In this document: piece after piece, positions 1 to 64,000 of the stretch
How positions within the stretch are numbered: the stretch's first letter is position 1
How the letters are laid out: every line of letters starts with the position of its first letter
Assembly: GCA_963702005.1 (NCBI GenBank)
Contig: OY969696.1
Span: 2,496,001 to 2,560,000 of the forward strand
Reading direction: 5' to 3'
DNA from: Candidatus Aminicenantes bacterium
GTDB taxonomy: Bacteria > Acidobacteriota > Aminicenantia > Aminicenantales > JAFGBC01
DNA length: 64,000 nt
Made by a program: the position numbers and the translations under genes
The notes under the pieces: generated by a model
What the model saw: the letters and a program-made list of their open reading frames with translations, nothing else
Told to the model about the DNA's origin: nothing
Databases searched by the model: none

Positions 1-1
1 C

Positions 2-1942
2 GTGAGCCCAGACGGGCTCATCTTGACCAACCACCACGTTGCCTTCGGCGCCCTCCAGCGGGCTTCGAGTAAGGACAAGGATTATATCCAGGACGGCTTC
101 ACGGCCATGAGCCGCGCCGAGGAAATTTCCTCCCCGGGCTACATCGCCGACGTCCTCCTCGGCTACGAGGACGTGACGGCCCGTGTCCAGGCCCGGTTGA
201 AGCCCGGCATGACGCCCCGCCAACGTTATGACGCCATTGAGAAAGTTCAGAAGGAGCTCGTCGCCAAGGCCGAAAAGGCCGCTCCCGACCTTCGAGCGAC
301 GGTCGCCTCGATGTACAGCGGCAACCAATATTTCCTGTTCACCTTCAAGCGGCTCAAGGACGTCCGGCTCGTCCTGGCCCCGCCCCTTGACCTCGGGGAC
401 TTCGGCGGAGAGGTCGACAACTGGATGTGGCCGCGCCATACCGCCGACTTCTCCTTCCTGAGGGCTTATGTTTCCAAGGATGGGATCGGCGCCGACTTCA
501 GCGCCGAGAACGTCCCCTACAAGCCGAAATCCATCGTCAAACTTTCTCTCGACGGCTTCAAGGCGGGCGACTTCACCTTTATCATGGGGTATCCGGGACG
601 GACTTTCCGGAACAACACGGCCTCCGAAATCCGGGTCGACGCCGAATCGATGACCCGCCGGATGGCCTATTTCAAGGACATCATCGCCTTTTTCGAGGAG
701 GCGGGCAAGTCCAATAAAGAGGTCGAGATCAGGTACGCCAGCCTGGTCAAGGGCCTCTACAACGGCCTCAAGAATTACCAGGGCAAGATCGAGGGCTTCG
801 AAAAGATCGGCTTAGTGGACAAAAAGAAGGCCCAAGAGCAGGCGTTTCTGGACTGGGTCAACGCGAGCCCCGATCGCCGGGAAAAGTACGGCTCCGTCCT
901 CGCCGCTATCGACTCTTTCATAGAAGCCTATGCCGCCGACGCCCGGAAAAACGAGGTCCTGACGAACCTCGTCAGCCCCTACGGCGGCTCCCAGGTCCTC
1001 AGCATGGCTTATACGATTTATCGGGCGGCCGACGAAAGCCGCAAGCCCGACATGGAGCGCGAGCCCACCTTCCAGAAGCGGAACCTGCCCTTCATCAAGC
1101 AGGGCCTCCAGCTCGCCGAGCGGGGCTATGATATTGCCACGGACCGGGCTTATCTCAAGCATAGGCTCCGGATTCTCAAGGCCCTTCCCGCCGGCCAGCT
1201 CCCCAAGGCCCTCCAAGAGCTTTTCGCGAACCGTTCCGATAAGGAGGTCGAAGCGTTCGTGGACGGCCTGTACGACACAACGGCCCTCGGCGATCCCAAG
1301 AAACGGCTCAAGATGCTCGATATGACCCCGGCAGCGCTGGCCAAACTCAAGGACCCGGCCGTCGAATTCGTAGCCGGGCTCGAGAAGGAGCTTAAGCTCC
1401 TCCGCGAGGAGAGCAAGGCCAAGGGCCAGGAGCGCCAGGACCTTAAGAAAGCCTACGAGGCGGCCCTCCTCGAACAGCGGGCGGGGAAGATGGCGCCGGA
1501 CGCGAACGGTACCATCCGGCTGACCTTCGGCCCGATCGAAGGCTACAAGCCCAAGGACGGCGTCTATTACCTGCCCCAGACGACCCTGAGCGGCGTCCTC
1601 GAAAAGGAAACCGGCGAGTTCCCGTTCATCGTCCCGGCCAGGATCAAGGACCTCTACAAGGCGCGCGATTTCGGACGCTATATGGACCCCGTCCTCAAGG
1701 ACGTCCCGGCCTGCTTCCTGAACACGACCAACGTCACGGGCGGCAACTCCGGCTCCCCGACCTTCAACGCCAAGGGCGAGCAGATCGGCATCATCTTCGA
1801 CATGACCTACGAGAGCGTCGTCGGCGATTACTACATCATCCCCGAGTTCCAGCGCTCGATCAGCGTCGACGTCCGCTACGTCCTGTTCGTGACCGAAAAA
1901 TTCGCCGGGGCTGCGCACATCATTAAAGAGCTCGGATTTTGA
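2..1942 (+). CDS. S46 family dipeptidyl peptidase (DPP7/DPP11/DAP BII-like), 5'-truncated by the window edge
   Basis: Catalytic His motif LTNHHVA, DNWMWPRHTADF, PDANGTIRLTFG and catalytic Ser motif TGGNSGSP. Confidence 0.93.
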   Translation: MSPDGLILTNHHVAFGALQRASSKDKDYIQDGFTAMSRAEEISSPGYIADVLLGYEDVTARVQARLKPGMTPRQRYDAIEKVQKELVAKAEKAAPDLRATVASMYSGNQYFLFTFKRLKDVRLVLAPPLDLGDFGGEVDNWMWPRHTADFSFLRAYVSKDGIGADFSAENVPYKPKSIVKLSLDGFKAGDFTFIMGYPGRTFRNNTASEIRVDAESMTRRMAYFKDIIAFFEEAGKSNKEVEIRYASLVKGLYNGLKNYQGKIEGFEKIGLVDKKKAQEQAFLDWVNASPDRREKYGSVLAAIDSFIEAYAADARKNEVLTNLVSPYGGSQVLSMAYTIYRAADESRKPDMEREPTFQKRNLPFIKQGLQLAERGYDIATDRAYLKHRLRILKALPAGQLPKALQELFANRSDKEVEAFVDGLYDTTALGDPKKRLKMLDMTPAALAKLKDPAVEFVAGLEKELKLLREESKAKGQERQDLKKAYEAALLEQRAGKMAPDANGTIRLTFGPIEGYKPKDGVYYLPQTTLSGVLEKETGEFPFIVPARIKDLYKARDFGRYMDPVLKDVPACFLNTTNVTGGNSGSPTFNAKGEQIGIIFDMTYESVVGDYYIIPEFQRSISVDVRYVLFVTEKFAGAAHIIKELGF

Positions 1943-1966
1943 TCCGGAAGCAGAGGAGGACTTCCC

Positions 1967-2167
1967 ATGGCAAAGTTTCTACTTTGGCTCATCCTTCTCG
2001 TCATCTGCTGGCCGGTCGCCCTGCTGGCTTTAATTATGTATCCCCTGGTCTGGCTGCTGTCGATTCCGTTCCGCCTGGTCGGAATCACCATCGACGGCGT
2101 CTTCCACCTTTTAAAAGCGATCATCATGCTCCCGGCCAGGATCCTGTCCGGCCCCAAGAAAACCTGA
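1967..2167 (+). CDS. Small hydrophobic membrane protein, unknown function (66 aa)
   Basis: GAGGAGG RBS upstream; strongly hydrophobic sequence with a basic C-terminus; follows the S46 gene. Confidence 0.75.
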   Translation: MAKFLLWLILLVICWPVALLALIMYPLVWLLSIPFRLVGITIDGVFHLLKAIIMLPARILSGPKKT

Positions 2168-2266
2168 CCCGGTCCGTGGAATGAAAGCGCTGCGAATCCG
2201 CGACGATATAAGGGCAGGATCGGGGGGATGTGTCCCTCGTCTCATGTTTAATATGGGAGGATTATC

Positions 2267-5200
2267 GTGAAAAAACTGTTCAGCGCCATCTTATGTCTTT
2301 TAATGGCCGTGACGGCTTTGTCCGCACTGGACGAGGGCCGGTTCATGCGCTATCCGACGATCCATAAGGATAAAATCGTCTTCACTTATGAGGGCGACCT
2401 GTGGACGGTCGGCGGCCGGTGCGACACGGCCGTCCGCTTGACGACGGCCCCCGGCACGGAAACGGCCGCCAAGTTCTCCCCGGACGGGAAGTGGTTGGCC
2501 TTCACGGCGACCTACGACGGCCCCCCCAGCGTGTATCTCATGCCCGCCAAGGGCGGAACCCCCCGGCGCCTGACTTACACGCCGGGCTCGGCGTTCGTCG
2601 TCGGTTGGACGCCCGACTCCGAGCGGATCGTCTTCCGCTCGATGTTCGAAAACGTGGTCGGCCGCGATCCCAATCTCTATTTCGTCTCCCGGGACGGCTC
2701 AGCCCCCGAACGTTTTCCCCTCGACCGCGGCGTTTTGTGCAGCTTCTCGCCCGACGGCCAAAAGATCCTCTACGCCCGCCGCGGGAACGAGGAATATTAC
2801 TGGAAGCGCTACAAGGGCGGCCAGTACCAGGATATCTGGATGTACGATTTTAAGACGAACGCCTTCGCCCCCGTCTCCGACTACGTCGGCAAGAACGCCT
2901 ACCCGATGTGGATCGGTTCGGCCATGTACTTCGTCTCGGACCGGACGAACGGCATCGCCAACATCTACCGAGAGGATCTGGCCGGAAAGCAGGTCGAGCA
3001 AGTCACCCGGTTTGAGGATTTCGACGTCATGATGCCCAATACGGACGGCGAGCGGATCGTTTTCATGCAGGACGGCTACATCCACGTCCTGGATATTAAA
3101 ACCAATGAAGTCCGCAAGGTCCCGGTTCTCGTCCCTTCGGATCGCTGGGCCCTCCGCACTAGGGTCATCAATCCCAAGGACTATATCCATTACGCCGGCG
3201 TCTCGAACGACGGGGAATTGGCCGTCCTCGAGGCCCGCGGCGACGTCTTTACGGTCGGCGTCGATAAAGGCAAGGCTCGCAACTTGTCCCAAACCCCGGG
3301 CACCCGCGAGATGTACCCCCAGATCTCCCCGGACGGCAAAACCGTGGCCTTCTTCTCGGACAAGAGCGGCGAGTATCAGCTCTACCTCCAGAAGGTCGAG
3401 GGCGGGGAGTGGACACCGCTCACGACGGCTCTCGATCGGACCAGCTACCATCTCATCTGGTCGCCGGACGGGTCGAAGATCCTGTTCGGGAACAAGGACT
3501 TCGCCCTGTTCTACGTCGAGGTCGCGACCAAGAAGCTGGTCAAGGTCGACGAGTCGAACCTGCTCAAGAACGACGAGTTCACCTGGGAGATCAGCGACTA
3601 CGGCTGGTCGCCCGACGGCAATTGGATCTGCTACACTCAGGTCCAGTCCAACCGGAACAGCCAGGTCTTCATCTACAGCTTGGCCCAAGGGAAGCGCTTC
3701 GCCGTGACCGGCGATTTCTTCGACAACCTCAGCCCGACCTTCGACGCCGACGGGCGCTTCCTCTATTACCTGTCCTCGCGTAATTTCGAGCTCAAGATGG
3801 ACTTCTACGAGGACAACCACGTTGTCGCGACGCCCTATCAGGTCATGGCCGTCCTGCTCAGGGACGGCGAGACGCCGCCCTTCGTCGAGGTCGATGCCGA
3901 AGCCCCCGCCAAAAAGGACGAAAAACCCGCGCCGTTCCGGATCGACCTCGAGGGCTTGGCCAAGCGGACTTATCCGCTCCCGGTTCCGGCCGGAAACTAT
4001 TTCTATCTCAAGGCCGGCAAGGGCAAGGTCGCCTGGTGTTCGGTCGACGCCTTCAGCGAGGACGAGTACGAGGAGATCTTCGCCCCGCGCGGGGCCACCA
4101 AATGGGACCTCCACATCTTCGACATGGCCTCCAAGAAGGATGCCGTCCTCGGCGATAAAGTGCGTGACTACGCGGTGTCCTCCAACGGCGAGCAGATGGT
4201 CATCGGCAAGGAAGCGGACTTCTACGTGACGGCCTGGGACAAGGCTTATCAAAGCAAAGCCCTGGGCGACAAGCTCAAGCTCCAGAACCTGGTCTATACG
4301 GTCGACCTCCAGAAGGAGTGGAGTCAGATCTTCAGCGACGCCTGGCGCTGGTACCGCGACTTCTTCTACGATCCCGGCATGCACGGCCGCGACTGGAAGG
4401 CGATGGGCGAGAAGTACCGGGCCTACATCCCCTCCCTCTCCTCGCGCGAAGAGCTCAACTGGGTCCTCCAGCAGATGGTCGGCGAGCTGTGCGTCTCCCA
4501 TACTTATATAGGGGGCGGCGATTACGGCCCGTCCGGGCCGTCCTCGCCGGCTCCATACACCGGGTTGCTGGGCGCGGACATCGTCGCCGACAATCAGGCC
4601 GGCCTCTACAAGTTCAAGCGGATCTACGGTCCGACCGAATATAACTTAAACCTGCCCGGCCCGCTCGTCCGGCCCGACCTGGACGTTAAGGAAGGCTATT
4701 ACCTCCTCGCCGTCAACGGTCAGGAGGTCAAGCCGCCCGACGATTACTTCAGGCTCCTCCAGGTCATGCCCGGCCAGAAGATCCGGATCACGGTCAACGC
4801 CAAGCCGACCGCTCTGGGCGCCAAGACCTATGAGGTCGAGCCGCTCCGCAGCGACCAGCAGCTCCGCTACTTAGCCTGGCTGACCGGGAACATCAAGAAA
4901 GTCCTGGAGGCGACCAACGGCCGGGTCGGCTACATGCACATCAACGCCATGGGCTCGGGCGGGATCGGCGAGTTCGACAAGTTCTGGCGGGCTTTCCGCT
5001 TCAAGGACGGGATCATCATCGACGTCCGCCGAAACAGCGGCGGCTGGACGGAGTATTTCCTGATCGACAAGCTCGAGCGCCAGATGACGTCCTTCAACGT
5101 CCTCAAGAACATGGTCCCGATGCGCTACCCGGGCACGGCCGGGAACGGGAACTATGTCGTCATCTCCAACGAGAACAACGGCTCGGACGGAGAAGCCTTT

Positions 5201-5518
5201 GTCGACCATTTCAAGGCGCGCAGGCTGGGCAAGGTCGTCGGCGTTCCCTCCTGGGGCGGGCTGGTCGGAATCCTCAACCGGCAGACGACGATCGACAACG
5301 GCTCGGTCGAGCAGTCCAACAACGCCTTCTGGGGACGCGACGGCAAGTGGATCGTCGAAAACCACGGCGCCGACCCGGATATCCTGATCGACAACGACCC
5401 GGCCTCGGTCATGGCCGGGAAGGACCCCCAGCTCGACAAGGCGATCGAGACCGCCCTGGACATGATCGCCAAGAACCCGTTCCGCTTCCCCGAACGCCCG
5501 CCCTATCCTAAGAAATAG
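2267..5518 (+). CDS. Tricorn protease homolog (S41 peptidase with beta-propeller and PDZ domains), secreted
   Basis: GGGAGG RBS, signal peptide, repeated SPDG propeller motifs, FYDPGMHG, IIDVRRNSGG, catalytic GSDGE, C-terminal DPQLDKAI. Confidence 0.95.
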   Translation: MKKLFSAILCLLMAVTALSALDEGRFMRYPTIHKDKIVFTYEGDLWTVGGRCDTAVRLTTAPGTETAAKFSPDGKWLAFTATYDGPPSVYLMPAKGGTPRRLTYTPGSAFVVGWTPDSERIVFRSMFENVVGRDPNLYFVSRDGSAPERFPLDRGVLCSFSPDGQKILYARRGNEEYYWKRYKGGQYQDIWMYDFKTNAFAPVSDYVGKNAYPMWIGSAMYFVSDRTNGIANIYREDLAGKQVEQVTRFEDFDVMMPNTDGERIVFMQDGYIHVLDIKTNEVRKVPVLVPSDRWALRTRVINPKDYIHYAGVSNDGELAVLEARGDVFTVGVDKGKARNLSQTPGTREMYPQISPDGKTVAFFSDKSGEYQLYLQKVEGGEWTPLTTALDRTSYHLIWSPDGSKILFGNKDFALFYVEVATKKLVKVDESNLLKNDEFTWEISDYGWSPDGNWICYTQVQSNRNSQVFIYSLAQGKRFAVTGDFFDNLSPTFDADGRFLYYLSSRNFELKMDFYEDNHVVATPYQVMAVLLRDGETPPFVEVDAEAPAKKDEKPAPFRIDLEGLAKRTYPLPVPAGNYFYLKAGKGKVAWCSVDAFSEDEYEEIFAPRGATKWDLHIFDMASKKDAVLGDKVRDYAVSSNGEQMVIGKEADFYVTAWDKAYQSKALGDKLKLQNLVYTVDLQKEWSQIFSDAWRWYRDFFYDPGMHGRDWKAMGEKYRAYIPSLSSREELNWVLQQMVGELCVSHTYIGGGDYGPSGPSSPAPYTGLLGADIVADNQAGLYKFKRIYGPTEYNLNLPGPLVRPDLDVKEGYYLLAVNGQEVKPPDDYFRLLQVMPGQKIRITVNAKPTALGAKTYEVEPLRSDQQLRYLAWLTGNIKKVLEATNGRVGYMHINAMGSGGIGEFDKFWRAFRFKDGIIIDVRRNSGGWTEYFLIDKLERQMTSFNVLKNMVPMRYPGTAGNGNYVVISNENNGSDGEAFVDHFKARRLGKVVGVPSWGGLVGILNRQTTIDNGSVEQSNNAFWGRDGKWIVENHGADPDILIDNDPASVMAGKDPQLDKAIETALDMIAKNPFRFPERPPYPKK

Positions 5519-5816
5519 GGGCCGCGGCCCGGGCGATCCCCAGGCTGACGAGGAAAATGATGAGGCACGCCGCGAGCGGATCGGTCTCCTTGAAAAGAAT
5601 CTCGGCCAGGCGCAGGAAGAATTCGTATTTCAGGACGTAGAGGCAGAAGAAAAAGCCGGCCACGAGCGGCGCGATGACCCGGAGCGAAACGCGGACTCCA
5701 ACCCGGAGATGAAAAAGAAAAAAGGCCGAGCCGGGCGCCAAACCCTCGACGCTCATGGAAGCCCTGAGTACTGCAAGGCTGGGTAACGTCGGCGAACGGG
5801 TCACCTGTTCCTTCAA
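5508..5816 (-). pseudogene. Probable 5' fragment of a membrane-protein gene, ending at the tricorn stop and carrying an in-frame mini-element near its start
   Basis: Two to three hydrophobic segments, then an abrupt end overlapping the convergent tricorn 3' end; residues TRSPTL...VEG derive from the repeat at 5737-5803. Confidence 0.45.
5737..5803 (-). mobile_element. Miniature TGAC-bounded element, short form, copy A
   Basis: Minus strand TGAC-CCGTTCGCCGACGTTACCCAGCCTTGCAGTACTCAGGGCTTCCATGAGCGTCGAGGGTT-TGGC; 60/67 identical to 38115-38181; both ends shared with 49340-49451. Confidence 0.75.
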
Positions 5817-5885
5817 TCGTCTTTTTCCACTATAATATCCATTCCGGACGCGAGTTCCTATTCGTTTCTTTAACGACGGAATCCC

Positions 5886-7772
<1,887 letters not shown>

Positions 7773-7872
7773 AGCGTGGACCGAGACGCGGCGCAGGGGC
7801 GCGGAGTTGACTTTGAAAAAATGCTCTGATATACATTCCCTCTGAGCAGGATCGGGAATAGAACGCCTTGAT

Positions 7873-8727
7873 ATGAACTCTCCCGGGCCTAGGAATTGCG
7901 GTGACCGGCCTGCGCGTCGTTTTCATCTCTCGGCAATTCCATTCGGTTTTATCATCCTTCTCGGGATCTCACTCCTCCCCGTCGCCTGCTCGCGCGGCGC
8001 GTCCCGGCGCGGGCTCACCCTGGCCGGATCGACCAGCATCCAACCCTTCGCCGACCGCTGGGCCGAGATTTACATGAAGATCCATCCGGACCGGATCGTC
8101 AACGTCCAGGGCGGCGGGTCGAGCGCCGGAATCCAGGCCGCCCGGAGCGGGGCCGCCCAGATCGGGATGTCCTCGCGGGAGCTCAAGCCGGACGAGAAGG
8201 ATCTGACCGAATACATCGTGGCCCGCGACGGCCTGGCCATCGTCGTCCATCCCCGGAATTCTCTGCGCGGTATCGGGCTGGATAAAATCCGCGACATTTT
8301 CGCGGGACGGATCAAGACTTGGCGGGAGTTGGGGCAGGGGAGCGGCGCGATCACCGTCGTAACACGCGAGGAGGGCTCGGGGACGCGGGGCGCGTTCCAG
8401 GAGCTCGTCATGCACAAAGACAGGATCGATCGGGAAGCCATCGTCGAAGACTCCAACGGCACGGTCCGGGCCATCGTGGCCCAGGATCCGCGCTCGATCG
8501 GCTATATATCGCTCGGCCTCGTCGATAAAACCGTCGAGGCGCTCGAACTGGACGGGGTCGAAGCCAGCGACGCCAACATCCTGGCCGGCCGCTATCCCCT
8601 CGTCCGCCCCTTCCTATTCCTCAGCAACGGCCCGCCCGGCGCCGAGGCGCAAGCCTTCATCGATTTCGTGCTGTCGACGGACGGTCAGGACCTGGTCGAA
8701 AGCGGAGGCCTGATCCGGGCCCGCTGA
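7873..8727 (+). CDS. pstS: Phosphate ABC transporter substrate-binding lipoprotein
   Basis: Lipobox-like PVAC, GSTS, GGGSSAG, REEGSGTR, YPLVRP; first gene of the pst operon; exact start uncertain. Confidence 0.92.
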   Translation: MNSPGPRNCGDRPARRFHLSAIPFGFIILLGISLLPVACSRGASRRGLTLAGSTSIQPFADRWAEIYMKIHPDRIVNVQGGGSSAGIQAARSGAAQIGMSSRELKPDEKDLTEYIVARDGLAIVVHPRNSLRGIGLDKIRDIFAGRIKTWRELGQGSGAITVVTREEGSGTRGAFQELVMHKDRIDREAIVEDSNGTVRAIVAQDPRSIGYISLGLVDKTVEALELDGVEASDANILAGRYPLVRPFLFLSNGPPGAEAQAFIDFVLSTDGQDLVESGGLIRAR

Positions 8728-8736
8728 GGACGACCC

Positions 8737-9600
8737 ATGACGCGACTGGAACGCAACGACCGTCTCATAAAGCTCGGTCTTCTGATGGTCGCTTTTTCGG
8801 CCGTGTCCATCCTGGTCGTCATTACGATTTTCATCTTTTCGGAAGGGATGCCGATCATGTTCAAATACGGGCTGCGCCAGTTCCTGCTCGGCCTGAATTG
8901 GTATCCGTCCGAGAAAAGCTTCGGCCTTCTCCCCATGATCGTGGGCTCCCTGTTCGTGACATCGGGTGCGCTCCTCGTCGGAGTTCCTACCGGCCTGGCC
9001 TGTGCGGTCGTCCTAACCCAGTTCGCCTCGAAGAGGCTGGGCCGGATCCTGAAGCCCGTCATCGAGCTCCTGGCCGGGATTCCCTCCGTTGTCTACGGAT
9101 TCATCGGAATCGTCGTCATCGTTCCCTTCATCCGAGAGAACTTAGGTGGGCCGGGGCTGTCGGTCCTGGCTGCTTCGCTGGTCCTGGGCATCATGATCCT
9201 CCCGACCATCATCAGCATCTCGATCGACGCTTTCCAGGCCCTGCCGCCGACCTACCGGGAAGGCTCGATCGCGCTGGGGGCCACGGTCTGGCAGACGACC
9301 CGGATGGTCCTCGTCCCGGCCGCGCGCTCCGGGATCATCGCCGCCATCATCCTCGGCATGGGGAGGGCCATCGGCGAAACGATGGCCGTCATCATGATCG
9401 CGGGCAACGCGGCCGCTATCCCGGGGTCGCCTTTGGCTCCGGTCCGGACCCTGACTTCGAACATCGCCCTCGAAATGGGCTACGCCAGCGGCGAGCACCG
9501 CGAGGCCCTGTTCGCGACCGGCGTCATCCTGTTCATCATCATCATGGTCCTCAACACGCTGGCCAACTGGACTTCGTCGCGCCGCCGGAAGGGATCCTAA
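8737..9600 (+). CDS. pstC: Phosphate ABC transporter permease PstC
   Basis: ELLAGIPSVVYG and GRAIGETMAV motifs; operon context. Confidence 0.94.
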   Translation: MTRLERNDRLIKLGLLMVAFSAVSILVVITIFIFSEGMPIMFKYGLRQFLLGLNWYPSEKSFGLLPMIVGSLFVTSGALLVGVPTGLACAVVLTQFASKRLGRILKPVIELLAGIPSVVYGFIGIVVIVPFIRENLGGPGLSVLAASLVLGIMILPTIISISIDAFQALPPTYREGSIALGATVWQTTRMVLVPAARSGIIAAIILGMGRAIGETMAVIMIAGNAAAIPGSPLAPVRTLTSNIALEMGYASGEHREALFATGVILFIIIMVLNTLANWTSSRRRKGS

Positions 9601-9603
9601 ACG

Positions 9604-10440
9604 ATGGGTCTGCGTCCCCGACTCGAGCAGAAGGCCGCCCAGGTCGTGCTCTGGACGCTCACCCTGACGACCGTGCTCATTCTGTTCTTCATCATCGTCT
9701 TCATCCTCCGCAAGGGCCTGCCCATGCTTAACCTCGAATTCCTAACCCGGAACCCGGAGGACATGGGGCGCTCGGGCGGAATCTTCTCGACGATCGTCGG
9801 GACGCTGGCCCTGACCCTGATGGCCGTCCTGATCGCGGCGCCCCTCGGCGTCGGCACGGCCATCTTCCTGACGGAGTACACTTGGGAGGGCCGCCTGACG
9901 CGGATGATTCGTTTCGGAGCCGAATGCCTGGCCGGAATCCCGTCGATCCTGTTCGGGTTGTTCGGGTTCATCCTGTTCGTGACCAAGCTCAAGCTCGGCT
10001 GGTCCGTCATCAGCGGGGGGCTAACTCTGTCTTTTATGATCCTGCCCACGATCATTCGTACCAGCGAAGAAGCGATCCGGAGCGTGCCGGCGTCCTATCG
10101 CGAGGTCAGCGCCTCGTTGGGCTGCACAAAGTGGCAAACAGTGACCCGGGTGGTCCTGCCGTCGGCTCTGCCGGGCATCATGACGGGCGTCATCCTTTCG
10201 ATCGGCCGCAGCATCGGCGAGACGGCGGCCGTCATCTTCACGGCCGGGAGCGCTCTGCGCATTCCGACATCGATATTTTCTTCGTCGCGGACGATGGCCG
10301 TCCACTTCTACATCCTGGCCCGGGAAGGGATCTCGATGCCCAACGCCTACGGAACGGCCGCCGTCCTGGTCGTGACCATCCTCTTGATCAACCTTGTATC
10401 CTACTATCTCATGCACCGCTTCATAAGGAAATATTCTTAG
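9604..10440 (+). CDS. pstA: Phosphate ABC transporter permease PstA
   Basis: LAGIPSILFGLFG, LPTIIRTSEEA, GRSIGETAA. Confidence 0.94.
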   Translation: MGLRPRLEQKAAQVVLWTLTLTTVLILFFIIVFILRKGLPMLNLEFLTRNPEDMGRSGGIFSTIVGTLALTLMAVLIAAPLGVGTAIFLTEYTWEGRLTRMIRFGAECLAGIPSILFGLFGFILFVTKLKLGWSVISGGLTLSFMILPTIIRTSEEAIRSVPASYREVSASLGCTKWQTVTRVVLPSALPGIMTGVILSIGRSIGETAAVIFTAGSALRIPTSIFSSSRTMAVHFYILAREGISMPNAYGTAAVLVVTILLINLVSYYLMHRFIRKYS

Positions 10441-10450
10441 GACCCTGGGA

Positions 10451-11218
10451 ATGAAGACAAGCCGGGAACCGCTCATCCGCGTCAGGGAGTTCAGCCTGAA
10501 GACGGAATCGGTCCGGATCCTGAACCGCCTGACCTTGGACGTCGAGCCGAACGAGATTCTGGGTATCATCGGGCCGTCCGGGAGCGGCAAGACCTCATTT
10601 CTCCGCTGTCTGAACCGACTCAACGACCTCGTTCCGGGCTATCAGGCCGAAGGGGAGATCATCTTCGGCGGCCGGTCGATCCTGGGTCCCGAGGTCAATG
10701 TCGTCGAGTTGCGCCGCAAGCAGGGGATGGTGTTCGCGACGCCGGTCCCCCTGCCGCGCTCCATCTTCGAGAACGTCGTCTTCGGCGCCCGCCTCTCCGG
10801 CGTCCGGGGGCGGCAGAAGCTCCTGGAGCTGGCCGAGGAGAGCCTCTGCCAGGCCGGGCTGTGGGATGAAGTCCGGGAGCGTCTTGACGAGAGCGCCCTC
10901 AGGCTTTCGGGCGGTCAACAACAGCGCTTATGCATCGCTCGGATCCTGGCCCTGAGGCCGGAGGTCATCCTGCTCGACGAGCCGACCTCGGGACTCGACC
11001 CTATCTCGACCCTCAAGATCGAGGAGTCCCTGCACAAGCTCCGCGCGGCCTATACGATCATACTGGTCACCAACAACGTCAAACAGGCGGCCCGGGTCGC
11101 GGACCGGACGGCGTTTTTCCTGTCGGGCGAGCTCATCGAGATCGGGGCGACCGCCAAAATATTCACCGCTCCCGACGACCCGAAAACCAACGACTACATC
11201 TCGGGACGGTTCGGATGA
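10451..11218 (+). CDS. pstB: Phosphate ABC transporter ATP-binding protein, copy 1 (atypical Q- and H-loops)
   Basis: [37 protein letters not shown]-terminal YISGRFG. Confidence 0.9.
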
Positions 11219-11973
11219 CGACTCCCATCATCGAGGTCAAGACGCTCTCGCTCTGGTATGGGAAGTTTCGGGCCCTCCAAGACGTGACGATCGACATCGA
11301 AATCAACCGGATCACGGCCTTGATCGGCCCCTCCGGCTGCGGCAAGTCAACATTCCTGCGCTCCCTCAACCGGATGAACGACCTCATCGAGAGCGTCCGG
11401 ATCGCGGGGACGGTTCTCGTTCAGGGGCAAGATATTTACGCCAAGGGCACCGACCTCCTCGCTCTCCGCCAGAACGTCGGCATGGTCTTCCAGCGTCCCA
11501 ATCCGTTCCCGCTGAGCGTCGCCGACAACGTGATTTACGGGCTTCGCGTTCACGGTATCACGGACAAGACGGTCCGGGACGAACGGCTCCAGCGGAGTCT
11601 CGAGGCCGTCCATCTCTGGGGGGAGCTCAAGGATGGGCTGGGCCGGAACGCCCTCTCGCTTTCGAGTGAACAACAGCAGCGGCTGTGCATCGCCCGGCTG
11701 ATCGCCGTCAAGCCCGAGGTCCTGCTCATGGACGAGCCCTGTTCGGCCCTTGACCCGATCGCGACGGCCCGGATCGAAGAGCTCATGGCCGAACTCAAAA
11801 AGCGCTATTCGATCGTCATCGTGACCCACAACATGCAGCAGGCCGCCCGCGTTTCCGACACGACGGGGTATTTCCTGCTGGGCGAACTGGTCGAGGTCGG
11901 CGCGACGCCGCAGATCTTCACCGCTCCCTGCGATTCAAGAACTGAGGATTATATCACCGGCCGCTTCGGATGA
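11215..11973 (+). CDS. pstB: Phosphate ABC transporter ATP-binding protein, copy 2 (atypical signature motif)
   Basis: ATGA overlap with the upstream pstB; [42 protein letters not shown]. Confidence 0.92.
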
Positions 11974-11980
11974 GAGGCCT

Positions 11981-12580
11981 ATGCCTACAAATATTGTTAA
12001 TGTCGGATACGACTCAACCAACTACTACATCATCGCCGGCGCCGCCAAAACCATGCTGCTGGTCGATTGCGGATGGCCCGGCACCCTAGGGAAACTGAAG
12101 AGCCGGTTCAAGGGGAAGGGGATCGAGCTTAATCAAGTTCAATACCTTTTAGTGACTCACTATCATCCCGACCACGCGGGCCTGACCCAAGAATTGCGGA
12201 ATGCGGGGCTGAGGCTCATACTCATGGATACTCAAGTGCCGTTTGTCGGACAGTTGAAGAAAATCATGAAGCCGAACAGCGGATATATTGATATCGTGGT
12301 TGAGGGCAGTTTTGTCCTCAAGAGCGCAGACAGCCGGGCCTTCTTGAAGCAAATCGGAATAGACGGCGTGATTTTCGCAACTCCCGGACATTCTCCCGAT
12401 AGCGTGTCTTTGATACTGGATGAGGGGATAGCGTTTACCGGCGACCTGACCCACGAATCCATGTTGTCGGAGGATGATGTCAGCGCCAGGGAAAGCTGGC
12501 ATCAAATCCGTCGACGCGGCATTCGGATTGTCTATCCAGCTCACGGCGGCGTGTTGCACCGGCAGCAGGATGGGAGATAG
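11981..12580 (+). CDS. MBL-fold metallo-hydrolase
   Basis: THYHPDH, TPGHS, FTGD, PAHG motifs; visibly lower GC than its flanks. Confidence 0.88.
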   Translation: MPTNIVNVGYDSTNYYIIAGAAKTMLLVDCGWPGTLGKLKSRFKGKGIELNQVQYLLVTHYHPDHAGLTQELRNAGLRLILMDTQVPFVGQLKKIMKPNSGYIDIVVEGSFVLKSADSRAFLKQIGIDGVIFATPGHSPDSVSLILDEGIAFTGDLTHESMLSEDDVSARESWHQIRRRGIRIVYPAHGGVLHRQQDGR

Positions 12581-12650
12581 GGTCAAGAAAAGCTTCCCGC
12601 TTTATTTCCTTACCGCCTTGGCTATATAATCTTCATCAAAGAGGATGACC

Positions 12651-13448
12651 ATGAAGAAAATCGTCTTGGGACTGTCATTAGCACTGGTTTTGAGCCTGGC
12701 GGCGTCCTGCATTATAGCCGTCGTGGACACGTCAGAGTCGGGGATGGATGGGACCGCTTACAGCTACCGGAAGTCCGCTCCATTTTCCGCGGGCGGAAAG
12801 GTCTCCCTGGTCAACACGAACGGCGACATCCTGGTCCGTGGCTGGGACGACGCCCACGTCGAAGTCTTGGCCAGGGAGCCCGGCAACTGGCCCAGGCCGC
12901 GCGGGTTGCGGATCTCCGGGATCGGCTCCCTGGAGCCCGAGATTCGGTTCGACCTCAGCGATAATACCCTCAAGCTCCAATGCCCCGATGAGGGGGAAAA
13001 AGACAGCGTCTATGATTTCGAGATCCGCGTCCCGCGTTCCGTTAAAATCGAGGGCATCCGGAACGGCCAAGGGACTATTCGCGTCTCCAATGTCTACGGT
13101 CGCCTGGAAGTCGAGGCGGAGCGGGGCGAAGTTCATGTCGAGAATTTCTCCGGCGTCCTCGACGTCTCGCTCGAAGAGGGAGATGTCCAGGCCGAGGTCT
13201 TGGACATGAGGTCCGAGGACGAAATCCGGATTGAGGTAGGGGAGGGCGATGTTGAGATCTTCCTCCAGGATCCGGTCGGAGCGACGATAGAGGCCGAGAC
13301 CGGAGACGGCGAAGTCACGAGTGAAATGGAATTCGGCCAGCCGCTTCCGGCGAAGAAGCTTACGGTAAAGCCCGAGAGCCCGAACGGCCGCATCATTCTC
13401 AAGACCGACAGCGGGGATATCCGGATCCGAAAGTCCAGCGGAGAATAA
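12651..13448 (+). CDS. Lipoprotein with DUF4097/adhesin-like beta-strand repeats
   Basis: Lipobox LAASC; repeated GxIxV beta motifs ending KTDSGDIRI. Confidence 0.7.
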   Translation: MKKIVLGLSLALVLSLAASCIIAVVDTSESGMDGTAYSYRKSAPFSAGGKVSLVNTNGDILVRGWDDAHVEVLAREPGNWPRPRGLRISGIGSLEPEIRFDLSDNTLKLQCPDEGEKDSVYDFEIRVPRSVKIEGIRNGQGTIRVSNVYGRLEVEAERGEVHVENFSGVLDVSLEEGDVQAEVLDMRSEDEIRIEVGEGDVEIFLQDPVGATIEAETGDGEVTSEMEFGQPLPAKKLTVKPESPNGRIILKTDSGDIRIRKSSGE

Positions 13449-13463
13449 CGAGGAGGGTATCCG

Positions 13464-14279
13464 ATGGAAGAGAAAAGAAAGGTCATCGTCACCGGACTCA
13501 TCTTTCTCGGCCTTCTGATCGTCGGCGGCGGCCTTTACTACTTCCTCGTCCTAGACCGCTTCCATGAGCCCTCCAAGACCCAGGCCGGCGAAGCCGTCCC
13601 GGGGCTGGCCGAGGAGAAAATCGCCGCAAGTGAGGCCGAAGAGCGCTCTCCGGTCGAGTTGGACAAGAGCGACGAATATGTCAGGGCCAACGTCCAAGGA
13701 TTGTCCTCCCAACCAGGCTTTGCCGCCTGGCTTAAAATAAGCGGACTCATCAGGAGGTTTGTCGCGGCCGTGGACAACGTCGCCAACGGTGTAAGCCCCA
13801 GACCTCAGCTCGAAATCCTGGGGCCCGATAAGGCGTTCGCCGCCGTCAAGAAAGGGCGGCAGCTCCATATCGATCCCGCGAGCTACGGCCGCTACGACAA
13901 CGTGGCCGACGTTTTTTCCTCCCTGGACACGGCCCAGAGCGTCAAGGCCTATCGGAGCCTGAGGCCCCTGATCCGGGACGCCTATCGCGAGCTGGGCTAT
14001 CCCACTCAGGAATTTCAGGACACGCTCGTCCGGGCCATTGACGAGCTGCTCCAGGTCCCGCTCGTCCGGGGTTCCATCGTAATTGAAAAACAAGTCCTGA
14101 CTTACATAATCATTGACCGGACCCTGGAGGAGCTGAGCCCGCCCCAAAAGCATCTCCTCCGGATGGGCGCGGAAAACGTCGAGATCATCCAGTCCAAGCT
14201 GAGGGAATTCGCAACGGCCCTGGGAGTTCCGGCCGACCGCCTGCCTAAGAGCCGAAACTATACGCCGCGCTCTTACTAA
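13464..14279 (+). CDS. DUF3014-like membrane-anchored protein
   Basis: N-terminal TM helix; LIRRFVAAVDN, SYGRYD, AYRELGYP, QKHLLRMG motifs. Confidence 0.75.
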   Translation: MEEKRKVIVTGLIFLGLLIVGGGLYYFLVLDRFHEPSKTQAGEAVPGLAEEKIAASEAEERSPVELDKSDEYVRANVQGLSSQPGFAAWLKISGLIRRFVAAVDNVANGVSPRPQLEILGPDKAFAAVKKGRQLHIDPASYGRYDNVADVFSSLDTAQSVKAYRSLRPLIRDAYRELGYPTQEFQDTLVRAIDELLQVPLVRGSIVIEKQVLTYIIIDRTLEELSPPQKHLLRMGAENVEIIQSKLREFATALGVPADRLPKSRNYTPRSY

Positions 14280-14318
14280 TCGGCGCGCCCTGGGAAGAAC
14301 GAGCGCTTCGAGAGATCT

Positions 14319-15701
14319 TCACTTTGTGCAAATAACCGTCTGCGCTGTCGTTTCGTTATTTCCGGCCTTGTAGCGATTCAAAAAAGCGCCAACCGGTTCC
14401 CCTGAAACCTGGACTTGGGTTGCCTGCGCGGGACGATGGGTCGATCTCACGACGGCTTTGCTGGAGCCGACGAAGACCCCGCAAGAAGGATCGATCGTTC
14501 CGTCTGCGCCAAGCCTCATGACCAGGACGTCGTCGCCACCCGCGCCGTAAGATCTCGTTTTGCCGGCGACGATGTACCCCCCGAGGGAACTCGGCATCTC
14601 ACGGACGGACCAGGCGGCGTCGTAGTCTTTCCCGCCATAGCATTTCTCCCAGACGATCGCGCCTTCCGGGTCGAGCTTGAACACCCAGGCGTCCGCGTTC
14701 CCCGAGCCGAACGAAAGAGTCGTCCCGGCTACGATGTAGCCTCCATCGCGGGTCTGTCGAATCGAATGGGCGTAGTCGGACTTCGTTCCCCCGTAGGTTT
14801 TTTCCCATTCGGGCTGTCCGTTTTTATCCAGCTTGAGGATCCAGATATCCCAGCCGCCCGCCCCGTAGGAAGCGGTCTGTCCGAGCACGATAAATCCTTC
14901 GTCGGACGTCTGCAGGATATCGAAGGCAAGATCATGATCGGGGCCGCCATAGGTGAATTGCCAGGTGATGTCGCATCCGGAGGTAAGCTTGAGAAGCCAG
15001 ATATCGTTATCTCCGGGGCCGAAGGATCTTGTCACGCCCGCGACCACGGATCCCCCGTCGGAGGTCGAGCCCACGGCTTGTCCGTAATCCGCGCTCGGCC
15101 CGTCAGGTTTGATCATCGTCCGAGACCATCCCTCTTTGTTGATCTTATGGACAACCACCCCCCCCGTCCGATTGGAATAGCCCGTATGATGTCCGGCGAT
15201 GATATAGCCCCCATCTCTGATCGTGCACAGGGAGGGGTAGCTGCTGGTATCATGGGGATAATATTCGGTCCTATATACTTGAACAAAGCCGGAGTCTTCC
15301 TCTCCGTTCTTGTCGATTTTCAAAATCTGGAAATAGCGGCATCCCGAATAGGTGTAATTGATGAGCGCGGCTATTTGGGCGTCTTTCGTTTGCCTGACGC
15401 AGAGCGCTTCGCTTCCCGACGAACTTGAATAGGGCTGAGTATCCAATTTCTGCCAGAGGATCGTCCCGTAGCTTGATAATTTTATGATCCAGAATGCCTT
15501 CTCGTATTTTGAATTCTTGAAATAGCTCTTCGTCCCGCCCGCCACGACGAAGCCGCCCCCCGGCGCCGGGATGATGTCGTTAGCCCAATCATCCGCCTTT
15601 CCGCCGTAGGTTCTGGCCCACTGCGCGTCGAGAGCCGCGCCGGCCGTCAGCAATAAAATAAAAGCTGAAACGAGGACTCTTTTTGTGATCAATTTATTCA
15701 C
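14319..15701 (-). CDS. Secreted repeat (beta-propeller-like) protein
   Basis: Signal peptide; several ~50-aa repeats of the form WxKTYGGxxxDxAxxxxQTxDGGYIVAGxTxSxGxGxxDxWxxKL. Confidence 0.8.
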   Translation of the reverse strand: MNKLITKRVLVSAFILLLTAGAALDAQWARTYGGKADDWANDIIPAPGGGFVVAGGTKSYFKNSKYEKAFWIIKLSSYGTILWQKLDTQPYSSSSGSEALCVRQTKDAQIAALINYTYSGCRYFQILKIDKNGEEDSGFVQVYRTEYYPHDTSSYPSLCTIRDGGYIIAGHHTGYSNRTGGVVVHKINKEGWSRTMIKPDGPSADYGQAVGSTSDGGSVVAGVTRSFGPGDNDIWLLKLTSGCDITWQFTYGGPDHDLAFDILQTSDEGFIVLGQTASYGAGGWDIWILKLDKNGQPEWEKTYGGTKSDYAHSIRQTRDGGYIVAGTTLSFGSGNADAWVFKLDPEGAIVWEKCYGGKDYDAAWSVREMPSSLGGYIVAGKTRSYGAGGDDVLVMRLGADGTIDPSCGVFVGSSKAVVRSTHRPAQATQVQVSGEPVGAFLNRYKAGNNETTAQTVICTK

Positions 15702-15724
15702 TTCCTTCGGAATTCGCAGCCCTC

Positions 15725-16723
15725 CTACCGGCCGCCGCCCCAGCGGAAAGGCCGGCGCTTCCGGAAATTAGGGACGAGGTGCTCCTCGTCCGGGAACGGA
15801 TCGGGCTGTGTGTAGAGGTTATCGAATCCAAGCTCCTGCGCCCGCATAACCGCTTCCTGATACTCCTTGACCGTCAATCCGCGCCGGATCTCCTCGGGCG
15901 CCCGAAAACAGGGGCGGTACTGGCTCATCAGGCTGAAATAAACAGAAGGGGAGATGTTGTAGCGGATCCACTCCAGGACGGCCCAGGTGTCGCGGACCTG
16001 GCCGGGCAGGATGAGATGGCGGATGATGAGGCCGCGCAGGGCGATGTCATGGTCGTCCAAGACGAGCTTGGGCTGCTGACGGAACATCTCCTGAAGGGCC
16101 GGCCCGGCGTGTTGAAAGTAATCGGCCGCGCCCGAATAGCGCCGCGAGACTTCAGGGTCGTGATACTTGAGGTCGGGGAGGTAGATATCGACGATCCCCT
16201 CCAAGCGGCGAATGACTTCCGTCTTATCGTAGCCGTTCGAATTGTAAACGATGGGGAGATCGAGACCTTGGGCCAGGGCGATCTTGAGGGCGCGCAGGAT
16301 GGGGAGAAGGACGTGGGAAGGCGAGACGAGGTTGATGTTGAACGCGCCCTGTCGTTGGAGCTTCAGCATCATCCCGGCCAGAGCTTGGTCGTCCGCCTGC
16401 TCGCCCTCTTGAAGCCAGCTCAGCTGATAGTTCTGGCAGAAGAGGCACTTCAGGTTGCAGCCGGTGAAAAAGATCGTCCCCGAGCCCGCCCGGCCGTGTT
16501 TGGACGACGGCCCCGGATAGCCCGGGCCGCTGAGGACGGGTTCTTCGCCGTAGTGAAGGAGGGCATGGGAGACCGAAGCCAGCCGTCCCGTCTGGCAGAC
16601 GCCTTTTTCCTTTTGGGTCCGGTCGATCCGGCAATCCCTGGGGCAGAGCGTGCAGGATGATTCGAGCGGTGCGAGCGCTTCTAGAGCCCGCTCGATGAGA
16701 TCGACTTTGTTCGGGGCGGTCAT
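15725..16723 (-). CDS. Radical SAM protein, PflX-like
   Basis: CTLCPRDC, GSGTIFFTGCNLKCLFCQN (CxxxCxxC), DIYLPDLKY, IRHLILPG. Confidence 0.9.
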   Translation of the reverse strand: MTAPNKVDLIERALEALAPLESSCTLCPRDCRIDRTQKEKGVCQTGRLASVSHALLHYGEEPVLSGPGYPGPSSKHGRAGSGTIFFTGCNLKCLFCQNYQLSWLQEGEQADDQALAGMMLKLQRQGAFNINLVSPSHVLLPILRALKIALAQGLDLPIVYNSNGYDKTEVIRRLEGIVDIYLPDLKYHDPEVSRRYSGAADYFQHAGPALQEMFRQQPKLVLDDHDIALRGLIIRHLILPGQVRDTWAVLEWIRYNISPSVYFSLMSQYRPCFRAPEEIRRGLTVKEYQEAVMRAQELGFDNLYTQPDPFPDEEHLVPNFRKRRPFRWGGGR

Positions 16724-16744
16724 GGCGCTCTTGATTCTACCATG

Positions 16745-16773
16745 TTGATTCCGGTGCGCGCCATCTGTATAGT
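16745..16773 (+). promoter_or_regulatory. sigma70-like promoter for dedA
   Basis: TTGATT-17 bp-TATAGT. Confidence 0.55.
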
Positions 16774-16776
16774 AGA

Positions 16777-17436
16777 GTGATTGTGATCGAGCTTATCAAG
16801 AAACTTATCGACCTGGTCGTTCATCTCGACGCCCACTTGAGCGAACTCATCCGGACCTGCGGCTTGTGGACCTACCTCATTCTGTTCGCGGTCATTTTCT
16901 GCGAGACGGGGCTGGTCGTGACGCCGTTCCTGCCGGGCGACTCCCTCCTGTTCGCGGCCGGGTCGTTCGCCGCCCTGGGCGACCTCAAGCTCATGTGGCT
17001 GTTCACGATCCTGGCCGTCGCGGCCGTCCTGGGCGACACCGTCAATTACTGGATCGGCCGTCGGGTCGGGCCCAAGATCTTCCAGCGGGAAAAATCCCGT
17101 TTCTTCAAAAAGGAGTACCTGGACCGGACGCACACCTTCTACGAGAAGCACGGCGTCAAGACGATCATTATCGCCCGATTCGTTCCCATCATCCGGACAT
17201 TCGCGCCCTTCGTGGCCGGGATCGGCCGCATGAGCTACGGTAAGTTCCTAAGCTACAACGTCATCGGCGGGGTCGGCTGGGTGGCCATCTTTGTCTTCGG
17301 GGGATATCTGTTCGGCAACATCCCCTTAGTCAGAAAGAACTTCTCGATCGTCATCATCGCCATCGTACTCATCTCTATGCTTCCCGGGCTCATCGAATTC
17401 CTGAGACACCGGAAGCAAGCCGGAGCGGGGGCATGA
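16777..17436 (+). CDS. dedA: DedA family membrane protein
   Basis: FCETGLVVTPFLPGDSLLF, GDTVNYWIG, ARFVPIIRTFAPFVAG; start could be the GTG at 16783. Confidence 0.93.
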   Translation: MIVIELIKKLIDLVVHLDAHLSELIRTCGLWTYLILFAVIFCETGLVVTPFLPGDSLLFAAGSFAALGDLKLMWLFTILAVAAVLGDTVNYWIGRRVGPKIFQREKSRFFKKEYLDRTHTFYEKHGVKTIIIARFVPIIRTFAPFVAGIGRMSYGKFLSYNVIGGVGWVAIFVFGGYLFGNIPLVRKNFSIVIIAIVLISMLPGLIEFLRHRKQAGAGA

Positions 17437-17451
17437 GATCGTCTGAAGGTC

Positions 17452-18231
17452 TCAGGTGCGGATCTTGGCGATTTCTCTAAGCCGGCGACTGCGAAGAGCC
17501 GTATGATCGGTCAGGTCCGAATGGAGGGGCGTCAGGGAGGCATACCCCATCCGGATGGCCTCGAGGTCGGTGCCGGCTCCGTCCATGATCTTGGGACGTC
17601 CGGTGCCGATCCGGAATACGGATTTCCGGCGGGAGTCCTTCCGTTCGATGATTTCGGGCGCGTAGCGCCGCTCCCCCAGTTTGGCGAGGCGGATTCCCCG
17701 GATCGGAGACGGTGGGACATTGCAGCTTAAGGTCATGCCCGGCGGGACGGCCCCGCCCAGAAGATGCGCTCCGATCCGGACGGCGAGCGAAGCGGCTTCG
17801 TCGAATTCGAACCGGCCGTTTTCGTCGGGGATCTGGGACACGGCCAGGGACGGGATTCCTAGGAACGTCCCCTGGATGGCGCCGGCGACCGTCCCCGAAT
17901 AGGCGACATCCTGGCGGCCCAGGTTGGGACCGCGGTTGACGCCCGAAAGAAGAAGGTCGGGAAAGCGGGGGAGGAGCTTGCAGACGGCCAGGTAGACGCA
18001 ATCGGCGGGAGTTCCGTCGACGGCGTACCAGGCTGGGCGGAGGCGCTTGACACGGAGCGGGCCGTAAAGGGTCAGAGCCAGCGAAGTCGCGCTCCGCTGG
18101 CGGTCGGGGGCGACGACGAAAACGCGGCCGAGCCGATGGGCCGCCCGGGCCAGCGCCACCAGCCCTTCGGAGGCGATCCCGTCGTCGTTGACGAGGAGAA
18201 TGAGAGGCTTTCTATTCGTCTTCACGGCCAT
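17452..18231 (-). CDS. surE: 5'/3'-nucleotidase SurE
   Basis: ILLVNDDG, VVAPD, DGTPADCV, SGVNRGPNLG, YSGTVAGA; start may be the GTG at 18225. Confidence 0.95.
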   Translation of the reverse strand: MAVKTNRKPLILLVNDDGIASEGLVALARAAHRLGRVFVVAPDRQRSATSLALTLYGPLRVKRLRPAWYAVDGTPADCVYLAVCKLLPRFPDLLLSGVNRGPNLGRQDVAYSGTVAGAIQGTFLGIPSLAVSQIPDENGRFEFDEAASLAVRIGAHLLGGAVPPGMTLSCNVPPSPIRGIRLAKLGERRYAPEIIERKDSRRKSVFRIGTGRPKIMDGAGTDLEAIRMGYASLTPLHSDLTDHTALRSRRLREIAKIRT

Positions 18232-18254
18232 ATTATAATGCTAATTGCTTTTTC

Positions 18255-19415
18255 TCAGAGGTTGAACCGTTTCTTGAGGGCTTCGGCCTTGTCGGTGCGC
18301 TCCCAGCTGAACTCGGGGATTTCCCGTCCGAAGTGGCCGTAGGCGGCCGTCTTCTTGTAGATGGGGCGGCGCAGGTCGAGCATCTCGATCATCCCTTTGG
18401 GGGTGAGCAGGAAGAGCTCGCGAACGGCCTGTTCGACCTGCCGCTCCTCGACCTTACGCTGGCCGTGGAGGTTGATCATCAGGGACAGGGGGTCGATGAC
18501 GCCGATGGCGTAGGACAGCTGGACCGTGCACTTCTCGGCCAGCCCGGCGGCGACAACGTTCTTGGCGATGTAGCGGGCCGTATAAGCGGCCGAGCGGTCG
18601 ACCTTGGTCGGGTCCTTGCCGGAGAAGGCGCCGCCGCCGTGGGGGCAGCTGCCGCCGTAGGTGTCGACGATAATCTTGCGTCCGGTCAGGCCGGTGTCGC
18701 CCTGGGGGCCGCCGATCTCGAACCGTCCCGAGGGGTTGATGAAGTACTTCATGTCCCGGGAGCGGAAGTCGGCCGGGATGACGGCATCGATGATCTCGCG
18801 ACGGACTTCTTCGGAGATCCGGCCGTTGCTGACGTCGCCCGCGTGCTGGGTCGAGAGGACGACGCGCTCGACCGAAACGGGCCGGCTTCCGACGTAGCGG
18901 ACGGTGACCTGGGATTTGGCGTCGGGCCTCAGCCAGGGGAGGCGCCCCTGCTTGCGAATCTCGGCCTGCCGCTCGACGAGCCGGTGGGCGAGCATGATCG
19001 GGAGGGGCATCAGCTCGGGCGTTTCGCGGACGGCGTAGCCGAACATCAGACCCTGGTCGCCGGCGCCGATTTCGCCGTCGGCGCGGTTGACGACGGCCGC
19101 GGCGATATCGGCCGATTGGCGGCCGAGCATGTTTTTGATTTGGCAGGTCTTGGCGTCGAACCCGTAGGACGCGTCGGTGTAGCCGATCTCGCGGACGGTC
19201 TCCCGGACGATGTCTTCGACAGGGATCGTAGCCGAAGTTCCCAGCTCGCCGGCGACGATGACCGTGTTCTGGGTGAGCAGAGACTCGCAGGCGACTCTGG
19301 CCATCGGATCGATCCGGAACAGGGCGTCCAGGATCGCGTCCGAGATCTGGTCGGCCATTTTATCGGGATGGCCCTCCGAAACGGATTCGGATGTGAACAA
19401 GAATTCTTTTTCCAT
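18255..19415 (-). CDS. metK: S-adenosylmethionine synthetase
   Basis: [42 protein letters not shown]; AGGAGG RBS before the ATG at 19415. Confidence 0.98.
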
Positions 19416-19443
19416 GGCTTTGATCCACCTCCTTATAAAATAC

Positions 19444-19475
19444 AAAAGCCCGGCGCTCTAAACCAGAGGCCGGGC
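19444..19475 (-). terminator. Second terminator-like hairpin in the metK leader
   Basis: Minus strand GCCCGGC-CTCT-GGTTT-AGAG-C-GCCGGGC followed by TTTTGTATTTT. Confidence 0.55.
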
Positions 19476-19495
19476 ATCCCCTCGCTGGAGGGCAC

Positions 19496-19530
19496 AAAAA
19501 AAGCCCGGGCTAAAAATCGAGCCTCAGGCC
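19496..19530 (-). terminator. Intrinsic terminator, riboswitch expression platform
   Basis: Minus strand GGCCTGAGGCT-loop-AGCCCGGGC followed by T7. Confidence 0.7.
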
Positions 19531-19532
19531 TT

Positions 19533-19586
19533 GGTTTTTTAGCACCTTGTTGTTGCGGTTGCAATACACCTCAAATCAACCCGCTC
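19533..19586 (-). ncRNA. SAM-II (SAM_alpha)-like riboswitch aptamer
   Basis: Minus strand GCGG-GTTGATTTGA-GGT-GTATTGCA-A-CCGC-AACAACAAGGT-GCTAAA-AA-ACC: P1 GCGG/CCGC, conserved UGAUUU, UUGCA and GCUAAA, GGU/ACC pseudoknot pairing; directly upstream of metK. Confidence 0.8.
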
Positions 19587-19642
19587 GTTCAGTTGTCAAA
19601 CACACCAAGCTTTGCGCTTGACGATCCCCGGGGGATCAAATA

Positions 19643-19719
19643 TGGTCGGGACGGGCGGATTCGAACCGCCGACCCCATGCACCCCAAGCATGTGCGCTAC
19701 CAGGCTGCGCCACGTCCCG
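19643..19719 (-). tRNA. tRNA-Pro(GGG)
   Basis: CGGGACG acceptor stem, D-loop CCTGGTA, anticodon arm CATGC-TTGGGGT-GCATG, GTTCGAATC T-loop, encoded CCA; 77 nt. Confidence 0.97.
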
Positions 19720-19793
19720 ACGCAAGGGACATAAATTATAGCAGAACTCGGGAAAAAATGAATAAAATAATTGGGAAGGCTTCCTGGGAGAGG

Positions 19794-20174
19794 CTATTTT
19801 TTGAGGCCGGCGGCGATTTCCTGGAGTTCGTCGCGGACGTCGGCCAGGACCTTCCTCATCTTCTCGGGATGAACGGCCGCCGGCGTCCGCAAGCCGAACT
19901 CCTCTTCGATCCGCCGCCGGACTCCGGCCAATGTCAGGCCCCGTGTCTCGAGGAGCTCTTGGATGCGACGGATCATGGCGACGTCCTTGGGGCGGAAAAT
20001 TTTCTCGCCCTTGGCCGTCCGGCCCGAGTGGAGGAAGGGGAATTCCTGTTCCCAGGACTCGATCAGGGCCGGGGCGAGCCTCGTAAGGCGGACGATTTCG
20101 TCGAGAGTGTAGACGAGCTTATCCGGTGGCAGGTCCGCCTGCCGCGTTCCTTGATCGCCCGCGCCGGATTTCAT
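19794..20174 (-). CDS. MerR family HTH regulator (type usually linked to tRNA-Pro)
   Basis: DKLVY...WEQEFP...F/Y-R..D...I..LL...GLT..G pattern; immediately upstream of tRNA-Pro(GGG); start uncertain. Confidence 0.8.
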   Translation of the reverse strand: MKSGAGDQGTRQADLPPDKLVYTLDEIVRLTRLAPALIESWEQEFPFLHSGRTAKGEKIFRPKDVAMIRRIQELLETRGLTLAGVRRRIEEEFGLRTPAAVHPEKMRKVLADVRDELQEIAAGLKK

Positions 20175-20314
20175 GATCGTCTGGTCCCGTTTCCACACAT
20201 TAGCATGCCCCCGCGTGGACCGTCAAGCTGATGCCCCAACGAGGTCCCCCGTCGACTTTGGAATTTTGTCCTGACTCGTTGACATCTGTTATAATCCAAA
20301 TGCTGAGGCGGACC

Positions 20315-21664
20315 ATGGAAACCGACGGACAGCACACCCCACTCGCCGAGCGGATGCGGCCGCGCGGCTTCGACCGCGTCTACGGGCAGGAGCACCTTCT
20401 CGGCCCGGGAAAGATCCTCAGCCAGCTTATCGAGTCGGGCCGCCTGGTGTCCCTCATCTTCTGGGGACCTCCCGGCTCGGGCAAGACGACGCTCGGCACG
20501 ATGCTGGCCCGCCATTTCGACGTCCCCTGCGTTTTCTTCAGCGCCGTCCTATCCGGGATCAAAGAGGTTAAGGAGGCCATGGCCCGGGCCGAGGATCACA
20601 AGAAGATGTACGGGAAGCCGATCGTCCTGTTCATCGACGAGATCCACCGCTTCAACAAGGCTCAGCAAGGAGCCTTCCTGCCCTACGTCGAGCGCGGGGA
20701 TGTCGTCCTCTACGGGTCGACGACCGAGAACCCCTCCTTCGAGATCATTGCGCCGCTCCTGTCGAGGACCAAGGTCCTCGTCCTCCGCGAGCTTTCGGCC
20801 GAAGCCCTGGCCAAAATCCTCGAGGACGCCCTGGCCGACGCGGAGAACGGGCTGGGCGCCCTGAAGCTCAGGCTGGACGCGGAGGCGCGCGAGCTCCTCA
20901 TCAACTATTCGAACGGCGACGCCCGCCGCGCCCTCAATTCCCTCGAGATCGCGGCGACGCTTGCCCACGAGGGTAAGATTACGGCTGAAGTCGTCCAGGA
21001 AGCCCTTCAGAAACGGATCCTTCTTTATGACAAGAGCGGGGAGGAGCACTTCAACCTCATCTCGGCCCTCCATAAGAGCCTCCGCAACAGCGACGTCGAC
21101 GCTTCCCTGTATTGGCTGGCCCGGATGCTGGCGGCCGGGGAAGACCCGCTCTACATCGCCCGGCGCATGGTCCGCTTCGCATCCAAGGACATCGGGCTGG
21201 CCGATCCCCAAGCTCTGGCCGTCACCCTCCACGCCAAGGAGGCTTACGACTTCCTCGGCTCGCCCGAAGGGGAGCTGGCCTTGGCCGAGGCCGTCGTTTA
21301 CCTGGCTGCGGCGCCCAAGAGCAATCGGGTCTACGCCGCCTTCGGAGCGGCCATGAAGGACGTCGCCGAGCGGCCCCATGAGCCGGTGCCGCTCCAGATC
21401 CGTAACGCCGTCACCGCGCTCATGAAGGACATCGGCTACGGCCGGGATTACGCCTACGCCCACGACTTCGCGTTCGGGACGACCGACATGGAAACCTTTC
21501 CGGAAAAGCTCAAAGGGCGCGTCTACTACGAGCCGGGCTCGATGGGATTCGAAAAAGACATCCGCAAACGGTTCGAGTGGTGGAAAGACGTCAAGGAAAA
21601 GATCAGGCGGGAGCGGGCGGGAGGCGGGGGAGCGGAAGGCTCGGGCGGACGGGAAGGTCCTTAA
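20315..21664 (+). CDS. rarA: Replication-associated recombination protein A (AAA+ ATPase)
   Basis: PLAERMRP, WGPPGSGKTT, LFIDEIHRFNKAQQ, TTENPSF, NLISALHKS. Confidence 0.96.
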   Translation: METDGQHTPLAERMRPRGFDRVYGQEHLLGPGKILSQLIESGRLVSLIFWGPPGSGKTTLGTMLARHFDVPCVFFSAVLSGIKEVKEAMARAEDHKKMYGKPIVLFIDEIHRFNKAQQGAFLPYVERGDVVLYGSTTENPSFEIIAPLLSRTKVLVLRELSAEALAKILEDALADAENGLGALKLRLDAEARELLINYSNGDARRALNSLEIAATLAHEGKITAEVVQEALQKRILLYDKSGEEHFNLISALHKSLRNSDVDASLYWLARMLAAGEDPLYIARRMVRFASKDIGLADPQALAVTLHAKEAYDFLGSPEGELALAEAVVYLAAAPKSNRVYAAFGAAMKDVAERPHEPVPLQIRNAVTALMKDIGYGRDYAYAHDFAFGTTDMETFPEKLKGRVYYEPGSMGFEKDIRKRFEWWKDVKEKIRRERAGGGGAEGSGGREGP

Positions 21665-21671
21665 ACGCCCC

Positions 21672-21845
21672 CTATTCGTCTTCCTCCTTTTCCTTAAGCA
21701 GATAGTAAATCTCCCAGCTGACCTCGTCGGCAATGCAGCCCAGGCAGGATTTCTTGGTCGTGGCCAGCTCCTCGTCCTCGATTTTCTGCTTGATGATGGC
21801 CTTGACCTTCTTCCGGATCTTATAGAGCAGGATATAGTTGACCAT
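21672..21845 (-). CDS. Small protein (57 aa) with a CxxC motif, absent from the ORF track
   Basis: Manual translation MVNYILLYKIRKKVKAIIKQKIEDEELATTKKSCLGCIADEVSWEIYYLLKEKEEDE*; host-like G/C-ending codons; fills the intergenic gap; TTTACA-17-TATCAT upstream. Confidence 0.75.
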   Translation of the reverse strand: MVNYILLYKIRKKVKAIIKQKIEDEELATTKKSCLGCIADEVSWEIYYLLKEKEEDE

Positions 21846-21937
21846 GGCGATGCGTCAGGCATGATAACAGCTTGTCCGCCGGCTGTAAAGATTGAGGCGG
21901 CCTCCGAAACATGGTAAGATGAGGAACCCGGACCGAC

Positions 21938-23908
21938 ATGATGCCTTCAACCCGCTTTTTGATTGCGGCCCTTGTGGTCGTATTCCTTTGCCCATCCTGC
22001 GCCCTGTTCCGCCACGGGCCTAGACCTTATCCGAGCGGTCTCAGCTTCCCCTTGACCGTCGACGGCCAGGTTTCCTTCGAGGGCGAGATCACGGGCTTCA
22101 TTCAACGGACGCCGGCCGGCCTTGTCCTGTCCACGACAAAGGGGAACGTCCTGACCGTCGACGAGGCTCAGCGCAAGATCCTTTGGTCCTATAAGATTCC
22201 GGAACCCGTTGAAACGCCGCCGGTTGTGGGGACCGACGGGCTGACCGTCTGCGACAAGACGTCCGAGCTCTATCGCCTGTCCTTCAAGGGCGAGCTTATC
22301 TGGAAGGTCAAGCCCAAGGGACGGGTCACCACGAAGTTGCTCGAGGCGAACGGCGTCATCTATTTCGGGACTCCGGGAGGCGTCGCCGCCTTGAGCGCGG
22401 CCGACGGCCGCGAGCTCTGGCGCGCTCCGCTGAAATCGAAGCTGACGGCCGGACCCATGCTGACTCGAGGCCTGATTCTCGTCGGATGCGAGGATGGAAC
22501 CATTAAGGGTTTAACGGCGGAAGGCCGTCCGGCCTGGACATTCAAAGCGGCCGCGGTGGCCGCGGAGTTCATAGGCATGGACGAAGGCCGTCTCTTTTGC
22601 ACGGACCAGGACGGAGTCCTGCACGCCGTCGATCTCGACGAATTCAGGGACAGCTGGAAAGTCAAGACCAACGGGACGGCCCGGGGCGCGGCGCTCGTTG
22701 CGGGGAAGAGGCTCATGTTCCTGACCGCAAACAACGTCCTCTACTGTCTTGACAAGGGCTGCGGGAATATCCTCTGGTGGCAGGCCGTGCCGTCCCATCC
22801 CCGCTTCGACCCGGCCCTGGCCGGAGAGCGCGTCGTCGTGACGACCCAGTCCCAGGTCGTGGTCGCCTTCGACGTCAAGACGGGGATCAAAATCGGCGAG
22901 TACCTTCAAGACGCGGAATCCCGGTCCAATCCTCTCTGGGAGGAGCCGTTCCTCCTTTCCAGCGCCTACGACGACGAGAAGGAGGAGGGACGTCTCGTCT
23001 TCTTGAAAAAAGAGATCAAAACGGCCCTGACCGCCACCAAGCCGTCTCCCATCCATGAAGGGGATGATGTCACCTTCCAAGCCGCCGCTTTCGGGCTGTT
23101 CATGCCCAAGTTCGAATTCTCCCTCAAGACCGGCGACCATGTCGAAGTCGTTCAGGCCTCGTCCGATGAGGCCAATTGGACCTGGTACGATGCCAAGGCC
23201 GGGACCTACACGATCCTGGTCAAGGCCGTCGATGAAAAAGGATCGGCCGAGACGGAAATGACCTACGAAGTCGAGAAGCCGGCCGCGCCGCCCGCCGCAG
23301 GGCAGGCCGCGGCGCCGGAGGCTGCGGCGCCCAAGGAAGCCGAAACGAAAGGAGTCAAGACCATGACGCGGAACGAAGCCTTGGAACTCGTCAAAGCTAA
23401 TCTGCCCAACCAGAATTTAGTTAAACACTGCTTGGCCGTCGAAGCCTGCATGAAGGCGGTCGCCCAGCGGCTCGGCCAGGACCCGGAGCCGTGGGGGCTG
23501 GCCGGCCTCCTCCATGACTTGGACTACGAGAAAACCGCCAAAAGCCCGGACCTCCACACCACGGAGACGGTCAAGATGCTCGAGGGGCGCGGCCTCCCGC
23601 CGGCCGTCATCCACGCCATCCAGGCCCACGCCGGGAAAGTCCCCTGCGAATCGGCCATGGACTGGGCCATCTACTCGATCGACCCCCTGACGGGGCTGAT
23701 CATCGCCGCGACGCTCATGCATCCCTCCAAGAAGCTCGAGGCGATCGACCTCGAGTTCGTCAAGCGCCGCTACAAGGAAAAAAGTTTCGCCAAGGGCGCC
23801 AAGCGCGAGGAGATCGAGAAGTGCAAGAACGCCGGCATCGAGCTCGACGAGTTCATCTCGATCTGCATCAAAGCCATGCAGGGGATCGCCGCCGACCTGG
23901 GCTTATAA
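21938..23908 (+). CDS. Lipoprotein with a BamB/PQQ-like beta-propeller and an Ig-like domain, continuous in frame with an HD(IG)-domain hydrolase
   Basis: N-terminal hydrophobic segment plus Cys, GxxxW propeller repeats, Ala/Pro linker, then KHCLAVE...GLLHDLDYE; internal AAAGGAG RBS and ATG at 23363. Confidence 0.75.
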   Translation: MMPSTRFLIAALVVVFLCPSCALFRHGPRPYPSGLSFPLTVDGQVSFEGEITGFIQRTPAGLVLSTTKGNVLTVDEAQRKILWSYKIPEPVETPPVVGTDGLTVCDKTSELYRLSFKGELIWKVKPKGRVTTKLLEANGVIYFGTPGGVAALSAADGRELWRAPLKSKLTAGPMLTRGLILVGCEDGTIKGLTAEGRPAWTFKAAAVAAEFIGMDEGRLFCTDQDGVLHAVDLDEFRDSWKVKTNGTARGAALVAGKRLMFLTANNVLYCLDKGCGNILWWQAVPSHPRFDPALAGERVVVTTQSQVVVAFDVKTGIKIGEYLQDAESRSNPLWEEPFLLSSAYDDEKEEGRLVFLKKEIKTALTATKPSPIHEGDDVTFQAAAFGLFMPKFEFSLKTGDHVEVVQASSDEANWTWYDAKAGTYTILVKAVDEKGSAETEMTYEVEKPAAPPAAGQAAAPEAAAPKEAETKGVKTMTRNEALELVKANLPNQNLVKHCLAVEACMKAVAQRLGQDPEPWGLAGLLHDLDYEKTAKSPDLHTTETVKMLEGRGLPPAVIHAIQAHAGKVPCESAMDWAIYSIDPLTGLIIAATLMHPSKKLEAIDLEFVKRRYKEKSFAKGAKREEIEKCKNAGIELDEFISICIKAMQGIAADLGL

Positions 23909-23994
23909 GCCTTTTTGACCTGATTTTGCGGAAATCCTTTTCTGTGGTCAATCGACCCACCCGAGCTAGCTGACGCAACGTGCGAGGAGGCGCG

Positions 23995-25404
23995 ATGAAC
24001 GACCGGCCGGCATACGACATGAGGTTCATCTGGCTGACGACCTTAGTCTCGGCCATGGGAGGCCTGCTTTTCGGCTACGACTGGGTGGTCATCGGCGGCG
24101 CCAAGCCCTTCTACGAAAAATTCTTCAACCTGACGACACCCTCCCAAATCGGCTGGGCCATGAGCAGCGCCCTGGTCGGCTGCCTTGTCGGCTCGCTGGT
24201 CTCGGGCGGGCTCAGCGACCGCTACGGCCGGAAGAAGCTCCTGATCCTGTCCGCCATCCTGTTCACGGGGACCGGAATCCTGACCGCCCTGGCTCCGAAT
24301 TTCGCGTTTTTCATCGCTAACCGGCTCCTGGGCGGCGTCGCTATCGGCCTGGCCTCGAACCTCTCGCCTATGTACATCGCCGAGATCTCGCCAGCCGAAG
24401 TCCGGGGCAAATTCGTCTCGGTCAATCAGCTGACGATCGTCATCGGCATCCTGGCCGCCCAGCTGGTCAACTGGCTGATCGCCAGGCCGGTCCTTGCCGG
24501 CGCCTCAGCGGCCGATATCCTGAATTCCTGGAACGGCCAGGTCGGCTGGCGCTGGATGTTCGGGGCCGAAGCCGTGCCCGCGTTCCTGTTCTTCCTGTTG
24601 ATGTTCACGGTCCCGGAGAGTCCGCGCTGGCTGGTCAAGAACGGCAGGGGCGGCGACGCCGAGAAGATTCTGGCCCGGGTTGGCGGCGCCGGGTTCGCCG
24701 GCCGGGCCATGGTCGAGATCAAAGAGACACTGGCCGCGGCCGATATCCACAAGGTCCGCTTCCGCGCCCTCTTCGAACCGGGACTGTCCAAGGTCCTTCT
24801 GATCGGGATCGTCCTGGCCGTCTACCAGCAGTGGTGCGGCATCAACGTCATTTTCTACTACGCCGAGGAGATCTTCACGGCCGCCGGCTATGGCGTGAGC
24901 GACGTCCTGTTCAACATCGTCATCACCGGCACCGTGAACCTGATCTTCACCCTGATCGCCATCCGGCTCGTGGACAGGCTGGGCCGCAAGCCCTTGATGA
25001 TGGCCGGCTCGGCCGGCCTGGCCGTGGCCTTTGGGCTGGTGGGCGCGAGCTACGCCGCCCACAGCCGGGGCATTCATCTACTCGTCCTGGTCGTCCTATC
25101 CATGGCGCTCTATGCGCTGTCGCTGGCTCCCGTCACCTGGGTCCTTCTCTCGGAAATCTTTCCGAACCGAATCCGGGGCGCGGCCATGTCCGTGTCGACC
25201 TTCTCCCTCTGGTTGGCCTGTTTCATCCTGACCTACACCTTCCCGCACCTCAACCGGGGGCTGGGATCGGCCGGGACATTCTGGATCTACGCCGGGATCA
25301 GCGTCCTGGGGTTCCTATTTATCCGGACGCGCCTGACCGAAACCAAGGGGAAGACGCTCGAGCAGATCGAGCGCGAGCTGGTTCGTCTTCGGCCGGCGAG
25401 CTGA
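23995..25404 (+). CDS. Sugar porter family MFS transporter (XylE/AraE-like)
   Basis: GGLLFGYD, DRYGRK, YIAEISP..RG, PESPRWL, QQWCGINVIFYY, ETKGKTLE. Confidence 0.95.
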   Translation: MNDRPAYDMRFIWLTTLVSAMGGLLFGYDWVVIGGAKPFYEKFFNLTTPSQIGWAMSSALVGCLVGSLVSGGLSDRYGRKKLLILSAILFTGTGILTALAPNFAFFIANRLLGGVAIGLASNLSPMYIAEISPAEVRGKFVSVNQLTIVIGILAAQLVNWLIARPVLAGASAADILNSWNGQVGWRWMFGAEAVPAFLFFLLMFTVPESPRWLVKNGRGGDAEKILARVGGAGFAGRAMVEIKETLAAADIHKVRFRALFEPGLSKVLLIGIVLAVYQQWCGINVIFYYAEEIFTAAGYGVSDVLFNIVITGTVNLIFTLIAIRLVDRLGRKPLMMAGSAGLAVAFGLVGASYAAHSRGIHLLVLVVLSMALYALSLAPVTWVLLSEIFPNRIRGAAMSVSTFSLWLACFILTYTFPHLNRGLGSAGTFWIYAGISVLGFLFIRTRLTETKGKTLEQIERELVRLRPAS

Positions 25405-25690
25405 AGACCGCTTGCCTTTCTAAAAGCCTCCGAACCGCACTCTCAGCCCGACTCTCACGGAAAATCCGGAAAGGTCGATGACCGCCTTGCGGACATTCTG
25501 GTAAATCCCTGCCGGAGGCTCGTTCGCATCTATAACAAAACCGGGAAATTGCCCTCATTCCGTGTACCACAGAGAGGCATCCTCGACCGTTGTGTCGTCG
25601 GAAACAAAATCGCCCCGGAAATCGGTTGGCATTTCGGCCAACTTGGGAATAGAATACACCAGGCCGGATACAGAATCAAAGGAGGCTAGG

Positions 25691-26725
25691 ATGTCGGATA
25701 TGGCCAGTCATGGGCGGCGAACCGGGTTGGCGTTTCTCCTGACGACGGGCATCGTTTTATCTGCAGTTCCCTCGGTCGCCTCTCTCACCACGGAGCCTTC
25801 CCAACAAGTGAAGCGGCTGGGCCGCGGAGTGAACATCCTCGGATATGATCCGATCTGGGACAAGTTCGGGGACGGCCGCTTCAAGGAAAAGCATTTCAAG
25901 CTGATCCGCGAAGCCGGATTCCGGAGCGCGCGCATCAACCTGCACGCCCTTCAGCGAATGGATGCCGGCGCCGGCTATAAGCTCGATGAAGCCTGGCTGG
26001 GCACGCTGGATTGGGCCGTCAAGAAGGCCCTGGCAAATGACCTTATGGTCATCCTCGACCTTCACAACTATAACGACGTCGCCGAGGACCCGGCCGTCTT
26101 CAAGCCCCGCGTCCTGGCTTTCTGGAGGCTGATCGCCGGCCGCTTCAAGGACGCTCCGGACAGCGTGTTGTTCGAGATCCTCAATGAGCCTAACGGCCGG
26201 TTGACCTCCGAGCTTTGGAATGAGTGGATTCCCGAAGTGCTGGCGATCATCCGCGCTGCCAATCCGGAGCGAACGGTCGTAATCGGCCCTCCCTCATGGA
26301 ACGGCATCGACCGCCTGGACGATTTGAAGCTGCCGGAGTCGGACCGCAACATCATCGTGACCGTCCACTACTACGAGCCGATGCGGTTCACTCACCAGGG
26401 CGCGCCCTGGTCGCCCGAGAACGTTCGTTTTTCTGACGTCGGTTGGGGCAGCGAGCTCGATAAAAAGCGGGTGGAGGAAGACTTCGGCCGCGCCCGGAAA
26501 TGGGCGACTTTACACCGCCGGCCTGTATTTCTGGGCGAATTCGGTGCCTATGATAAGGGTCCGCTGGAATCAAGGGCCCGATATACGGCCTTCGTCGCCC
26601 GCAGCGCCGAATCCTTGGGCTGGGCTTGGGCCTACTGGCAGTTCGATTCGGATTTTATCGTCTACGATATCGACAAAGATCGCTGGGTGACCCCGATTCT
26701 AAAGGCCCTTATTCCCGATGAATAA
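25691..26725 (+). CDS. Glycoside hydrolase family 5 (endoglucanase-like), secreted
   Basis: GRGVN, ILDLH, FEILNEP (acid/base), VHYYEP, LGEFG (nucleophile); GGAGG RBS. Confidence 0.92.
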   Translation: MSDMASHGRRTGLAFLLTTGIVLSAVPSVASLTTEPSQQVKRLGRGVNILGYDPIWDKFGDGRFKEKHFKLIREAGFRSARINLHALQRMDAGAGYKLDEAWLGTLDWAVKKALANDLMVILDLHNYNDVAEDPAVFKPRVLAFWRLIAGRFKDAPDSVLFEILNEPNGRLTSELWNEWIPEVLAIIRAANPERTVVIGPPSWNGIDRLDDLKLPESDRNIIVTVHYYEPMRFTHQGAPWSPENVRFSDVGWGSELDKKRVEEDFGRARKWATLHRRPVFLGEFGAYDKGPLESRARYTAFVARSAESLGWAWAYWQFDSDFIVYDIDKDRWVTPILKALIPDE

Positions 26726-29700
26726 AGCGGCCTGTGATAGAATCACCGGCTCCGCGTTAGGCGCCGCCTGATAGATCACATAGCTTCCCCGTTCGTCCCT
26801 GACGGCCGGGAGGAGCTCGGAACGGCGTCCTTGCCTGACCTCCACCGTCGACCAATCTTCGGGCAGGTAGGTCTTTAAGGTGAGCGGAAGATCATATCTC
26901 GGATTGTTCAGGTCATGGCCCAGCACGATTTCGATTGCTTCTCCTCGTCGAGAGGAAGCCACTCGTCCGTGCATGCGCTCCCGCATGTACTTCGCGGCGT
27001 CCTGAAAGGTCGCCGTCCAGACTTGATTTGCTTTGGACTTGATATAGCCGAAATAATCCTTGAGCTCGGCGCCCGTCTTCGGTTCCCAGCCGATGCCGTC
27101 GACTCCGTGGAAAACCAAGACCAGCCACATATTGTCGTGCGCGGCGACCGTGTCGACCCACTCTTTCATCAGCGGCATCGGGGTCTTCGTCAAGACCCCC
27201 CGCTGCCACTGCACGTACTCTTTGGCGGAATCGGCGGGATTCTTGTCGCTGTCCCGGTCGAGTTCCTCCAGGAACGGCTCGGGCATGCGATTGCGCGAGG
27301 CCGGGTATCGCGCCAGGGCGAAGCCCACGACGCGTTCGTCCTCGGTGCCGTAGGGGCACTCGACCGTGAAGGTGTGCTTGGCGCCGAGGTGGTCAAGGAT
27401 TTCCTCGCGGCTTTTCTCAAGCTCGTAGACGAGGTTGGCGTCGTCCAGGACGGCCAGCCGGGGATGAGTGACCGTATGACTGGAAATCTCATGGCCTTGG
27501 GCGGCTAATGCGGCCAGCTCATCCCATGTCGGCATCTCACGCCCTTCCCGGGAGCCGGGCTGCGATGCTTCCGGTTTGAAGTCGCCGTGGCGGACCTTTG
27601 CGTAGGCTTCGTCGATGAGCCGGTAAGCCTCTTCCGGGCGGCCGTCCTCGTAGAGTTCGCCGGCGCGCGTATGGTATTCGAGAGTTCCGCTCAAGCCGAG
27701 GCGGCCGATCGCCGAAGCGCGCTCAAAAAAATTTTCCTTGTCGGTCGGAACCGCGGCCGTCTCCAAGACGACGGCCCGGGTCGGGCGTCCGATAAAGGCC
27801 CCCTGGTAGCGTGAGCCGGCCACTTCGCTCGTGATGATGTGGAAGGTAGCGGGCAGGCCCAGACCTCTCATGATGGGCACGGCGACGCGGAATTGATTGA
27901 TGCTGCCGTCATCGAAAGTCAGCGAGACCGCCGCGTTACTGCCATTTTGCCATTTGGCGATCTCCGTCCGTCCGGGTTTTTCCCGGCCGGGGGAGCCGGA
28001 TTTCCCGTTGAGCAATTCATCCGCGGCCAGGACCGTGAAGATGTAGCTTGCCGCGCCGCCGATGACGTTCTCGGCCTGCTGCCAGAGGAAGGGGAAATCA
28101 TCCTTGAGTTCCGGAAAATCCGGCCTGATCAGGGCTGTCCCCGAGACGTTCATCCCCGGGATATAAGACCAGTCCGCCCGGTTGAAGCCGTAGCCGATCG
28201 TCAGCGACCTTGCTCCGACGCCCGACACAAAAGAGACGTTGGAGCCGGGGTGGCAGCCAAGGACATAATTGAGGACCCGGAAAATCGTCTCGGGCCGGAA
28301 GAGTACGGGGAAGGCCTTGATGAGGAAATACTGGCCGATCGCGAAATCCTGAATGTCCCAGCCGATGCCCCAGATCTCCGGCCGCCAGAGAACGCCGAAG
28401 GGGTTGGAGGCGAGTTCGCGCTCGGTTTCCTCGGCGTAGCGAGCCGCGGCCCGGCCGACCGCGTCATGAAACGGCTGGTCTTTTATCAGCGGGAGAACCC
28501 GGCTGACGGTCCAACCGACCTCGTCGAAATTTTTTTCGATAACGGGCAGAAGCGCGGCGAGCCTGTCCCCGAACCTAGCCTGCTTCGTCGCTATCAGGAG
28601 CTCGACGGCGGCCAGGACCTCCTGGACTTCCGGCCGTCCGGGCACATAAGCGGCGTGGCCGACGACGGGCGTCCGGCTCTGTTCCCTGCCCCAGACCATA
28701 AGGGCCGTCTCCAGGCACTCGCGAGCCAGCTTTTCGTTCGTGCCCTTAAGCACGCGGCCGGCTGCGGCAAGGGCCGAGGCTACTTTGTACTCAAGGGAGG
28801 TGTCGGGATCGGTGAACGCCCAGCGATCATCCCTCAAATCCGAGCGTCCTTCCGCGGTTTCGTCGGGCTTGAGCGCCGGGTCGAAGATGCGGTTGTCGGT
28901 CATCGACGCCGTGTCGCCGAGCAGGGAGTACTGGACGATCGACCCTTCGATGATCCCGCAGAAGCTGTGGCCGGCGGCCCGGTAGCCGGAGAGGAGGCTC
29001 TCGGCGCCGTGTTCCACCTGCTGAACGACGTCCGGAATCCCATCCGGATCGTGGAGTACGACAAGCCTTCCGGCTTGATTGACCGTCGTCTGGTCGGTTG
29101 CCAGGCCGAACGTTTCCCTGATGAGTGCCAGAACCAAGGTCACGTCGGCTTGGGAGCCGGCGGCCAGGTCGTAGTCCCCGGCGTCGTGCCATCCTCCCCG
29201 GTCGAGATGGGGGATGTGCTCGAAAGCGGCGAATCGATCTTTGAGGACCGGGCCCTGTTGGTAGCTGTCGAAATGGACGGTCGAGGGCGGAGCCTGGACG
29301 GCGTCGTCGAGGTGGCAGGCCCCGTGCCAGATCCGGAGAACGTCCCGGACCTCAACGTGACACATCTGGACGGGAAGGTACGTCTCGAGGGTCGGCTGCC
29401 AGACGACACCGCGATACACATCGCGGCCGATTGCGAACGGCGGCGTTTCGACCGACCCGTACTTGACGATGTACATCCCGGGCTCGCGGACTTGGCTGAA
29501 ATCGAAGAAAGCGTAGTCATAGCGGAGGAACTTTCCAGTCCAAGGGATCGCCAAGGCGGTCAAGACTTCGCGCAATCCTCCGTCCCAATTGACCTGAAAG
29601 AGCGAGGCTTTGCCAGGGAGGCCCGAACGGCGGTCGAGCTCGATCACGGCCCGCTTGACCTGGTCGGGATGATAGCCGACCTGGGAGACGGCGATGACCG

Positions 29701-30490
29701 GCTCCCGCATCCATGCTGGGACCCGGTGCGGGGCGATGATCCATTCCGCCGCTCCCTTAGCCCGGCCGGGCTTCAAGGCCGAGCGGACGACGAACCAACC
29801 GTTGTCGGACGTATCGCGGCCGTCGTAGAGCTCCAGATCGCCGGTCAGGGATTCGATGGTCATCATCCTCAGCGGATCTTCCGGAGCGATGATAAGCTTG
29901 GGTCCTGCGGCTATGGCGACGGGCTGTAGCAAACCGAATTCTCCGGAGATCATCGGACCGTTTCCCTGCCGCGGGAAAACGGCGGATTTCGTCCCCAGAT
30001 GATAGGTTTTGCCGAAGTAGGCCGAGGGAAAAAGCTCTATATTGAAACTGGCCTTCCCGATGAGCCCGGCCGGCAGGGGCTGGTCAAGGTCCACCGAGAC
30101 GCGGACGGCCTCGCCTTCGGGCTTGACCCGGACTGTATAGCGCAATTCAGGCTTGGCGAAGGAGGCCGGGACCTTGATCTCGAGGCTGGACCGGTCGACT
30201 TGACGCCGGCCGATCATCGGAAGGTCGGCCCATTGTCCCGGCGTGACCTCGAGACGGACGTCGCCGTCGGCCGCGACCCTTTCCCCGTGCTGGATGATTT
30301 CGAGGCCGCCCTGTTTGCCCTCCGGATAATAGTCGTGGAAGACGAGGACCGAGATCGCCGGCGAATCGAAATATTCCTCGGGCGTGACGGTCCAGATCGA
30401 ATCGGGCGGCTGGACGGCATTCCCGTTCAACAAGCCCAGGCCGGCCAGAATCGCGATCGCGACAAGAATGAGAGCCCCGCGTTTCATCAT
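26699..30490 (-). CDS. Glycoside hydrolase family 9 protein with a C-terminal polysaccharide deacetylase (NodB/CE4-like) domain
   Basis: Signal peptide; SQVGYHP Ig-like domain, GGWHDAGD; then SLTFDDG, HEISSHTVTH, PYG, LVFHG. Confidence 0.85.
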   Translation of the reverse strand: MMKRGALILVAIAILAGLGLLNGNAVQPPDSIWTVTPEEYFDSPAISVLVFHDYYPEGKQGGLEIIQHGERVAADGDVRLEVTPGQWADLPMIGRRQVDRSSLEIKVPASFAKPELRYTVRVKPEGEAVRVSVDLDQPLPAGLIGKASFNIELFPSAYFGKTYHLGTKSAVFPRQGNGPMISGEFGLLQPVAIAAGPKLIIAPEDPLRMMTIESLTGDLELYDGRDTSDNGWFVVRSALKPGRAKGAAEWIIAPHRVPAWMREPVIAVSQVGYHPDQVKRAVIELDRRSGLPGKASLFQVNWDGGLREVLTALAIPWTGKFLRYDYAFFDFSQVREPGMYIVKYGSVETPPFAIGRDVYRGVVWQPTLETYLPVQMCHVEVRDVLRIWHGACHLDDAVQAPPSTVHFDSYQQGPVLKDRFAAFEHIPHLDRGGWHDAGDYDLAAGSQADVTLVLALIRETFGLATDQTTVNQAGRLVVLHDPDGIPDVVQQVEHGAESLLSGYRAAGHSFCGIIEGSIVQYSLLGDTASMTDNRIFDPALKPDETAEGRSDLRDDRWAFTDPDTSLEYKVASALAAAGRVLKGTNEKLARECLETALMVWGREQSRTPVVGHAAYVPGRPEVQEVLAAVELLIATKQARFGDRLAALLPVIEKNFDEVGWTVSRVLPLIKDQPFHDAVGRAAARYAEETERELASNPFGVLWRPEIWGIGWDIQDFAIGQYFLIKAFPVLFRPETIFRVLNYVLGCHPGSNVSFVSGVGARSLTIGYGFNRADWSYIPGMNVSGTALIRPDFPELKDDFPFLWQQAENVIGGAASYIFTVLAADELLNGKSGSPGREKPGRTEIAKWQNGSNAAVSLTFDDGSINQFRVAVPIMRGLGLPATFHIITSEVAGSRYQGAFIGRPTRAVVLETAAVPTDKENFFERASAIGRLGLSGTLEYHTRAGELYEDGRPEEAYRLIDEAYAKVRHGDFKPEASQPGSREGREMPTWDELAALAAQGHEISSHTVTHPRLAVLDDANLVYELEKSREEILDHLGAKHTFTVECPYGTEDERVVGFALARYPASRNRMPEPFLEELDRDSDKNPADSAKEYVQWQRGVLTKTPMPLMKEWVDTVAAHDNMWLVLVFHGVDGIGWEPKTGAELKDYFGYIKSKANQVWTATFQDAAKYMRERMHGRVASSRRGEAIEIVLGHDLNNPRYDLPLTLKTYLPEDWSTVEVRQGRRSELLPAVRDERGSYVIYQAAPNAEPVILSQAALFIGNKGL

Positions 30491-30541
30491 CTCGTTTCCT
30501 TCCGTCCAAAGGATATCGAGATGATGATAGCAGAAAACGCT

Positions 30542-32482
30542 TTAAAACACCTTGATCGCGCAGCCGGTCTCGAAGGTCCGTCCCCGCCAAGGGAATCCGG
30601 GCTCGGTGTAATAATATTTATCCATGAGGTTCGTGACCTTGACGAAAATCTCGACGATGGAAAAAGCGTAGGAAGCGACGGCGTCGAAGGTCAAATAGGA
30701 CGGGATATTTAGGAGCTTCCGCGTCCCGGTGTTGTACCAATAGGATTTCGAGGCGTAGAGGCCGAAGACGGACACGTTCAAGGACTTGAGGGGCCGGACC
30801 CGGGCCTCGAAGTTCAGGTTGTGGTCGGACAGGACATCGAGGGGGCGATCATCGGATTCGTTCCTGTGGTCGAGGTAGGTGTAGTTCAAGGACAGCTGGA
30901 CGGCCGGCCAGGCTTTCTGGACTTGGATCTCGGCGCCGTTGATGTGGGCCTTGCCGATGTTCCGGTACTGCCTCGTGCCGTCGGGGAGGAGGGCCGTATC
31001 GATCATGTCCCTGAGCGTGTTCACGAATAAGGCCCCGCTCAGATAAATGGCCTTGTTGTAAGTCGCCCCAAGCTCCCAGGACCGCGCCCTCTCGCTGAGA
31101 AGGCCGGGGTTTCCCGAGGACGGCGAATAGAGGGCCCTCATGCTCGGGAACTTGGACTTGCCCGAGAAGGAGAGATGCGCCTCGAAATCGTCGCCGGGGG
31201 CGTACTTGATGCCGACCAGGGGGTTGAGCTTCGAGGAGGCCGAGCCCTTGAACTTGGAAAGCCGGTCCCAGCTGGCGCCGGCGATGATCTTCCAGTCTTT
31301 GATGAGGGTGACGTGGTCCTCGGCGGCCAGCGAGAGCGTCCCCTGGTCGAACTTGGTCCAGGAAAGTCCGATGTCGTCCTGGGTTCGGGCCTCGTCCTTT
31401 TGGTAGTAGAGGCTGAGCTTAAGGCTGTTCCAGTCGTTGATGAAAAGATCGCCCAGGCCGAATACCCCGTAGACGGAGTTGTTGAAAGTGCTTTCGGATT
31501 GGCGTACTAAAAATGCGGAATCCTTGTACCAGTCGAGGCTGTTCTGATAGTTGACGTAGAAGGCCCGGAAGCGCAGGGTCGAGTTATCGCCCAAGGCCGT
31601 ATAGCCTCCGGCGTTCAGGGACGTGCGGTCCCAATCCTTGAAGCGCCAATAGCGGGGTTTGCCGAAGAGGTCGGGAGGCATGCCGTAGGCCGATGTGTAG
31701 TAGCCGGCGTTGACCATGAACTCGGTCCGGGAGGAGGGAATGTAGTAGAGCTTGGCGTTGAGGTTCAGGCGTTCGTAGTCGCTGTTGGAGCGGTCCGTCC
31801 GTCCCAGTTTGGGATCTTTATAAACGAATCCGTCGGACCCCTGGTAGAGGGCCGTTCCTACGAAGCCGAGACTCTTCCACTGGGCGGAGGAGTCCAGTCC
31901 CAGGCTGCGCGTCGTCCGGTCGCCCAGGGAAGCGCTCAGGCTCAAGGAGGGCTCCTGAGCGGGACGGCGGGTTATAACGTTGACGATCCCGCCCATGGTG
32001 TTGGGGCCGTAGAGGACGGAGGAGGGACCCTTTGTAATCTGGAGGGATTCGATCTGACCGGCCGACACGGTCTTGAGGTCGAAGGAGCCGTAGTAGGGTT
32101 CCACGACGGGGACGCCGTCCACGAGAAGGGCGATCCGCTTGGAATCGATGCCCCTGATCTTGAGCGTGTACTCGTCTTTGTTCCCGACCGTGACGTTAAC
32201 GCCGGTCGCGAACTTGATGGCTTCGGCCAGGTCGCGCGGCTTGAGAGCCTCGATCGACGTTTTCGCGATCCCGGTCACCGTAGCCAGCTCGACGTCCTTG
32301 GGCGCCTTGCCCACGACGAGTATTTCCTCGGTGATCTTGGGCTGTTGTTTTTCCTTCTCTTCTTGGGATGATTGGCCGGATTGGTCCTGAGACGAGAGGA
32401 CCGGCGAGGGCGTGACCATGAGGAGAGAAACAACGCCGATAAGGACGAGAGCGGGGAAGAAACGGTTGCGGGTTTTCATCAT
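30542..32482 (-). CDS. TonB-dependent outer-membrane receptor (BtuB/CirA-like size)
   Basis: Signal peptide, TonB box EEILVVG, plug IRG...LLVDG...KGPSSVLYG..GGIVNVIT, C-terminal NLMDK.Y...GRTF...F. Confidence 0.93.
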   Translation of the reverse strand: MMKTRNRFFPALVLIGVVSLLMVTPSPVLSSQDQSGQSSQEEKEKQQPKITEEILVVGKAPKDVELATVTGIAKTSIEALKPRDLAEAIKFATGVNVTVGNKDEYTLKIRGIDSKRIALLVDGVPVVEPYYGSFDLKTVSAGQIESLQITKGPSSVLYGPNTMGGIVNVITRRPAQEPSLSLSASLGDRTTRSLGLDSSAQWKSLGFVGTALYQGSDGFVYKDPKLGRTDRSNSDYERLNLNAKLYYIPSSRTEFMVNAGYYTSAYGMPPDLFGKPRYWRFKDWDRTSLNAGGYTALGDNSTLRFRAFYVNYQNSLDWYKDSAFLVRQSESTFNNSVYGVFGLGDLFINDWNSLKLSLYYQKDEARTQDDIGLSWTKFDQGTLSLAAEDHVTLIKDWKIIAGASWDRLSKFKGSASSKLNPLVGIKYAPGDDFEAHLSFSGKSKFPSMRALYSPSSGNPGLLSERARSWELGATYNKAIYLSGALFVNTLRDMIDTALLPDGTRQYRNIGKAHINGAEIQVQKAWPAVQLSLNYTYLDHRNESDDRPLDVLSDHNLNFEARVRPLKSLNVSVFGLYASKSYWYNTGTRKLLNIPSYLTFDAVASYAFSIVEIFVKVTNLMDKYYYTEPGFPWRGRTFETGCAIKVF

Positions 32483-32483
32483 T

Positions 32484-32589
32484 CCTCCTTTTCAAATTCG
32501 GAAGGCCGGGCCGTTTCCAGCCGGACCCTATCGGCCTGAGGGCTTGTCACGTCGTTTTCGACGGGATTTAGCTCCGCAGGCTCGGAGAA
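32484..32589 (-). ncRNA. Moco/Tuco RNA motif (putative molybdenum/tungsten cofactor riboswitch)
   Basis: Minus strand TTCTCC-GA-GCCTG...CTAA...CAGGC-CGAT-AGGGTCCGGCT-GGAAAC-GGCCCGGCCT-TCCGAATTTGAAAA-GGAGGAA; P1 UUCUCC pairs over the RBS; matches recalled Moco hallmarks. Confidence 0.78.
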
Positions 32590-32697
32590 GCCAAGAGTCT
32601 AACACAGACCGTGACATCTTAGCAACTCCGGCGATGGCGATTTTTGACTTCTTTTATTAGCTGTGCTAATAACCACTCGAGAGGGCCGAGCGCGGCT

Positions 32698-33219
32698 ATG
32701 AAGATCGTCGGGATCAGCGGGCCATCGGGAAGCGGGAAGACGACACTCATCCGCCTCCTCATTCCGGAACTCCGCAAACGGAGGCTCAAGGTCGCCGTCG
32801 TCAAGCACTGCCCTCACGGCTTCGACCTCGAAAGGGAAGGGAAGGACTCTTGGCGCTTCGCTCAAGCCGGTGCCCAGGGCGTGGCCATGGTCTCCGGGGA
32901 CAGGCTGGCCGTGGCTTACAGGGGTCGCCAGAGACGCAATTGGAAGGCTCTGGCCGATCGCTTTTTCCCGGGGGTCGATATCGTCATTGTCGAGGGCGGA
33001 CGGAACATCAAGGACATCCGGACGATCGAGATCGTAACGGGCCCGGCGGCGTCCGGAGCGCGCAACCGCGATCCGCGGCGGGTGGCCATCATTGTGCCAT
33101 CCGGACGGGGCGTCTCGCGGATCCCGGCAGCCGACATCAAAGCGTTGGCCCGGTTTCTGGAGATAGAACTCCCGGACGAGGCGCCCGGCGCCAAGTCAGT
33201 TCCCCAACGGAGGTCCTAA
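32698..33219 (+). CDS. mobB: Molybdopterin-guanine dinucleotide biosynthesis protein B
   Basis: [35 protein letters not shown]. Confidence 0.9.
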   Translation: MKIVGISGPSGSGKTTLIRLLIPELRKRRLKVAVVKHCPHGFDLEREGKDSWRFAQAGAQGVAMVSGDRLAVAYRGRQRRNWKALADRFFPGVDIVIVEGGRNIKDIRTIEIVTGPAASGARNRDPRRVAIIVPSGRGVSRIPAADIKALARFLEIELPDEAPGAKSVPQRRS

Positions 33220-33335
33220 TATGTTCCAATACCTTCGTTGTCGAGGCCAATAAGAAGTTCCAGCTCAAGGTGGGGGAGGACACGGCCTACCCATGCCTGT
33301 ATAGATAAGTCCGTATTAGCGGCGAGAGGTCGATC

Positions 33336-34211
33336 ATGAAACGACGTGAATTCCTGGTGACCGGGGCGGCCGTTGCCCTCGGCGGCTTGGCGGGTACGGC
33401 AAAGCCCGTTTCGGGAGACGCAGCCAGGGCCAAACCGGCCGGCGCCCTTCCCACCGTGCGGCTGGGAACGCTCGAAGTGTCACGCCTGATCCTCGGGTCC
33501 AATCCGTTCTGGGGTTACTCCCATAAGTCCGCCCAGCTTGACGAGGAAATGAAGCGGCACCACACCGACGAGCGGATCATTCAGATTCTCGAGGAGGCGG
33601 CCGACTGCGGGCTGACGGCCGTGGCCAGCCCGCCCGAAGATCGCTGGAGAAAGCTTTGGACGCGCTACGCGGAAAGCGGCGGCCGGCTCAAGATCTGGAT
33701 CTCGCAGTGCCATGGGAAACCCGAGCAGATGCTCGAGGAGATCGATCGCTCCGTCACGGCTGGCGCCAAGGCGATCTTCATCCAGGGCGCTCGGGTCGAG
33801 GAGCAGTTCGGACGGGGCAATTTCGATAGGCTCCGGACCTGGATCGAGCATATCAAAGAGGCCGGCCTTCCGGCGGGCGCCGCGGCGCATTGGCCCGAGA
33901 TCCATCCCGAGCTCGAGCGGCGCAAATTCCCCACGGATTTCTATTACCAGTGCATGTATAACGTCTCTAAAACCGACGACTACAGTCCGGCCGAGCGGGA
34001 GAAAGCCGTTGCGACCATCACGCGGCTGGACAAGCCGGTCATTGCCTACAAAATCCTGGGGGCTGGTCGCCTCTCAGCCGGCGAAGGATTTGAATTCGCG
34101 TTCAATCATATCCAACGCAAAGACGGCGTCTGTGTCGGCATCTATGCTCAAAACGCGATCGACCAGATCCGCCAAAACGCCACCTACACCGAGATGCTTA
34201 CGACACGATAG
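33336..34211 (+). CDS. Tat-exported protein, divergent aldo/keto-reductase-like fold
   Basis: MKRREFL Tat signal; LPTVRLGTLEVSRLILGSN; KPVIAYKILGAGR. Confidence 0.65.
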   Translation: MKRREFLVTGAAVALGGLAGTAKPVSGDAARAKPAGALPTVRLGTLEVSRLILGSNPFWGYSHKSAQLDEEMKRHHTDERIIQILEEAADCGLTAVASPPEDRWRKLWTRYAESGGRLKIWISQCHGKPEQMLEEIDRSVTAGAKAIFIQGARVEEQFGRGNFDRLRTWIEHIKEAGLPAGAAAHWPEIHPELERRKFPTDFYYQCMYNVSKTDDYSPAEREKAVATITRLDKPVIAYKILGAGRLSAGEGFEFAFNHIQRKDGVCVGIYAQNAIDQIRQNATYTEMLTTR

Positions 34212-34350
34212 GACTCATGATCCTCATTGACCGACGAGTTCGACGCGGCGATTCTTAGGCCGCTCCTCCTCGGTCTTGTTGGACGCCACTGCGGGCGAGC
34301 GGCCCGATGCCGTAAGGCTTAGGCCGGGGCCGAGCCAAGGCGCAGGCGCG

Positions 34351-35934
34351 CTAAAGATCGCGGCGGGTCCACTCGCCGTCGATGAGACGCCACATGCGTC
34401 CGTTCGGATTCCGGTCCTGAAGTTCGGGGGGGAGCCTATGGGGCCGGACTCCGTCGTAGCAACGGAGAGCGGCGAAGCGGAGCAGGGAGGCTGGGATTCC
34501 GACCGCCGTGAATCCCGGATGTCCGGTCGCTGGATAGGGCCCGCCGTGGTTCATGGCCGGGCTGACGGCGACTCCGGTCGGCATCCGGTCGTTGAGAAGG
34601 CGCCCAACTTTTTGCTTGAGCAGCGGCTCGACCTCGCGGTAGGCCGTCTCGTCCTCGTCCCCGCTTCCGCTGTAGACGGTTCCCGTCAGGCTGCCCTCCA
34701 GAACAGATACGACGGCGTGGAGCTCCTCGAGGTTTTCGGCGATCACGAGGAGAGACACCGAGCCGAAGGCCTCGGTCTGTAAATCCCTGGGCGACCTCAA
34801 AAAGGCTCTTCCCGAAACGCGGAGGAGCGTCGGGGCAAACAAGAATCCGGGGTCTTCCGGCGGCTTGCCCCGGGCGATGATCTCGGCCCCGTGCCGGCCC
34901 AGATTTTCCAGGGAGCGGACGACGCTTTCGAGCGTCTTCCGGCCGACGAGAACGCCGGGACTCGCTGCTCGGAAAAGAGAAACCGCGCTCTCGATGAACT
35001 CGTCCGCGCCCGGCCCCTTGACGAGAATGACCATGCCCGGCTTGGTGCAGAATTGGCCGGCGCCCAGCGTGCAAGATTCGAAAAGTTCCTTGGAGATCGC
35101 CTCAGGCTTCTCTTCGAGCGCGGCGCGAAGGATGATGACGGGATTGACGCTCGACATTTCGACACTGATGGGTTTGCCGGCCCGGTCGGCAGCATCCTTG
35201 AGACGGAGACCGGCCGGCCGGCTTCCGGTGAAGGCCGAGGCGGCGACAAGGGGATGGGCGACGAGCCGGAGCCCGGCATCGTCATCGATATGATAGACCA
35301 TCTGGACGGCCGCGGCGGGAAGGCCGCTCCGGGCCGAGGCCTCGGATGCGGCTTCGGCCAGCACGCGGCTCGTCCCCGGATGCAGGGGATGGGCCTTGGC
35401 CAAGACGGGATTTCCAGCGGCCAGGGCGGCCGCAAAATCGCCGCCCGAGACGGCGTTGAACGCGAACGGAAAATTGTTGGGCCCGAAGATGAGGACCGGC
35501 CCGCCGAGCGGCTCGAACATGGAGCGGATCCCGGCCCGGGTGTCGATCATCGCCCGGCACCAGGACCGATCGCGCACGGCTTCGGCCGCCATCCGGAGCT
35601 GGCCCGTCGTCCTAGGAAGCTCGACGGTTCGGAGGCGAGGCTCCGCGGGCAGCCCGGTTTCCCGATGCGCGATCTCGACGAGGTCCGGAGCGCGCCGCTC
35701 GATCAGTTCGGCGTAGATTTCGAAAAAATCAGCCCTGACCTCGGGCGGCAGATCGCTGAGCTCCACGGCGGCACGCGCTCCGGCCCGAACGGCCAACTCG
35801 ACTTCTTCAAAGGAGGAGACCGGGAACTCCGCGCCGAAAGGTTGGCCTGTCAGGGGAGAGACGGGCCGAAAGGTTCCGGCTGGGGCGTGGGGCGGCCTGA
35901 TACGGCCCTCGATCAAGACCGGCTCAAGGGGCAT
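34351..35934 (-). CDS. Aldehyde dehydrogenase (NADP+), alpha-ketoglutaric-semialdehyde-dehydrogenase-like
   Basis: ELPRTTGQL, FGPNNFPFAF, KAHPLHP, FTGS, EMSSVNP, GQFCTKPG, PTGVAV..AM.HGGPYPAT. Confidence 0.9.
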   Translation of the reverse strand: MPLEPVLIEGRIRPPHAPAGTFRPVSPLTGQPFGAEFPVSSFEEVELAVRAGARAAVELSDLPPEVRADFFEIYAELIERRAPDLVEIAHRETGLPAEPRLRTVELPRTTGQLRMAAEAVRDRSWCRAMIDTRAGIRSMFEPLGGPVLIFGPNNFPFAFNAVSGGDFAAALAAGNPVLAKAHPLHPGTSRVLAEAASEASARSGLPAAAVQMVYHIDDDAGLRLVAHPLVAASAFTGSRPAGLRLKDAADRAGKPISVEMSSVNPVIILRAALEEKPEAISKELFESCTLGAGQFCTKPGMVILVKGPGADEFIESAVSLFRAASPGVLVGRKTLESVVRSLENLGRHGAEIIARGKPPEDPGFLFAPTLLRVSGRAFLRSPRDLQTEAFGSVSLLVIAENLEELHAVVSVLEGSLTGTVYSGSGDEDETAYREVEPLLKQKVGRLLNDRMPTGVAVSPAMNHGGPYPATGHPGFTAVGIPASLLRFAALRCYDGVRPHRLPPELQDRNPNGRMWRLIDGEWTRRDL

Positions 35935-35942
35935 GGGGTGGA

Positions 35943-36170
35943 TCAGCCTCCGGAGTATATGGGGGCGATGACGACCCGGTCGCCTTCGCGGAGAACGTCC
36001 TGGGGGCGGAGGGTTTCGCCGTTCCGGGTCATGATCATGGGCTTGGGATTATTGAGGTTGATAAGGGCGACGACGGCTTCGGCCGTCGCCCCTTCGGCGA
36101 GTTCGACTTCTTTTTCGCTGAAGCCGGCCGAAACTATGAAGGGGCCGATGATCTTGACGGTGATCCTCAT
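35943..36170 (-). CDS. MoaD/ThiS family sulfur carrier
   Basis: Beta-grasp size, RNG, LREGD, C-terminal SGG; directly downstream of AOR. Confidence 0.88.
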   Translation of the reverse strand: MRITVKIIGPFIVSAGFSEKEVELAEGATAEAVVALINLNNPKPMIMTRNGETLRPQDVLREGDRVVIAPIYSGG

Positions 36171-36200
36171 GGGCACGACTCCAGGGCGCTCCTTTCCAGT

Positions 36201-38039
36201 TTAGGTGAGCTTGGCGATTTTTTCTACGACCTCGGCCTCGTCGGCCAGACCCAATGCGACGGCCGTCGCCTTGGTCGGGATGCCCCGCTTGTCATAGCCG
36301 CGTATGTCGTAATAGTGCTGGAGGAGGCCGTCGTACTTGTCGTATTCGAGGCATTTTCCGGCGATTGGGCCCTCGCTGTCGACGTTGGAGGGGTCGAACC
36401 AAACCGCGGGCGGATAGTCCAGCTTGCGCTCGGTCCGCGGATATTCCCGGAGCCAGAAGAGCTTCATCATGGCATAGATCCGGTCGGAGACCCTCCAGAA
36501 ATCGTCGAGCGTCCAGTCCAGGCCGCTGACCAGGTTGAAGTACTTGGGATAATTCTCCAGGCTCCAGCCGAGCTCGATCCAGGGGAAGCGGCAGGAGACG
36601 ATGGACTCGAACAGCCCGCCCCGGATCCTCTGAAGGTCGATGACCTTCTGGGCTTTCTCGGGGCCGTAGGAATCGCGCGACGTTTGCTTGAGCTCGAAGG
36701 TGATAACCCAGGATTCTTTGTGATGGGCGCCGATCGGGGAGACGCCGAAGGCCAGGGCCATGCCGGGGATGAACTTGCAGTTGTAGGCGGCGACCTCGAG
36801 TCCCTTGACCTGCATGGCGTAGGCCTCGGAATTCTTGCCGATCGTCCGCGCCGCCCGCAGCGAGCCTTCGGCCAGGAGGTTTCCGATTTCACCCTCGCGG
36901 CGGGCGATCTTTCCCAGAAGCTCCTTGGCCTTGGCGGCGTCGCCGAACTTGAAATCGCCGGCGACGGCGCCCTGATCGATGGCGTCGGCGTAGAAGCTCA
37001 GGACGCAGCCGCCCGACATGGTGTCGATCCCGTAGTCGTCGCAAAGATAGTTGAGCGAGGCGACTTGGGCCAGGTCGAAGATTTCCAGGTTCGGCCCGAG
37101 CAGGGCGACGTTTTCGTAATCGAGCTCGGACTCGCGCCCCTCGGCGTCGTGGATGGCGATGCCGCAGCGCATCGTGCAGTTCGGGCAGCCGTAGGTGGCG
37201 ACCCGGGCGTTGTTGAGTCGCTCGCCGTCTACTTTCCAGGCGTCGGCGTGAAAGGTCTTCCGGAAATTGCGGACGGGGAGGGCGGCCACCTCGTTGCACC
37301 AGGCCAGGACGCCGTTCGTGCTCTGGATCGACCAGCCGGTCTCCTTGTCGATCTGGTGGACTTTTTTGAGGTCGTCCGAGCCGATCTTCTTCATGGCCTC
37401 CGGGTCGGCCTGGGGAATCGGTTTCGTCCCCTTGACGACGATAGCCTTGAGGCGCTTCGAGCCCATGACGGCGCCCATGCCCGTCCGGCCGCCCGACCGG
37501 CCCTCGAGGCTGCGGACGACGGCCCAGCGGACCATCCTTTCGCCGCCCTGGCCGATGTTGAGGACGCCGATGCCTTTCCCATATTTCGCGTAAATCCAGT
37601 CGTTGGTTTCGTAGGTTCCTTTGCCCCAGACGGCGTCGGCGGGAAGGAACTCGACCTTGTCGTCTTCGATGGCCAGCAGGGTCGGGCGTTCCGCCCGGCC
37701 TTCGACGATCAAGGCGTCATAACCGGCCTTGCGGAGATGCTCGGCGACCCGGGTCCCCAGGTTTCCGTCGCCGTAGCCGCCCGTGCTGGGCGACTTGCCT
37801 GCGACGACGGCCTTGCCCGTATTGGGTGCGGGGATGCCGGCGATCGGGCCGAGGGCGACGATGAACTTATTGTCCGGGCCGAGGGGGTCGACGCCGGGCG
37901 CGAGCTCGTCGAAGAGGATCTTGGCGGCGAAGCCGCGGCCGCCGATCCATTTGCGGGCAAAATCCTCGTCGAAATGATCGACCTTGGAAGTTTTATGGGT
38001 CAGGTTGACCCTCAGGATGCGTCCCGTCCAGCCGTTCAT
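36201..38039 (-). CDS. aor: Aldehyde:ferredoxin oxidoreductase (tungsten-pterin AOR family)
   Basis: GRILRVNL, GGRG, KSPSTGG, GRTGMGAVMGSK, CxxCxxxC (CPNCTMRC), CDDYGID, GIPT; true start MNGWTG at 38039 with GAGGT RBS. Confidence 0.94.
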   Translation of the reverse strand: MNGWTGRILRVNLTHKTSKVDHFDEDFARKWIGGRGFAAKILFDELAPGVDPLGPDNKFIVALGPIAGIPAPNTGKAVVAGKSPSTGGYGDGNLGTRVAEHLRKAGYDALIVEGRAERPTLLAIEDDKVEFLPADAVWGKGTYETNDWIYAKYGKGIGVLNIGQGGERMVRWAVVRSLEGRSGGRTGMGAVMGSKRLKAIVVKGTKPIPQADPEAMKKIGSDDLKKVHQIDKETGWSIQSTNGVLAWCNEVAALPVRNFRKTFHADAWKVDGERLNNARVATYGCPNCTMRCGIAIHDAEGRESELDYENVALLGPNLEIFDLAQVASLNYLCDDYGIDTMSGGCVLSFYADAIDQGAVAGDFKFGDAAKAKELLGKIARREGEIGNLLAEGSLRAARTIGKNSEAYAMQVKGLEVAAYNCKFIPGMALAFGVSPIGAHHKESWVITFELKQTSRDSYGPEKAQKVIDLQRIRGGLFESIVSCRFPWIELGWSLENYPKYFNLVSGLDWTLDDFWRVSDRIYAMMKLFWLREYPRTERKLDYPPAVWFDPSNVDSEGPIAGKCLEYDKYDGLLQHYYDIRGYDKRGIPTKATAVALGLADEAEVVEKIAKLT

Positions 38040-38114
38040 TGTGTGTACCTCGATTGGTAGGATGGTCGATCGTTCGAACCGTTCTTCTATTCGATAGCAC
38101 AGGACCATAGCCAA

Positions 38115-38181
38115 GTCAACCCCTCGACACTCATAGAAGCCATGAGTACTGCAAGGCTGGGTAGCGTAGGCGAACGGGTCA
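38115..38181 (-). mobile_element. Miniature TGAC-bounded element, short form, copy B (intergenic, aor/pspC)
   Basis: Minus strand TGAC-CCGTTCGCCTACGCTACCCAGCCTTGCAGTACTCATGGCTTCTATGAGTGTCGAGGGGT-TGAC; TTGAC at both ends; internal hairpin ACTCAT-7 nt-ATGAGT. Confidence 0.8.
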
Positions 38182-38271
38182 AGCTTGGTGGGCTTCACGC
38201 CCCCCATGAACATTCCGGGCCGAGATGCGTATAAAGAATGGGGACTACGACCGATCCCCAGGAGGTGCGTT

Positions 38272-38472
38272 ATGGCCAAGAGATTGTATCGCTCGACGAC
38301 CCATAAAATGCTGGGCGGCATCTGCGCCGGGCTGGCCAACTATTTCGACCTCGATATCTCCCTGATGCGGCTGATTTTCGTCGCGGTTGCCCTGGTCACG
38401 GCCCTGTTCCCGATGCTGCTCTTTTACATCATCGCCTGGATCGTCATTCCTTCCCAGCCCCAGGAGAACTGA
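38272..38472 (+). CDS. PspC domain protein
   Basis: KRLYRS...MLGGICAGLANYF...YIIAWIVIP; AGGAGG RBS. Confidence 0.92.
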   Translation: MAKRLYRSTTHKMLGGICAGLANYFDLDISLMRLIFVAVALVTALFPMLLFYIIAWIVIPSQPQEN

Positions 38473-38588
38473 CGAACCGCGATTATTATAGGGTATTTCA
38501 GATCCATTCTGTCGGCAGAGAAGGGGCTCACTCAATTGACTGAACCGTTCGTTCATAGTAGCATGGTGTCTGAAAGGAAGAGGGACCC

Positions 38589-39575
38589 ATGGCCAAAGAT
38601 CTCATCCTGATCACCGGCGCCGGCGGGTTCATCGGCGGGCACATGATTGCCGATTTGAGGCGGAAGGGGCACCGGGACCTCCGGGCCGTCGATATCAAGC
38701 CCTTGGACGAGTGGCAGCAGCGTTTCGATGACGTCGACAACCTCGTCCTCGACCTCAAGCTCAAAGCCTCCTGCGAGAAGGCCGTCAAGGGGGCCGCCGT
38801 AGTCTACAACTTCGCCGCGGACATGGGCGGGATGGGTTTCATCGAGAACAATAAAGCCCTGTGCATGCTCTCGGTCCTCATCAATACCCATATGCTCCAG
38901 GCCTCGCTGCGGGCCAAGGTCGGCCGCTACTTCTATTCCTCGTCGGCTTGCGTCTACAATGCCGACAAACAGAGGAATACGGACGTTATCCCCCTCAAGG
39001 AAGAAGATGCCTACCCCGCCATGCCCGAGGACGGCTACGGCTGGGAAAAGCTTTTTTCGGAGCGGATGTGCCGCCATTTCAGGGAAGATTTCGGCCTGGC
39101 GACGCGGATGGCCCGTTTCCACAATGTCTATGGGCCCTACGGGACCTGGGACGGAGGCCGGGAGAAGGCTCCGGCCGCGATCTGCCGGAAGGTCATCGAA
39201 GCCAAGGTCCAGGGCCGGGACACGATCGAGATCTGGGGGGACGGCCATCAGACCCGGAGCTTCATGTACATCGACGACTGCCTCAAGGGCGTCGGCATGA
39301 TCATGGCCAGCGATATCCTGGAGGCCATCAACCTCGGCTCGAACGAGCTGGTGACCATCAATCAACTCGTCGATATCGTCGAGGAGATCGCCGGGATCAA
39401 GCTCAAGCGGCGCTATGACCTCTCGGCCCCCAAGGGCGTCAACGGCCGAAACAGCGACAATACCCGCATCCAGGAGCTTCTGGGCTGGGAGCCGGGCATC
39501 CGGCTCCGGGACGGCATGGCCAAGACCTACGCCTGGATCTACGACCAGTACCAAGCCCGCCTCAAGAATCGCTGA
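38589..39575 (+). CDS. NAD-dependent epimerase, GDP-mannose 3,5-epimerase-like
   Basis: GAGGFIG, AADMGGMGFI, SSACVY, YGWEK, GGREKAPAAICRK. Confidence 0.88.
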   Translation: MAKDLILITGAGGFIGGHMIADLRRKGHRDLRAVDIKPLDEWQQRFDDVDNLVLDLKLKASCEKAVKGAAVVYNFAADMGGMGFIENNKALCMLSVLINTHMLQASLRAKVGRYFYSSSACVYNADKQRNTDVIPLKEEDAYPAMPEDGYGWEKLFSERMCRHFREDFGLATRMARFHNVYGPYGTWDGGREKAPAAICRKVIEAKVQGRDTIEIWGDGHQTRSFMYIDDCLKGVGMIMASDILEAINLGSNELVTINQLVDIVEEIAGIKLKRRYDLSAPKGVNGRNSDNTRIQELLGWEPGIRLRDGMAKTYAWIYDQYQARLKNR

Positions 39576-39597
39576 GACAGTCCTTCATCCCTTCCGG

Positions 39598-39626
39598 TTG
39601 ACTTATCCGGGCTAATTTTGTATGGT
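39598..39626 (+). promoter_or_regulatory. sigma70-like promoter for the dnk-panBCD operon
   Basis: TTGACT-17 bp-TATGGT with a TG just upstream. Confidence 0.55.
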
Positions 39627-39640
39627 TGAGGCAAAATTCG

Positions 39641-40321
39641 ATGACGACGAAGGCCCTGCGCGAGGAAATTCCCTATCGGCATATCGCCGTCGAGGGCGTC
39701 TTCAAGTCCGGCAAATCGAAGCTGGCTGGCCTGATCGCGCAGCGGCTGGGCGCCCGGGCCGCCCTCGACAAGACCGACAACCCCTACCTCAAGGATTTCT
39801 ACGATGAGAAAGAAGGGGCCTCCTTCCTGGCTCAGCTCGTCTTTCTCGTCAACCGCTACCACCAGCAGGCCCGTCTCGTTCAACGGGAGCTGTTCGAAGA
39901 CCGGATCGTCTGCGACTACCTGTTCGAGAAAGACAAAATCTACGCCTACCAGACCCTGACCGACGACGAGCTCGTCGTCTACGAGCGGATCTATACGATC
40001 CTCTCCGAGCGGGTCCCACGCCCCGATTTCGTCGTCTACCTCCAGATCTCGGTGCCGACACTCATCAAACGGATCGGCCGGGAAGGGAACCTTCTCGAGA
40101 AAAACGTCTCCGAGAAATATCTGGAGGACATCATCGAGGCCTACGATTATTTCTTTTTCAATTACCAGGCGACGCCGCTCCTGGTCGTCAAGGCCGACGA
40201 GCTGGATTTCAGCCGCGAAGAGGACGTCCTCGAGCTTCTGGACCAGGTCAAGCTGGTCAAAAAGAGCCCTCTTTTTTACGTGCCGTTGAGCCGTTCCAAC
40301 CGGAGTATTCCGAGGAGCTGA
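39641..40321 (+). CDS. Deoxynucleoside kinase family protein
   Basis: IAVEGVFKSGKS, NPYLKDFY, PDFVVYL; usual position upstream of panB. Confidence 0.85.
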   Translation: MTTKALREEIPYRHIAVEGVFKSGKSKLAGLIAQRLGARAALDKTDNPYLKDFYDEKEGASFLAQLVFLVNRYHQQARLVQRELFEDRIVCDYLFEKDKIYAYQTLTDDELVVYERIYTILSERVPRPDFVVYLQISVPTLIKRIGREGNLLEKNVSEKYLEDIIEAYDYFFFNYQATPLLVVKADELDFSREEDVLELLDQVKLVKKSPLFYVPLSRSNRSIPRS

Positions 40322-40376
40322 ATAGACTTTACCTCAATCCCGGACTCAGCCGGGATGGGGAGAAAGGAAAGCGCCG

Positions 40377-41252
40377 ATGTCGAATACGGATTCCCCCAAA
40401 ATCACGATCCCCTCTCTCCAGGCTAAAAAGGCCGCGCGGGAAAGGATCGTCGCGCTGACGGCCTACGACTTTCCCCAGGCCGCCTTGGTCGAAGAGGCCG
40501 GCGTCGACCTGATCCTGGTCGGCGATTCCCTGGGCATGGTCGTGCTGGGCTACCCGAACACGATCCCCGTCACCATGGAGGAGATGATCCACCACACCAA
40601 GGCCGTGAGCCGGGCCTGCCGGAGGGCCCTCGTCATTGGCGACATGCCCTATTTCTCGTTTCATCTATCCGCGGAGGAAACGATCCGGAACGCCTCCCGC
40701 TTCCTCAAGGAGGCGGGCGCCGGCGGCGTCAAGATCGAGGGCGCTTCGCCGCCCCGCTTGAGGCTGGTCCGGGCCTTGGTCGAAGCCGAGATCCCGGTCA
40801 TGGGACACGTCGGCCTGACCCCCCAGTCCATCCACCGTTTCGGCCAATACAAGGTCAAGGGCAAGGACGCGGCCGAAGCCGAGCGGATCCTGAAGGGCGC
40901 CCGCGCCCTGGAAGCGGCCGGGGCCTTCTCGGTCGTCCTCGAGTGCGTCCCGGCCGAGCTCGCGCGACTCGTGACCGAGTCCCTTTCCATTCCGACCATC
41001 GGCATCGGGGCCGGGCCCGACTGCGACGGCCAGATCCTGGTCTTTCACGACCTTCTCGGTTTCTCGACCGGCTATCTCCCCAAGTTCGTCCGGACCTACG
41101 CGAACCTGGGGGAGGTCATCGGCGGCGCCGTCAAGCGCTACGCGGAAGATGTCCGGCGAGGATCTTTCCCGGACGACGAGCATTCCTACCATCTCCCGGC
41201 CGAGACGCTCCGGACACTCTCCTCGAAGAGGGTGGGGGCGAAAAAACCATGA
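40377..41252 (+). CDS. panB: 3-methyl-2-oxobutanoate hydroxymethyltransferase
   Basis: LTAYD, LVGDSLG, GDMP, VKIEG, GHVGLTPQS, DGQILV. Confidence 0.97.
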   Translation: MSNTDSPKITIPSLQAKKAARERIVALTAYDFPQAALVEEAGVDLILVGDSLGMVVLGYPNTIPVTMEEMIHHTKAVSRACRRALVIGDMPYFSFHLSAEETIRNASRFLKEAGAGGVKIEGASPPRLRLVRALVEAEIPVMGHVGLTPQSIHRFGQYKVKGKDAAEAERILKGARALEAAGAFSVVLECVPAELARLVTESLSIPTIGIGAGPDCDGQILVFHDLLGFSTGYLPKFVRTYANLGEVIGGAVKRYAEDVRRGSFPDDEHSYHLPAETLRTLSSKRVGAKKP

Positions 41253-42103
41253 AGATCATCGAAACGATCGAGGAGATGCGGACGGCCGTCCGCGATTTCA
41301 AATCCGCCGGGCCGACAGTCGGGTTTGTCCCGACCATGGGCTATCTCCATCAGGGGCACCTGAGCCTGGTTCGGGCATCCCGGGCGAAAACGGACCGCAC
41401 CGTGGTCAGCATCTTCGTCAACCCGATTCAATTCGGTCCCGCAGAAGACCTCGACCGCTACCCGCGGGACCTCGGCCGGGACCGGGCCCTGCTCGAGAGG
41501 GAGGGCGTCGACCTGCTCTTCCATCCGGCAACCGAAGAGATCTACCCGGCCGGTTTTAGGACGACGGTCGAGGTCCGCGACCTCCAAGACCGCCTGTGCG
41601 GCGCGTCGCGGCCCGGCCATTTCCGCGGCGTTTGCACGGTCGTCATGAAGCTTTTTCAGATCGTCCGACCCGATGTCGCCTTTTTCGGCCAAAAGGACGC
41701 CCAGCAGGCGGTCATCATCAGGCGGATGGCCCGGGACATGGACTTGGACCTCGAGGTTGACGTCCGGCCCACGGTCCGCGAGCCGGACGGGCTGGCTATG
41801 AGCTCGCGGAACAGCTATCTCTCGGCCGAGGAGCGAAAGGCTGCCCGCGTCCTGTTCCAGGGCTTGGAGTTGGCGAGGGCCATGGCCGAAGCGGGGGAGG
41901 AGGATGCCGCCGCGATTGTCGACGCGGTGCGCGGACTCGTCGGCCGGGAACCGCTCACCCGGGTCGATTACGTCGAGGTCGTCGATCCCGAAGAGCTCGT
42001 TCCGCTCGGCCGGATCGCGGACGAGGCCCTGGTGGCCCTGGCCGTCTTCGTCGGTACAACCCGTCTCATCGACAACGCCGTCATTCGTCCCAAGGAGTCG
42101 TGA
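41249..42103 (+). CDS. panC: Pantoate-beta-alanine ligase
   Basis: VPTMGYLHQGH, SIFVNPIQF, RPGHF.GV, FGQKD, GLAMSSRN, RLIDN; ATGA overlap with panB. Confidence 0.97.
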   Translation: MKIIETIEEMRTAVRDFKSAGPTVGFVPTMGYLHQGHLSLVRASRAKTDRTVVSIFVNPIQFGPAEDLDRYPRDLGRDRALLEREGVDLLFHPATEEIYPAGFRTTVEVRDLQDRLCGASRPGHFRGVCTVVMKLFQIVRPDVAFFGQKDAQQAVIIRRMARDMDLDLEVDVRPTVREPDGLAMSSRNSYLSAEERKAARVLFQGLELARAMAEAGEEDAAAIVDAVRGLVGREPLTRVDYVEVVDPEELVPLGRIADEALVALAVFVGTTRLIDNAVIRPKES

Positions 42104-42107
42104 GATC

Positions 42108-42464
42108 ATGAAACGAACGCTGCTCAACTCTAAAATACACCAGGCCGTCGTCAGCGAAGCCGACCTCGAATACGAGGGAAGCCTCAAGGTCGACGAAGGC
42201 CTTCTCCAGGCCGCCGGGATGATTCCCTACGAACGGGTCGAGGTCTACAACCTGACGAACGGCGAGCGGTTCGCGACCTACCTCATCAAAGGGGAGAAAG
42301 GATCGGGGATCATTTCCGTGAACGGCGCGGCCGCCCACAAAGCCAAGCCCGGGGACCGGATCATCATCACGACCTATGTCCAACTCGAAGAGGACGAGAT
42401 CGAATTCTTCATGCCGCGAGTCGTCCTCGTCGATCCGGACAACCGCGTCTCGGAGATCCGCTGA
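42108..42464 (+). CDS. panD: Aspartate 1-decarboxylase
   Basis: SKIH, YEG/S self-cleavage site, NGERFATY, NGAAA. Confidence 0.96.
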   Translation: MKRTLLNSKIHQAVVSEADLEYEGSLKVDEGLLQAAGMIPYERVEVYNLTNGERFATYLIKGEKGSGIISVNGAAAHKAKPGDRIIITTYVQLEEDEIEFFMPRVVLVDPDNRVSEIR

Positions 42465-42487
42465 GGAGCCCGGGCCGGGCCTGCCCG

Positions 42488-42766
42488 TCAGCGGAGCGCC
42501 CAGGCCTTGAGGACCTCGTAGTCGACCTCGCCGCAAAGGAGGTCGTTCGTCTCGGTATTGAGGAAGGTCGGAGTCCGGAGCTGGCCGCCGCATTTGGGCG
42601 CGATGACGGTCCTGTAGGACCTCATCAGGTCGGCGTTTTTCTCGTCGTGCCAGATTTCGAGCCGCTCCGGGGCGACGCCGGTTTCCTTCTCGAGCCGGTC
42701 GACCAAGGGGAGCATCCTCTGGCAGTGGGGGCATTCCCGGGCGTAAAAGAGGATAAGCTTCTTCAT
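42488..42766 (-). CDS. Thioredoxin/glutaredoxin-like protein
   Basis: ECPHC active site, cis-Pro motif TPTF; AGGAGG RBS. Confidence 0.85.
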   Translation of the reverse strand: MKKLILFYARECPHCQRMLPLVDRLEKETGVAPERLEIWHDEKNADLMRSYRTVIAPKCGGQLRTPTFLNTETNDLLCGEVDYEVLKAWALR

Positions 42767-42770
42767 GGTC

Positions 42771-43199
42771 TTACCTCCTGACAAAAAGCCCGCACCAGCA
42801 TTCTCCGGCCGCGCGCCAGGTGTCATGGGCCAGGAAATTACAGGGGCAGACCATCTTGAGATCCTCGGCCGGGTCCTTGCAGATAAGCCGGCAGGGACAA
42901 TACTTCAGGCCGTAACGGCGTTCGTTGGCGAAGATCCCCTCGAGGAGCATCCGGACCTTCTCCTCGTCGGGAGAGACATGAAACTCGTTGTCCCGGGCGA
43001 AGGCCTCAATCGCGGCGCGAAACTCGGTCGGCCCCATGGCCGGGACCCGGGCGGCCGCCATCGCGTCCGCCATGATCTTCGCCTCGGCCGCCGTGACCTC
43101 GACGTAGGCGTTCCGGACCAGGCAGGTCGGGCAGACCTCGGGGGGACGGAGCCCGACGTGGATGTCGTTGCAGACGAAACAGCGCCAATACCGCTTCAT
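42771..43199 (-). CDS. Ferredoxin:thioredoxin-reductase catalytic-subunit-like protein with an N-terminal rubredoxin-like domain
   Basis: WRCFVC...CPTC, then YCPCR...VCPC...CWCGLF; GGAGG RBS. Confidence 0.85.
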   Translation of the reverse strand: MKRYWRCFVCNDIHVGLRPPEVCPTCLVRNAYVEVTAAEAKIMADAMAAARVPAMGPTEFRAAIEAFARDNEFHVSPDEEKVRMLLEGIFANERRYGLKYCPCRLICKDPAEDLKMVCPCNFLAHDTWRAAGECWCGLFVRR

Positions 43200-43212
43200 G
43201 GCCCCTCCTAGG

Positions 43213-43926
43213 TCATAAAGACTCGAGGAAGGCCAGCAGATCCTGGATCTGCTCTTCGGACAACGTATTAAAGGGAGGCATGTTTCCAATCGGACGGATA
43301 AGCTGGGATCGGACGTTATCCAGGGTCGCCGGCCTTCCGCTCGCGGGGAGCTTGTCTTTCTTGAGGATACCCTTGAGCCCTGGACCCGCGGCGGACGCCT
43401 CGTTTTGGGCATGGTGACAGCCCGCGCAATGAGTCGCGAACAAGGCGGCGCCCCGCCGGGCGGTATCCTGGAGGCGGGCAGGATCGCCCGATAGGACCCG
43501 GGTCTGCCGATGGAGCGGAACATTTCTTACGATGGTGAATCCGGCCGAGAGACAGAATATGAGAAAGGCCAGAAAGAATACCGTCATCCCCATGACGGGG
43601 ACGTGCTTAAGGAATTGACGGTAAAACCTGATAAACAAAACCTTTAAAGTCAGGATCGCGACAAGAGCGAGCCCCAGAACCGCATGAAGGACTCCCCGCA
43701 GCGGAAGACCGTCCCCGGCCGCGCGGACGATCTTGGCGCCGAGCAAGGCCAGAATCAGGAAGAGGACGGCGAAGATGAACCCGGCCGTCCTGTGGATTCT
43801 CCTCAGGACGAGGGGATCGGTCTTATGTTCGGCGCGCCCCATCAGACTCAGCATGGACAGCAGGGCGGTTAAGCCCGCCGTCATTAGGACCGTCCCCAGA
43901 ATGAGTTTGATGACATGGAGGGACAT
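43213..43926 (-). CDS. Membrane protein (4 TM, conserved His) with a C-terminal cytochrome c domain
   Basis: TM helices carrying His (IHR, LHA), CAGCH heme motif, distal Met in GNMPPF. Confidence 0.82.
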   Translation of the reverse strand: MSLHVIKLILGTVLMTAGLTALLSMLSLMGRAEHKTDPLVLRRIHRTAGFIFAVLFLILALLGAKIVRAAGDGLPLRGVLHAVLGLALVAILTLKVLFIRFYRQFLKHVPVMGMTVFFLAFLIFCLSAGFTIVRNVPLHRQTRVLSGDPARLQDTARRGAALFATHCAGCHHAQNEASAAGPGLKGILKKDKLPASGRPATLDNVRSQLIRPIGNMPPFNTLSEEQIQDLLAFLESL

Positions 43927-43937
43927 GGCCGACCTCG

Positions 43938-48021
<4,084 letters not shown>

Positions 48022-48240
48022 TTGTCTATTTTTAACAAAAACACCCCGCCTTGTCAATTTGGCCGGGGGCCGGAGAAGGTATTCCGCCAAAAACCGCCCG
48101 ATCGGGTTGTATCCCTTTTTTAATTTTCCCGTGATAGTCGACCGAACGAGTCTCATATTCCTGCAGGAACTGCTTGAGATGATGGAACAGCACTCGATAG
48201 AGGACGGTCCGCGCCTAGGCTTACCTGAGCCCGTAAAATC

Positions 48241-48270
48241 TTGACAAAAGGCTTAATCTGTAAGCATAAT
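48241..48270 (+). promoter_or_regulatory. sigma70-like promoter for the LTA-synthase-family gene
   Basis: TTGACA-18 bp-CATAAT. Confidence 0.6.
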
Positions 48271-48357
48271 CACCGAATAAGTCAAGGCGAGCAATGGAAA
48301 TGCCAGACAGTCATGTGACCAGCGGTGTCCGGTTTTGAAGCATGATAAGGGAAAAAA

Positions 48358-50529
48358 GTGTCAAAAGAAAAAACGGTTTTTCCTTTTGTGCTCATCACGT
48401 TCTCCATTTTCCTTCTATTCTTCCTCAGCATAAGAATTTATCTCGTTTATTCAGGAAATGTTCCAGGAAGCTTCTCGTTTTCTGAAGTCCTGGCCGGTTT
48501 CCTGGAAGATGTTTTTTTGGCTTCCGCCTTGTCTCTTTCAACCCTTCTGACGCTCTCCCTAAGCAAGGCCCTCTATCTTCTGCTCGTTTTTCCCCTGAAC
48601 TTGATCGTCGTCATAACCTGCTATGCAAACCTCCAGTATGTGAATTTTTTTGGAGAAAACCTCGCGTTGTTTGATCTTGAATATATCAGGAACCTCGGCA
48701 GCGTCTGGAAATTTTCGTTGAATCACATTTGGATTCGACGGGGAGAACCCTTCTTTCTCATCCTGCCCCTTTTAGCGATCTTGGCCGAGCTTGTTGTATT
48801 GCTGAAAACAAAGATCAGAAAATATCCGGCGGCGAAATTTCTGATTTTATCATCGGCCTTGCTCGGCCTTTCGCTAGCGACATTTTGGGGAGGAGAAGCC
48901 CTGGCCAATAAAGAGAATAAACTGGGTTTTCATCAGAACAATTATTTTGTGGAGATGATCAAGGGGATCCCTCGTCTTCGTAATTTCATCAAGGCTCGCC
49001 AGGATATCAAAAAGCTTAAAATAATAGCCAAGGAGCAAGAAACGAGCCCGGGTCATCAGGAGGCGTTGAATCACAATCACGAAGAATTGAGCCTGGGAAA
49101 ATTATATCTGAAGGAACGACCCGTCCCTCTTCCCGAGGATTATGTTTGGTATAGTGAAAATTATCCTTTTATCAAGATTCCCAGAAGAGACGCCGTCCGT
49201 ATGGGTCTTTTATCCGGAGGCGAAGAGGCCGATAGGACGGCCTTCCGCACTCCAACCAAGCTTGTCCGCAACGTTGTTTTTATTTTCATGGAAAGCTTCC
49301 GCTCCAAAGAGATCGACCTGTTTGGCAGCCCTTATTCTCTGACCCGTTCGCCGACGCTAAGCCCTGCCTTTCAAGGCGGGGATGAGAAGCGAGGCTCAGG
49401 GTTAACCCCTAACAAGCCCCGGCCTTCAAGCCGGGGAGTCGAGGGGTTGACTCCTAATTTTGACGCTCTAGCTTCTAAGGGTATTTTATTCAATAATTTT
49501 TATGGACATTCCGATTTAACCGCCGGCGCGGAGTTCTCAACGATATGTTCCTTCTATGAAGTCTTCAAAGGAATCGATGCCATGAGGGGTCATCCCCAGG
49601 ATGCCCTTTTTTCTTTGCCGGAAATATTGAGTCTCCTCGGATACACAAATTACTGGATCAATTCCTGGTCGGCCGATTTCGATAATTCCAGGAATTTTTT
49701 CAGCCTCCATGGCAATTTCCAGTTCGTCGATAAATATGCTTTTCCCCTGAATGCAGCGAAGGCGGGGGGGCATTATGATGATGAAGAAATTATGAAGATG
49801 GCCGTCGAAACTATGGATAAAGCCCGGAGACCGTTTTTTGCCATGATCTTGACGGCCACCAATCATATGCCCTACCGGGTGCCGGAAAAGAAATTTGAGC
49901 TCGGGCTGGGGGACGGTCTTTTCAGCCGCTATTTGGACACCTTTCATTATTCAGATTACGCCTTGGGCCGTTTTTTCGAGCTGGTTCGAAACAAAGATTA
50001 TTTCAAGAACACCCTTTTCTTTGTATTCGCGGACACGGGCGATAATCGATCGATCAAGGCCATGAAATCGCTCCCTGAGTACTTCGAGAATATTTATCAT
50101 ATTCCCCTTCTGATCTATGATCCTTCGGAGGAAACAGGAAGGGTCGTTAAGGAAATCGGCGGCCAGGTGGATATCGCTCCGACCGTTTTGGACCTGCTGG
50201 GGATACAAATCGCCACTCCTTTTGTCGGGCAAAGTCTGTTGCAGAAAAGAATGACTCCCTTTTATTTATCCTATCACGGCCGGGACAATCCCTCCGTATT
50301 TTTTTCTAGTGAATCTTTGCTCTTACGCTATAACCTTGAAAATGAACAGTGTGAGGCATTTGATCGGAAGAACGGCGAAAGAGTCGATTTAAGCCCGAGC
50401 GAACGCCAGAAAATTATTTCCACGATCAGGGAGATGGTCACATTGGGGGATTGGTCATTTTTTAATGACAAGATCTGGGATCCCAAAATCAATCAATTTT
50501 ACAAGAACCTCTATAAAAAAGGCTCCTAG
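48358..50529 (+). CDS. LTA synthase / phosphoglycerol transferase (sulfatase superfamily) with a 36-aa in-frame insertion
   Basis: About 5 N-terminal TMs; NVVFIFMESF, TPNFD.L, catalytic Thr in DLTAGAEFS, TNHMPY, YSD..LG, QVDIAPT; lower GC than flanks. Confidence 0.85.
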   Translation: MSKEKTVFPFVLITFSIFLLFFLSIRIYLVYSGNVPGSFSFSEVLAGFLEDVFLASALSLSTLLTLSLSKALYLLLVFPLNLIVVITCYANLQYVNFFGENLALFDLEYIRNLGSVWKFSLNHIWIRRGEPFFLILPLLAILAELVVLLKTKIRKYPAAKFLILSSALLGLSLATFWGGEALANKENKLGFHQNNYFVEMIKGIPRLRNFIKARQDIKKLKIIAKEQETSPGHQEALNHNHEELSLGKLYLKERPVPLPEDYVWYSENYPFIKIPRRDAVRMGLLSGGEEADRTAFRTPTKLVRNVVFIFMESFRSKEIDLFGSPYSLTRSPTLSPAFQGGDEKRGSGLTPNKPRPSSRGVEGLTPNFDALASKGILFNNFYGHSDLTAGAEFSTICSFYEVFKGIDAMRGHPQDALFSLPEILSLLGYTNYWINSWSADFDNSRNFFSLHGNFQFVDKYAFPLNAAKAGGHYDDEEIMKMAVETMDKARRPFFAMILTATNHMPYRVPEKKFELGLGDGLFSRYLDTFHYSDYALGRFFELVRNKDYFKNTLFFVFADTGDNRSIKAMKSLPEYFENIYHIPLLIYDPSEETGRVVKEIGGQVDIAPTVLDLLGIQIATPFVGQSLLQKRMTPFYLSYHGRDNPSVFFSSESLLLRYNLENEQCEAFDRKNGERVDLSPSERQKIISTIREMVTLGDWSFFNDKIWDPKINQFYKNLYKKGS
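49340..49451 (+). mobile_element. Miniature TGAC-bounded element, long form (net 108 bp), copy C, in frame inside a CDS
   Basis: TGAC at 49340 and 49448; hairpins CCCTGCC-TTTCAA-GGCGGGG and CCCCGGC-CTTCAA-GCCGGGG; central GGGTTAACCC palindrome; GC-rich patch in an AT-richer gene. Confidence 0.85.
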
Positions 50530-50556
50530 AGATTTCCGTTTTCAGGGAGGATTAGA

Positions 50557-51609
50557 GTGAAAACTTTGATAAGATTCCTGACCGTGGCCTTAATGGTTGC
50601 GGCCCTGGCCGCCCAGGACGTTCGGCCAATCCGCGATGATGTCGGCTTTTGCTGGAACCCGGCCAGCATGCAAAAGCTCGTGGACTATCTCCAGTGCGAG
50701 GAGAAAGAGAGCTATGAAGCCGAAGGACTGCTGGCCGCCATTGTTCCCCATGATGATTACCTCTACGCCGGCCGCGTGTACTATCCGCTGTATAAGGTTT
50801 TAAGGGCCAAGGAAGTCGTCATCTTCGGAGTTACCCACGCCACGGTCCGCAAGGAGATCGGCGACCCGCACAACATCCTGATCCTGGACGAGTTCAAGCT
50901 CTGGCAGGGCCTGAACGAGCCCCTCGCCATTTCCGAACTTCGGGAATACCTGAAGGAGCATCTGGATAAGTCGACTTATTTGGTCAACAACAAAGCCCAG
51001 ACCATCGAGCATTCGATCGAAGCTCAGGTCCCCTGGCTCCAATATTTCAACCCCGGCATCAAGATCACGCCGATCATGGTCACGGGCATGCCCTTCGAGA
51101 AAATGGACGAGGTCTCAACAAAGGTCGCAGAAGTCATCGCAACCTACCTTAAAGAGAAAGGACTCGTCGCGGGCAAAGATGTTTTCTTTTTGATCTCGTC
51201 CGACGGCAATCATTATGGCCAGGACTTCAACAACTCACCCTTCGGCGAGGGCGAGCTTGCCTGGAGAACGGCCCGGGAGCTCGACCAGAGGATCATCCGT
51301 GATTATCTGACGGGCATCATGGATAAGGGCAAGGTCGAGGGACTGACCAAGGAACTCTGGGGCAAGACCTATCTCGATTATCGCAACACCTACTGGTGCG
51401 GCAAATACTCGATACCCTTCGGCCTCCTGGCGACCCAGAAAATCATCAACCTGACTATGAACAAAAAAATCGGCGGAACGCTGTTCCGGTACTCCGATAC
51501 TTACAACGAGGGCGTGTTACCGCTGACAAAGACCGGAATGGGAACGACCGCGCCCTTCTCGCTGCGCCACTGGGTCAGCTTCTGTTCCATAGGATATTAT
51601 TTAGAGTAA
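50557..51609 (+). CDS. MEMO1 family (AmmeMemoRadiSam protein B-like) protein with a signal peptide
   Basis: IVPHDDYLYAG, GVTH, EHSIE.Q.PWLQ, ISSDGNHYG, WCG. Confidence 0.82.
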   Translation: MKTLIRFLTVALMVAALAAQDVRPIRDDVGFCWNPASMQKLVDYLQCEEKESYEAEGLLAAIVPHDDYLYAGRVYYPLYKVLRAKEVVIFGVTHATVRKEIGDPHNILILDEFKLWQGLNEPLAISELREYLKEHLDKSTYLVNNKAQTIEHSIEAQVPWLQYFNPGIKITPIMVTGMPFEKMDEVSTKVAEVIATYLKEKGLVAGKDVFFLISSDGNHYGQDFNNSPFGEGELAWRTARELDQRIIRDYLTGIMDKGKVEGLTKELWGKTYLDYRNTYWCGKYSIPFGLLATQKIINLTMNKKIGGTLFRYSDTYNEGVLPLTKTGMGTTAPFSLRHWVSFCSIGYYLE

Positions 51610-51689
51610 AAAGCAAATTCCCGGTCGTACGCTTTCTCGGGTTGAAAAAGAATAAGCTGCCGGCTGAACGCAATAAAGGGATCAAAGAT

Positions 51690-51760
51690 TTGTCCTTTGT
51701 CGGGCTGGCCGTACTTCCCTATGAAGCGGCCAAGGCCGTTTGGTATCTTCTGAGCCTTTG
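51690..51760 (+). repeat. Orphan 71-bp duplicate of an internal segment of the GT87 gene (54411-54481)
   Basis: 66/71 identity by manual alignment; encodes FVGLAVLPYEAAKAVWYLLSLC. Confidence 0.85.
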
Positions 51761-51884
51761 CCTCGATTTTTCAATTCGTTGACATTTCCAATCGGCCGAT
51801 AATATATTAGGAACGACTCAGGCAACCTGAATACCGAGTTCAAAGAGATGAATTTATTGCTATGATAAATCGGAGGAAACAGCG

Positions 51885-53006
51885 ATGAAAGTCCCATTTT
51901 ATGGTCACGTGAGACAGTACCAGAGCATCAAGAACGAAATTGATGCCAAAATACAGGATGTCATTATGAGCGGCCAGTTTGTGCAGGGCCCCATGCTGAA
52001 AAAGTTCGAAGAAGAGCTTGCGGCCTATGCAGGCGCCAAGTACGCCATCGGCGTCGGCAACGGCACCGATGCCCTCTGGCTCACCTTCATGGCTCTGGGC
52101 CTGGGCCAAGGCGATGAGCTGATTACCAACGCCAATACCTTCTTTGCGACCGCAGAAGCGATGTGGATCGCCGGTTGCAGCGCCGTGCTGGTTGACTGCG
52201 ACCCGAAGACCAAGTGCCTCGATCCGGAAGCGGCCCGAAAAGCGGTCAGCAAGCGCACCAAGGCCATCGTGCCGGTTCACCTGTATGGCCAGTGTGCTCC
52301 GATGCGCGAGATTCGCCGGATTGCCGACGAATACGGCCTGTTCATAGTCGAAGACAATGCTCAGGGCATTGACGCCCACGGCGACGACTTCAAGATCGGG
52401 GAGCTCTCAGATGCCGTCACCGTCAGCTTCATCATCCAGAAGAACCTGGGCACCTTCGGTGACGGCGGCGCGATCTGGACGAACCATAAGTCTATCGACG
52501 ATAAGGTCCGCAAATTGCGCAATCACGGCTCCGCTAAGCGGGACGTGCACAGCTATGGTTTCAACAGCCGTCTGGACGACCTGCACGCCGGTATCCTGAG
52601 CGCGAAGCTCAAACATATTAAAGAGTGGAGCGACCGCCGGATCGATATCGCCAACAAGTTCACAAGCGGCCTAAAGGACTGCGCCTTTCTCGACCTGCCG
52701 TACATCCGGCCGGGCTATCGCCATGTGTTCCACCTGTACGTGATCGAAACCAAGAATCCGGCCGATCGCGACAAGCTGCTAGACTGCCTGGTCAAGAACG
52801 GCATCGATGCCAAGACCCATTACTCCATCGCAATTCATCGTCAGGATGGTTTCCCCTGGGGCAAGGATGCGCGCCTGGCCGGACCCCTGACCCATGCGGA
52901 AAAGAACGCCGCCTCCTGCATTTCGCTGCCGATGTTCCCGGAATTGACGGAAGAGGAAATCCAGTACACTATCCAGGTCGTTCGCGACTGGGCCAAGAAC
53001 AAGTAA
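51885..53006 (+). CDS. DegT/DnrJ/EryC1/StrS aminotransferase
   Basis: NGTDAL, PVHLYGQ, VEDNAQ, SFIIQKNLG (PLP Lys), GFNSRLD, HVFHLYV, SLPMFP. Confidence 0.92.
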   Translation: MKVPFYGHVRQYQSIKNEIDAKIQDVIMSGQFVQGPMLKKFEEELAAYAGAKYAIGVGNGTDALWLTFMALGLGQGDELITNANTFFATAEAMWIAGCSAVLVDCDPKTKCLDPEAARKAVSKRTKAIVPVHLYGQCAPMREIRRIADEYGLFIVEDNAQGIDAHGDDFKIGELSDAVTVSFIIQKNLGTFGDGGAIWTNHKSIDDKVRKLRNHGSAKRDVHSYGFNSRLDDLHAGILSAKLKHIKEWSDRRIDIANKFTSGLKDCAFLDLPYIRPGYRHVFHLYVIETKNPADRDKLLDCLVKNGIDAKTHYSIAIHRQDGFPWGKDARLAGPLTHAEKNAASCISLPMFPELTEEEIQYTIQVVRDWAKNK

Positions 53007-53016
53007 AGAAGGAGCC

Positions 53017-54045
53017 ATGAGCACGGCACAAAAAACCTACACCGTTGCCATAGCGGGGCTGGGAAAGCGCGGTACGCATCATGCCGACGCGATTTCCAAG
53101 AATCCGCGCTTCAAGCTGGTGGGCCTGTGCGACATTGATCAGACGCGCCTGGACGCGGCTCGGCACAAGTTCGGGGTGGCTGATGGCCACAGGGACGCGC
53201 GCCGAATGCTGGCCGAGGCCAAGCCCGATGTCTTTGTCTTTTGCACGTTGCCGCAAATCCGGCTGCCGCTCATCCGGGCAGGAGCCGAGGCGGGCGTCAA
53301 GCTTATCGCTTACGAGAAGCCCATCGCCATGTCTGTCAACGAAGCCTTGGATATGTACAAGCTCCTCCGGGAGGCGGACGTTAAAACGGTAGTGAGCCAC
53401 CAGCACCGCTATGGACTCCACTATCAAAAGGTGAAAGAGATTATCGCCAGCGGCGCTCTCGGACATGTACATACTGTCTATGGGCACGCCACCGGCTGGA
53501 TGATGCATATGATGACGCACCTGATCGAATACGCCAGTTGGTACAACAACTATGCTCCCGCCGAATGGGTCATAGGCCAGGCCGCGGGCAAGGAAAAGTT
53601 CGCGGATGTGCACTCTTCGCCCGACTATATCGCCGCGCTGGTGCAGTTTACCAACGGCGTACGCGGCATCATCGAATGCGGCGCGGGCGCTCCCGATGTG
53701 CCCGAGGTGGAGGCCTGGTGGCGCAAGTGCCGCATCGGCGCACAGGGCACAGAAGGCTTTGCCGAAGTGCTCACCGGCGGCGGCTGGCGCGCAGCGACCA
53801 AGAAGGGCGTGATGTCGGGCCCCGGCGGCATGGACTACGATCATGACATGCCGCCCTACATCCAGGACATTGCCAGCTGGCTGGATGATCCGAACAAAGT
53901 CCATCCCTGCGACGGCGAGACCGCTCTCAAAGGATTTGAGATCATGATGGCGGCCTGCCGCTCGGCGGTGCAACGCGGTAAAGTGAGTCTGCCGCTCGGC
54001 CCGGGCGAGCCGGAGCTTGAGGCTCTCCAGAAGGCGTTGCCATAG
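53017..54045 (+). CDS. Gfo/Idh/MocA family oxidoreductase
   Basis: AGLGKRG Rossmann motif, EKPIA, HQHRY. Confidence 0.88.
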   Translation: MSTAQKTYTVAIAGLGKRGTHHADAISKNPRFKLVGLCDIDQTRLDAARHKFGVADGHRDARRMLAEAKPDVFVFCTLPQIRLPLIRAGAEAGVKLIAYEKPIAMSVNEALDMYKLLREADVKTVVSHQHRYGLHYQKVKEIIASGALGHVHTVYGHATGWMMHMMTHLIEYASWYNNYAPAEWVIGQAAGKEKFADVHSSPDYIAALVQFTNGVRGIIECGAGAPDVPEVEAWWRKCRIGAQGTEGFAEVLTGGGWRAATKKGVMSGPGGMDYDHDMPPYIQDIASWLDDPNKVHPCDGETALKGFEIMMAACRSAVQRGKVSLPLGPGEPELEALQKALP

Positions 54046-54218
54046 TTGTCCGAGTCCCAGTGCCGGCGGTCAGCATCCTGCGCTGATAAGCCCTCCCCAA
54101 AGTTCACCACCTCGGCCCTTGAGTGAAAGTAATTTCCTTTTCCATTGGTCTCTGCAGATCCCGGAGTTGGCTCTCCTACGGATTTGTCATATGATGTTTC
54201 GGTAAGATCAAGCGAACA

Positions 54219-55358
54219 ATGAAAGCAAGGAACGGAGCTCTGATCGCGGGATTGCTCGTAGCCTTGGCGCTCGTATACGTCCTCCACATCCGCAAGGACA
54301 TGTCGGATTTCGGAGTTTACTATGCGGGGGGAACGAGGATTTTGAAAGGGGAGACCCTCTATCGCGCCTCGGACGGCCATCTCCAGTTCAAGTATGCCCC
54401 GGCTTCCGCTTTGTTCTTTGTCGGGCTGGCCGCACTTCCCTATGAAGCGGCCAAGGCCGTTTGGTATCTATTGAGCCTATGTTTCTTTTTTATTGTCGTT
54501 CGGTCGGGGCTCAAGCTCTTGCCGCCGGCCCGAATCCGTAAGGGCCTCCTTTTGACGCTGGGCTTTTTAGTTATAGCCAAGTACCTGGCCCGTGAGCTCG
54601 AGTTGGGCCAGGTCAACCTGCTCATTCTCTTCCTGCTCGGGATAACCGCGACCTCTCTCCGGGACGGCCGGCAGATCCCGGCCGGGATTACGACCGGCCT
54701 GTCCTTGTTCCTGAAGCCCTATGCCGTCATGTTCCTTCCCTATTTTCTCATCAAGAAAAAGTGGAAGGCCTTGCTGGCCGCCTTTGCTACGGCCTGCGTC
54801 GGCTTCGCCCTTCCGATGTTCGTCTATGGACCGGGCGGAAACTTATCCGTTCACAAGGAATGGATTTCATCATTAAAGCTATCGACCCAGGGTCTCCTGG
54901 CCGTTGGAGATAACGCCTCTCTCTTGGCGTTCATCTTGAAAAACATGGGACCGTTTTCGGGACGGACGGCAAGCCTGATTATGGCGGCGGCCGTCCTCAT
55001 ACTGGCCGTGCTTATGCTCGCCCTAATCCGGGCGGGCGGGAAGGTCGGGAAGGATCAGGCTTACGGACTCGAGATTGCGGTTCTCCTGGTCCTTATACCT
55101 CTGCTGTCTCCGCTCGGCTGGATTTACAATTATCTCTACGGCTTAGGGGCGGTCCTGTTCTTGATCGCCGGCATGGAGTATTTCCCCGTCGGCGTACGCT
55201 GTCTGATCGCGGTCGACTTGGCCATGATCGGCTTGACCTTGATCGAGGCCGTCGGCCGGAGAGCCTTCGATTTTTACAATGGGCACGCCTTGGCGGCCGT
55301 CAACTTCATTGTCGTGCTGGGCGGCTTGGCCTGGCTCCGCTTCAAAGGCCGGGCTTGA
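54219..55358 (+). CDS. GT87 (DUF2029) membrane glycosyltransferase
   Basis: DFGVYY, FKYAP, GQVN, LKPY, SPLGW; polytopic. Confidence 0.82.
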   Translation: MKARNGALIAGLLVALALVYVLHIRKDMSDFGVYYAGGTRILKGETLYRASDGHLQFKYAPASALFFVGLAALPYEAAKAVWYLLSLCFFFIVVRSGLKLLPPARIRKGLLLTLGFLVIAKYLARELELGQVNLLILFLLGITATSLRDGRQIPAGITTGLSLFLKPYAVMFLPYFLIKKKWKALLAAFATACVGFALPMFVYGPGGNLSVHKEWISSLKLSTQGLLAVGDNASLLAFILKNMGPFSGRTASLIMAAAVLILAVLMLALIRAGGKVGKDQAYGLEIAVLLVLIPLLSPLGWIYNYLYGLGAVLFLIAGMEYFPVGVRCLIAVDLAMIGLTLIEAVGRRAFDFYNGHALAAVNFIVVLGGLAWLRFKGRA

Positions 55359-55367
55359 GCGCCAATT

Positions 55368-57449
55368 TCATTTCCGGCCCAGGATCTCGTCGACGAGGGG
55401 CTTCGCGTCGTAGACCTTGAGAAGGGCCTCAAGGATGCCCCGGCTGTCGACCATGACCGAACGGGAGATGGTGTCCTCGTAGACGAACCGGGTCGGAAGG
55501 CTCTGGATGTTTCCGTCAAACAGGACGCCGACGAACTCGGCTTTTCTGTTGACGACCGGCGAGCCCGAGTTTCCGCCGATCGAGTCGCAGGTTGCCACGA
55601 AGTTCAGGGGAACGCCCCCATCCAGCGCCGACTTCTTCGCGACGTAGCTGGAAGGAAGCTCGTAGGGCGGCTGATTCCCGTTCTTGGCCGACTTGGCGTA
55701 GAAGCCGGTCAATGTCGTGACATAGGGAATTTTACGGCCGTTCTCGACATAGCCCTTGGCGACGCCGAAGCTCAAGCGCAGCGTGGACGTCGCGTCGGGG
55801 GCGATGGACGTCCCCTTGAGCTTGAACAGGGCCCTAGCGATCTGCGCGCCGTTCTTGATCTCGGCGGCCTCGACCTCCTTTTCGTAGCGGGAGCGTAGTC
55901 CGCGCGAGATGGGGTCCACCAGAAGGGCGAGCTTGATCATGGTGTCCTCGGAACGGCAGATCGATTCCCAGCCGCCCTCCAAATAGGACTTGCGGACCTC
56001 GATGTCCTTGAGCCGCGTTCCGGAAATGAGCTCGCGGGCGACATCCTGAGGCGTCCGACTCCCGAACAGCCATTTGATTTCCTGGACGTTCCCGAGCTCA
56101 TCCCGCAACTGGGCCAGCGAGTCGCCGAGCTTGACGATCTCGAACTCGTCATAGATGGGGAAGGGGGAGAGCAGAGACCTCTGGATCGAGGCCAAGTTGG
56201 CGTCGCGGTACTCCCGGAGGCGCTCGCTGTTGGGCTTCGTCCTCTCTTGGGCCAAGCGGACCAGGGTTCGGGCCGGTCCGAAATAAACGGTGTTAAGGCC
56301 CTGACCCCTTTCCAAGAAGCTGTAGGGTTTGAAGAACGAGGAGTAGGCCTTTTGAGCGGCTGCGATCTCGTCCCAGGCCTTTCCGTATTCGGCCTCGAGA
56401 GCGGCGTCCTTGCGGACGGCTTCCCGGAGCGCCTGTTCCTCGCGGGACTTTTTCTCCATAAGCGTCGTGTCAAGGAGGCCGGACTGATATCCGGTGACGG
56501 CCTTGAGGCTGTTTTCGACCCCGAACAGATTCCGGAGGGCGATTCGGGCTTCCTCGGCTCCTTTCTTGCTGTAATCGTGGAGCAGGGCCCGCCGCCGCTG
56601 AAGGTTGGAAATGGTGAAGGGATAGTTCGTGTCCCTCAGAAACTCGAGCTGGCTCAGGGTCAAGAGGCGTCCGGTCGATCCCGGGTTGCCGGAGCACAAA
56701 ACAAGCTCGCCTTCCTTGACGCCCTTCGGGCTCCACTTGAGATAGTGCGGAGTTTTGAGGGGTTGGCCGTTCTCGTAGACACGGAACAGAGAAACGTCCA
56801 GGTCGTAGCGGGGGTAAGTAAAATTATCGGGGTCGCCGCCGAAGAAGGCGATGCCGTACTCGACCGCGAAAACGAGCCGGACGTCGGAGAGGACTTTGTA
56901 CTTGTAAAGATGGAACAGGCCTCCCGAATAGAGGTTGACCACTGCGCATCTGAGGCCCGTCCGTTCCGACTCATCTTTTTCCATGACGGCGATGGCCTTG
57001 TCGATGGCCTCGGCCGCCTCGACAGTGCTCATGCCCGGCTTGACGGCGCCGGTCACCGGTCCGGTCACGTCGCTGATCTCCTGGAGGACCCAGAGCTCGA
57101 CGCCGGGGCATGGAAGCTCTTCCCGGCGAGTCCGGGCGTAGAACCCGGTCTTCATCAGGTCGCGATCCTTGGTCGACAGGTTTTGGATGGCGCCCTGGCC
57201 GACATGGTGGTTGGTCAGGACCAGACCGTCGGGCGAGACGAATGAGGCGGAAGCTCCGCCGAAGCGGACCGACGACAGCCGGAGATGGGTCAGCCATTCG
57301 TCGCTCGCGGCGAAGCCGTATTTTTTCTGGAGGAGATCCTTGGGGGCCATGTTGAAGAGCCACATCCCCTCGTCCGGGGCCGCGGGGCCGGCAAAGAAGA
57401 ATACGAGCAGGATGCCGCCGATGAAAGCTTTAATGAATGCTTTTTTCAT
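55368..57449 (-). CDS. S46 family dipeptidyl peptidase (DPP7/DAP BII-like)
   Basis: DEGMW, LTNHHV, GGDPDNF.YPR, PDATSTLRLSFG, GGNSGSP, FDGN. Confidence 0.94.
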   Translation of the reverse strand: MKKAFIKAFIGGILLVFFFAGPAAPDEGMWLFNMAPKDLLQKKYGFAASDEWLTHLRLSSVRFGGASASFVSPDGLVLTNHHVGQGAIQNLSTKDRDLMKTGFYARTRREELPCPGVELWVLQEISDVTGPVTGAVKPGMSTVEAAEAIDKAIAVMEKDESERTGLRCAVVNLYSGGLFHLYKYKVLSDVRLVFAVEYGIAFFGGDPDNFTYPRYDLDVSLFRVYENGQPLKTPHYLKWSPKGVKEGELVLCSGNPGSTGRLLTLSQLEFLRDTNYPFTISNLQRRRALLHDYSKKGAEEARIALRNLFGVENSLKAVTGYQSGLLDTTLMEKKSREEQALREAVRKDAALEAEYGKAWDEIAAAQKAYSSFFKPYSFLERGQGLNTVYFGPARTLVRLAQERTKPNSERLREYRDANLASIQRSLLSPFPIYDEFEIVKLGDSLAQLRDELGNVQEIKWLFGSRTPQDVARELISGTRLKDIEVRKSYLEGGWESICRSEDTMIKLALLVDPISRGLRSRYEKEVEAAEIKNGAQIARALFKLKGTSIAPDATSTLRLSFGVAKGYVENGRKIPYVTTLTGFYAKSAKNGNQPPYELPSSYVAKKSALDGGVPLNFVATCDSIGGNSGSPVVNRKAEFVGVLFDGNIQSLPTRFVYEDTISRSVMVDSRGILEALLKVYDAKPLVDEILGRK

Positions 57450-57533
57450 TATCGGTTGAACTCCTTTTTCATGAATGAGCCCTTATTATAGCCTAACCAT
57501 GCGAGAGACATGTAATTGTCTTGGCCGAATGTT

Positions 57534-58472
57534 TCAGCGGCGGTCGGGCCCGGCGAAAAAGATCGGGAAGCCGCGCGGCGGAAAAACATCCATGAGAGTG
57601 AAATCGACCCAAAACAGGCCCGAGACGTTCGGGACGGCGCGGAGCAAAGCCTTGCCGATGTCTCCCGGCGGGTCGACGAGCTTCCGCCACCAGGTTTTAT
57701 CCGCTTCATAGCCGAACTGGAACGCGACCGGATTGGAGGGAAAGGACCTTCCCCAGGCTTGGAGCTCCTCGACCATGGCGGCCAGAGACGGGAACTCCTG
57801 GCTGTCGTCGACGAACAGAATCGTCCCGCGGTAGTGGGGCGGCATCCTCTCGACCATCCAATGCTTGAGGAACAGGGAATAGGCGGAATTGTAGGACGCC
57901 ACGCGCGCGCTCCAGGCCAAGGCTTCGCTGTCCGTGACGGCGCGGCCGAACCTGTGGTCCCGCCAGGCGAGCCACTCGACGTCGACGCCGATGCCGCGCA
58001 GACAGGTATGGCTTCCGTATCGTCTAAGCACAAGGTCGATCAGGGTCGAGACGTCGGCATCACCCGGCTCGACCTGGAGCCAGACCGAAACGCCGGCCGC
58101 GTCGAAGAAACGGAGGAATTCCTCGTTCTGATCAACGGCCATGAAATAGACATGGGCAAAGGACCCGCCCGGGGAGGGGAAGTTGAGGCGGCATCCCGAA
58201 TCGTCCTCCACGACGCCGACGAGCCAGACGCCGCCAGGCCTCCCTTCAGGGAAGCGATTGGCCATGCTCTTTCCGACCAAGGCCCAGTAGAGGGGATTGG
58301 GGAACGGCGATATCCCGTAGCGCGACGACCTGAACCCGGCGTAGAGCGGAGGAACCCGGACGGCCCGGGCCGGTGCCGGGACCGGCCTCAATCCCGGACG
58401 GCGAGCATCGGCCTGAAAAGAGGGGACTAAGACAAGAACGGCCAACAGCCAGAAAGAAAAGACTTTTCTCAT
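57534..58472 (-). CDS. Secreted hypothetical protein (possible TIM-barrel glycosidase-like fold)
   Basis: Signal peptide; WLQVEPG, GIGVDVEW (DxE), FLKHW, FVDDSQ. Confidence 0.6.
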   Translation of the reverse strand: MRKVFSFWLLAVLVLVPSFQADARRPGLRPVPAPARAVRVPPLYAGFRSSRYGISPFPNPLYWALVGKSMANRFPEGRPGGVWLVGVVEDDSGCRLNFPSPGGSFAHVYFMAVDQNEEFLRFFDAAGVSVWLQVEPGDADVSTLIDLVLRRYGSHTCLRGIGVDVEWLAWRDHRFGRAVTDSEALAWSARVASYNSAYSLFLKHWMVERMPPHYRGTILFVDDSQEFPSLAAMVEELQAWGRSFPSNPVAFQFGYEADKTWWRKLVDPPGDIGKALLRAVPNVSGLFWVDFTLMDVFPPRGFPIFFAGPDRR

Positions 58473-58593
58473 CGGGTGCGCCCTCGCAGCGTTATTTCTG
58501 CTCCTCATGATAACGATTTTCAGGCCACCTGTCATTCAGCTTTTATTTTTGGGGGGTCATTCGGCTATGATAGAGGGCCCGAAGGAACCCGTC

Positions 58594-58830
58594 ATGAGGC
58601 TGACCGAAGCGCCGTTCGAAATCCCGCTAACGATCGCCACTATCCAGGGAGGCGAAGCGGGACGGCGCCGCCTCCTGGCCCTGGGCTTTCATCCGGGCGA
58701 CCTGGTTTTAATCGTCTCCCGAGGAATTCTGAACGGTCCGCTCCTCGTCCGAAACCTGGCGGCCGATGTCACTGTGGCGCTCGGCCGGGGCGTCGCCCAA
58801 AAAATCCGGGTCGAGATCGGGGATGATTGA
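58594..58830 (+). CDS. feoA: FeoA family protein (no feoB in the window)
   Basis: RRLLALGFHPG, GPLLV, ALGRGVAQKI.V. Confidence 0.85.
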   Translation: MRLTEAPFEIPLTIATIQGGEAGRRRLLALGFHPGDLVLIVSRGILNGPLLVRNLAADVTVALGRGVAQKIRVEIGDD

Positions 58831-58928
58831 GGCCGGCGCTAGGCGCTGCTCTCGGTCGGCTTAAGTGTCGGAGTCGCGCTCGTGCTGAGCCATCTCGCCC
58901 GCGTTATCCAAGAGGATTGACCAAGAAG

Positions 58929-60536
58929 CTAACGGCCCAGCATGCGCTTCTCGCGCCGTTTCCGGTGAAAGGTGACGGCGAAGCGGTGGGCCTCGTCCCG
59001 GATTCGCTGGAGGAGCTTGAGGGCGGGGGAGGTCCGGTCGAGCCGAAGGCCGTCCCGGTCGGCCTCGCTGAAAATGATTTCTTCCTTCTTGGCGAGGGAG
59101 GCGACGGGAATCCCGTCCAGGCCGAGGTCGCGAAGAGTCTTAAGGGCCGACCCGCGCTGGGGTTTTCCGCCGTCCACGAAGACGAGGTCGGGGAGGGTCG
59201 TTCCCTCCTCGAGGGAGCGGCGATAGCGGCGGGCGATGACCTCGCGCAGGCCGGCCACGTCGTTGGGCCCGTCCACCGTCTTGACCTTGAACTTTCGGTA
59301 TTCCGATTTTTTGGGCCGCCCGTCCTCGAACACGACCAGGGAGCCGACCGATTCGGTCCCGCCCGTGTTGGAAATATCGAAGCCCTCGATGCGGCGGAGG
59401 GGCCCCTTGAGGCCGAGGACGTTCCCGAGTTCGTCGATTCCCGAGGAAGGGGCCGACCTTTCCGTGAGGAGGAGCCGAGCATTCCGGTCGGCGAAATCGA
59501 TGAGCTGCTTTTTCCGTCCTTTTTTGGGAACGACCAGCGGGAGCCGGCCTTTACCGCCCGGGGACGGTTCGAAGGGGACAAGGATTTCTCCTGCCGTCAG
59601 CGGTACGTTCTTGTAATAATCCAACAGAAACTCGCCGAGGATCCCGGCCGGCTCGCGGTCGGGAGCGGCCGCGATGACGAACGGCTTCGATTCGAGGACT
59701 TTCCCCTTCCGCATGAGGAACACCATGAGGGCCGCCGTCGTGCCCTCCCGGTCGAACCCTACGATGTCCAGGTCGCTTCGGATCGGACTGATGAGCCGGG
59801 GGCCCGTCTTGACGTCTTCAACCGCCCTTAGGGCGTCCCTCCACCAGGCGGCGAGCTCGAACTCTTCCCGGGCCGCCGCCTCTTCCATCTTACGGGTCAG
59901 CGAGGCCTTGAGCTCGTCGGTCCGGCCTTCGAGAAGGAGAAGGGCGTGCCGGACGCTTTCACGGTAGTGCTGGGCGGACAGGGCGGCGACGCAGGGGGCC
60001 GAACACAATCCGATCTCGTGGTCGAGGCAGGGTCTGCGCCGCTTCCCGGGGATTTTTTCTTCGCAGCCCCGGACGCCGAAGTAGGTGTTGATGATCTGGA
60101 TAGTCCGCCGGGCCCGACTGGGCGGGGCGAAAGGGCCGAAGTAGCGGGCGCTGTCGTCGGCGACCTTGCGTGTAAAATAGACGCCGGGAAACTCGTCCTG
60201 GACGGTTAGTTTGAGATAGGGAAAGCTCTTGTCGTCCTTGAGCCGCAGGTTGAACTTGGGCTGGGCGTTCCGGACGTAATTGCTCTCGAGAAAGACGGCG
60301 TCCTTCTCGGTCTCCGTCAGGAGATAGTCGATATCGGCCGTTTCCCGGAGAATGTTGCGGACCTTGGGATCCAAGGTCGGCTGGAAGTAGGAGCGGACCC
60401 GGTCTTGAAGGGAGCGTGCTTTGCCGATGTAAATGACCTTGCCCTTGGCGTCCTTAAAGAAGTATATGCCGGGCGAGCGGGGGAGTTCCTCGACTTTGGC
60501 CGTCAAGCGAGAACGGTTGTCGGTTTGCTTTTTCAA
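58929..60536 (-). CDS. uvrC: Excinuclease ABC subunit C (lacks the C-terminal HhH domain)
   Basis: GIY-YIG PGIY...YIGKA, Cys-rich region, [23 protein letters not shown]; TTG start overlapping the uvrB stop. Confidence 0.94.
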
Positions 60537-62527
60537 AGCCCCAGCTCCAATTCCCGCTTTTTGAGCGTGTTGAGCTCGTCGCGGAGCTTGGCCGCCTTCT
60601 CGAACTCGAGGTTGCGGGCGGCCTGGCGCATGAGCGTCTCCAACTCCTCGATCCTTTTCTGGCGCTTGGCGGGGGAGAGGAGCTCGTCTTTTTCCTCCGC
60701 GAGACGGGTGTAGTCCAGATAGTCACGTTCGTAGATACTGGTCAGGACTTCGTCGATCCGCTTCCGGATGGACTGGGGCGTGATGCCGTTTCGCCGGTTG
60801 TGCTCCTCCTGGATGGCGCGGCGCCGGTTCGTCTCCTGGATGGCCCGCTTCATGGACTCGGTCATGACGTCGGCGTAGAGGAGGACCTTGCCGGATACAT
60901 TCCGGGCCGCCCGGCCGAAGGTCTGGACCAGGGCGCTGGCCGAGCGGAGGAAGCCTTCCTTGTCGGCGTCGAGGACGGCAACCAGCGAGACCTCGGGCAG
61001 GTCGAGACCCTCGCGGAGGAGGTTGATTCCGACCAGGACGTCGAAAACGCCTTTTCTCAGGTCGCGCAGGATCTTGACCCGATCCAGGGTTTCGATGTCC
61101 GAGTGCAGGTAGCGGACGCGAAGGCCACGCTCATGATAATAGCGGGTCAGATTCTCGGCCATCTTCTTGGTCAAGGTCGTGACCAGGGTCCGTTCGCCGC
61201 GGGCCGCCCGGACCCGAATCTCCTCCATCAGGTCGTCGACTTGGCCGCCGATGGGCCGGACCTCGGTCTCGGGATCGGCCAGGCCGGTTGGCCGGATGAT
61301 TTGCTCGGCGATCCGATCCGCCGCCTTCCTCAATTCGTAGGGCCCCGGCGTCGCCGAAACGGCGATAACCGAGCCGACCCGCCCCTCGAACTCGGCGAAG
61401 TTCAGGGGCCGGTTGTCGAGGGCCGAGGGCAGCCGGAAGCCGTGCTCGATCAGGGTCAGCTTCCGCGATCGGTCGCCCTGGTACATGCCCGCGATCTGGG
61501 GAACGGTCACGTGCGATTCATCGATGATGGTCAGGAAGTCGTCCGGATAATAATCGAGCAGCGTGTAGGGGGGCTCGCCGGGACGGCGGCCGCTCAGGAA
61601 CCGGGAGTAGTTCTCGATGCCGGGGCAATAGCCGAACTCGCGGAGCATCTCGAGGTCGAACAGGGTCCGCTCCTCGATCCGTTCGGCTTCGACGAATTTC
61701 CCCAGCCCCTGAAAATAGGCGACCCGTTCCTTGAGCTCGCGTTCGATTTCGTTCGCGGCGCCCCGCAGGGTCGCGGCCGGCGTCGAGAAGAAGGTTCTGG
61801 GGTGGATGAGGATTTTATCAAGCGCGCCCAGCGTCGTTCCCAGAAGCGGGTCGAGCCTTGACAGGGCCCGGACCCGGTTGTCCTCGAGCTCGATCCGGAA
61901 GGCGACGTCCGCATAGGAGGGAAAGACATCGACGATGTCGCCCCGGACGCGGAAGCCGCCCCGCTTGAAGTCGTCCTCCTGGCGCTCGTATTGGATCTCG
62001 ACGAGATGATCGAGAAGGCTCTTGCGAGTCAGGCTCTGGCCCGTCTCGACGGCGAAAGTCATGGCGTAGTAGGTCTCGGGCGCCCCGATGCCGTAGATGC
62101 AGGAGACCGAGGCGACGATGATGACGTCCCGGCGCTCGAACAGGGCGTTCGTGGCGCAGAGGCGGAGCCGGTCGAGCTCGTCGTTGATGGTCGCTTCCTT
62201 GGCGATATAGGTGTTCGAGGACGGGATATAAGCCTCGGGCTGGTAGTAATCGTAATAGCTGACGAAATACTCGACGGCGCTCTCCGGGAAGAAACGCCTG
62301 AACTCCTGATAGAGTTGGGCGGCCAGCGTCTTGTTATGGGAGATGACCAAGACCGGACGCTGGACCCTGGCGATCAGGTTGGCCATGGTGAAGGTCTTTC
62401 CCGAGCCGGTCACGCCCATAAGGACCTGGTGGAGAGCCCCGGCGGCCAGGCCGGCGGTCAAAGTCTCGATAGCGCTCCCCTGGTCACCCTGGGGGGTGAA
62501 TTCGGAACGTAAGACGAATTTATTCAT
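60533..62527 (-). CDS. uvrB: Excinuclease ABC subunit B
   Basis: [47 protein letters not shown]-terminal UVR domain. Confidence 0.98.
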
Positions 62528-62596
62528 CGGTTCCATTATAGTCGAATCCGTAAAACGATCGAGGGGTAAGATGTTGGGGTCCCGTCGCGGCACACC

Positions 62597-62678
62597 CCCG
62601 CACTCATGGAGCCGTTATCCAGTTTTAGGCCGCCTTAATTGACTCAATTTATCTTGTCAACGGCTCCACGAGTACGGG
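62597..62678. repeat. 20-bp imperfect inverted repeat with a 42-bp spacer between divergent uvrB and the CsgG-like gene
   Basis: CCCGCACTCATGGAGCCGTT (62597-62616) versus AACGGCTCCACGAGTACGGG (62659-62678): 18/20 complementary. Confidence 0.7.
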
Positions 62679-62819
62679 AGGCCTCGCCGTCCTCACGAGA
62701 CTCGGCTAGATGGGACAAGGTTCGTTGCCGTTTGCTTAGTTGTTTTGACAAACCCGCCGGAGCCATGTATTCTAAAAAGACATAAAGACATGTCGTAAAT
62801 TCGATCGGGAGGAGGAACG

Positions 62820-63545
62820 ATGAAAAAATTCGTATGGATCTTTTTAACCCTCTGCGCCGTCATCTCCTGCCTGGGCGTCGCCGGTTCGGCCCAGGACGAA
62901 AAGCCGCGGCTGGGCGTCCTGCGCTTCACGAACCAGACTTCGGCCGGCTGGTGGAGCCAATCGGTCGGCGAGGAGCTCTCGGACATGCTGGCCTCGGAGC
63001 TGGTCAGCACGGGATCGTTCGCGGTCCTGGAGCGGCGGGAGCTCGACGCCGTCCTGGGCGAACAGGACCTGAGCGCCTCGGGTCGGGTCAGCGCGGCGAC
63101 CAAGGTCAAGATGAAAAAGCTCAAGGGCGCCCAATTCCTGGTAGCGGCCACGGTCTCCTCCTATGAGGAAGGCGTCAAGGGCGCGGGCGGCGGCGTCAGC
63201 TTCAAGGGGATCAGCCTGGGCGGCAATAAAGACAAGGCCTACATCGCCGTCGACCTTAAGGTCATCGATACGGAAACGGGAGAGATCGTGGACACCAGGA
63301 CGATCGAGGCCGAGGCCAAGGGCCAGGGCCTGAGCGCCGGGCTCAATTATAAGGGCTTCTCGGCCCAGGGCGGAGGCTACGAAAAAACGCCGGCCGGGAA
63401 GGCCATTCGGGCTTGCGTCATCTACATATCCGAGTATTTGTCATGCTCGCTCGTCGAGGGCCGGGATGCCTCCTGCATGAAAAAATGGAATGAGATGGAG
63501 CAGAAGCGGAGAGATAGGACCAAGGGCGCGATCGAAATCAAGTAG
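62820..63545 (+). CDS. CsgG/HfaB family exported protein
   Basis: Signal peptide; F.VLER.ELD.VL.EQ, VDLKVIDTETGEIV; GGAGGA RBS. Confidence 0.85.
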   Translation: MKKFVWIFLTLCAVISCLGVAGSAQDEKPRLGVLRFTNQTSAGWWSQSVGEELSDMLASELVSTGSFAVLERRELDAVLGEQDLSASGRVSAATKVKMKKLKGAQFLVAATVSSYEEGVKGAGGGVSFKGISLGGNKDKAYIAVDLKVIDTETGEIVDTRTIEAEAKGQGLSAGLNYKGFSAQGGGYEKTPAGKAIRACVIYISEYLSCSLVEGRDASCMKKWNEMEQKRRDRTKGAIEIK

Positions 63546-63918
63546 CCGATCGGCTGATCTTGATGCTTCCCTTGAATTGAGCGCCGTCCTGAATCGCGAC
63601 CCGGGCGGCGGCTAAGTCTCCGTTCATTTTTGCCTGGGCTGCGATCAGAATGCGGCCGGACGCCTCGACATCCCCGCTGAGAGTCCCCGAAACCTCGACG
63701 TCGGCGGCGACGATATCGGCCTCGACCAGGGCGTCGGGGGCAACGGTCAGGTTGGAGTCGGGGAGCGCGATCGTCCCTTCAAAGCGGCCTTCGATGACAA
63801 GGTTGCCGGATCCGGCCAGATCGCCTTTGAAGGACATGCCCGGACCCAAGTGCGAGGCGGGACCTGGCGGCAAAGCGGCCTTGTCCGTCGGCGGTTTGGG
63901 GTTTTCGCTCTTGTTCAT
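63538..63918 (-). CDS. Bactofilin (polymer-forming cytoskeletal protein)
   Basis: Repeating G-x-hydrophobic beta-helix pattern ending IQDGAQFKGSI. Confidence 0.88.
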   Translation of the reverse strand: MNKSENPKPPTDKAALPPGPASHLGPGMSFKGDLAGSGNLVIEGRFEGTIALPDSNLTVAPDALVEADIVAADVEVSGTLSGDVEASGRILIAAQAKMNGDLAAARVAIQDGAQFKGSIKISRSAT

Positions 63919-64000
63919 ACGGTCCTCGCAGTCGGCCGTCGCGGGCCATCGGCATTATAAAGGCCCCTCGGGAGTGATGTCAAACTCCGGCTCGGGTGTC

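Follow-up and report, generated by a model that had tools for sequence, protein, structure and literature searches.

Miniature elements inserted 3' of the promoter core TTGAC in the genome of a Candidatus Aminicenantes bacterium

Background

The closest described systems are the IS200/IS605 insertion sequences and the small elements derived from them. The parts of PMC5027513 that describe IS200/IS605 report that each element inserts 3' of a tetra- or pentanucleotide of its own, and that it moves as a single-stranded circle of the top strand that targets the lagging-strand template. REPs are thought to be mobilised in trans by a single-copy Y1 enzyme, according to the portions of PMC6006769 and PMC3333891 that deal with them. 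Passages of PMC10969869 cover two further systems. The Rickettsia palindromic elements (RPEs) are small repeats that persist in frame in unrelated genes and add a peptide, while promoter-bearing MITEs (Correia elements) and IS ends with an outward -35 supply promoter sequence to the downstream gene.

We analysed a window of 64,000 nt of contig OY969696.1 (GCA_963702005.1), part of a 4.31 Mb genome termed G000 here. The original prediction saw in this window an undescribed, site-specific family that was MITE-like or REPIN-like. Our results support an undescribed site-specific miniature family with shared ends, variable cores and no transposase of its own. We found no description of it in a literature search and no match in plasmid and phage comparisons. 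Rfam, run over the whole window at the gathering threshold, gave only a Moco riboswitch and a tRNA, both elsewhere than the elements, and copy 3 (below) at E<=1 gave just two chance-level hits of 12-14 bits. The other half of that description did not hold, since the elements are neither classical MITEs nor REPINs.

The elements are most like the IS200/IS605 derivatives (PATEs). Both insert 3' of a specific pentanucleotide without duplication, end in a cleavage-site-like motif of their own, and show one active strand with a lagging-strand-template bias. Subterminal GC-rich hairpins like those of PATEs are seen here in the 112-bp class, and in both systems a stretch 5' of the right hairpin pairs with the region of the 3' cleavage site. 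Unlike PATEs, neither a parent IS with these ends nor a cognate TnpA was found in the genomes searched, and many classes here have a single or different hairpin. The 3'-end pairing is a 9-bp canonical stem and not a 4-nt guide, the target is a -35 core, and the element cores are mosaics of nested modules.

The other likenesses are looser. Like REP/BIME and REPINs, these are short, highly repeated, mostly extragenic hairpin elements of mosaic build, and as in REP systems the genome holds RAYT-like genes, three of them. Unlike REP systems, there is no REPtron: the RAYT-like genes here and in 4 other carriers have no elements beside them, except one nearby copy in G001. Identity with REPINs is rejected by the lack of inverted REP doublets and of an element next to any of the three RAYT-like genes. 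The likeness to RPEs is one of behaviour alone, through 6 ORF-internal copies and a peptide found in unrelated metagenomic proteins; unlike RPEs, genic copies are a minority (6/118), insertion is NTGAC-specific and most copies lie at promoters. Finally, these elements resemble Correia-type elements and IS ends in contributing promoter sequence to a downstream gene. Correia-type elements carry whole promoters, whereas these bring only a -35 core, which replaces the identical -35 that was targeted.

Three copies in the window

The features of the window that matter here are as follows.

5784-5803, 38162-38181 (both minus strand) and 49340-49359 (plus strand): exact matches to the 20-nt left end
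5737..5803, minus strand: copy 1, 67-bp class, 3' end decayed (TTGGC), left pentamer GTGAC
38115..38181, minus strand: copy 2, 67-bp class (the core is one ACTCATGG..CTATGAGT hairpin), intergenic, counted with its left TGAC (38181-38178)
38091..38119, minus strand: candidate promoter using the 3' end of copy 2, TTGACT (38119-38114), 17-nt spacer, TATCGA (38096-38091)
48358..50529, plus strand: copy 3 host gene, a membrane-anchored sulfatase-family (PF00884, by Pfam) protein of 723 aa
49339..49343, plus strand: target pentanucleotide CTGAC to the left of copy 3, in codons CTG AC- (Leu-Thr)
49344..49451, plus strand: copy 3, 112-bp class (108 nt once the target TGAC is subtracted), giving 36 extra residues in frame in the sulfatase-family protein

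The shared ends are real. The left end occurs exactly three times in the window, where shuffled sequence expects 0.01, and the 14-nt right end has 0 mismatches at all three places predicted for it. We also reproduced the identity of the two 67-bp copies (60/67) and the lengths of 67, 67 and 112 bp, which become 63, 63 and 108 when one TGAC is subtracted. The two-hairpin core of copy 3 was borne out by folding as single-stranded DNA (z = -3.05); the folds of the 67-bp copies are no more stable than those of shuffled sequence (z about +0.5). Searches of the window range of the genome for Y1 genes and multicopy IS returned nothing, which goes part of the way towards the original view that the window holds no transposase.

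The claim that two intragenic copies share one frame fared worse, since only copy 3 is inside a supported gene. Copy 1 lies in the spacer separating two plus-strand genes, 2267-5518 and 5886-7772. The 102-aa ORF around it (5508-5816, TTG start) is without a Pfam hit, and two same-genus genomes do not preserve its sequence at the matching positions. The site has no clean empty counterpart, synteny being broken in G001 and G002. G001 retains a degenerate left-end-like remnant. Copy 2 lies outside any gene: in the over-extended ORF called there, AFOR_N starts only at residue 106 and copy 2 is in another frame. The start ATG of the aldehyde:ferredoxin oxidoreductase (AOR) gene, at 38039-38037, is 75 nt downstream of the 3' TTGAC of copy 2, and the TATCGA of the candidate promoter departs from TANNNT and would be weak as a -10.

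Copy 3 is the most informative of the three. It runs from the left linker CCGTTCGCCGACGCTAAG through hairpin 1, the GCTCAGG|GTTAACCCC segment and hairpin 2 to the 3' end AGTCGAGGGGTTGAC. Its left pentamer CTGAC differs from its right pentamer TTGAC, so the left CTGAC is not a duplication. Metagenome contigs from four runs pass from both sulfatase flanks into the copy, and other copies diverge at 49340 and 49451/2. We saw no empty-allele joint in contigs from four wetland runs; rare variants are dropped from contigs. In an AF2 model of the sulfatase, residues 323-366 are coil with a pLDDT of about 25, in a model that is poor as a whole (mean 58.8).

Architecture of the family

Genome-wide there are 121 pairs of left and right ends and 17 orphan left ends; after filtering we retained 118 of the pairs, on which most counts below are based. 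The family is also present in related Aminicenantes genomes, with ends conserved across species. A 14-mer of the element is present in 29/151 genomes of the order, with 64 copies in one of them, G106. The phyletic distribution is patchy (G000 98, G001 118, G002 1).

Copies share an 18-nt left linker CCGTTCGCCGACGCTAAG, at least one GC-rich hairpin and the 15-nt right end AGTCGAGGGGTTGAC. Additional hairpin modules are nested between the conserved ends, which makes the cores mosaics. The edges read TTGAC|CCGTTCGCC... on the left and ...GAGGGGTTGAC| on the right. The 110-112-bp classes have two subterminal hairpins and the 57-, 67-, 74- and 82-bp classes have one, which in the 67- and 82-bp classes is a different hairpin. 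The tips are direct and not inverted repeats, and the elements are not symmetric doublets. A subfamily of 111 bp has 14 copies with a mean identity of 98.6%. Five tandem junctions of elements share a single TGAC.

Around the right hairpin, GTTAA-CCCC inside the element can pair with GGGG-TTGAC; 93% of cells are paired, vs 33-61% in slid controls. In the plain register the striking CCCC/GGGG to TCAT/ATGA variant was counted as unpaired, since it pairs only with a 1-nt bulge. There is no significant covariation in this right-end stem: both sides change at two pairs, and 58/500 shuffles reach the same. A T.G pair is kept in 27/29 sequences. On the opposite strand this would be a C.A mismatch, and we count it in favour of the single-strand account given below.

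Target site and mobility

The left pentamer is TTGAC in 87/118 copies and the right in 110/118, and the two are unequal in 34/118. The right side is TGAC or TTAC in all seven of the copies with TCAC on the left. The copy at 599301-599484 of G000 is missing from two same-genus genomes, where the site has TTGACA once, followed 17 nt later by a -10 box. A second promoter is occupied by a 74-bp copy in G000 and by a composite of about 240 bp in G001, but is empty in G002. An NTCAC copy at 596432 sits within another repeat, the five uninterrupted copies of which read GTCAC+TTTTT and never GTGAC+TTTTT; the matching empty site of G001 reads GTTAC|TTTTTCC. The left TTGAC is therefore target DNA and the right TTGAC is the element's own, so there is no target-site duplication. 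Empty sites, the GTCAC repeat and the unequal pentamers all agree with insertion 3' of a fixed pentanucleotide without duplication, as in IS200/IS605. The elements had been described as bounded by TGAC. Most copies do have TGAC at both ends, but the true motif is TTGAC and its left occurrence is the target.

The elements are mobile, as the clean empty sites in the same genus and the sulfatase orthologues without the insert (below) attest. We are highly confident of the joint statement that they are mobile, that they insert in one orientation 3' of TTGAC (loosely NTGAC, and NTCAC in one sub-lineage), that the target is left unduplicated and that each element brings its own terminal TTGAC.

These data bear directly on the idea of a classical cut-and-paste MITE, in which a DDE transposase would recognise TGAC and leave it as a 4-bp target-site duplication. 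TGAC at both ends of most copies is what such an enzyme would leave, and the genome contains several IS families of the DDE type, IS481- or rve-like; two of these lie beside elements. We nevertheless find this reading quite improbable, given the inequality of the pentamers, the right ends of the TCAC copies and the lack of terminal inverted repeats. None of the IS families of the genome has the element ends (CCGTTCGCC.../...GAGGGG), and the replication-strand bias reported next is unexpected for double-strand cut-and-paste.

Replication strand and promoters

dnaA and the circular GC-skew minimum are both at 0.50 Mb and the skew maximum is at 2.75 Mb. The top strand of the element is the leading-strand sequence in 98/118 copies (83%); copy 1 is among the 20 oriented the other way. 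As controls for orientation, genes give 1674/3137 (53%) and unoccupied promoter-like TTGAC sites 206/400 (51.5%; Fisher p = 3e-10). The true IS200 copies of this genome are biased likewise (9/11). The placement of the active strand on the lagging-strand template, known from IS200/IS605, is thus found in the same 98 copies. The bias could alternatively be due to selection.

A co-oriented gene begins at most 300 nt downstream of 92/118 copies, by the gene calls of a crude home-made finder. TANNNT follows the TTGACN of the element after 16-18 nt in 54/105 copies; after other TTGAC sites it is found in 400/1684 intergenic and 181/7670 genic cases. From these spacings, the 3' TTGAC of the element seems to stand as the -35 box of the downstream gene.

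It might be argued from this placement that the repeats serve the host, as structured modules (upstream-promoter or insulator/terminator) that selection maintains and gene conversion spreads, and the conservation of the ends across species would agree. The presence or absence of copies at orthologous promoters of same-genus genomes, copies within coding sequences, near-identical recent copies and the patchy phyletic distribution all speak for mobility instead, so we regard a host-serving origin as very unlikely. Secondary host use of the elements may still occur.

In-frame copies

Six of the 118 copies are internal to ORFs. All belong to the 112-bp class and all are in one frame, in hosts that include the sulfatase, LpxR (with its domain split into two stretches) and a MiaB-like protein with the insert directly after Met-Thr. 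The prediction that in-frame genic copies exist is thus confirmed, most clearly by the sulfatase: 8/8 orthologues from the protein database (47-71% identical) lack exactly the 36 inserted residues and read ...YS-LTPN... No orthologue at E<=1e-30 was found in 40 relatives. The element peptide (TRSPT...GVEGLT) also occurs inside unrelated proteins of other metagenomes; a search of 1.84 billion cluster representatives gave 31 hits at E<=1e-3, most of them short ORFs that do no more than run across a copy.

The single frame of the ORF-internal copies, together with net lengths of 63, 63 and 108 in the window, would suit the frame-preserving system first proposed, with lengths held to multiples of three. 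The three window lengths stand, but family-wide the net length is a multiple of three in 51/118 copies and in 20/56 distinct lengths, which is chance level. Outside ORFs the count is 45/112 (p = 0.13), and the most recent subfamily (111 bp, 107 net) does not comply. The shared frame itself (6/6 copies) has a p of about 0.16 and is what the codon-phase availability of NTGAC predicts, since on coding strands [NTG][ACN] occurs 8203 times vs 2840 for [xNT][GAC]. With 67/118 copies out of register, we give almost no credence to frame preservation as a property of the system. Codon-multiple length would rather be a selection filter on genic copies. Because the 112-bp class lengthens a gene by 108 nt and has no stop in the (Leu/Met/Val)-Thr phase, it could also survive inside genes, as a 36-residue Gly/Ser/Pro-rich insertion.

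The search for a mobilising enzyme

No long copies with these ends were found in the genome, and so neither a parent IS nor a same-ended copy enclosing the transposase or recombinase gene that had been envisaged. The IS200 of the genome was considered as the mover and rejected: its 11 copies have different ends, with a 3' end of ...TTTAC, and no IS200-type TnpA was found in G106 despite its 64 copies of the element 14-mer. The three RAYT-like Y1 genes are single-copy and score 61-79 bits vs the NCBIfam cutoff of 80. Left-end, right-end and module motifs are absent within 1.5 kb of all three, and the Y1 genes of 5 carrier genomes have no element ends nearby, save the one copy in G001. One RAYT-like gene, c2, was rejected as the mover because it is present in 88/151 genomes of the order, without a phyletic link to the 29 that have the element. 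No TnpB was found in the genome. An IS91-like Y2 gene gave one degenerate hit only.

Could a circular form be recombined into the TTGAC core in trans, by a tyrosine recombinase as for integron cassettes or by an IS110-type bridge-RNA recombinase? The attC sites are recombined in the form of folded single strands, and the replication strand has an effect. The core sequence at both ends would fit, the tandem junctions with one shared TGAC resemble cassette arrays, and joined ends would give an imperfect palindrome, GTCGAGGGG-TTGAC-CC..CGAC. The genome even has an active IS110-family element. However, this IS110-like element works with a GT dinucleotide core and its own insertions lie within the elements, which makes it their guest and not what moves them. 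The left variants CTGAC, ATGAC and NTCAC also persist while the right stays TTGAC. No integrase gene was noticed beside any of the arrays. We consider recombination of this kind unlikely; the dynamics of integron cassette excision are treated in part of PMC5371416.

A proposed single-strand mechanism

We lean toward the view that this is a modular family of non-autonomous TTGAC elements, with at least about 120 copies here. At the replication fork the top strand of an element would move in single-stranded form, on the lagging-strand template. An HUH/Y1-type transposase would act in trans, as for IS200/IS605 derivatives and REPs, although no cognate enzyme was found. The single or different hairpins of the 57-, 67-, 74- and 82-bp classes count against a Y1 enzyme, since they are unexpected if it reads hairpins, and so does the shuffle-like folding of the 67-bp copies. 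The sigma-70 -35 hexamer has TTGAC as its core. Insertion into most genic TTGAC sites would probably be lethal or harmful, and surviving copies would therefore be those at promoters, where the 3' TTGAC of the element would replace the -35 box and leave the promoter intact.

A fuller version of the single-strand account is tentative, and we offer it as a possibility only. In it the transposing strand would home to the -35 core on the lagging-strand template and each element would repay its host with a new -35 (a 'promoter safe-haven'). The target would be chosen by internal guide-like pairing, on the left by GC[Y]AA for TTGAC and by GC[G]AA for some of the sub-lineage with TCAC, and on the right by GTTAA-NNNN, and one class would double as a 36-residue linker. 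The left-guide idea, in which the N of GC[N]AA is set against the third base of the target, is only partly borne out: G is found in 4 TCAC copies and in 1 TGAC copy, and the copies with G belong to one sub-lineage and are not independent.

Conclusions

If the single-strand account is true, the Aminicenantes, a phylum-level lineage known only from metagenomes, join the few cases of single-strand-type miniature elements with more than 100 copies. In-frame repeats that persist in proteins would have a second, independent case besides Rickettsia. The repeats also break short-read assemblies: that of G001 is split into about 500 contigs, and contigs from metagenomes stop inside the element. The family points to a trans-acting enzyme with a defined 5-nt specificity. 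It would also be a clear example of a mobile element that targets the -35 core of promoters and restores that core on insertion. This restoration could account for a high copy number at little cost. By pushing activator or UP sites aside, the elements may also rewire the regulation upstream of genes.

The three repeats in the window

The original prediction described three repeats with shared ends, and we consider them real rather than chance matches. The left-end 20-mer occurs exactly 3 times in the window against 0.01 expected from shuffles, the right-end 14-mer matches perfectly at all three places, the lengths are 67, 67 and 112 bp, and the two short copies are identical at 60/67 positions. 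The copies and their surroundings are:

5737-5803, minus strand: copy 1, in the spacer separating two plus-strand genes
19646-19719, minus strand: a tRNA gene
32470-32598, minus strand: a Moco/tungsten riboswitch (64 bits), sharing the window with the next gene
36201-38039: aldehyde:ferredoxin oxidoreductase gene
38115-38181, minus strand: copy 2, outside genes, upstream of the aldehyde:ferredoxin oxidoreductase gene
49340-49451, plus strand: copy 3, within a 723-aa sulfatase-family gene (PF00884)

Two copies had been taken as intragenic. Only copy 3 lies in a supported gene. Around copy 2 the ORF is over-extended: its first 105 residues precede the Pfam domain, which starts at residue 106, and the true start codon, an ATG, is 75 nt downstream of the repeat. 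Copy 1 is intergenic; no Pfam family matches the 102-aa ORF that spans it, and the same-genus genomes G001 and G002 do not retain the sequence of this ORF. The 36 residues of copy 3 are exactly what is missing from eight sulfatase orthologues (47-71% identical, 674-720 aa), which read ...YS-LTPN.... In four wetland metagenome runs, contigs cross from each sulfatase flank into copy 3. Other copies part from copy 3 at 49340 and 49451/2, and these points mark the limits of the repeat.

A large family with mosaic cores

The window is positions 2496001-2560000 of a genome (G000) made of a single 4.31-Mb contig with 60% GC. The contig ends (1-1089 and 4308273-4309361) match each other along 1089 bp with an identity of 90% or more (megablast filter): the assembly is circular and its ends overlap. 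A search of G000 for both ends, as the prediction proposed, found 121 left-right pairs at most 600 bp apart plus 17 orphan left ends, and carriers exist in other Aminicenantes. The statistics below use 118 pairs; weak or chance pairs were left out. The most frequent lengths are 111 bp (15 copies), 82 (14), 112 (12), 74 (6), 110 (6) and 67 (4), with a tail reaching about 390 bp. A few hairpin modules, nested within each other, make up the mosaic cores, and most modules are confined to the elements (modB 14 inside and 0 outside, modD 18/0, modC 53/3). A repeated motif, ...TTCAATCCCCTTCGCGGGATCCCACGGACGTAAGTCCGTGGAGCTTCAG, is found at 621809, 740872, 1034710, 2603326 and 3577379, and a related piece, GGCGCTCCAACG..GTCCGTGGAGCTTCGG, is a module within some composite elements.

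The exact left-end pattern is present in many MAGs titled Candidatus Aminicenantes, where the commonest form is 112 bp (24/82 paired copies); a minimal 57-bp form, made of the left linker, one hairpin and the right end, is present at 7 different loci. The few matches in other phyla all lack the right end and look like chance. The 14-mer GACCCGTTCGCCGA has a patchy distribution within the order: 29/151 genomes have any copy, with 98 in G000, 118 in G001, 64 in a further carrier (G106), 5-10 in a few genomes and 1 in G002.

The target is not duplicated

The elements had been described as TGAC-bounded, and a comparison of the two sides shows that TGAC is not a duplicated target. T precedes the left TGAC in 89/113 copies. 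The pentamer TTGAC is found on the left in 87/118 copies and on the right in 110/118; the two pentamers are unequal in 34/118. The left variants CTGAC, ATGAC and GTGAC have no mirror at the right end. Seven of the 118 copies have TCAC on the left, with right ends GGGTTTGAC and in one case GGGTTTTAC. The TCAC copy at 596432 sits within another repeat family, whose 5 uninterrupted copies read ...CTACACTTTGTCAC|TTTTT, none with GTGAC, and the empty G001 counterpart reads GTTAC|TTTTTCC. Because of the unmirrored variants, these host-repeat copies and the empty site, the left tetranucleotide is assigned to the original target. The element itself starts at CCGTTCGCC, ends with a TTGAC of its own, has tips that are direct repeats rather than inverted ones, and inserts 3' of its target.

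A separate repeat family occupies about 27 sites in G000 (e.g. 650013, 2037978): GGGGTCAAACCTACACTTTGTCAC, often followed by AAAGTG..., with which it forms a palindrome. Both IS200 and one TCAC-type element use this repeat as a target.

Placement at promoters

G000 has 9354 free TTGAC sites, 7670 of them within called genes, and 112/118 elements are outside ORFs. In 92/118 copies the right end is followed, within 300 nt, by the start of a co-oriented gene. TANNNT follows the element's TTGACN after 16-18 nt in 54/105, compared with 24% of other intergenic TTGAC sites and 2.4% of genic ones. At 599301-599484 G000 has TTGAC-element-TTGAC, and both same-genus genomes are empty, with TTGACA, 17 nt and a -10 box. 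The three genomes also differ at another promoter: one TTGAC there is followed by a copy of 74 bp in G000 and by a different composite, of about 240 bp, in G001, and the site has no insertion in G002. Judged from the sequences of these empty sites, the target appears to be a pre-existing promoter -35, whose place the element's 3' TTGAC now holds. Either active targeting or survival after selection may account for this placement.

Fourteen copies of the 111-bp class have a mean identity of 98.6%, which indicates recent spread. At the stop codon of one gene (594142-594252) G000 has a 111-bp miniature insertion of another kind; its site is empty in G001 and G002, yet copies 98-99% identical are found elsewhere in G001. 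Between two TTGAC elements, at about 596.6-599.3 kb, G000 and G002 have a segment of about 3 kb; G001 has 111 bp instead.

Length and frame of genic copies

Codon-multiple length and frame preservation had been proposed as properties of the system. Six copies, all of the 112-bp class, are read in frame within ORFs:

Sulfatase: mid-domain
LpxR protein: mid-domain, Pfam match broken into two stretches
MiaB-like protein: immediately after Met-Thr, UPF0004 match starting directly past the element
After an alpha/beta-hydrolase domain
Two other ORFs: without Pfam assignment

The suggested protein search found the element peptide inside unrelated metagenomic proteins too, e.g. one of 449 aa that has Pfam domains of histidine kinases. 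In an AF2 sulfatase model the insert is coil of the lowest confidence, within a model that is poor as a whole (mean pLDDT 58.8).

Net length (less one TGAC) is a multiple of 3 in 51/118 copies (p = 0.025), due to the 82- and 112-bp classes, in 45/112 outside ORFs (p = 0.13), and in 20/56 distinct lengths. On coding strands NTGAC is mostly in the phase [NTG][ACN] (8203, versus 2840 for [xNT][GAC]), so a common frame is expected, and 6/6 has p about 0.16. Reverse orientation gives stops in three of three frames (read by eye). Given the counts outside ORFs and the available codon phases, we read codon-multiple length as a filter on which copies survive, rather than as something built into the system.

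A proposed single-strand mechanism

The replication coordinates were set independently of the elements: dnaA is at 504 kb, where the circular cumulative GC skew has its minimum, with the maximum at about 2.75 Mb. The top strand (element read left to right) is the leading-strand sequence, i.e. the lagging-strand template, in 98/118 copies (binomial p = 1.5e-13). The same orientation is found in 1674/3137 genes and 206/400 unoccupied promoter-like TTGAC sites (Fisher p = 3e-10), and 9/11 true IS200 copies of G000 follow the same rule.

Folded as single-stranded DNA, copy 3 of the window (112 bp) forms two strong hairpins (z = -3.05); its two 67-bp relatives there fold no better than shuffles. 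GGGG-TTGAC at the 3' end has a pairing partner in GTTAA-CCCC, a segment 5' of the right hairpin: in an alignment of 29 right-end domains of several genomes 93% of cells are paired, versus 33-61% with the partner slid. The stem retains a T.G pair in 27/29 sequences; on the opposite strand this pair would read C.A, a mismatch. Covariation is weak (two pairs changed on both sides, equalled in 58/500 shuffles), and in the 111-bp subfamily TCAT/ATGA replaces CCCC/GGGG and needs a 1-nt bulge to pair. We therefore take the predicted stem as a feature of the consensus, with covariation that falls short of proof.

According to PMC5027513, the top strand of IS200/IS605 is excised as a single-stranded circle and inserts 3' of a tetra- or pentanucleotide that is particular to the element and required for the next round; the lagging-strand template is the target. 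An HUH/Y1-type single-strand mechanism is what we infer to be the best fit to the combination seen here: insertion 3' of a specific site with no duplication, one active strand, hairpins and the strand bias. The TTGAC elements would then be moved as single-stranded DNA by such an enzyme.

The search for the enzyme

A long copy with the same ends around a transposase or recombinase gene had been suggested, but neither the end search of G000 nor a comparison of its multicopy IS found one. Those IS all have ends different from the elements:

IS200: 11 copies
DDE-type IS: three families
IS110-like: 3 copies, all within elements at the same spot

G000 has three RAYT-like Y1 genes, each in single copy, that fall slightly short of the NCBIfam REP-transposase cutoff, and no element lies beside any of the three. 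One of them is present in 88/151 genomes of the order, unlike the elements. G106, despite its 64 copies of the 14-mer, lacks an IS200-type TnpA. In G000 no TnpB was found, and its one IS91-like gene is degenerate.

IS200 itself is 615 bp with a 150-aa Y1 TnpA, near-identical at its 11 sites (e.g. 1259993-1260355). It has hairpins CCCCGYGG-CTTG-CCRCGGGG and the 3' end ...ATCTTTAC, and a separate palindromic repeat is the insertion site of at least 5 copies. The IS110-family element encodes a 343-aa DEDD-type transposase. Its copies (2353923-2355313, 3583722-3585056, 4076324-4077720) all lie at one right-end position, ...CATGAG|GT...IS...GT|GTCGAGG, a junction also present in another MAG (sequences L003, L066), and it appears to take the repeat as a landing site. 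At 2816544-2816654 (minus strand) an element with the right end GGGGTGTAC is followed by a 356-aa integrase-core transposase gene (IS481-like by eye). Since another MAG (L033) repeats this arrangement, an IS may have landed in that right end.

Relation to known systems

No Rfam family matches the elements, in line with the prediction that they are uncatalogued, and no plasmid or phage matches were found. PMC4381525, which came up in a literature search, does not describe them. The family works like IS200/IS605-derived miniature elements, but no cognate Y1 IS was found in the genomes searched, and like REPs, but no RAYT-like gene of G000 has an element beside it. Its few genic copies behave like Rickettsia RPEs. 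We believe the interest of the family lies in its apparent -35 target and in the enzyme that would move it.

Follow-up and report, generated by a model that had tools for sequence, protein, structure and literature searches.

A Moco-class riboswitch in the leader of a TonB-dependent receptor gene from Aminicenantes: a candidate outer-membrane step in the uptake of a Mo/W-pterin cofactor

Moco is usually regarded as built by each cell for itself. According to the abstract of a review, most organisms cannot acquire it as a nutrient. The targets of the Moco/Tuco riboswitches described by Regulski et al. 2008 are moaABCDE, modABC, tup/wtp and the genes of Mo/W enzymes, and the terms 'TonB' and 'outer membrane' are absent from the main text of that article (PMC2408646). 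For the metal oxyanions, MolBC-A has been described as a low-affinity molybdate/tungstate importer (PMC4031551, PMC4245157). As for the cofactor itself, dietary uptake has been described in Caenorhabditis elegans (PMC7849362), and Moco cross-feeding has been proposed from metagenomes of anammox consortia, the relevant part of that article naming no transporter (PMC11460484). In Pelobacter carbinolicus, ligand-gated outer-membrane channels have been placed near molybdopterin-responsive riboswitches (PMC3543383). Our literature search, which had subscription journals and supplements outside its scope, found no TonB receptor controlled by a Moco riboswitch and no characterised bacterial Moco importer, in keeping with the initial annotation of the locus studied here, which knew of no characterised transporter of this kind.

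As an example of a cofactor riboswitch standing before an outer-membrane receptor, we consider a locus from an Aminicenantes genome (one contig, 4.31 Mb, 94% complete). Using cmscan and Rfam 15 on the whole window (the complete 64,000-nucleotide stretch of DNA that was analysed), we obtained two matches over the gathering score, a tRNA at 19646-19719 and the Moco RNA motif RF01055 at 32470-32598 on the minus strand (64.1 bits, gathering score 36, E 4.1e-13); RF00174, the cobalamin riboswitch, had no match in the window. The RF01055 match spans the full model, positions 1-135, and corroborates the initial annotation, which had recognised the Moco RNA hallmarks in the receptor 5' UTR. The conserved stretches CUCCGAGC, CUAA, AGGG and GGAAAGGAG and the GAAA tetraloop of P4 are all readable in this leader, and the columns of these stretches are invariant in an alignment of 19 riboswitch sequences. 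In the alignment, stems P1, P2, P4, whose loop reads GGAAAC, and P5 can all be recognised and the model's P3 hairpin has no counterpart, which confirms what the initial annotation had given as an apparent absence of P3. The element groups with the P3-less class that is found before TonB-dependent receptor, tupA, wtpA and moeA genes, and its length of 129 nt is below the 137-155 nt of the P3-containing copies that precede an ABC importer (see below). As to tungsten, a missing P3 has been linked to it in the literature by correlation alone (PMC2408646).

P1 is formed by UUCUCC on its 5' side and GGAGGA on its 3' side, the latter abutting the ATG at 32482; a second ATG lies at 32479. Because GGAGGA stands directly before the first of these codons, P1 covers the Shine-Dalgarno site, as had been suggested from the GGAGG motif, and the region AAGGAGGA (32483-32490, minus strand) would act as a translational OFF platform. 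A consensus scan of 30300-32800 for promoters and terminators returned no match, and so neither supports a platform of the terminator type nor places a promoter.

The receptor gene (30542-32482, minus strand) encodes a protein of 646 aa in which a hydrophobic N-terminus resembling a signal peptide, a TonB-box-like EEILVVG and a final Phe can be recognised by eye, and in which Pfam places a Plug domain (PF07715, 71.7 bits, E 8.5e-20) and a barrel (PF00593, TonB_dep_Rec_b-barrel, 123.4 bits, E 2.9e-35), both over the cut-off. Nine TonB_C matches occur in the source genome. Among related receptor loci, the association with the riboswitch is conserved: RF01055 lies directly upstream on the same strand in 26 of 32 (L025, which has no upstream DNA, was left unscanned), which answers positively the question of whether orthologous receptors keep the motif. 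A permissive rescan of three receptor loci without riboswitch (L012, L022 and L028) gave none at E<=0.1. When the genomes of the class are taken together, receptors of at least 48% identity have the riboswitch directly upstream in at least 27 of 38 cases, as read from the match positions listed. Conversely, when riboswitch loci from genomes devoid of the biosynthetic pathway were examined, the gene behind the riboswitch was a TonB-dependent receptor of the source-genome family in 12 of 13.

Divergent from the receptor, as first described, is mobB (32644-33219, plus strand; TIGR00176, 97.5 bits against 76.2), for a P-loop GTPase of molybdopterin-guanine-dinucleotide synthesis whose probable start, read from the sequence, is the in-frame ATG at 32698. 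Within 6 kb there is also, on the minus strand, the row of genes that the initial annotation had reported as moaD plus an AOR. It begins with an aldehyde:ferredoxin oxidoreductase (AOR) of the tungstopterin enzyme family (36201-38339; AFOR_N E 6.7e-72, AFOR_C E 6.5e-98) and continues with a small MoaD/ThiS-family protein of 77 aa (35943-36176; ThiS E 9.9e-09) and an NAD(P)-type aldehyde dehydrogenase (34351-35934; Aldedh E 5.5e-49). Over the 46 loci compared, mobB adjoins the receptor in 6, AOR lies upstream of it in 11 and an aldehyde dehydrogenase is present in 12; by tblastn, mobB was found in 4 of 20 loci from genomes of the class. Orthologous loci do keep Mo/W neighbours, the recurrent ones being AOR, MobB or a small P-loop NTPase (NTPase_1/DUF2478).

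Several other neighbours were set aside. An ORF cluster located downstream of the receptor on the same strand in 8 loci (C8) has no Pfam match, is rich in Arg, Gly and Pro and resembles the reverse frame of a real gene; it was therefore treated as spurious and the receptor as monocistronic. The 291-aa protein encoded after mobB (33336-34211) is not kept in other loci and belongs to no family, which places it outside the system, and the BamB-like, MgsA and SurE genes convergent with the receptor represent housekeeping synteny and not partners.

Homologues of the receptor are automatically named 'outer membrane cobalamin receptor' or 'iron complex outermembrane receptor protein', and both its best NCBIfam match and its nearest solved structure (E 1e-18, aligned over residues 60-638) are BtuB, so the protein might import a cargo such as cobalamin, haem or an iron chelate, the riboswitch merely tying its expression to cofactor status. 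The receptor nevertheless stays below every NCBIfam cut-off: its best score, to TonB-B12, is 165.5 against 599.7, which leaves it far under the BtuB equivalog TIGR01779, as it is under NF007926 (114.5 against 836), and it falls short of the siderophore and haem receptor families as well (TIGR01783, 127.8 against 223.5; TIGR01785, 125.7 against 316.85). Its leader, too, differs from that of the one distant BtuB-like relative in our set (L036, 23% identity), where a cobalamin riboswitch stands in place of RF01055. The prevalence of the Moco riboswitch before the related receptors and the AOR/MobB neighbourhood tie the family to Mo/W cofactor metabolism, and we consider an unrelated cargo very improbable indeed.

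Profile searches of the source genome gave no match to MoaC, the C-terminal domain of MoaA, MoaE or MoeA_N, and the lone MoCF_biosynth match is CinA, so that no MogA, MoaB or MoeA was found. TupA, WtpA and ModA were not found either: the PBP_like_2 profile matched three proteins, each of them a PstS adjoining PstC, and SBP_bac_11 matched PotD. Using Aminicenantia MoeA, MoaC, TupA and WtpA as tblastn queries against this genome, we recovered nothing at E<=1e-3, and Aminicenantia MoaA yielded weak radical-SAM matches only. The same genome holds four AFOR_C matches, a reductase of the DmsA/YnfE family (880 bits, cut-off 778), a xanthine-dehydrogenase-family subunit and the late tailoring genes, namely MobA-like, MobB, MocA-like and XdhC-like. 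The cofactor users and the late steps are kept in this 94%-complete genome, and the early steps and metal insertion were not found.

We then surveyed 151 genomes of the class, counting as pathway-less those with neither MoaC nor MoeA. There are 40 of these and 111 pathway-positive genomes. TupA or WtpA occurs in 0 of the 40, against 101 of the 111. AOR is kept in 28 of the pathway-less genomes, 24 of which have the receptor (23 at 48% identity or more) and 20 the riboswitch; among the 12 with neither pathway nor AOR, 9 are without the receptor and 11 without the riboswitch. From these counts, the receptor tracks cofactor use and the oxyanion pumps track cofactor synthesis. The pathway-less genomes are mutually related (families f1 and f4-f7, two f2 genera, one f9 genome and f12), and the counts are consequently not independent events. 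Within the 28 pathway-less AOR genomes, 4 are without a detected receptor and 4 more have the receptor without the riboswitch, exceptions that speak against cofactor salvage.

The source genome contains exactly two RF01055 matches. The second one is P3-containing and heads an operon of Peripla_BP_2, FecCD and ABC_tran genes (G000:C1:669-672 kb), which according to Pfam encode the binding protein (671094-672164), permease and ATPase of a type II ABC importer. Of 7 operons orthologous to this one in other genomes, 6 have the riboswitch as well, and 7 of the 8 genomes with the binding protein are without MoaC and MoeA. That the two riboswitches of the genome belong to different structural classes, P3-less and P3-containing, would be unexpected for two parts of one route, a point against salvage. 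The best solved relative of the permease is HI1471/MolB (177.8 bits, best of 8; FhuB 153, BtuC 108). The binding protein also matches HI_1472/MolA, at 44.8 bits and with the C-terminal lobe in common; MolA is its fourth-best structure match, the top three being named periplasmic or iron-complex binding proteins. These resemblances to MolB and MolA likewise count against salvage. The oxyanion-coordinating residues of MolA, K221 and R264, are those given in a single 2026 preprint (bioRxiv 10.64898/2026.10.15.759412). In the HMMER alignment, R264 falls on a Trp of the binding protein, a weak point as the numbering offset is inferred; this Trp is kept in 6 of 6 full-length riboswitch-linked orthologues. 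K221 falls outside the aligned stretch.

Most related cofactor-auxotrophic genomes have instead, adjoining mobB or AOR, a gene for a six-helix membrane protein of 206 aa. It was found in 21 of the 28 pathway-less genomes with AOR, against 3 of the 111 pathway-positive ones, and 26 of the 28 have either it or the ABC binding protein. It has no homologue in the source genome and no Pfam family, and in the ESM Atlas it leads to unnamed clusters and, weakly, to Trep_Strep (score 0.81).

A metal cargo has to be considered at this point. The receptor could import trace tungstate or molybdate, a metallophore, or a thio or polyoxo complex of W or Mo, to be passed to an inner-membrane pump (TupABC or WtpABC in the relatives, the MolBC-A-like importer in the source genome), and the riboswitch would then be feedback from the finished cofactor, as for modABC and tupABC. 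P3-less riboswitches of the same class do head tupA, wtpA and moeA-moaA-moaC operons in related genomes, and in genome G036 one riboswitch-led operon (L079) joins a receptor of 38% identity, a secreted protein of 372 aa and tupABC, an arrangement that fits metal uptake and goes against salvage. So does the presence of the receptor family, with the same riboswitch, in 53 of the 111 genomes where the full pathway occurs together with TupA or WtpA. The affinity of the riboswitch-led permease to MolB, from a Haemophilus molybdate/tungstate importer, points the same way, as does the remark that the Pelobacter carbinolicus channels 'may transport metals' (PMC3543383). However, MoaC and MoeA were not found in the source genome and 39 others, and the former is also without detected MogA/MoaB, MoaE and MoaA; with these genes not found, an imported metal could not enter a pterin. 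The proven oxyanion binding proteins have gone with the pathway while the receptor stays in 24 of the 28 pathway-less AOR genomes, and, as read from match positions, a receptor relative and TupA share a contig stretch in just 1 of about 22 genomes that have both. The Trp in place of MolA R264 would at most argue weakly against an oxyanion. Taken together, we regard metal import as the main rival reading and as rather unlikely.

The cargo of the receptor could also be a pterin precursor that carries no metal (molybdopterin, a breakdown product or cyclic pyranopterin monophosphate). The metal would in that case have a separate way in, for example through the MolBC-like importer, and would depend on an unrecognised enzyme for its insertion. 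The occurrence of the two riboswitch classes on different transporters could mean two cargoes, a MolB-like permease fits a small oxyanion, and the MobB or NTPase_1/DUF2478 P-loop protein beside the receptor has no assigned role. Use of cyclic pyranopterin monophosphate would however need MoaD/MoaE, and use of molybdopterin MogA/MoeA, and neither MoaE nor any MoCF_biosynth protein besides CinA was found in the source genome. In addition, 21 of the 28 pathway-less AOR genomes are without a MolBC-like binding protein, TupA or WtpA, and so would have no recognised metal pump. We hold such a precursor to be an improbable cargo.

The reading that we prefer, with a probability of roughly 0.55, is that the receptor is the outer-membrane step in the uptake of a preformed Mo/W-pterin cofactor, by a system built like BtuB/BtuCDF. 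The initial annotation had proposed salvage either of the intact cofactor or of a metallophore complex. Salvage is supported and, of its two forms, the genome-wide evidence favours the intact cofactor, because the genes for biosynthesis, metal insertion and oxyanion ABC transport were not found whereas cofactor-dependent enzymes and late tailoring genes are present; the substrate is what we infer from this pattern. Free Moco is labile, which counts against salvage. Under conditions of cofactor scarcity, the leader RNA would leave the ribosome site free and the TonB-dependent receptor would be made, which would use TonB energy to bring in through the outer membrane either the cofactor or a closely related compound that carries the metal. 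At the inner membrane, the riboswitch-led type II ABC importer would carry the cofactor onward in the source genome, and the six-helix protein may replace it in most related auxotrophic genomes. The MobA, MobB, MocA-like and XdhC-like proteins would subsequently tailor the cofactor and insert it into DmsA-type, xanthine-dehydrogenase-type and AOR enzymes. When abundant, the cofactor would bind the aptamer, P1 would close over GGAGG and translation would stop. Extended to the class, this suggests, at about even odds, that several free-living anaerobic Aminicenantia lineages are Mo/W-pterin auxotrophs for which the finished metal-pterin is a vitamin, scavenged through a dedicated riboswitch-gated TonB-dependent receptor and a MolBC-like importer or the new six-helix family, followed by MobA/MocA/XdhC/MobB tailoring.

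If cofactor uptake is correct, the system would be the first known to take up Moco/Tuco in bacteria, and the weak molybdate binding by Haemophilus MolA would suggest a larger natural ligand. A bacterial importer would also alter how W/Mo enzyme capacity is read from genomes, since AOR, DMSO-reductase-type and xanthine-dehydrogenase-type enzymes may still be at work in organisms classed as having 'no Moco pathway', and a metal cofactor would join the vitamins exchanged in anoxic sediments and digesters. The receptor, the binding protein and the six-helix membrane protein are candidate genes for Moco transport and bear on cofactor delivery generally; the gene set is small and the prediction directly testable.

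Among known systems, BtuB/BtuCDF shares with this one a small TonB-dependent receptor whose leader has a riboswitch for a finished cofactor, an inner-membrane step by a type II ABC importer and its periplasmic binding protein, and the retention of late tailoring steps in auxotrophs; by sequence, BtuB is also the nearest solved structure. It differs in its aptamer, RF00174 where we find RF01055, in receptor scores that here lie far under the BtuB cut-offs, and in the cargo, proposed here to be a labile metal-pterin. MolBC-A (HI1470-HI1472) of Haemophilus influenzae is likewise molybdenum-linked, with MolB nearest to our permease and MolA resembling the binding protein in its C-terminal lobe; by contrast, MolA is just the fourth-best match and its R264 is, on a weak alignment, not matched. 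Haemophilus makes its own cofactor, whereas the biosynthetic pathway was not found in the source genome. With the regulons of Regulski et al. 2008, the locus has in common the RNA family, the platform combining P1 and the ribosome site and the split into P3-containing and P3-less forms, and related genomes show the classical targets tupA, wtpA and moeA-moaA-moaC; here, by contrast, the riboswitches precede genes for an outer-membrane receptor and a type II importer, and the biosynthetic pathway was not found in their genome. TonB receptors with TPP riboswitches (BT2390-type, thiamine) offer a precedent for predicting cargo from a cofactor riboswitch before such a gene (PMC5317091), for another cofactor and another receptor family. 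The remark on Pelobacter carbinolicus is a single sentence that favours metal transport and is given, in that part of the article, without comparative or pathway analysis. Finally, the accounts of Caenorhabditis elegans and of anammox consortia resemble our proposal in that the finished cofactor is shown or proposed to pass between organisms, the first of them concerning an animal and the second being a metagenomic inference.

The receptor gene (window 30542-32482, minus strand) encodes a 646-aa protein that has TonB-dependent-receptor plug and barrel domains, a signal peptide, EEILVVG as a TonB-box-like motif and Phe as its last residue; the TonB C-terminal domain has nine matches in the genome. 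Searching the whole window with Rfam 15 yielded two matches above the gathering score, one tRNA and, in front of the receptor at 32470-32598 (-), RF01055, the riboswitch for the Mo/W-pterin cofactor (Moco/Tuco), with 64.1 bits against a gathering score of 36 (E 4.1e-13, model positions 1-135). This agrees with the initial annotation, which had recognised Moco-riboswitch hallmarks in this 5' UTR: every motif that it listed can be read in the sequence, and in the alignment to the model P1, P2, P4 with its GGAAAC loop and P5 are all present and the P3 hairpin, thought to be missing, is indeed deleted. P1 has GGAGGA as its 3' strand (partner UUCUCC), which ends one base ahead of the ATG at 32482, a second ATG of the ORF being at 32479, so that a closed P1 would mask the ribosome site, as had also been proposed. 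A consensus promoter/terminator scan found no terminator-like site near the leader, and we infer that it would act as a translational OFF switch, the usual form of the Moco riboswitch family.

The gene context stands as originally described, with mobB divergent from the receptor gene (probable in-frame start ATG 32698, intergenic region of 215 bp) and an aldehyde:ferredoxin oxidoreductase (AOR) and a MoaD/ThiS-like ORF nearby; these two share the stretch 34351-38339 with an aldehyde dehydrogenase. A 291-aa ORF 3' of mobB (33336-34211, +) carries a signal of twin-arginine type (RREFLV...), matches no family and is not retained at other receptor loci. On the receptor strand, a polysaccharide-degradation cluster (23980-30490) starts 51 bp downstream of the receptor with a 1263-aa GH9, CelD_N and polysaccharide-deacetylase protein, after which come a GH5 cellulase and a sugar MFS transporter. 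Relatives have BamB-like, MgsA and SurE genes in place of the cluster, which may therefore be an insertion. A 250-aa protein at 42771-43523 (-) carries both a rubredoxin-like rubrerythrin motif and a ferredoxin-thioredoxin-reductase beta (FtrB-like) domain.

Among 8000 candidates scored, 867 proteins, mainly from Aminicenantes, are receptor homologues at E <= 0.001, and the matches listed (120 of the 867) are 56-98% identical; automatic annotation calls them, for example, 'cobalamin receptor' or 'iron complex receptor'. BtuB is the closest solved structure by sequence, and the receptor is well under all NCBIfam cut-offs, the top model being TonB-B12 (165.5 vs 599.7). We surveyed 34 receptor loci from species-representative genomes, excluding L025, which lacks upstream DNA, and L036, a proteobacterial gene of 23% identity. 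RF01055 is directly 5' of the receptor, on the same strand, in 26 of the remaining 32 (52-72 bits, 119-131 nt), so the motif is retained among related loci; it is missing from L012 (56% identity) and from five loci at 44-47%, and permissive rescans of three of these six gave no RF01055 match. The leader of L036 is instead a cobalamin riboswitch (109 bits), an internal control for the appearance of a true BtuB. We consider a cargo unrelated to the Mo/W cofactor very improbable.

The genome carrying the window (G000) is a single contig of 4.31 Mb, 94% complete, in which profile searches found no MoaC, MoaA C-terminal domain, MoaE or MoeA_N; CinA is its sole MoCF_biosynth protein, which leaves no MogA, MoaB or MoeA. 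As an independent check, tblastn with MoeA, MoaC, TupA and WtpA of relatives gave nothing at E <= 1e-3, and with their MoaA generic radical-SAM matches only. No oxyanion binding protein was found among the PBP_like_2 matches (three, PstS with PstC adjacent) and the lone SBP_bac_11 match (PotD). The genome does encode MobB, four matches to AFOR_C (the C-terminal Pfam domain of AOR), a DmsA/YnfE-family reductase 3 kb from a MobA-like gene, and a xanthine-dehydrogenase-family enzyme adjoined by XdhC-like and MocA-like genes. By gene content this is a predicted user and tailor of the cofactor, without molybdopterin building or metal insertion. The most coherent reading, to which we give a probability of roughly 0.55, makes the receptor the outer-membrane component of a route that salvages the finished Mo/W-pterin cofactor and is repressed by its own cargo. 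Import of a pterin without its metal, which would enter by itself and need an unrecognised insertase, seems to us improbable.

We searched one set of 151 genomes (class level, completeness 80% or more) with nine queries and found RF01055 in 114, MoaC in 105, MoeA_N in 108, AFOR_C in 137, the receptor (E <= 1e-80) in 80, TupA in 65 and WtpA in 36; the remaining two concerned an ABC binding protein (8 genomes) and a 206-aa membrane protein (25 genomes). Nine genomes with only one of MoaC and MoeA were scored pathway-positive. Both are missing from 40/151 genomes, which are relatives (families f1, f4-f7 and f12, two genera of f2 and one f9 genome) and so are not 40 independent events; three of them are single-contig (G000, G089, G135). 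Where the pathway is missing and an AOR present (n=28), the receptor occurs at 48% identity or above in 23 genomes and at 36-46% in one, with none in four; the riboswitch is found in 20 and TupA/WtpA in 0. The same figures are 1, 2 and 9, with riboswitch in 1 and TupA/WtpA in 0, for genomes with neither pathway nor AOR (n=12), and 14, 39 and 58, with riboswitch in 93 and TupA/WtpA in 101, for pathway-positive genomes (n=111). The oxyanion pumps therefore track the biosynthetic pathway, and the receptor tracks cofactor use.

At 12 of 13 loci fetched from pathway-less genomes the receptor is the gene behind the riboswitch, the 13th having an aldehyde dehydrogenase/MFS pair. G125 has a P3-containing Moco riboswitch (L092:8351-8491, -, 75.2 bits) in front of genes for an NAD-type aldehyde dehydrogenase and an MFS/POT-family transporter (ORFs 6631-8262 and 5136-6524, -); by analogy with metE under a B12 riboswitch, this dehydrogenase may be a cofactor-independent stand-in for AOR, repressed when cofactor is available.

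In pathway-positive relatives, the P3-less riboswitch heads tupABC-moeA-moaC (G003), wtpABC-moeA...moaC (G033) or moeA-moaA-moaC (G052, G036), and a second P3-less copy heads a receptor, which in G003 is 56% identical to that of the window and has mobB adjacent. The receptor orthologue of pathway-positive G067 (C3:984112-986026) is broken into two matches, with an in-frame TGA, and may thus be a pseudogene; its riboswitch remains (C3:986056-986177). In G078 three Moco riboswitches lie within 8 kb of one contig (C13:8317-16096), surrounding a receptor relative (10297-12135) and wtpA (16102-17049). Secreted proteins of 372 aa (L079:3017-4135, -) and 336 aa (L084:3781-4791, -), 27% identical and with no Pfam family, are directly 3' of 38-40%-identical receptor relatives, that of L079 between receptor and tupABC.

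Uptake of the metal itself, as oxyanion or chelate, has its best single argument in G036, where one operon holds a 38%-identical receptor, the secreted 372-aa protein (no family) and tupABC, a linkage which by-eye reading of positions places in G036 alone among about 22 genomes with both genes. It also draws on the ABC importer behind the second of exactly two RF01055 matches in G000 (C1:672157-672311, 40.4 bits, P3 hairpin present), which comprises a periplasmic binding protein (Peripla_BP_2), a FecCD permease and an ABC ATPase. Against solved structures the permease is nearest HI1471/MolB of Haemophilus influenzae (177.8 bits), followed by FhuB (153), haem permeases (146-152) and BtuC (108); for the binding protein, HI_1472/MolA ranks fourth (44.8 bits), below three structures named only periplasmic or iron-complex binding proteins. 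MolBC-A is described as a low-affinity molybdate/tungstate importer, repressed by molybdate via 'an unknown factor' (PMC4031551, PMC4245157), so that a type II importer is able to transport an oxyanion. Metal uptake explains no use for the metal in a cell without molybdopterin synthesis or MoeA, and we regard it as rather unlikely. Among the oxyanion-coordinating residues of MolA, K221 and R264 (preprint 10.64898/2026.10.15.759412), R264, taken as chain residue 243 by an offset inferred from Y301 = chain Y280, aligns with a Trp of the ABC binding protein; this Trp is found in 6/6 full-length riboswitch-linked orthologues, and Thr in the copy without riboswitch. The apparent mismatch at this site is suggestive but weak.

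Orthologous ABC operons occur in 8/151 genomes of the class, seven of which lack MoaC and MoeA, and six of the seven fetched outside G000 carry the riboswitch (137-149 nt); the exception is a 39%-identical copy in a pathway-positive genome. Alignment of 19 leaders separates two sequence classes, the P3-less preceding receptor, tupA, wtpA and moeA, and the P3-containing preceding the ABC importer and, in one genome, the aldehyde dehydrogenase/MFS pair. The riboswitch-led operon of G113 (L104:2700-3555) looks decayed, with the binding protein reduced to about 80 residues, the ATPase to its C-terminal portion and no permease match; this genome also has the 206-aa membrane protein adjoining mobB and receptor. 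Just downstream of the operon in G000 (L037:3198-7232; C1:665-669 kb) come two 504-aa ORFs side by side, one of them with a reverse-transcriptase domain, and a DUF6414 protein.

Neighbour clustering of 46 receptor loci placed AOR upstream in 11 and aldehyde dehydrogenase in 12, with MobB nearby in six; a ThiF-family protein also recurs. In four loci (L019:5186-5704, +, and L011, L033, L091) the place that MobB has elsewhere, immediately upstream of the receptor, is taken by a 172-aa NTPase_1/DUF2478 P-loop protein. The 206-aa protein, with about six hydrophobic helices, is found in 7/46 loci, and copies of its family lie beside mobB, receptor or AOR (L088:8367-8987, +; L094:91-711, -; L097:8001-8630, +; L089:4845-5528, -), often directly adjoining an AOR gene by their coordinates. 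Searches found no Pfam family for it, and in the Atlas unnamed clusters only. It is present in 21/28 pathway-less genomes with AOR, 1/12 without AOR and 3/111 pathway-positive genomes, and 26 of the 28 have either it or the ABC binding protein; this distribution makes it a candidate for an alternative inner-membrane carrier. G000 has no homologue, and there the ABC importer would take its role.

In the literature searched we found no description of a bacterial Moco importer and no study of the pairing of Moco riboswitch and TonB receptor. Regulski et al. 2008 speak of neither 'TonB' nor an outer membrane in their main text (PMC2408646), and one sentence of the Pelobacter carbinolicus genome paper reads channels near molybdopterin riboswitches as metal transport (PMC3543383). 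Cross-feeding of Moco has been proposed in anammox consortia, with no transporter named (PMC11460484), and its uptake is established in C. elegans (PMC7849362). Riboswitch-gated TonB-dependent cofactor uptake is itself a known principle, and what would be new here is Moco/Tuco as its cargo. The model for the proposed layout of receptor and importer is BtuB/BtuCDF, and the salvage route would be organised as these are for B12.

Follow-up and report, generated by a model that had tools for sequence, protein, structure and literature searches.

The window, a stretch of 64,000 nucleotides from the genome of a Candidatus Aminicenantes bacterium, carries on its forward strand a gene for an LtaS-like sulfatase that is interrupted, without loss of the reading frame, by a short repeated element. 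The gene and the parts of the element are located as follows.

48358..50529, + strand: host gene, an ORF of 723 aa annotated as LtaS-like 'sulfatase-like hydrolase/transferase'; N-terminal helices, membrane-anchored
49339..49343, + strand: target pentanucleotide CTGAC, host sequence directly 5' of the element; the family consensus is TTGAC
49344..49451, + strand: element proper, 108 nt or 36 codons; absent from 14/14 homologues, with 100 related loci
49342..49402, + strand: predicted closing helix of the left domain, ACCC at 49342-49345 pairing with GGGT at 49399-49402 in the single-strand DNA fold
49362..49381, + strand: hairpin 1, the left subterminal palindrome; 7-bp GC-rich stem (49362-49368/49375-49381) and 6-nt loop
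49402..49450, + strand: outer stem around hairpin 2; 49402-49409 pairs with 49443-49450 and overlaps the terminal TTGAC
49417..49436, + strand: hairpin 2, the right subterminal palindrome; 7-bp stem (49417-49423/49430-49436) and 6-nt loop
49447..49451, + strand: element-borne terminal TTGAC, present in 65/72 copies with a preserved right end

The Sulfatase domain (PF00884) spans residues 304-616 of the 723-aa host protein (1.8e-42, Pfam), and the insert, at approximately residues 329-364, lies inside it, 17 residues past the metal-binding Glu and within the catalytic domain. E312 and T388 are invariant in 15/15 aligned sequences; by analogy with LtaS, they would be the metal-binding Glu after the first strand and the Thr nucleophile, respectively. 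Judged by the presence of PF00884 and the retention of both residues, the protein is an LtaS-like or sulfatase-like hydrolase/transferase of the alkaline-phosphatase superfamily. Many paralogues are encoded in the genome and could compensate for its loss.

The insertion and its unoccupied counterparts

The original prediction was of a mini-element inserted in frame between two copies of TGAC. The tetranucleotide is indeed found at 49340-49343 and again at 49448-49451, with a spacing of 108 nt. As had also been proposed, the insert contains no stop: the ORF reads through it and yields the predicted 36-residue peptide, 49344..49451 encoding TRSPTLSPAFQGGDEKRGSGLTPNKPRPSSRGVEGL together with shared boundary residues. 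Removal of one unit was expected to restore the usual spacing of the family, and this is what is seen in 14 full-length sulfatase homologues (674-720 aa, 44-68% identity), all of which lack exactly those 36 residues. The nearest solved relatives (3lxq and the LtaP/LtaS structures 4uop, 2w8d and 2w5q) align without gaps over the insertion point.

Alignment of orthologues, suggested at the outset as a check, revealed empty sites at other loci as well. The genes for LpxR and for an S9-like protein also hold these 108 nt, in a phase identical to that of the sulfatase copy. In two genomes of the same genus, the DNA of the LpxR orthologues shows an unoccupied site, relative to which the present gene has gained exactly 108 nt, and the S9-like orthologues in G004, G012 and G018 are without the same 36 residues. 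An intergenic empty site in the related genome G001, against which the gain at LpxR is also seen, has a single TTGAC, and the filled counterpart in the present genome (G000) again shows an exact gain of 108 nt. No homologous 36-residue loop occurs in the sulfatase homologues, and both empty sites and other copies exist, so that the observations named beforehand as evidence against insertion were not made.

The segment 49344-49451 belongs to a family of non-autonomous repeats dispersed through the genome. An nhmmer search of the 4.31-Mb genome with a 34-copy profile gave 121 matches that merged to 100 loci, 44 of them full length. Six of the copies do not differ at all from one another, a sign of recent amplification. 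Among the 41 genomes searched (G000 and 40 relatives), the element is present in seven, with a patchy distribution among relatives, and several MAGs of 'Candidatus Aminicenantes' contain it as well. Two species have at least one insertion in common. An exact 17-mer scan of species-representative genomes returned at least 116 stretches; among the matches listed, nhmmer recognises 11 loci as real copies, and the others are chance matches in GC-rich genomes. At the level of titles and abstracts, we found no description of the family in the literature on repeats and transposases of Aminicenantes, and nothing was found in the literature linking TTGAC to the targets of Y1 transposases. The central proposal of a non-autonomous, mobile mini-element inserted in frame is thus upheld by the approximately 100 loci, the exact empty sites and the lack of terminal inverted repeats, and further by the near-fixed left motif and the orientation bias described below.

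Fold, boundaries and orientation of the element

The element folds as two adjacent imperfect hairpin domains. The two hairpins of the form AAGCCC..TTCAAG..GGGG noted originally were recovered at 49359-49381 and 49414-49436, compared to an expectation of 0.02 from shuffles, and constitute a 24-nt direct repeat with the units 55 nt apart. The distance of hairpin 1 to the left boundary is 18 nt, and that of hairpin 2 to the right end is 15 nt. Both form in the predicted single-strand fold (z-scores -3.3 and -4.4), and across 39 copies they are paired in 265/272 and 257/271 cells, respectively. The arms at 49401-49410 and 49442-49451, which make up the outer stem around hairpin 2, are 90% complementary. 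They occur in 21 distinct combinations, with a mean run of 5.7 bp for an arm and its own partner versus 3.6 bp when partners are swapped. By eye, the arms fall into about eight sequence versions, each with its own Watson-Crick run of 5-6 bp, and the helix adjoining the right cleavage point is kept by compensatory changes among these versions. For the closing helix of the left domain, covariation is uninformative because its columns are nearly invariant.

Other structural features of the original description require revision. The patch is GC-rich relative to the host gene (45-49% GC) but not relative to the genome (60.4% GC). The central palindrome GGGTTAACCC is present in this copy but is confined to one subfamily and is no general feature; its halves pair separately, one with the left boundary and the other with the bases that directly precede the TTGAC on the right. 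The suggested pairing of the two ends of the element has to be abandoned, as the commonest subfamily has an altered right end and an unchanged left end that cannot pair. Comparison of the left end with the reverse-complemented right end in 34 aligned copies revealed mismatch and no terminal pair, i.e. no terminal inverted repeats.

From 49340 onwards, the sequence is homologous to that of other copies and of contigs from metagenomes. At the 74 loci with an intact left end, the pentamer at the left boundary is TTGAC in 49 and NTGAC in 12 (together (T)TGAC in 61), and no further target preference was seen at positions -12 to -6. The orientation of the element follows the direction of replication at 88/100 loci, compared to 54% of genes being co-oriented, and the agreement holds at 14 of the 17 loci where the downstream gene is not co-oriented with the element, the gene calls behind these strand and context counts coming from a crude, purpose-made caller. 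The same orientation rule is obeyed by a resident IS200-like IS, the 11 copies of which divide into six on the plus strand, all at 0.72-2.08 Mb, and five on the minus strand, all at 2.58-3.78 Mb.

Because the right end, too, finishes in TTGAC, the boundaries fit a 4-bp TGAC target-site duplication equally well. The element might then be a cut-and-paste MITE, moved by a DDE transposase that duplicates a preferred TGAC target. The presence of TGAC/TTGAC at both boundaries of most copies conforms to this, as does the single motif at the empty site versus two at the filled site, and mismatched left and right tetramers (5/34) are no commoner than the general divergence of copies would produce. Against it, the element lacks the terminal inverted repeats that a DDE enzyme would bind, the strong replication-linked orientation is not expected of such MITEs, the ends are unequally conserved (right TTGAC kept in 65/72, left pentamer variable with TTGAC in 49/74), and a structured helix is maintained through compensatory change. 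We therefore consider a DDE-type MITE unlikely. The element instead shows the hallmarks of single-strand mobilisation of the Y1/HUH type (IS200/IS605-like or REP-like), which we regard by analogy as the most likely mechanism. Most likely, the element would move as single-stranded DNA into the lagging-strand template. IS608, as described in PMC5027513 and PMC7290912, inserts 3' of a tetra- or pentanucleotide without duplication and obeys a lagging-strand-template orientation rule.

Candidate enzymes and related systems

An HUH/Y1-type enzyme would most likely drive the element in trans, as for IS200/IS605 derivatives and REP elements. The candidates in the genome were considered in turn. The resident IS200-like IS is rejected as the parent because its ends differ from those of the element and the two do not co-occur: it has different hairpins, a different target (about TTG) and a different right end, it was not found in G005 and G025, which bear the element, and G010, G011, G017 and G019 have the IS but yielded no copy of the element. 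The genome further encodes three RAYT-like ORFs with scores of 61-79 bits, under the 80-bit cut-off of NF047646. No element copy lies within 3 kb of any of the three (best nhmmer E-value 0.18), and the element does not flank any Y1 gene in the genome. Among G000 and its 40 relatives, no clade of the three RAYT-like proteins is restricted to element-bearing genomes; R1 and R2 occur widely among genomes that yielded no copy of the element, and the orthologue search did not find R3 in G001, G005, G013 and G025. TnpB (PF07282) was not found in this genome, and no parent IS sharing the ends of the element was found here or in the 40 relatives.

The comparison with Y1-HUH substrates made in the original prediction is apt as an analogy, given the subterminal hairpins, the boundary motif and the replication-tied orientation. 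The closest resemblance in form is to palindrome-associated transposable elements (PATEs), described as ends-only derivatives of IS200/IS605 mobilised in trans by a Y1 TnpA (PMC7290912; PMC5027513). Like these, the element is short, non-coding by origin and without terminal inverted repeats; it carries imperfect subterminal palindromes at both ends, its left end directly follows a near-fixed tetra- or pentanucleotide, though perhaps with a duplication of TGAC, and its orientation fits the lagging-strand-template rule. It differs in lacking a resident IS with shared ends and in having the same pentanucleotide at both boundaries. It also differs from IS608 in having a canonical antiparallel helix at the right cleavage point in place of a four-base pairing between guide and cleavage site; IS608-style pairing through the bases directly 5' of each hairpin foot was not evident by inspection.

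With REPs and REPINs, the element shares abundance as mostly intergenic hairpin repeats, persistence in lineages (one insertion is common to two species) and residence in a genome that encodes RAYT-like Y1 proteins. REPs occasionally occur inside genes (PMC3733652). However, the two hairpin modules of the element are in direct orientation, in contrast to the inverted modules of a REPIN, and inspection shows no GTAG or CGTC tag, as defined in PMC3733652, abutting its stems. The bases before the stems are AAG (TA in one subfamily) and those after them A(T/C)GAG or AGTCGA. Moreover, the RAYT-like genes here are not flanked by the element, and the element has a defined target and exact empty sites. 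CGTC-tagged REPs are similar in having no dedicated adjacent transposase, in occurring in genomes that encode RAYT and IS200 enzymes, and in being intragenic in some cases (PMC3733652); the element lacks the CGTC tag by its stem, is longer, and has two domains and a defined target.

Copies at promoters and within genes

Most copies are intergenic, and a co-oriented gene lies downstream of 83/100 loci. The core of the promoter -35 box has the sequence TTGAC. A TATAAT-like hexamer (at least 4/6 match) lies 16-18 nt after the terminal TTGAC in 40 of 65 copies, compared to 38% of intergenic TTGAC sites in general. The empty site in G001 has the same TTGACA-N17-CATAAT arrangement as the filled site, which shows that the promoter-like pair predates the insertion. 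The element regenerates the TTGAC core upon insertion, so that insertions into promoters keep the -35/-10 geometry. This probably explains why surviving copies are mostly found just upstream of co-oriented genes. In being located immediately upstream of genes and in providing a sigma-70-like -35 at its end, the element resembles Correia and other promoter MITEs (PMC10969869). Unlike Correia-type MITEs, it supplies the -35 core only and is without terminal inverted repeats. At the single site compared, an identical -35 was present before and is replaced by that of the element, so that a promoter is preserved rather than created.

These same features could be taken to mean that the family is mainly a host regulatory module, located upstream of promoters or downstream of genes and working as an insulator, as a binding site for a protein or by stabilising mRNA through its hairpins, with a distribution shaped by selection and the genic copies as accidents. 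The co-oriented downstream genes and the -10-like boxes would be in keeping with this, and so would the ten copies that abut the stop codon of the upstream gene and the insertion common to two species. The excess over other intergenic TTGAC sites is modest, however, the promoter-like pair was already there at the empty site, and the family behaves as a mobile element does, with six copies of identical sequence, patchy occurrence among relatives and exact insertion polymorphisms. A primarily regulatory family is in our view highly improbable, even though a mobile element may also have a regulatory role.

The genic copies are confined to one class. Full-length copies of 108 nt (12/44) are fewer than those of 107 nt (16/44), and all 12 are open in the frame of the sulfatase copy. 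An open frame results solely from insertion of the 108-nt subfamily in the xTG|ACC phase, and it is such copies that survive inside genes: the copies in the sulfatase, LpxR and S9-like genes are all 108 nt long and share phase and peptide frame, whereas the 107-nt class was not seen inside genes. That all three belong to the sole open class points to filtering by selection. Elsewhere, the same peptide is found within four more unrelated predicted proteins (P0034-P0037). Most long ORFs across other copies were set aside, being upstream extensions in which the Pfam domain begins only after the element (MiaB-like, GNAT, PAS kinase, URO-D and G001 C281) or lacking a Pfam match. Further candidate genic copies were noted at the C-terminus of a HAD protein, the N-terminus of a GyrI-like protein and the C-terminus of a radical-SAM protein in G001.

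The copy in the sulfatase is best read, from indirect evidence, as a tolerated and translated hydrophilic loop of 36 residues. The element would have entered the loop between the first beta-strand, with the metal-binding ES motif, and the TPN helix. In metagenome contigs from a strain of approximately 97% identity, both junctions are bridged with the insert in place, each by contigs that cover a part of it (X1 records 1 and 8, X3 records 18 and 23, X2 record 16). The 33 changed codons listed in the strain comparison comprise 21 synonymous changes, 12 non-synonymous changes and no stops, distributed on both sides of the insert; 28 further differences between the strains come in addition to these. 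In an AlphaFold2 model of the form with the insert, residues 320-363 are coil between a strand (306-312) and a helix (366-372), with pLDDT <50, a value to be expected anyway because no homologue covers the insert, in a model that is mediocre as a whole (mean pLDDT 67). The earlier suggestion of an insert tolerated as a loop is thus supported by retention in the strains, by the preponderance of synonymous changes, by the shared open class of the genic copies and by the unstructured coil in the model.

Two other fates were weighed. First, the insertion may have inactivated the sulfatase, leaving an open frame in a young pseudogene where decay has yet to begin. Its position in the catalytic domain, 17 residues after the metal-binding Glu, and the paralogues able to compensate lend this some plausibility. 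Yet strains approximately 3% apart both hold the insert and the frame, with synonymous codon changes outnumbering the others, and all three genic copies are of the one open class of length and phase, which points to selective filtering. We find inactivation improbable. Second, as the original prediction allowed, the mature protein might lack the insert because of precise excision from the DNA in some cells of the population or removal from the RNA; nothing observed speaks for either. The strong secondary structure of the element could be in keeping with removal, and Y1-type elements are described as excising precisely with restoration of target and flank (PMC5027513). Removal, however, needs neither the 108-nt length nor the open frame that all three genic copies have, and the commoner 107-nt class is not seen in genes. 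No Rfam family reaches its gathering threshold (best matches 11-15 bits versus thresholds of 44-90), and Pfam detects only Sulfatase, and no intein domain, in the host protein. At 108 nt, the element is shorter than known self-splicing introns. The empty-site joint was not seen in the assembled contigs of four DNA runs, which says nothing on excision because contigs drop rare variants. Removal before translation seems very unlikely to us, and we retain the reading of a tolerated loop.

In-frame landing of a mobile repeat as an extra loop is a kind of event already known in other bacteria. Rickettsia palindromic elements (RPEs), a precedent invoked in the original prediction, are described as palindromic repeats lying in frame in unrelated protein genes and encoding a conserved, apparently tolerated peptide (PMC10969869). 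As an analogy of behaviour, not of sequence, the precedent is well chosen: the element is in frame in three genes here and in four predicted proteins elsewhere, the peptide is conserved, and homologues are without it. RPEs are often genic, in contrast to about 4/100 loci of the element, the host here belongs to a free-living environmental phylum and, for the element, the target, the strand bias and the reason for compatibility with the frame (one open phase, one length class) can be stated.

In conclusion, we consider it likely, taking the explanation as a whole, that a mobile element of approximately 108 nt, mobilised as a single strand, became a tolerated, translated loop of 36 residues in the sulfatase. 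One intriguing but doubtful extension is that the element is a single-strand transposon that homes to promoters: its GTTAA-containing centre would serve both TTGAC boundaries as a base-pairing guide, it would pick the sigma-70 -35 core on the lagging-strand template and rebuild it on insertion, an unlinked RAYT-like enzyme would mobilise it in trans and, through its one open frame, it would repeatedly donate 36-residue loops to proteins of Aminicenantes. If so, such an element could colonise the promoters of co-oriented genes at little cost. With a target and a terminus that both correspond to the -35 core, the element can occupy promoters without breaking them. If the single-strand mechanism is true, it would extend REP/PATE-like elements to a barely studied, uncultured phylum. 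The 36-residue patch in the sulfatase is the footprint of a mobile element and not an error of assembly or annotation, and it is now possible to identify other 'LT...GLT' patches in proteins of Aminicenantes as footprints of the same kind. The family also provides a countable example of in-frame repeats, in which one length class (108 nt) has one open phase and it is that class that survives in genes.

An in-frame repeat in a sulfatase gene and its empty sites

The following features of the LtaS-like sulfatase gene are referred to here, in window coordinates unless a genome or residue is named:

48358..50529, open reading frame of 723 aa
Residues 304-616 of its product, Sulfatase domain PF00884 (Pfam match)
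49344-49451, the 108-nt hairpin element
49359-49381 and 49414-49436, two hairpins that share one design and form a direct repeat with a 55-nt offset

The original prediction of a stop-free patch set between TGAC motifs and carrying two similar hairpins is borne out in its details. TGAC is present at 49340 and 49448 with a spacing of 108 nt, the reading frame is open across the patch, and the hairpin pair compares with a shuffle expectation of 0.02 matches per window. Because PF00884 spans residues 304-616, the patch is inside the domain. The GC richness that had been noted holds relative to the host gene but not relative to the genome (60.4% GC). The region of the sulfatase gene and the gene next downstream (48000-52000) has 45-53% GC against that genome value, and a search of 40 related genomes gave no close orthologue of the sulfatase gene (best 29-30% identity), which suggests a horizontally acquired island that was later entered by a resident repeat.

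By sequence comparison, four independent cases (sulfatase, LpxR, S9-peptidase-like and intergenic) are insertions with exact empty sites. For the sulfatase, exactly the 36 residues are missing from 14/14 full-length homologues (44-68% identity, 674-720 aa) with both flanks conserved, and the 3lxq and LtaP/LtaS structures align without gaps over the insertion point. A second copy splits the Pfam profile of an LpxR gene, the orthologues of which are uninterrupted in both same-genus genomes; at the DNA level, the source genome, G000, has gained exactly 108 nt directly after ATGAC. In an S9-peptidase-like protein of 1728 residues, the corresponding 36 residues are missing from the orthologues of three relatives (G004, G012 and G018). 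Finally, an intergenic site in the relative G001 reads TTGACA - 17 nt - CATAAT, and the matching G000 site has 108 nt directly 3´ of that TTGAC, with the same arrangement regenerated. Another copy is common to G000 and G001, and some insertions are therefore old.

Family structure, ends and fold

In G000, a single contig of 4.31 Mb in which the window occupies positions 2,496,001-2,560,000, BLAST and an nhmmer profile of 34 copies gave 121 matches that merge into 100 loci, 44 of them full length. Homology between copies extends from the T of the left TGAC to the C of the right TTGAC, and metagenome contigs diverge into many different flanks exactly at 49340 and 49451/49452. Subfamilies of 108, 107 and 106 nt can be distinguished, 107 nt being the commonest length among full-length copies. 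Six copies are identical in sequence, which points to recent amplification. A search of 41 genomes (G000 and 40 relatives), in four genera and three families, found the element in 7; among the matches listed, it is also present in MAGs titled ‘Candidatus Aminicenantes’.

Some copies have an additional module of hairpin 1 (the left subterminal palindrome) and others a different middle hairpin. Variants at G000 1964233, 2678905 and 3822333 and in the sequence stretch L112 retain the left end and the final right-end bases, with hairpin 2 (the right palindrome) and the outer stem exchanged for a longer, unrelated hairpin; the family is modular. Two or three left-end hairpin modules in tandem, at ~85 nt spacing, are seen in two relatives (G025:C3:25225-25449 and G005:C5:228090-228239) and resemble REP clusters.

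Terminal inverted repeats are absent from the sulfatase copy and the aligned copies. The predicted single-stranded DNA fold consists of two adjacent imperfect hairpin domains, each capped by a 7-bp GC stem and with z-scores of -3.3 and -4.4; the element boundaries are located at the feet of the two domains. The pairing of the two element ends with each other, as originally predicted, is not kept across copies. In the stem around hairpin 2, an internal segment is paired with the bases just 5´ of the terminal TTGAC. The arms of the outer stem occur in approximately eight sequence versions (counted by eye) in the 21 distinct arm combinations examined, and the mean length of the longest Watson-Crick run is 5.7 bp for arms matched with their own partners versus 3.6 bp for swapped partners. 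This compensatory covariation implies that a single-stranded form of the element is functional. The left pentamer is TTGAC at 49/74 loci and NTGAC at 12/74, the remainder being other variants, and the right end is TTGAC in 65/72 copies, an asymmetry that fits a target supplied by the host at the left and a site carried by the element at the right.

Replication-linked orientation and candidate enzymes

The cumulative GC skew of G000 is lowest near 0.5 Mb and highest near 2.75 Mb. Element orientation matches replication at 88/100 loci (‘+’ between skew minimum and maximum, ‘-’ elsewhere), or at 86/100 with the terminus set at 2.75 Mb; 54% of 3248 genes are co-oriented with replication by our own crude gene calls. 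The bias persists at 14/17 loci where the downstream gene is not co-oriented. A resident IS200-like insertion sequence follows the same rule, with six ‘+’ copies at 0.72-2.08 Mb and five ‘-’ copies at 2.58-3.78 Mb. The orientation switch of both repeats is near 2.575-2.65 Mb and the skew peak at 2.75-2.8 Mb, so the replication terminus is only roughly placed.

According to two papers (PMC5027513, PMC7290912), IS200/IS605 elements and the PATEs, derivatives that consist of their ends only, insert 3´ of a tetra- or pentanucleotide without duplication, prefer the lagging-strand template, and have subterminal hairpins but no inverted repeats. The present element is similar in its subterminal hairpins, absence of terminal inverted repeats and replication-linked orientation. 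Since ends, structure and orientation match these properties, we favour, with moderate confidence, mobilisation as a single strand by an HUH/Y1 enzyme as the most likely mechanism. The boundaries alone are also compatible with a DDE enzyme and a 4-bp TGAC target duplication, which we regard as improbable.

Among candidates for the HUH/Y1 enzyme, none of which could be matched to the element, is the IS200-like insertion sequence:

L043-L052 (sequence stretches; e.g. L044:1339-1951), both strands, near-identical copies

Its eleven copies (610-680 bp, 97-99.5% identical, 150-aa Y1 transposase) are all outside the window. It was rejected as parent for two reasons. Its ends have different hairpins, a different target (~TTG) and a different right end, and the two do not co-occur: the search of 41 genomes did not find the IS in the element-bearing G005 and G025, and did not find the element in the IS-bearing G010, G011, G017 and G019. 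No TnpB was found in G000. Three RAYT-like ORFs score 61-79 bits, just below the NCBIfam cut-off of 80; they were rejected as linked mobilisers, as no element copy is within 3 kb of any of them and none of the three clades tracks the element across the 41 genomes. Three of the 11 IS copies are in the loop of a ~42-nt palindromic repeat and two more adjoin its right half only (L044:1295-1338 and 1952-1976; IS flanks at G000 2614818 and 3781633). This repeat may be a second hairpin family that is targeted by the IS.

Probably translated copies, gene edges and promoter-like sites

The three copies within genes have a length of 108 nt, the phase xTG|ACC and the peptide frame LT...GLT in common. 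The 108-nt class makes up 12/44 full-length copies, all 12 open in this frame; the other sense phase has a TGA stop within the element. The peptide recurs inside four further unrelated predicted proteins (a histidine kinase, an FAD-oxidoreductase-like protein, a DUF2079 protein and an unknown secreted protein) in a 5.8-billion-protein set, searched for proteins of 397-1266 residues only, and one predicted protein with the peptide is assigned to Candidatus Aminicenantes by its NCBI name. Two studies of wetland metagenomes include contigs of a ~97%-identical strain that continue from each flank into the element, and the sulfatase insertion thus predates that divergence. Among the differences listed, 33 changed codons (21 synonymous, 12 nonsynonymous, no stop) are found on both sides of the insert, with 28 further differences outside this count. 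In an AlphaFold2 model (mean pLDDT 67), strand 306-312 and the TPN helix 366-372 flank a coil of low confidence (residues 320-363). Phase and length filter, peptide occurrence elsewhere, strain retention, codon changes and modelled coil together favour a translated and tolerated surface loop, a reading we consider probable; it is less likely that the gene is dead or that the insert is removed before translation. Copies also occur at the C- or N-terminal end of open frames adjoining HAD, GyrI-like and radical-SAM/DUF2344 domains (L068, G000 559660-560460; L061, G000 1953694-1954488; L201, G001 C467), and may be real protein extensions or mere untranslated flanks.

By our own gene calls, 87/100 loci are intergenic and three are within genes found by the caller, which missed the low-GC sulfatase gene. 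Another ten extend 2-4 nt across a gene edge, with the upstream gene's TGA stop in the left TTGAC (e.g. G000 727598, 1234562, 1823260, 2463759, 3413524 and 4201219), and insertion was therefore exactly at the gene end, leaving the stop unchanged. The nearest downstream gene is co-oriented with the element at 83/100 loci. In 40/65 copies the terminal TTGACn is followed after 16-18 nt by a -10-like hexamer (at least 4/6 matches to TATAAT), compared with 10.8% of all genomic TTGAC sites (n=9429) and 38.4% of intergenic ones (n=1731; Fisher p = 2.5e-4 versus element copies). The target is the -35 core sequence, which the element restores on insertion. The empty site in G001 shows that the promoter-like pair predates the insertion.

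In-frame insertion as such is already known, since a review (PMC10969869) describes in-frame fusion by small intragenic repeats as not unusual, with RPEs the most extreme, and another paper (PMC3733652) describes REPs inside genes. The latter also covers CGTC-type REPs, which, like our element, are without a linked transposase. Literature searches on Aminicenantes repeats and transposases and on TTGAC-targeting Y1 transposases gave no account of the family. The new points are the family, which belongs to an uncultured phylum, its architecture of two domains in direct repeat, the identity of TTGAC at target and element terminus, a sequence that also forms the -35 core, and a clear, countable reason for the presence of only one class of copies in genes.
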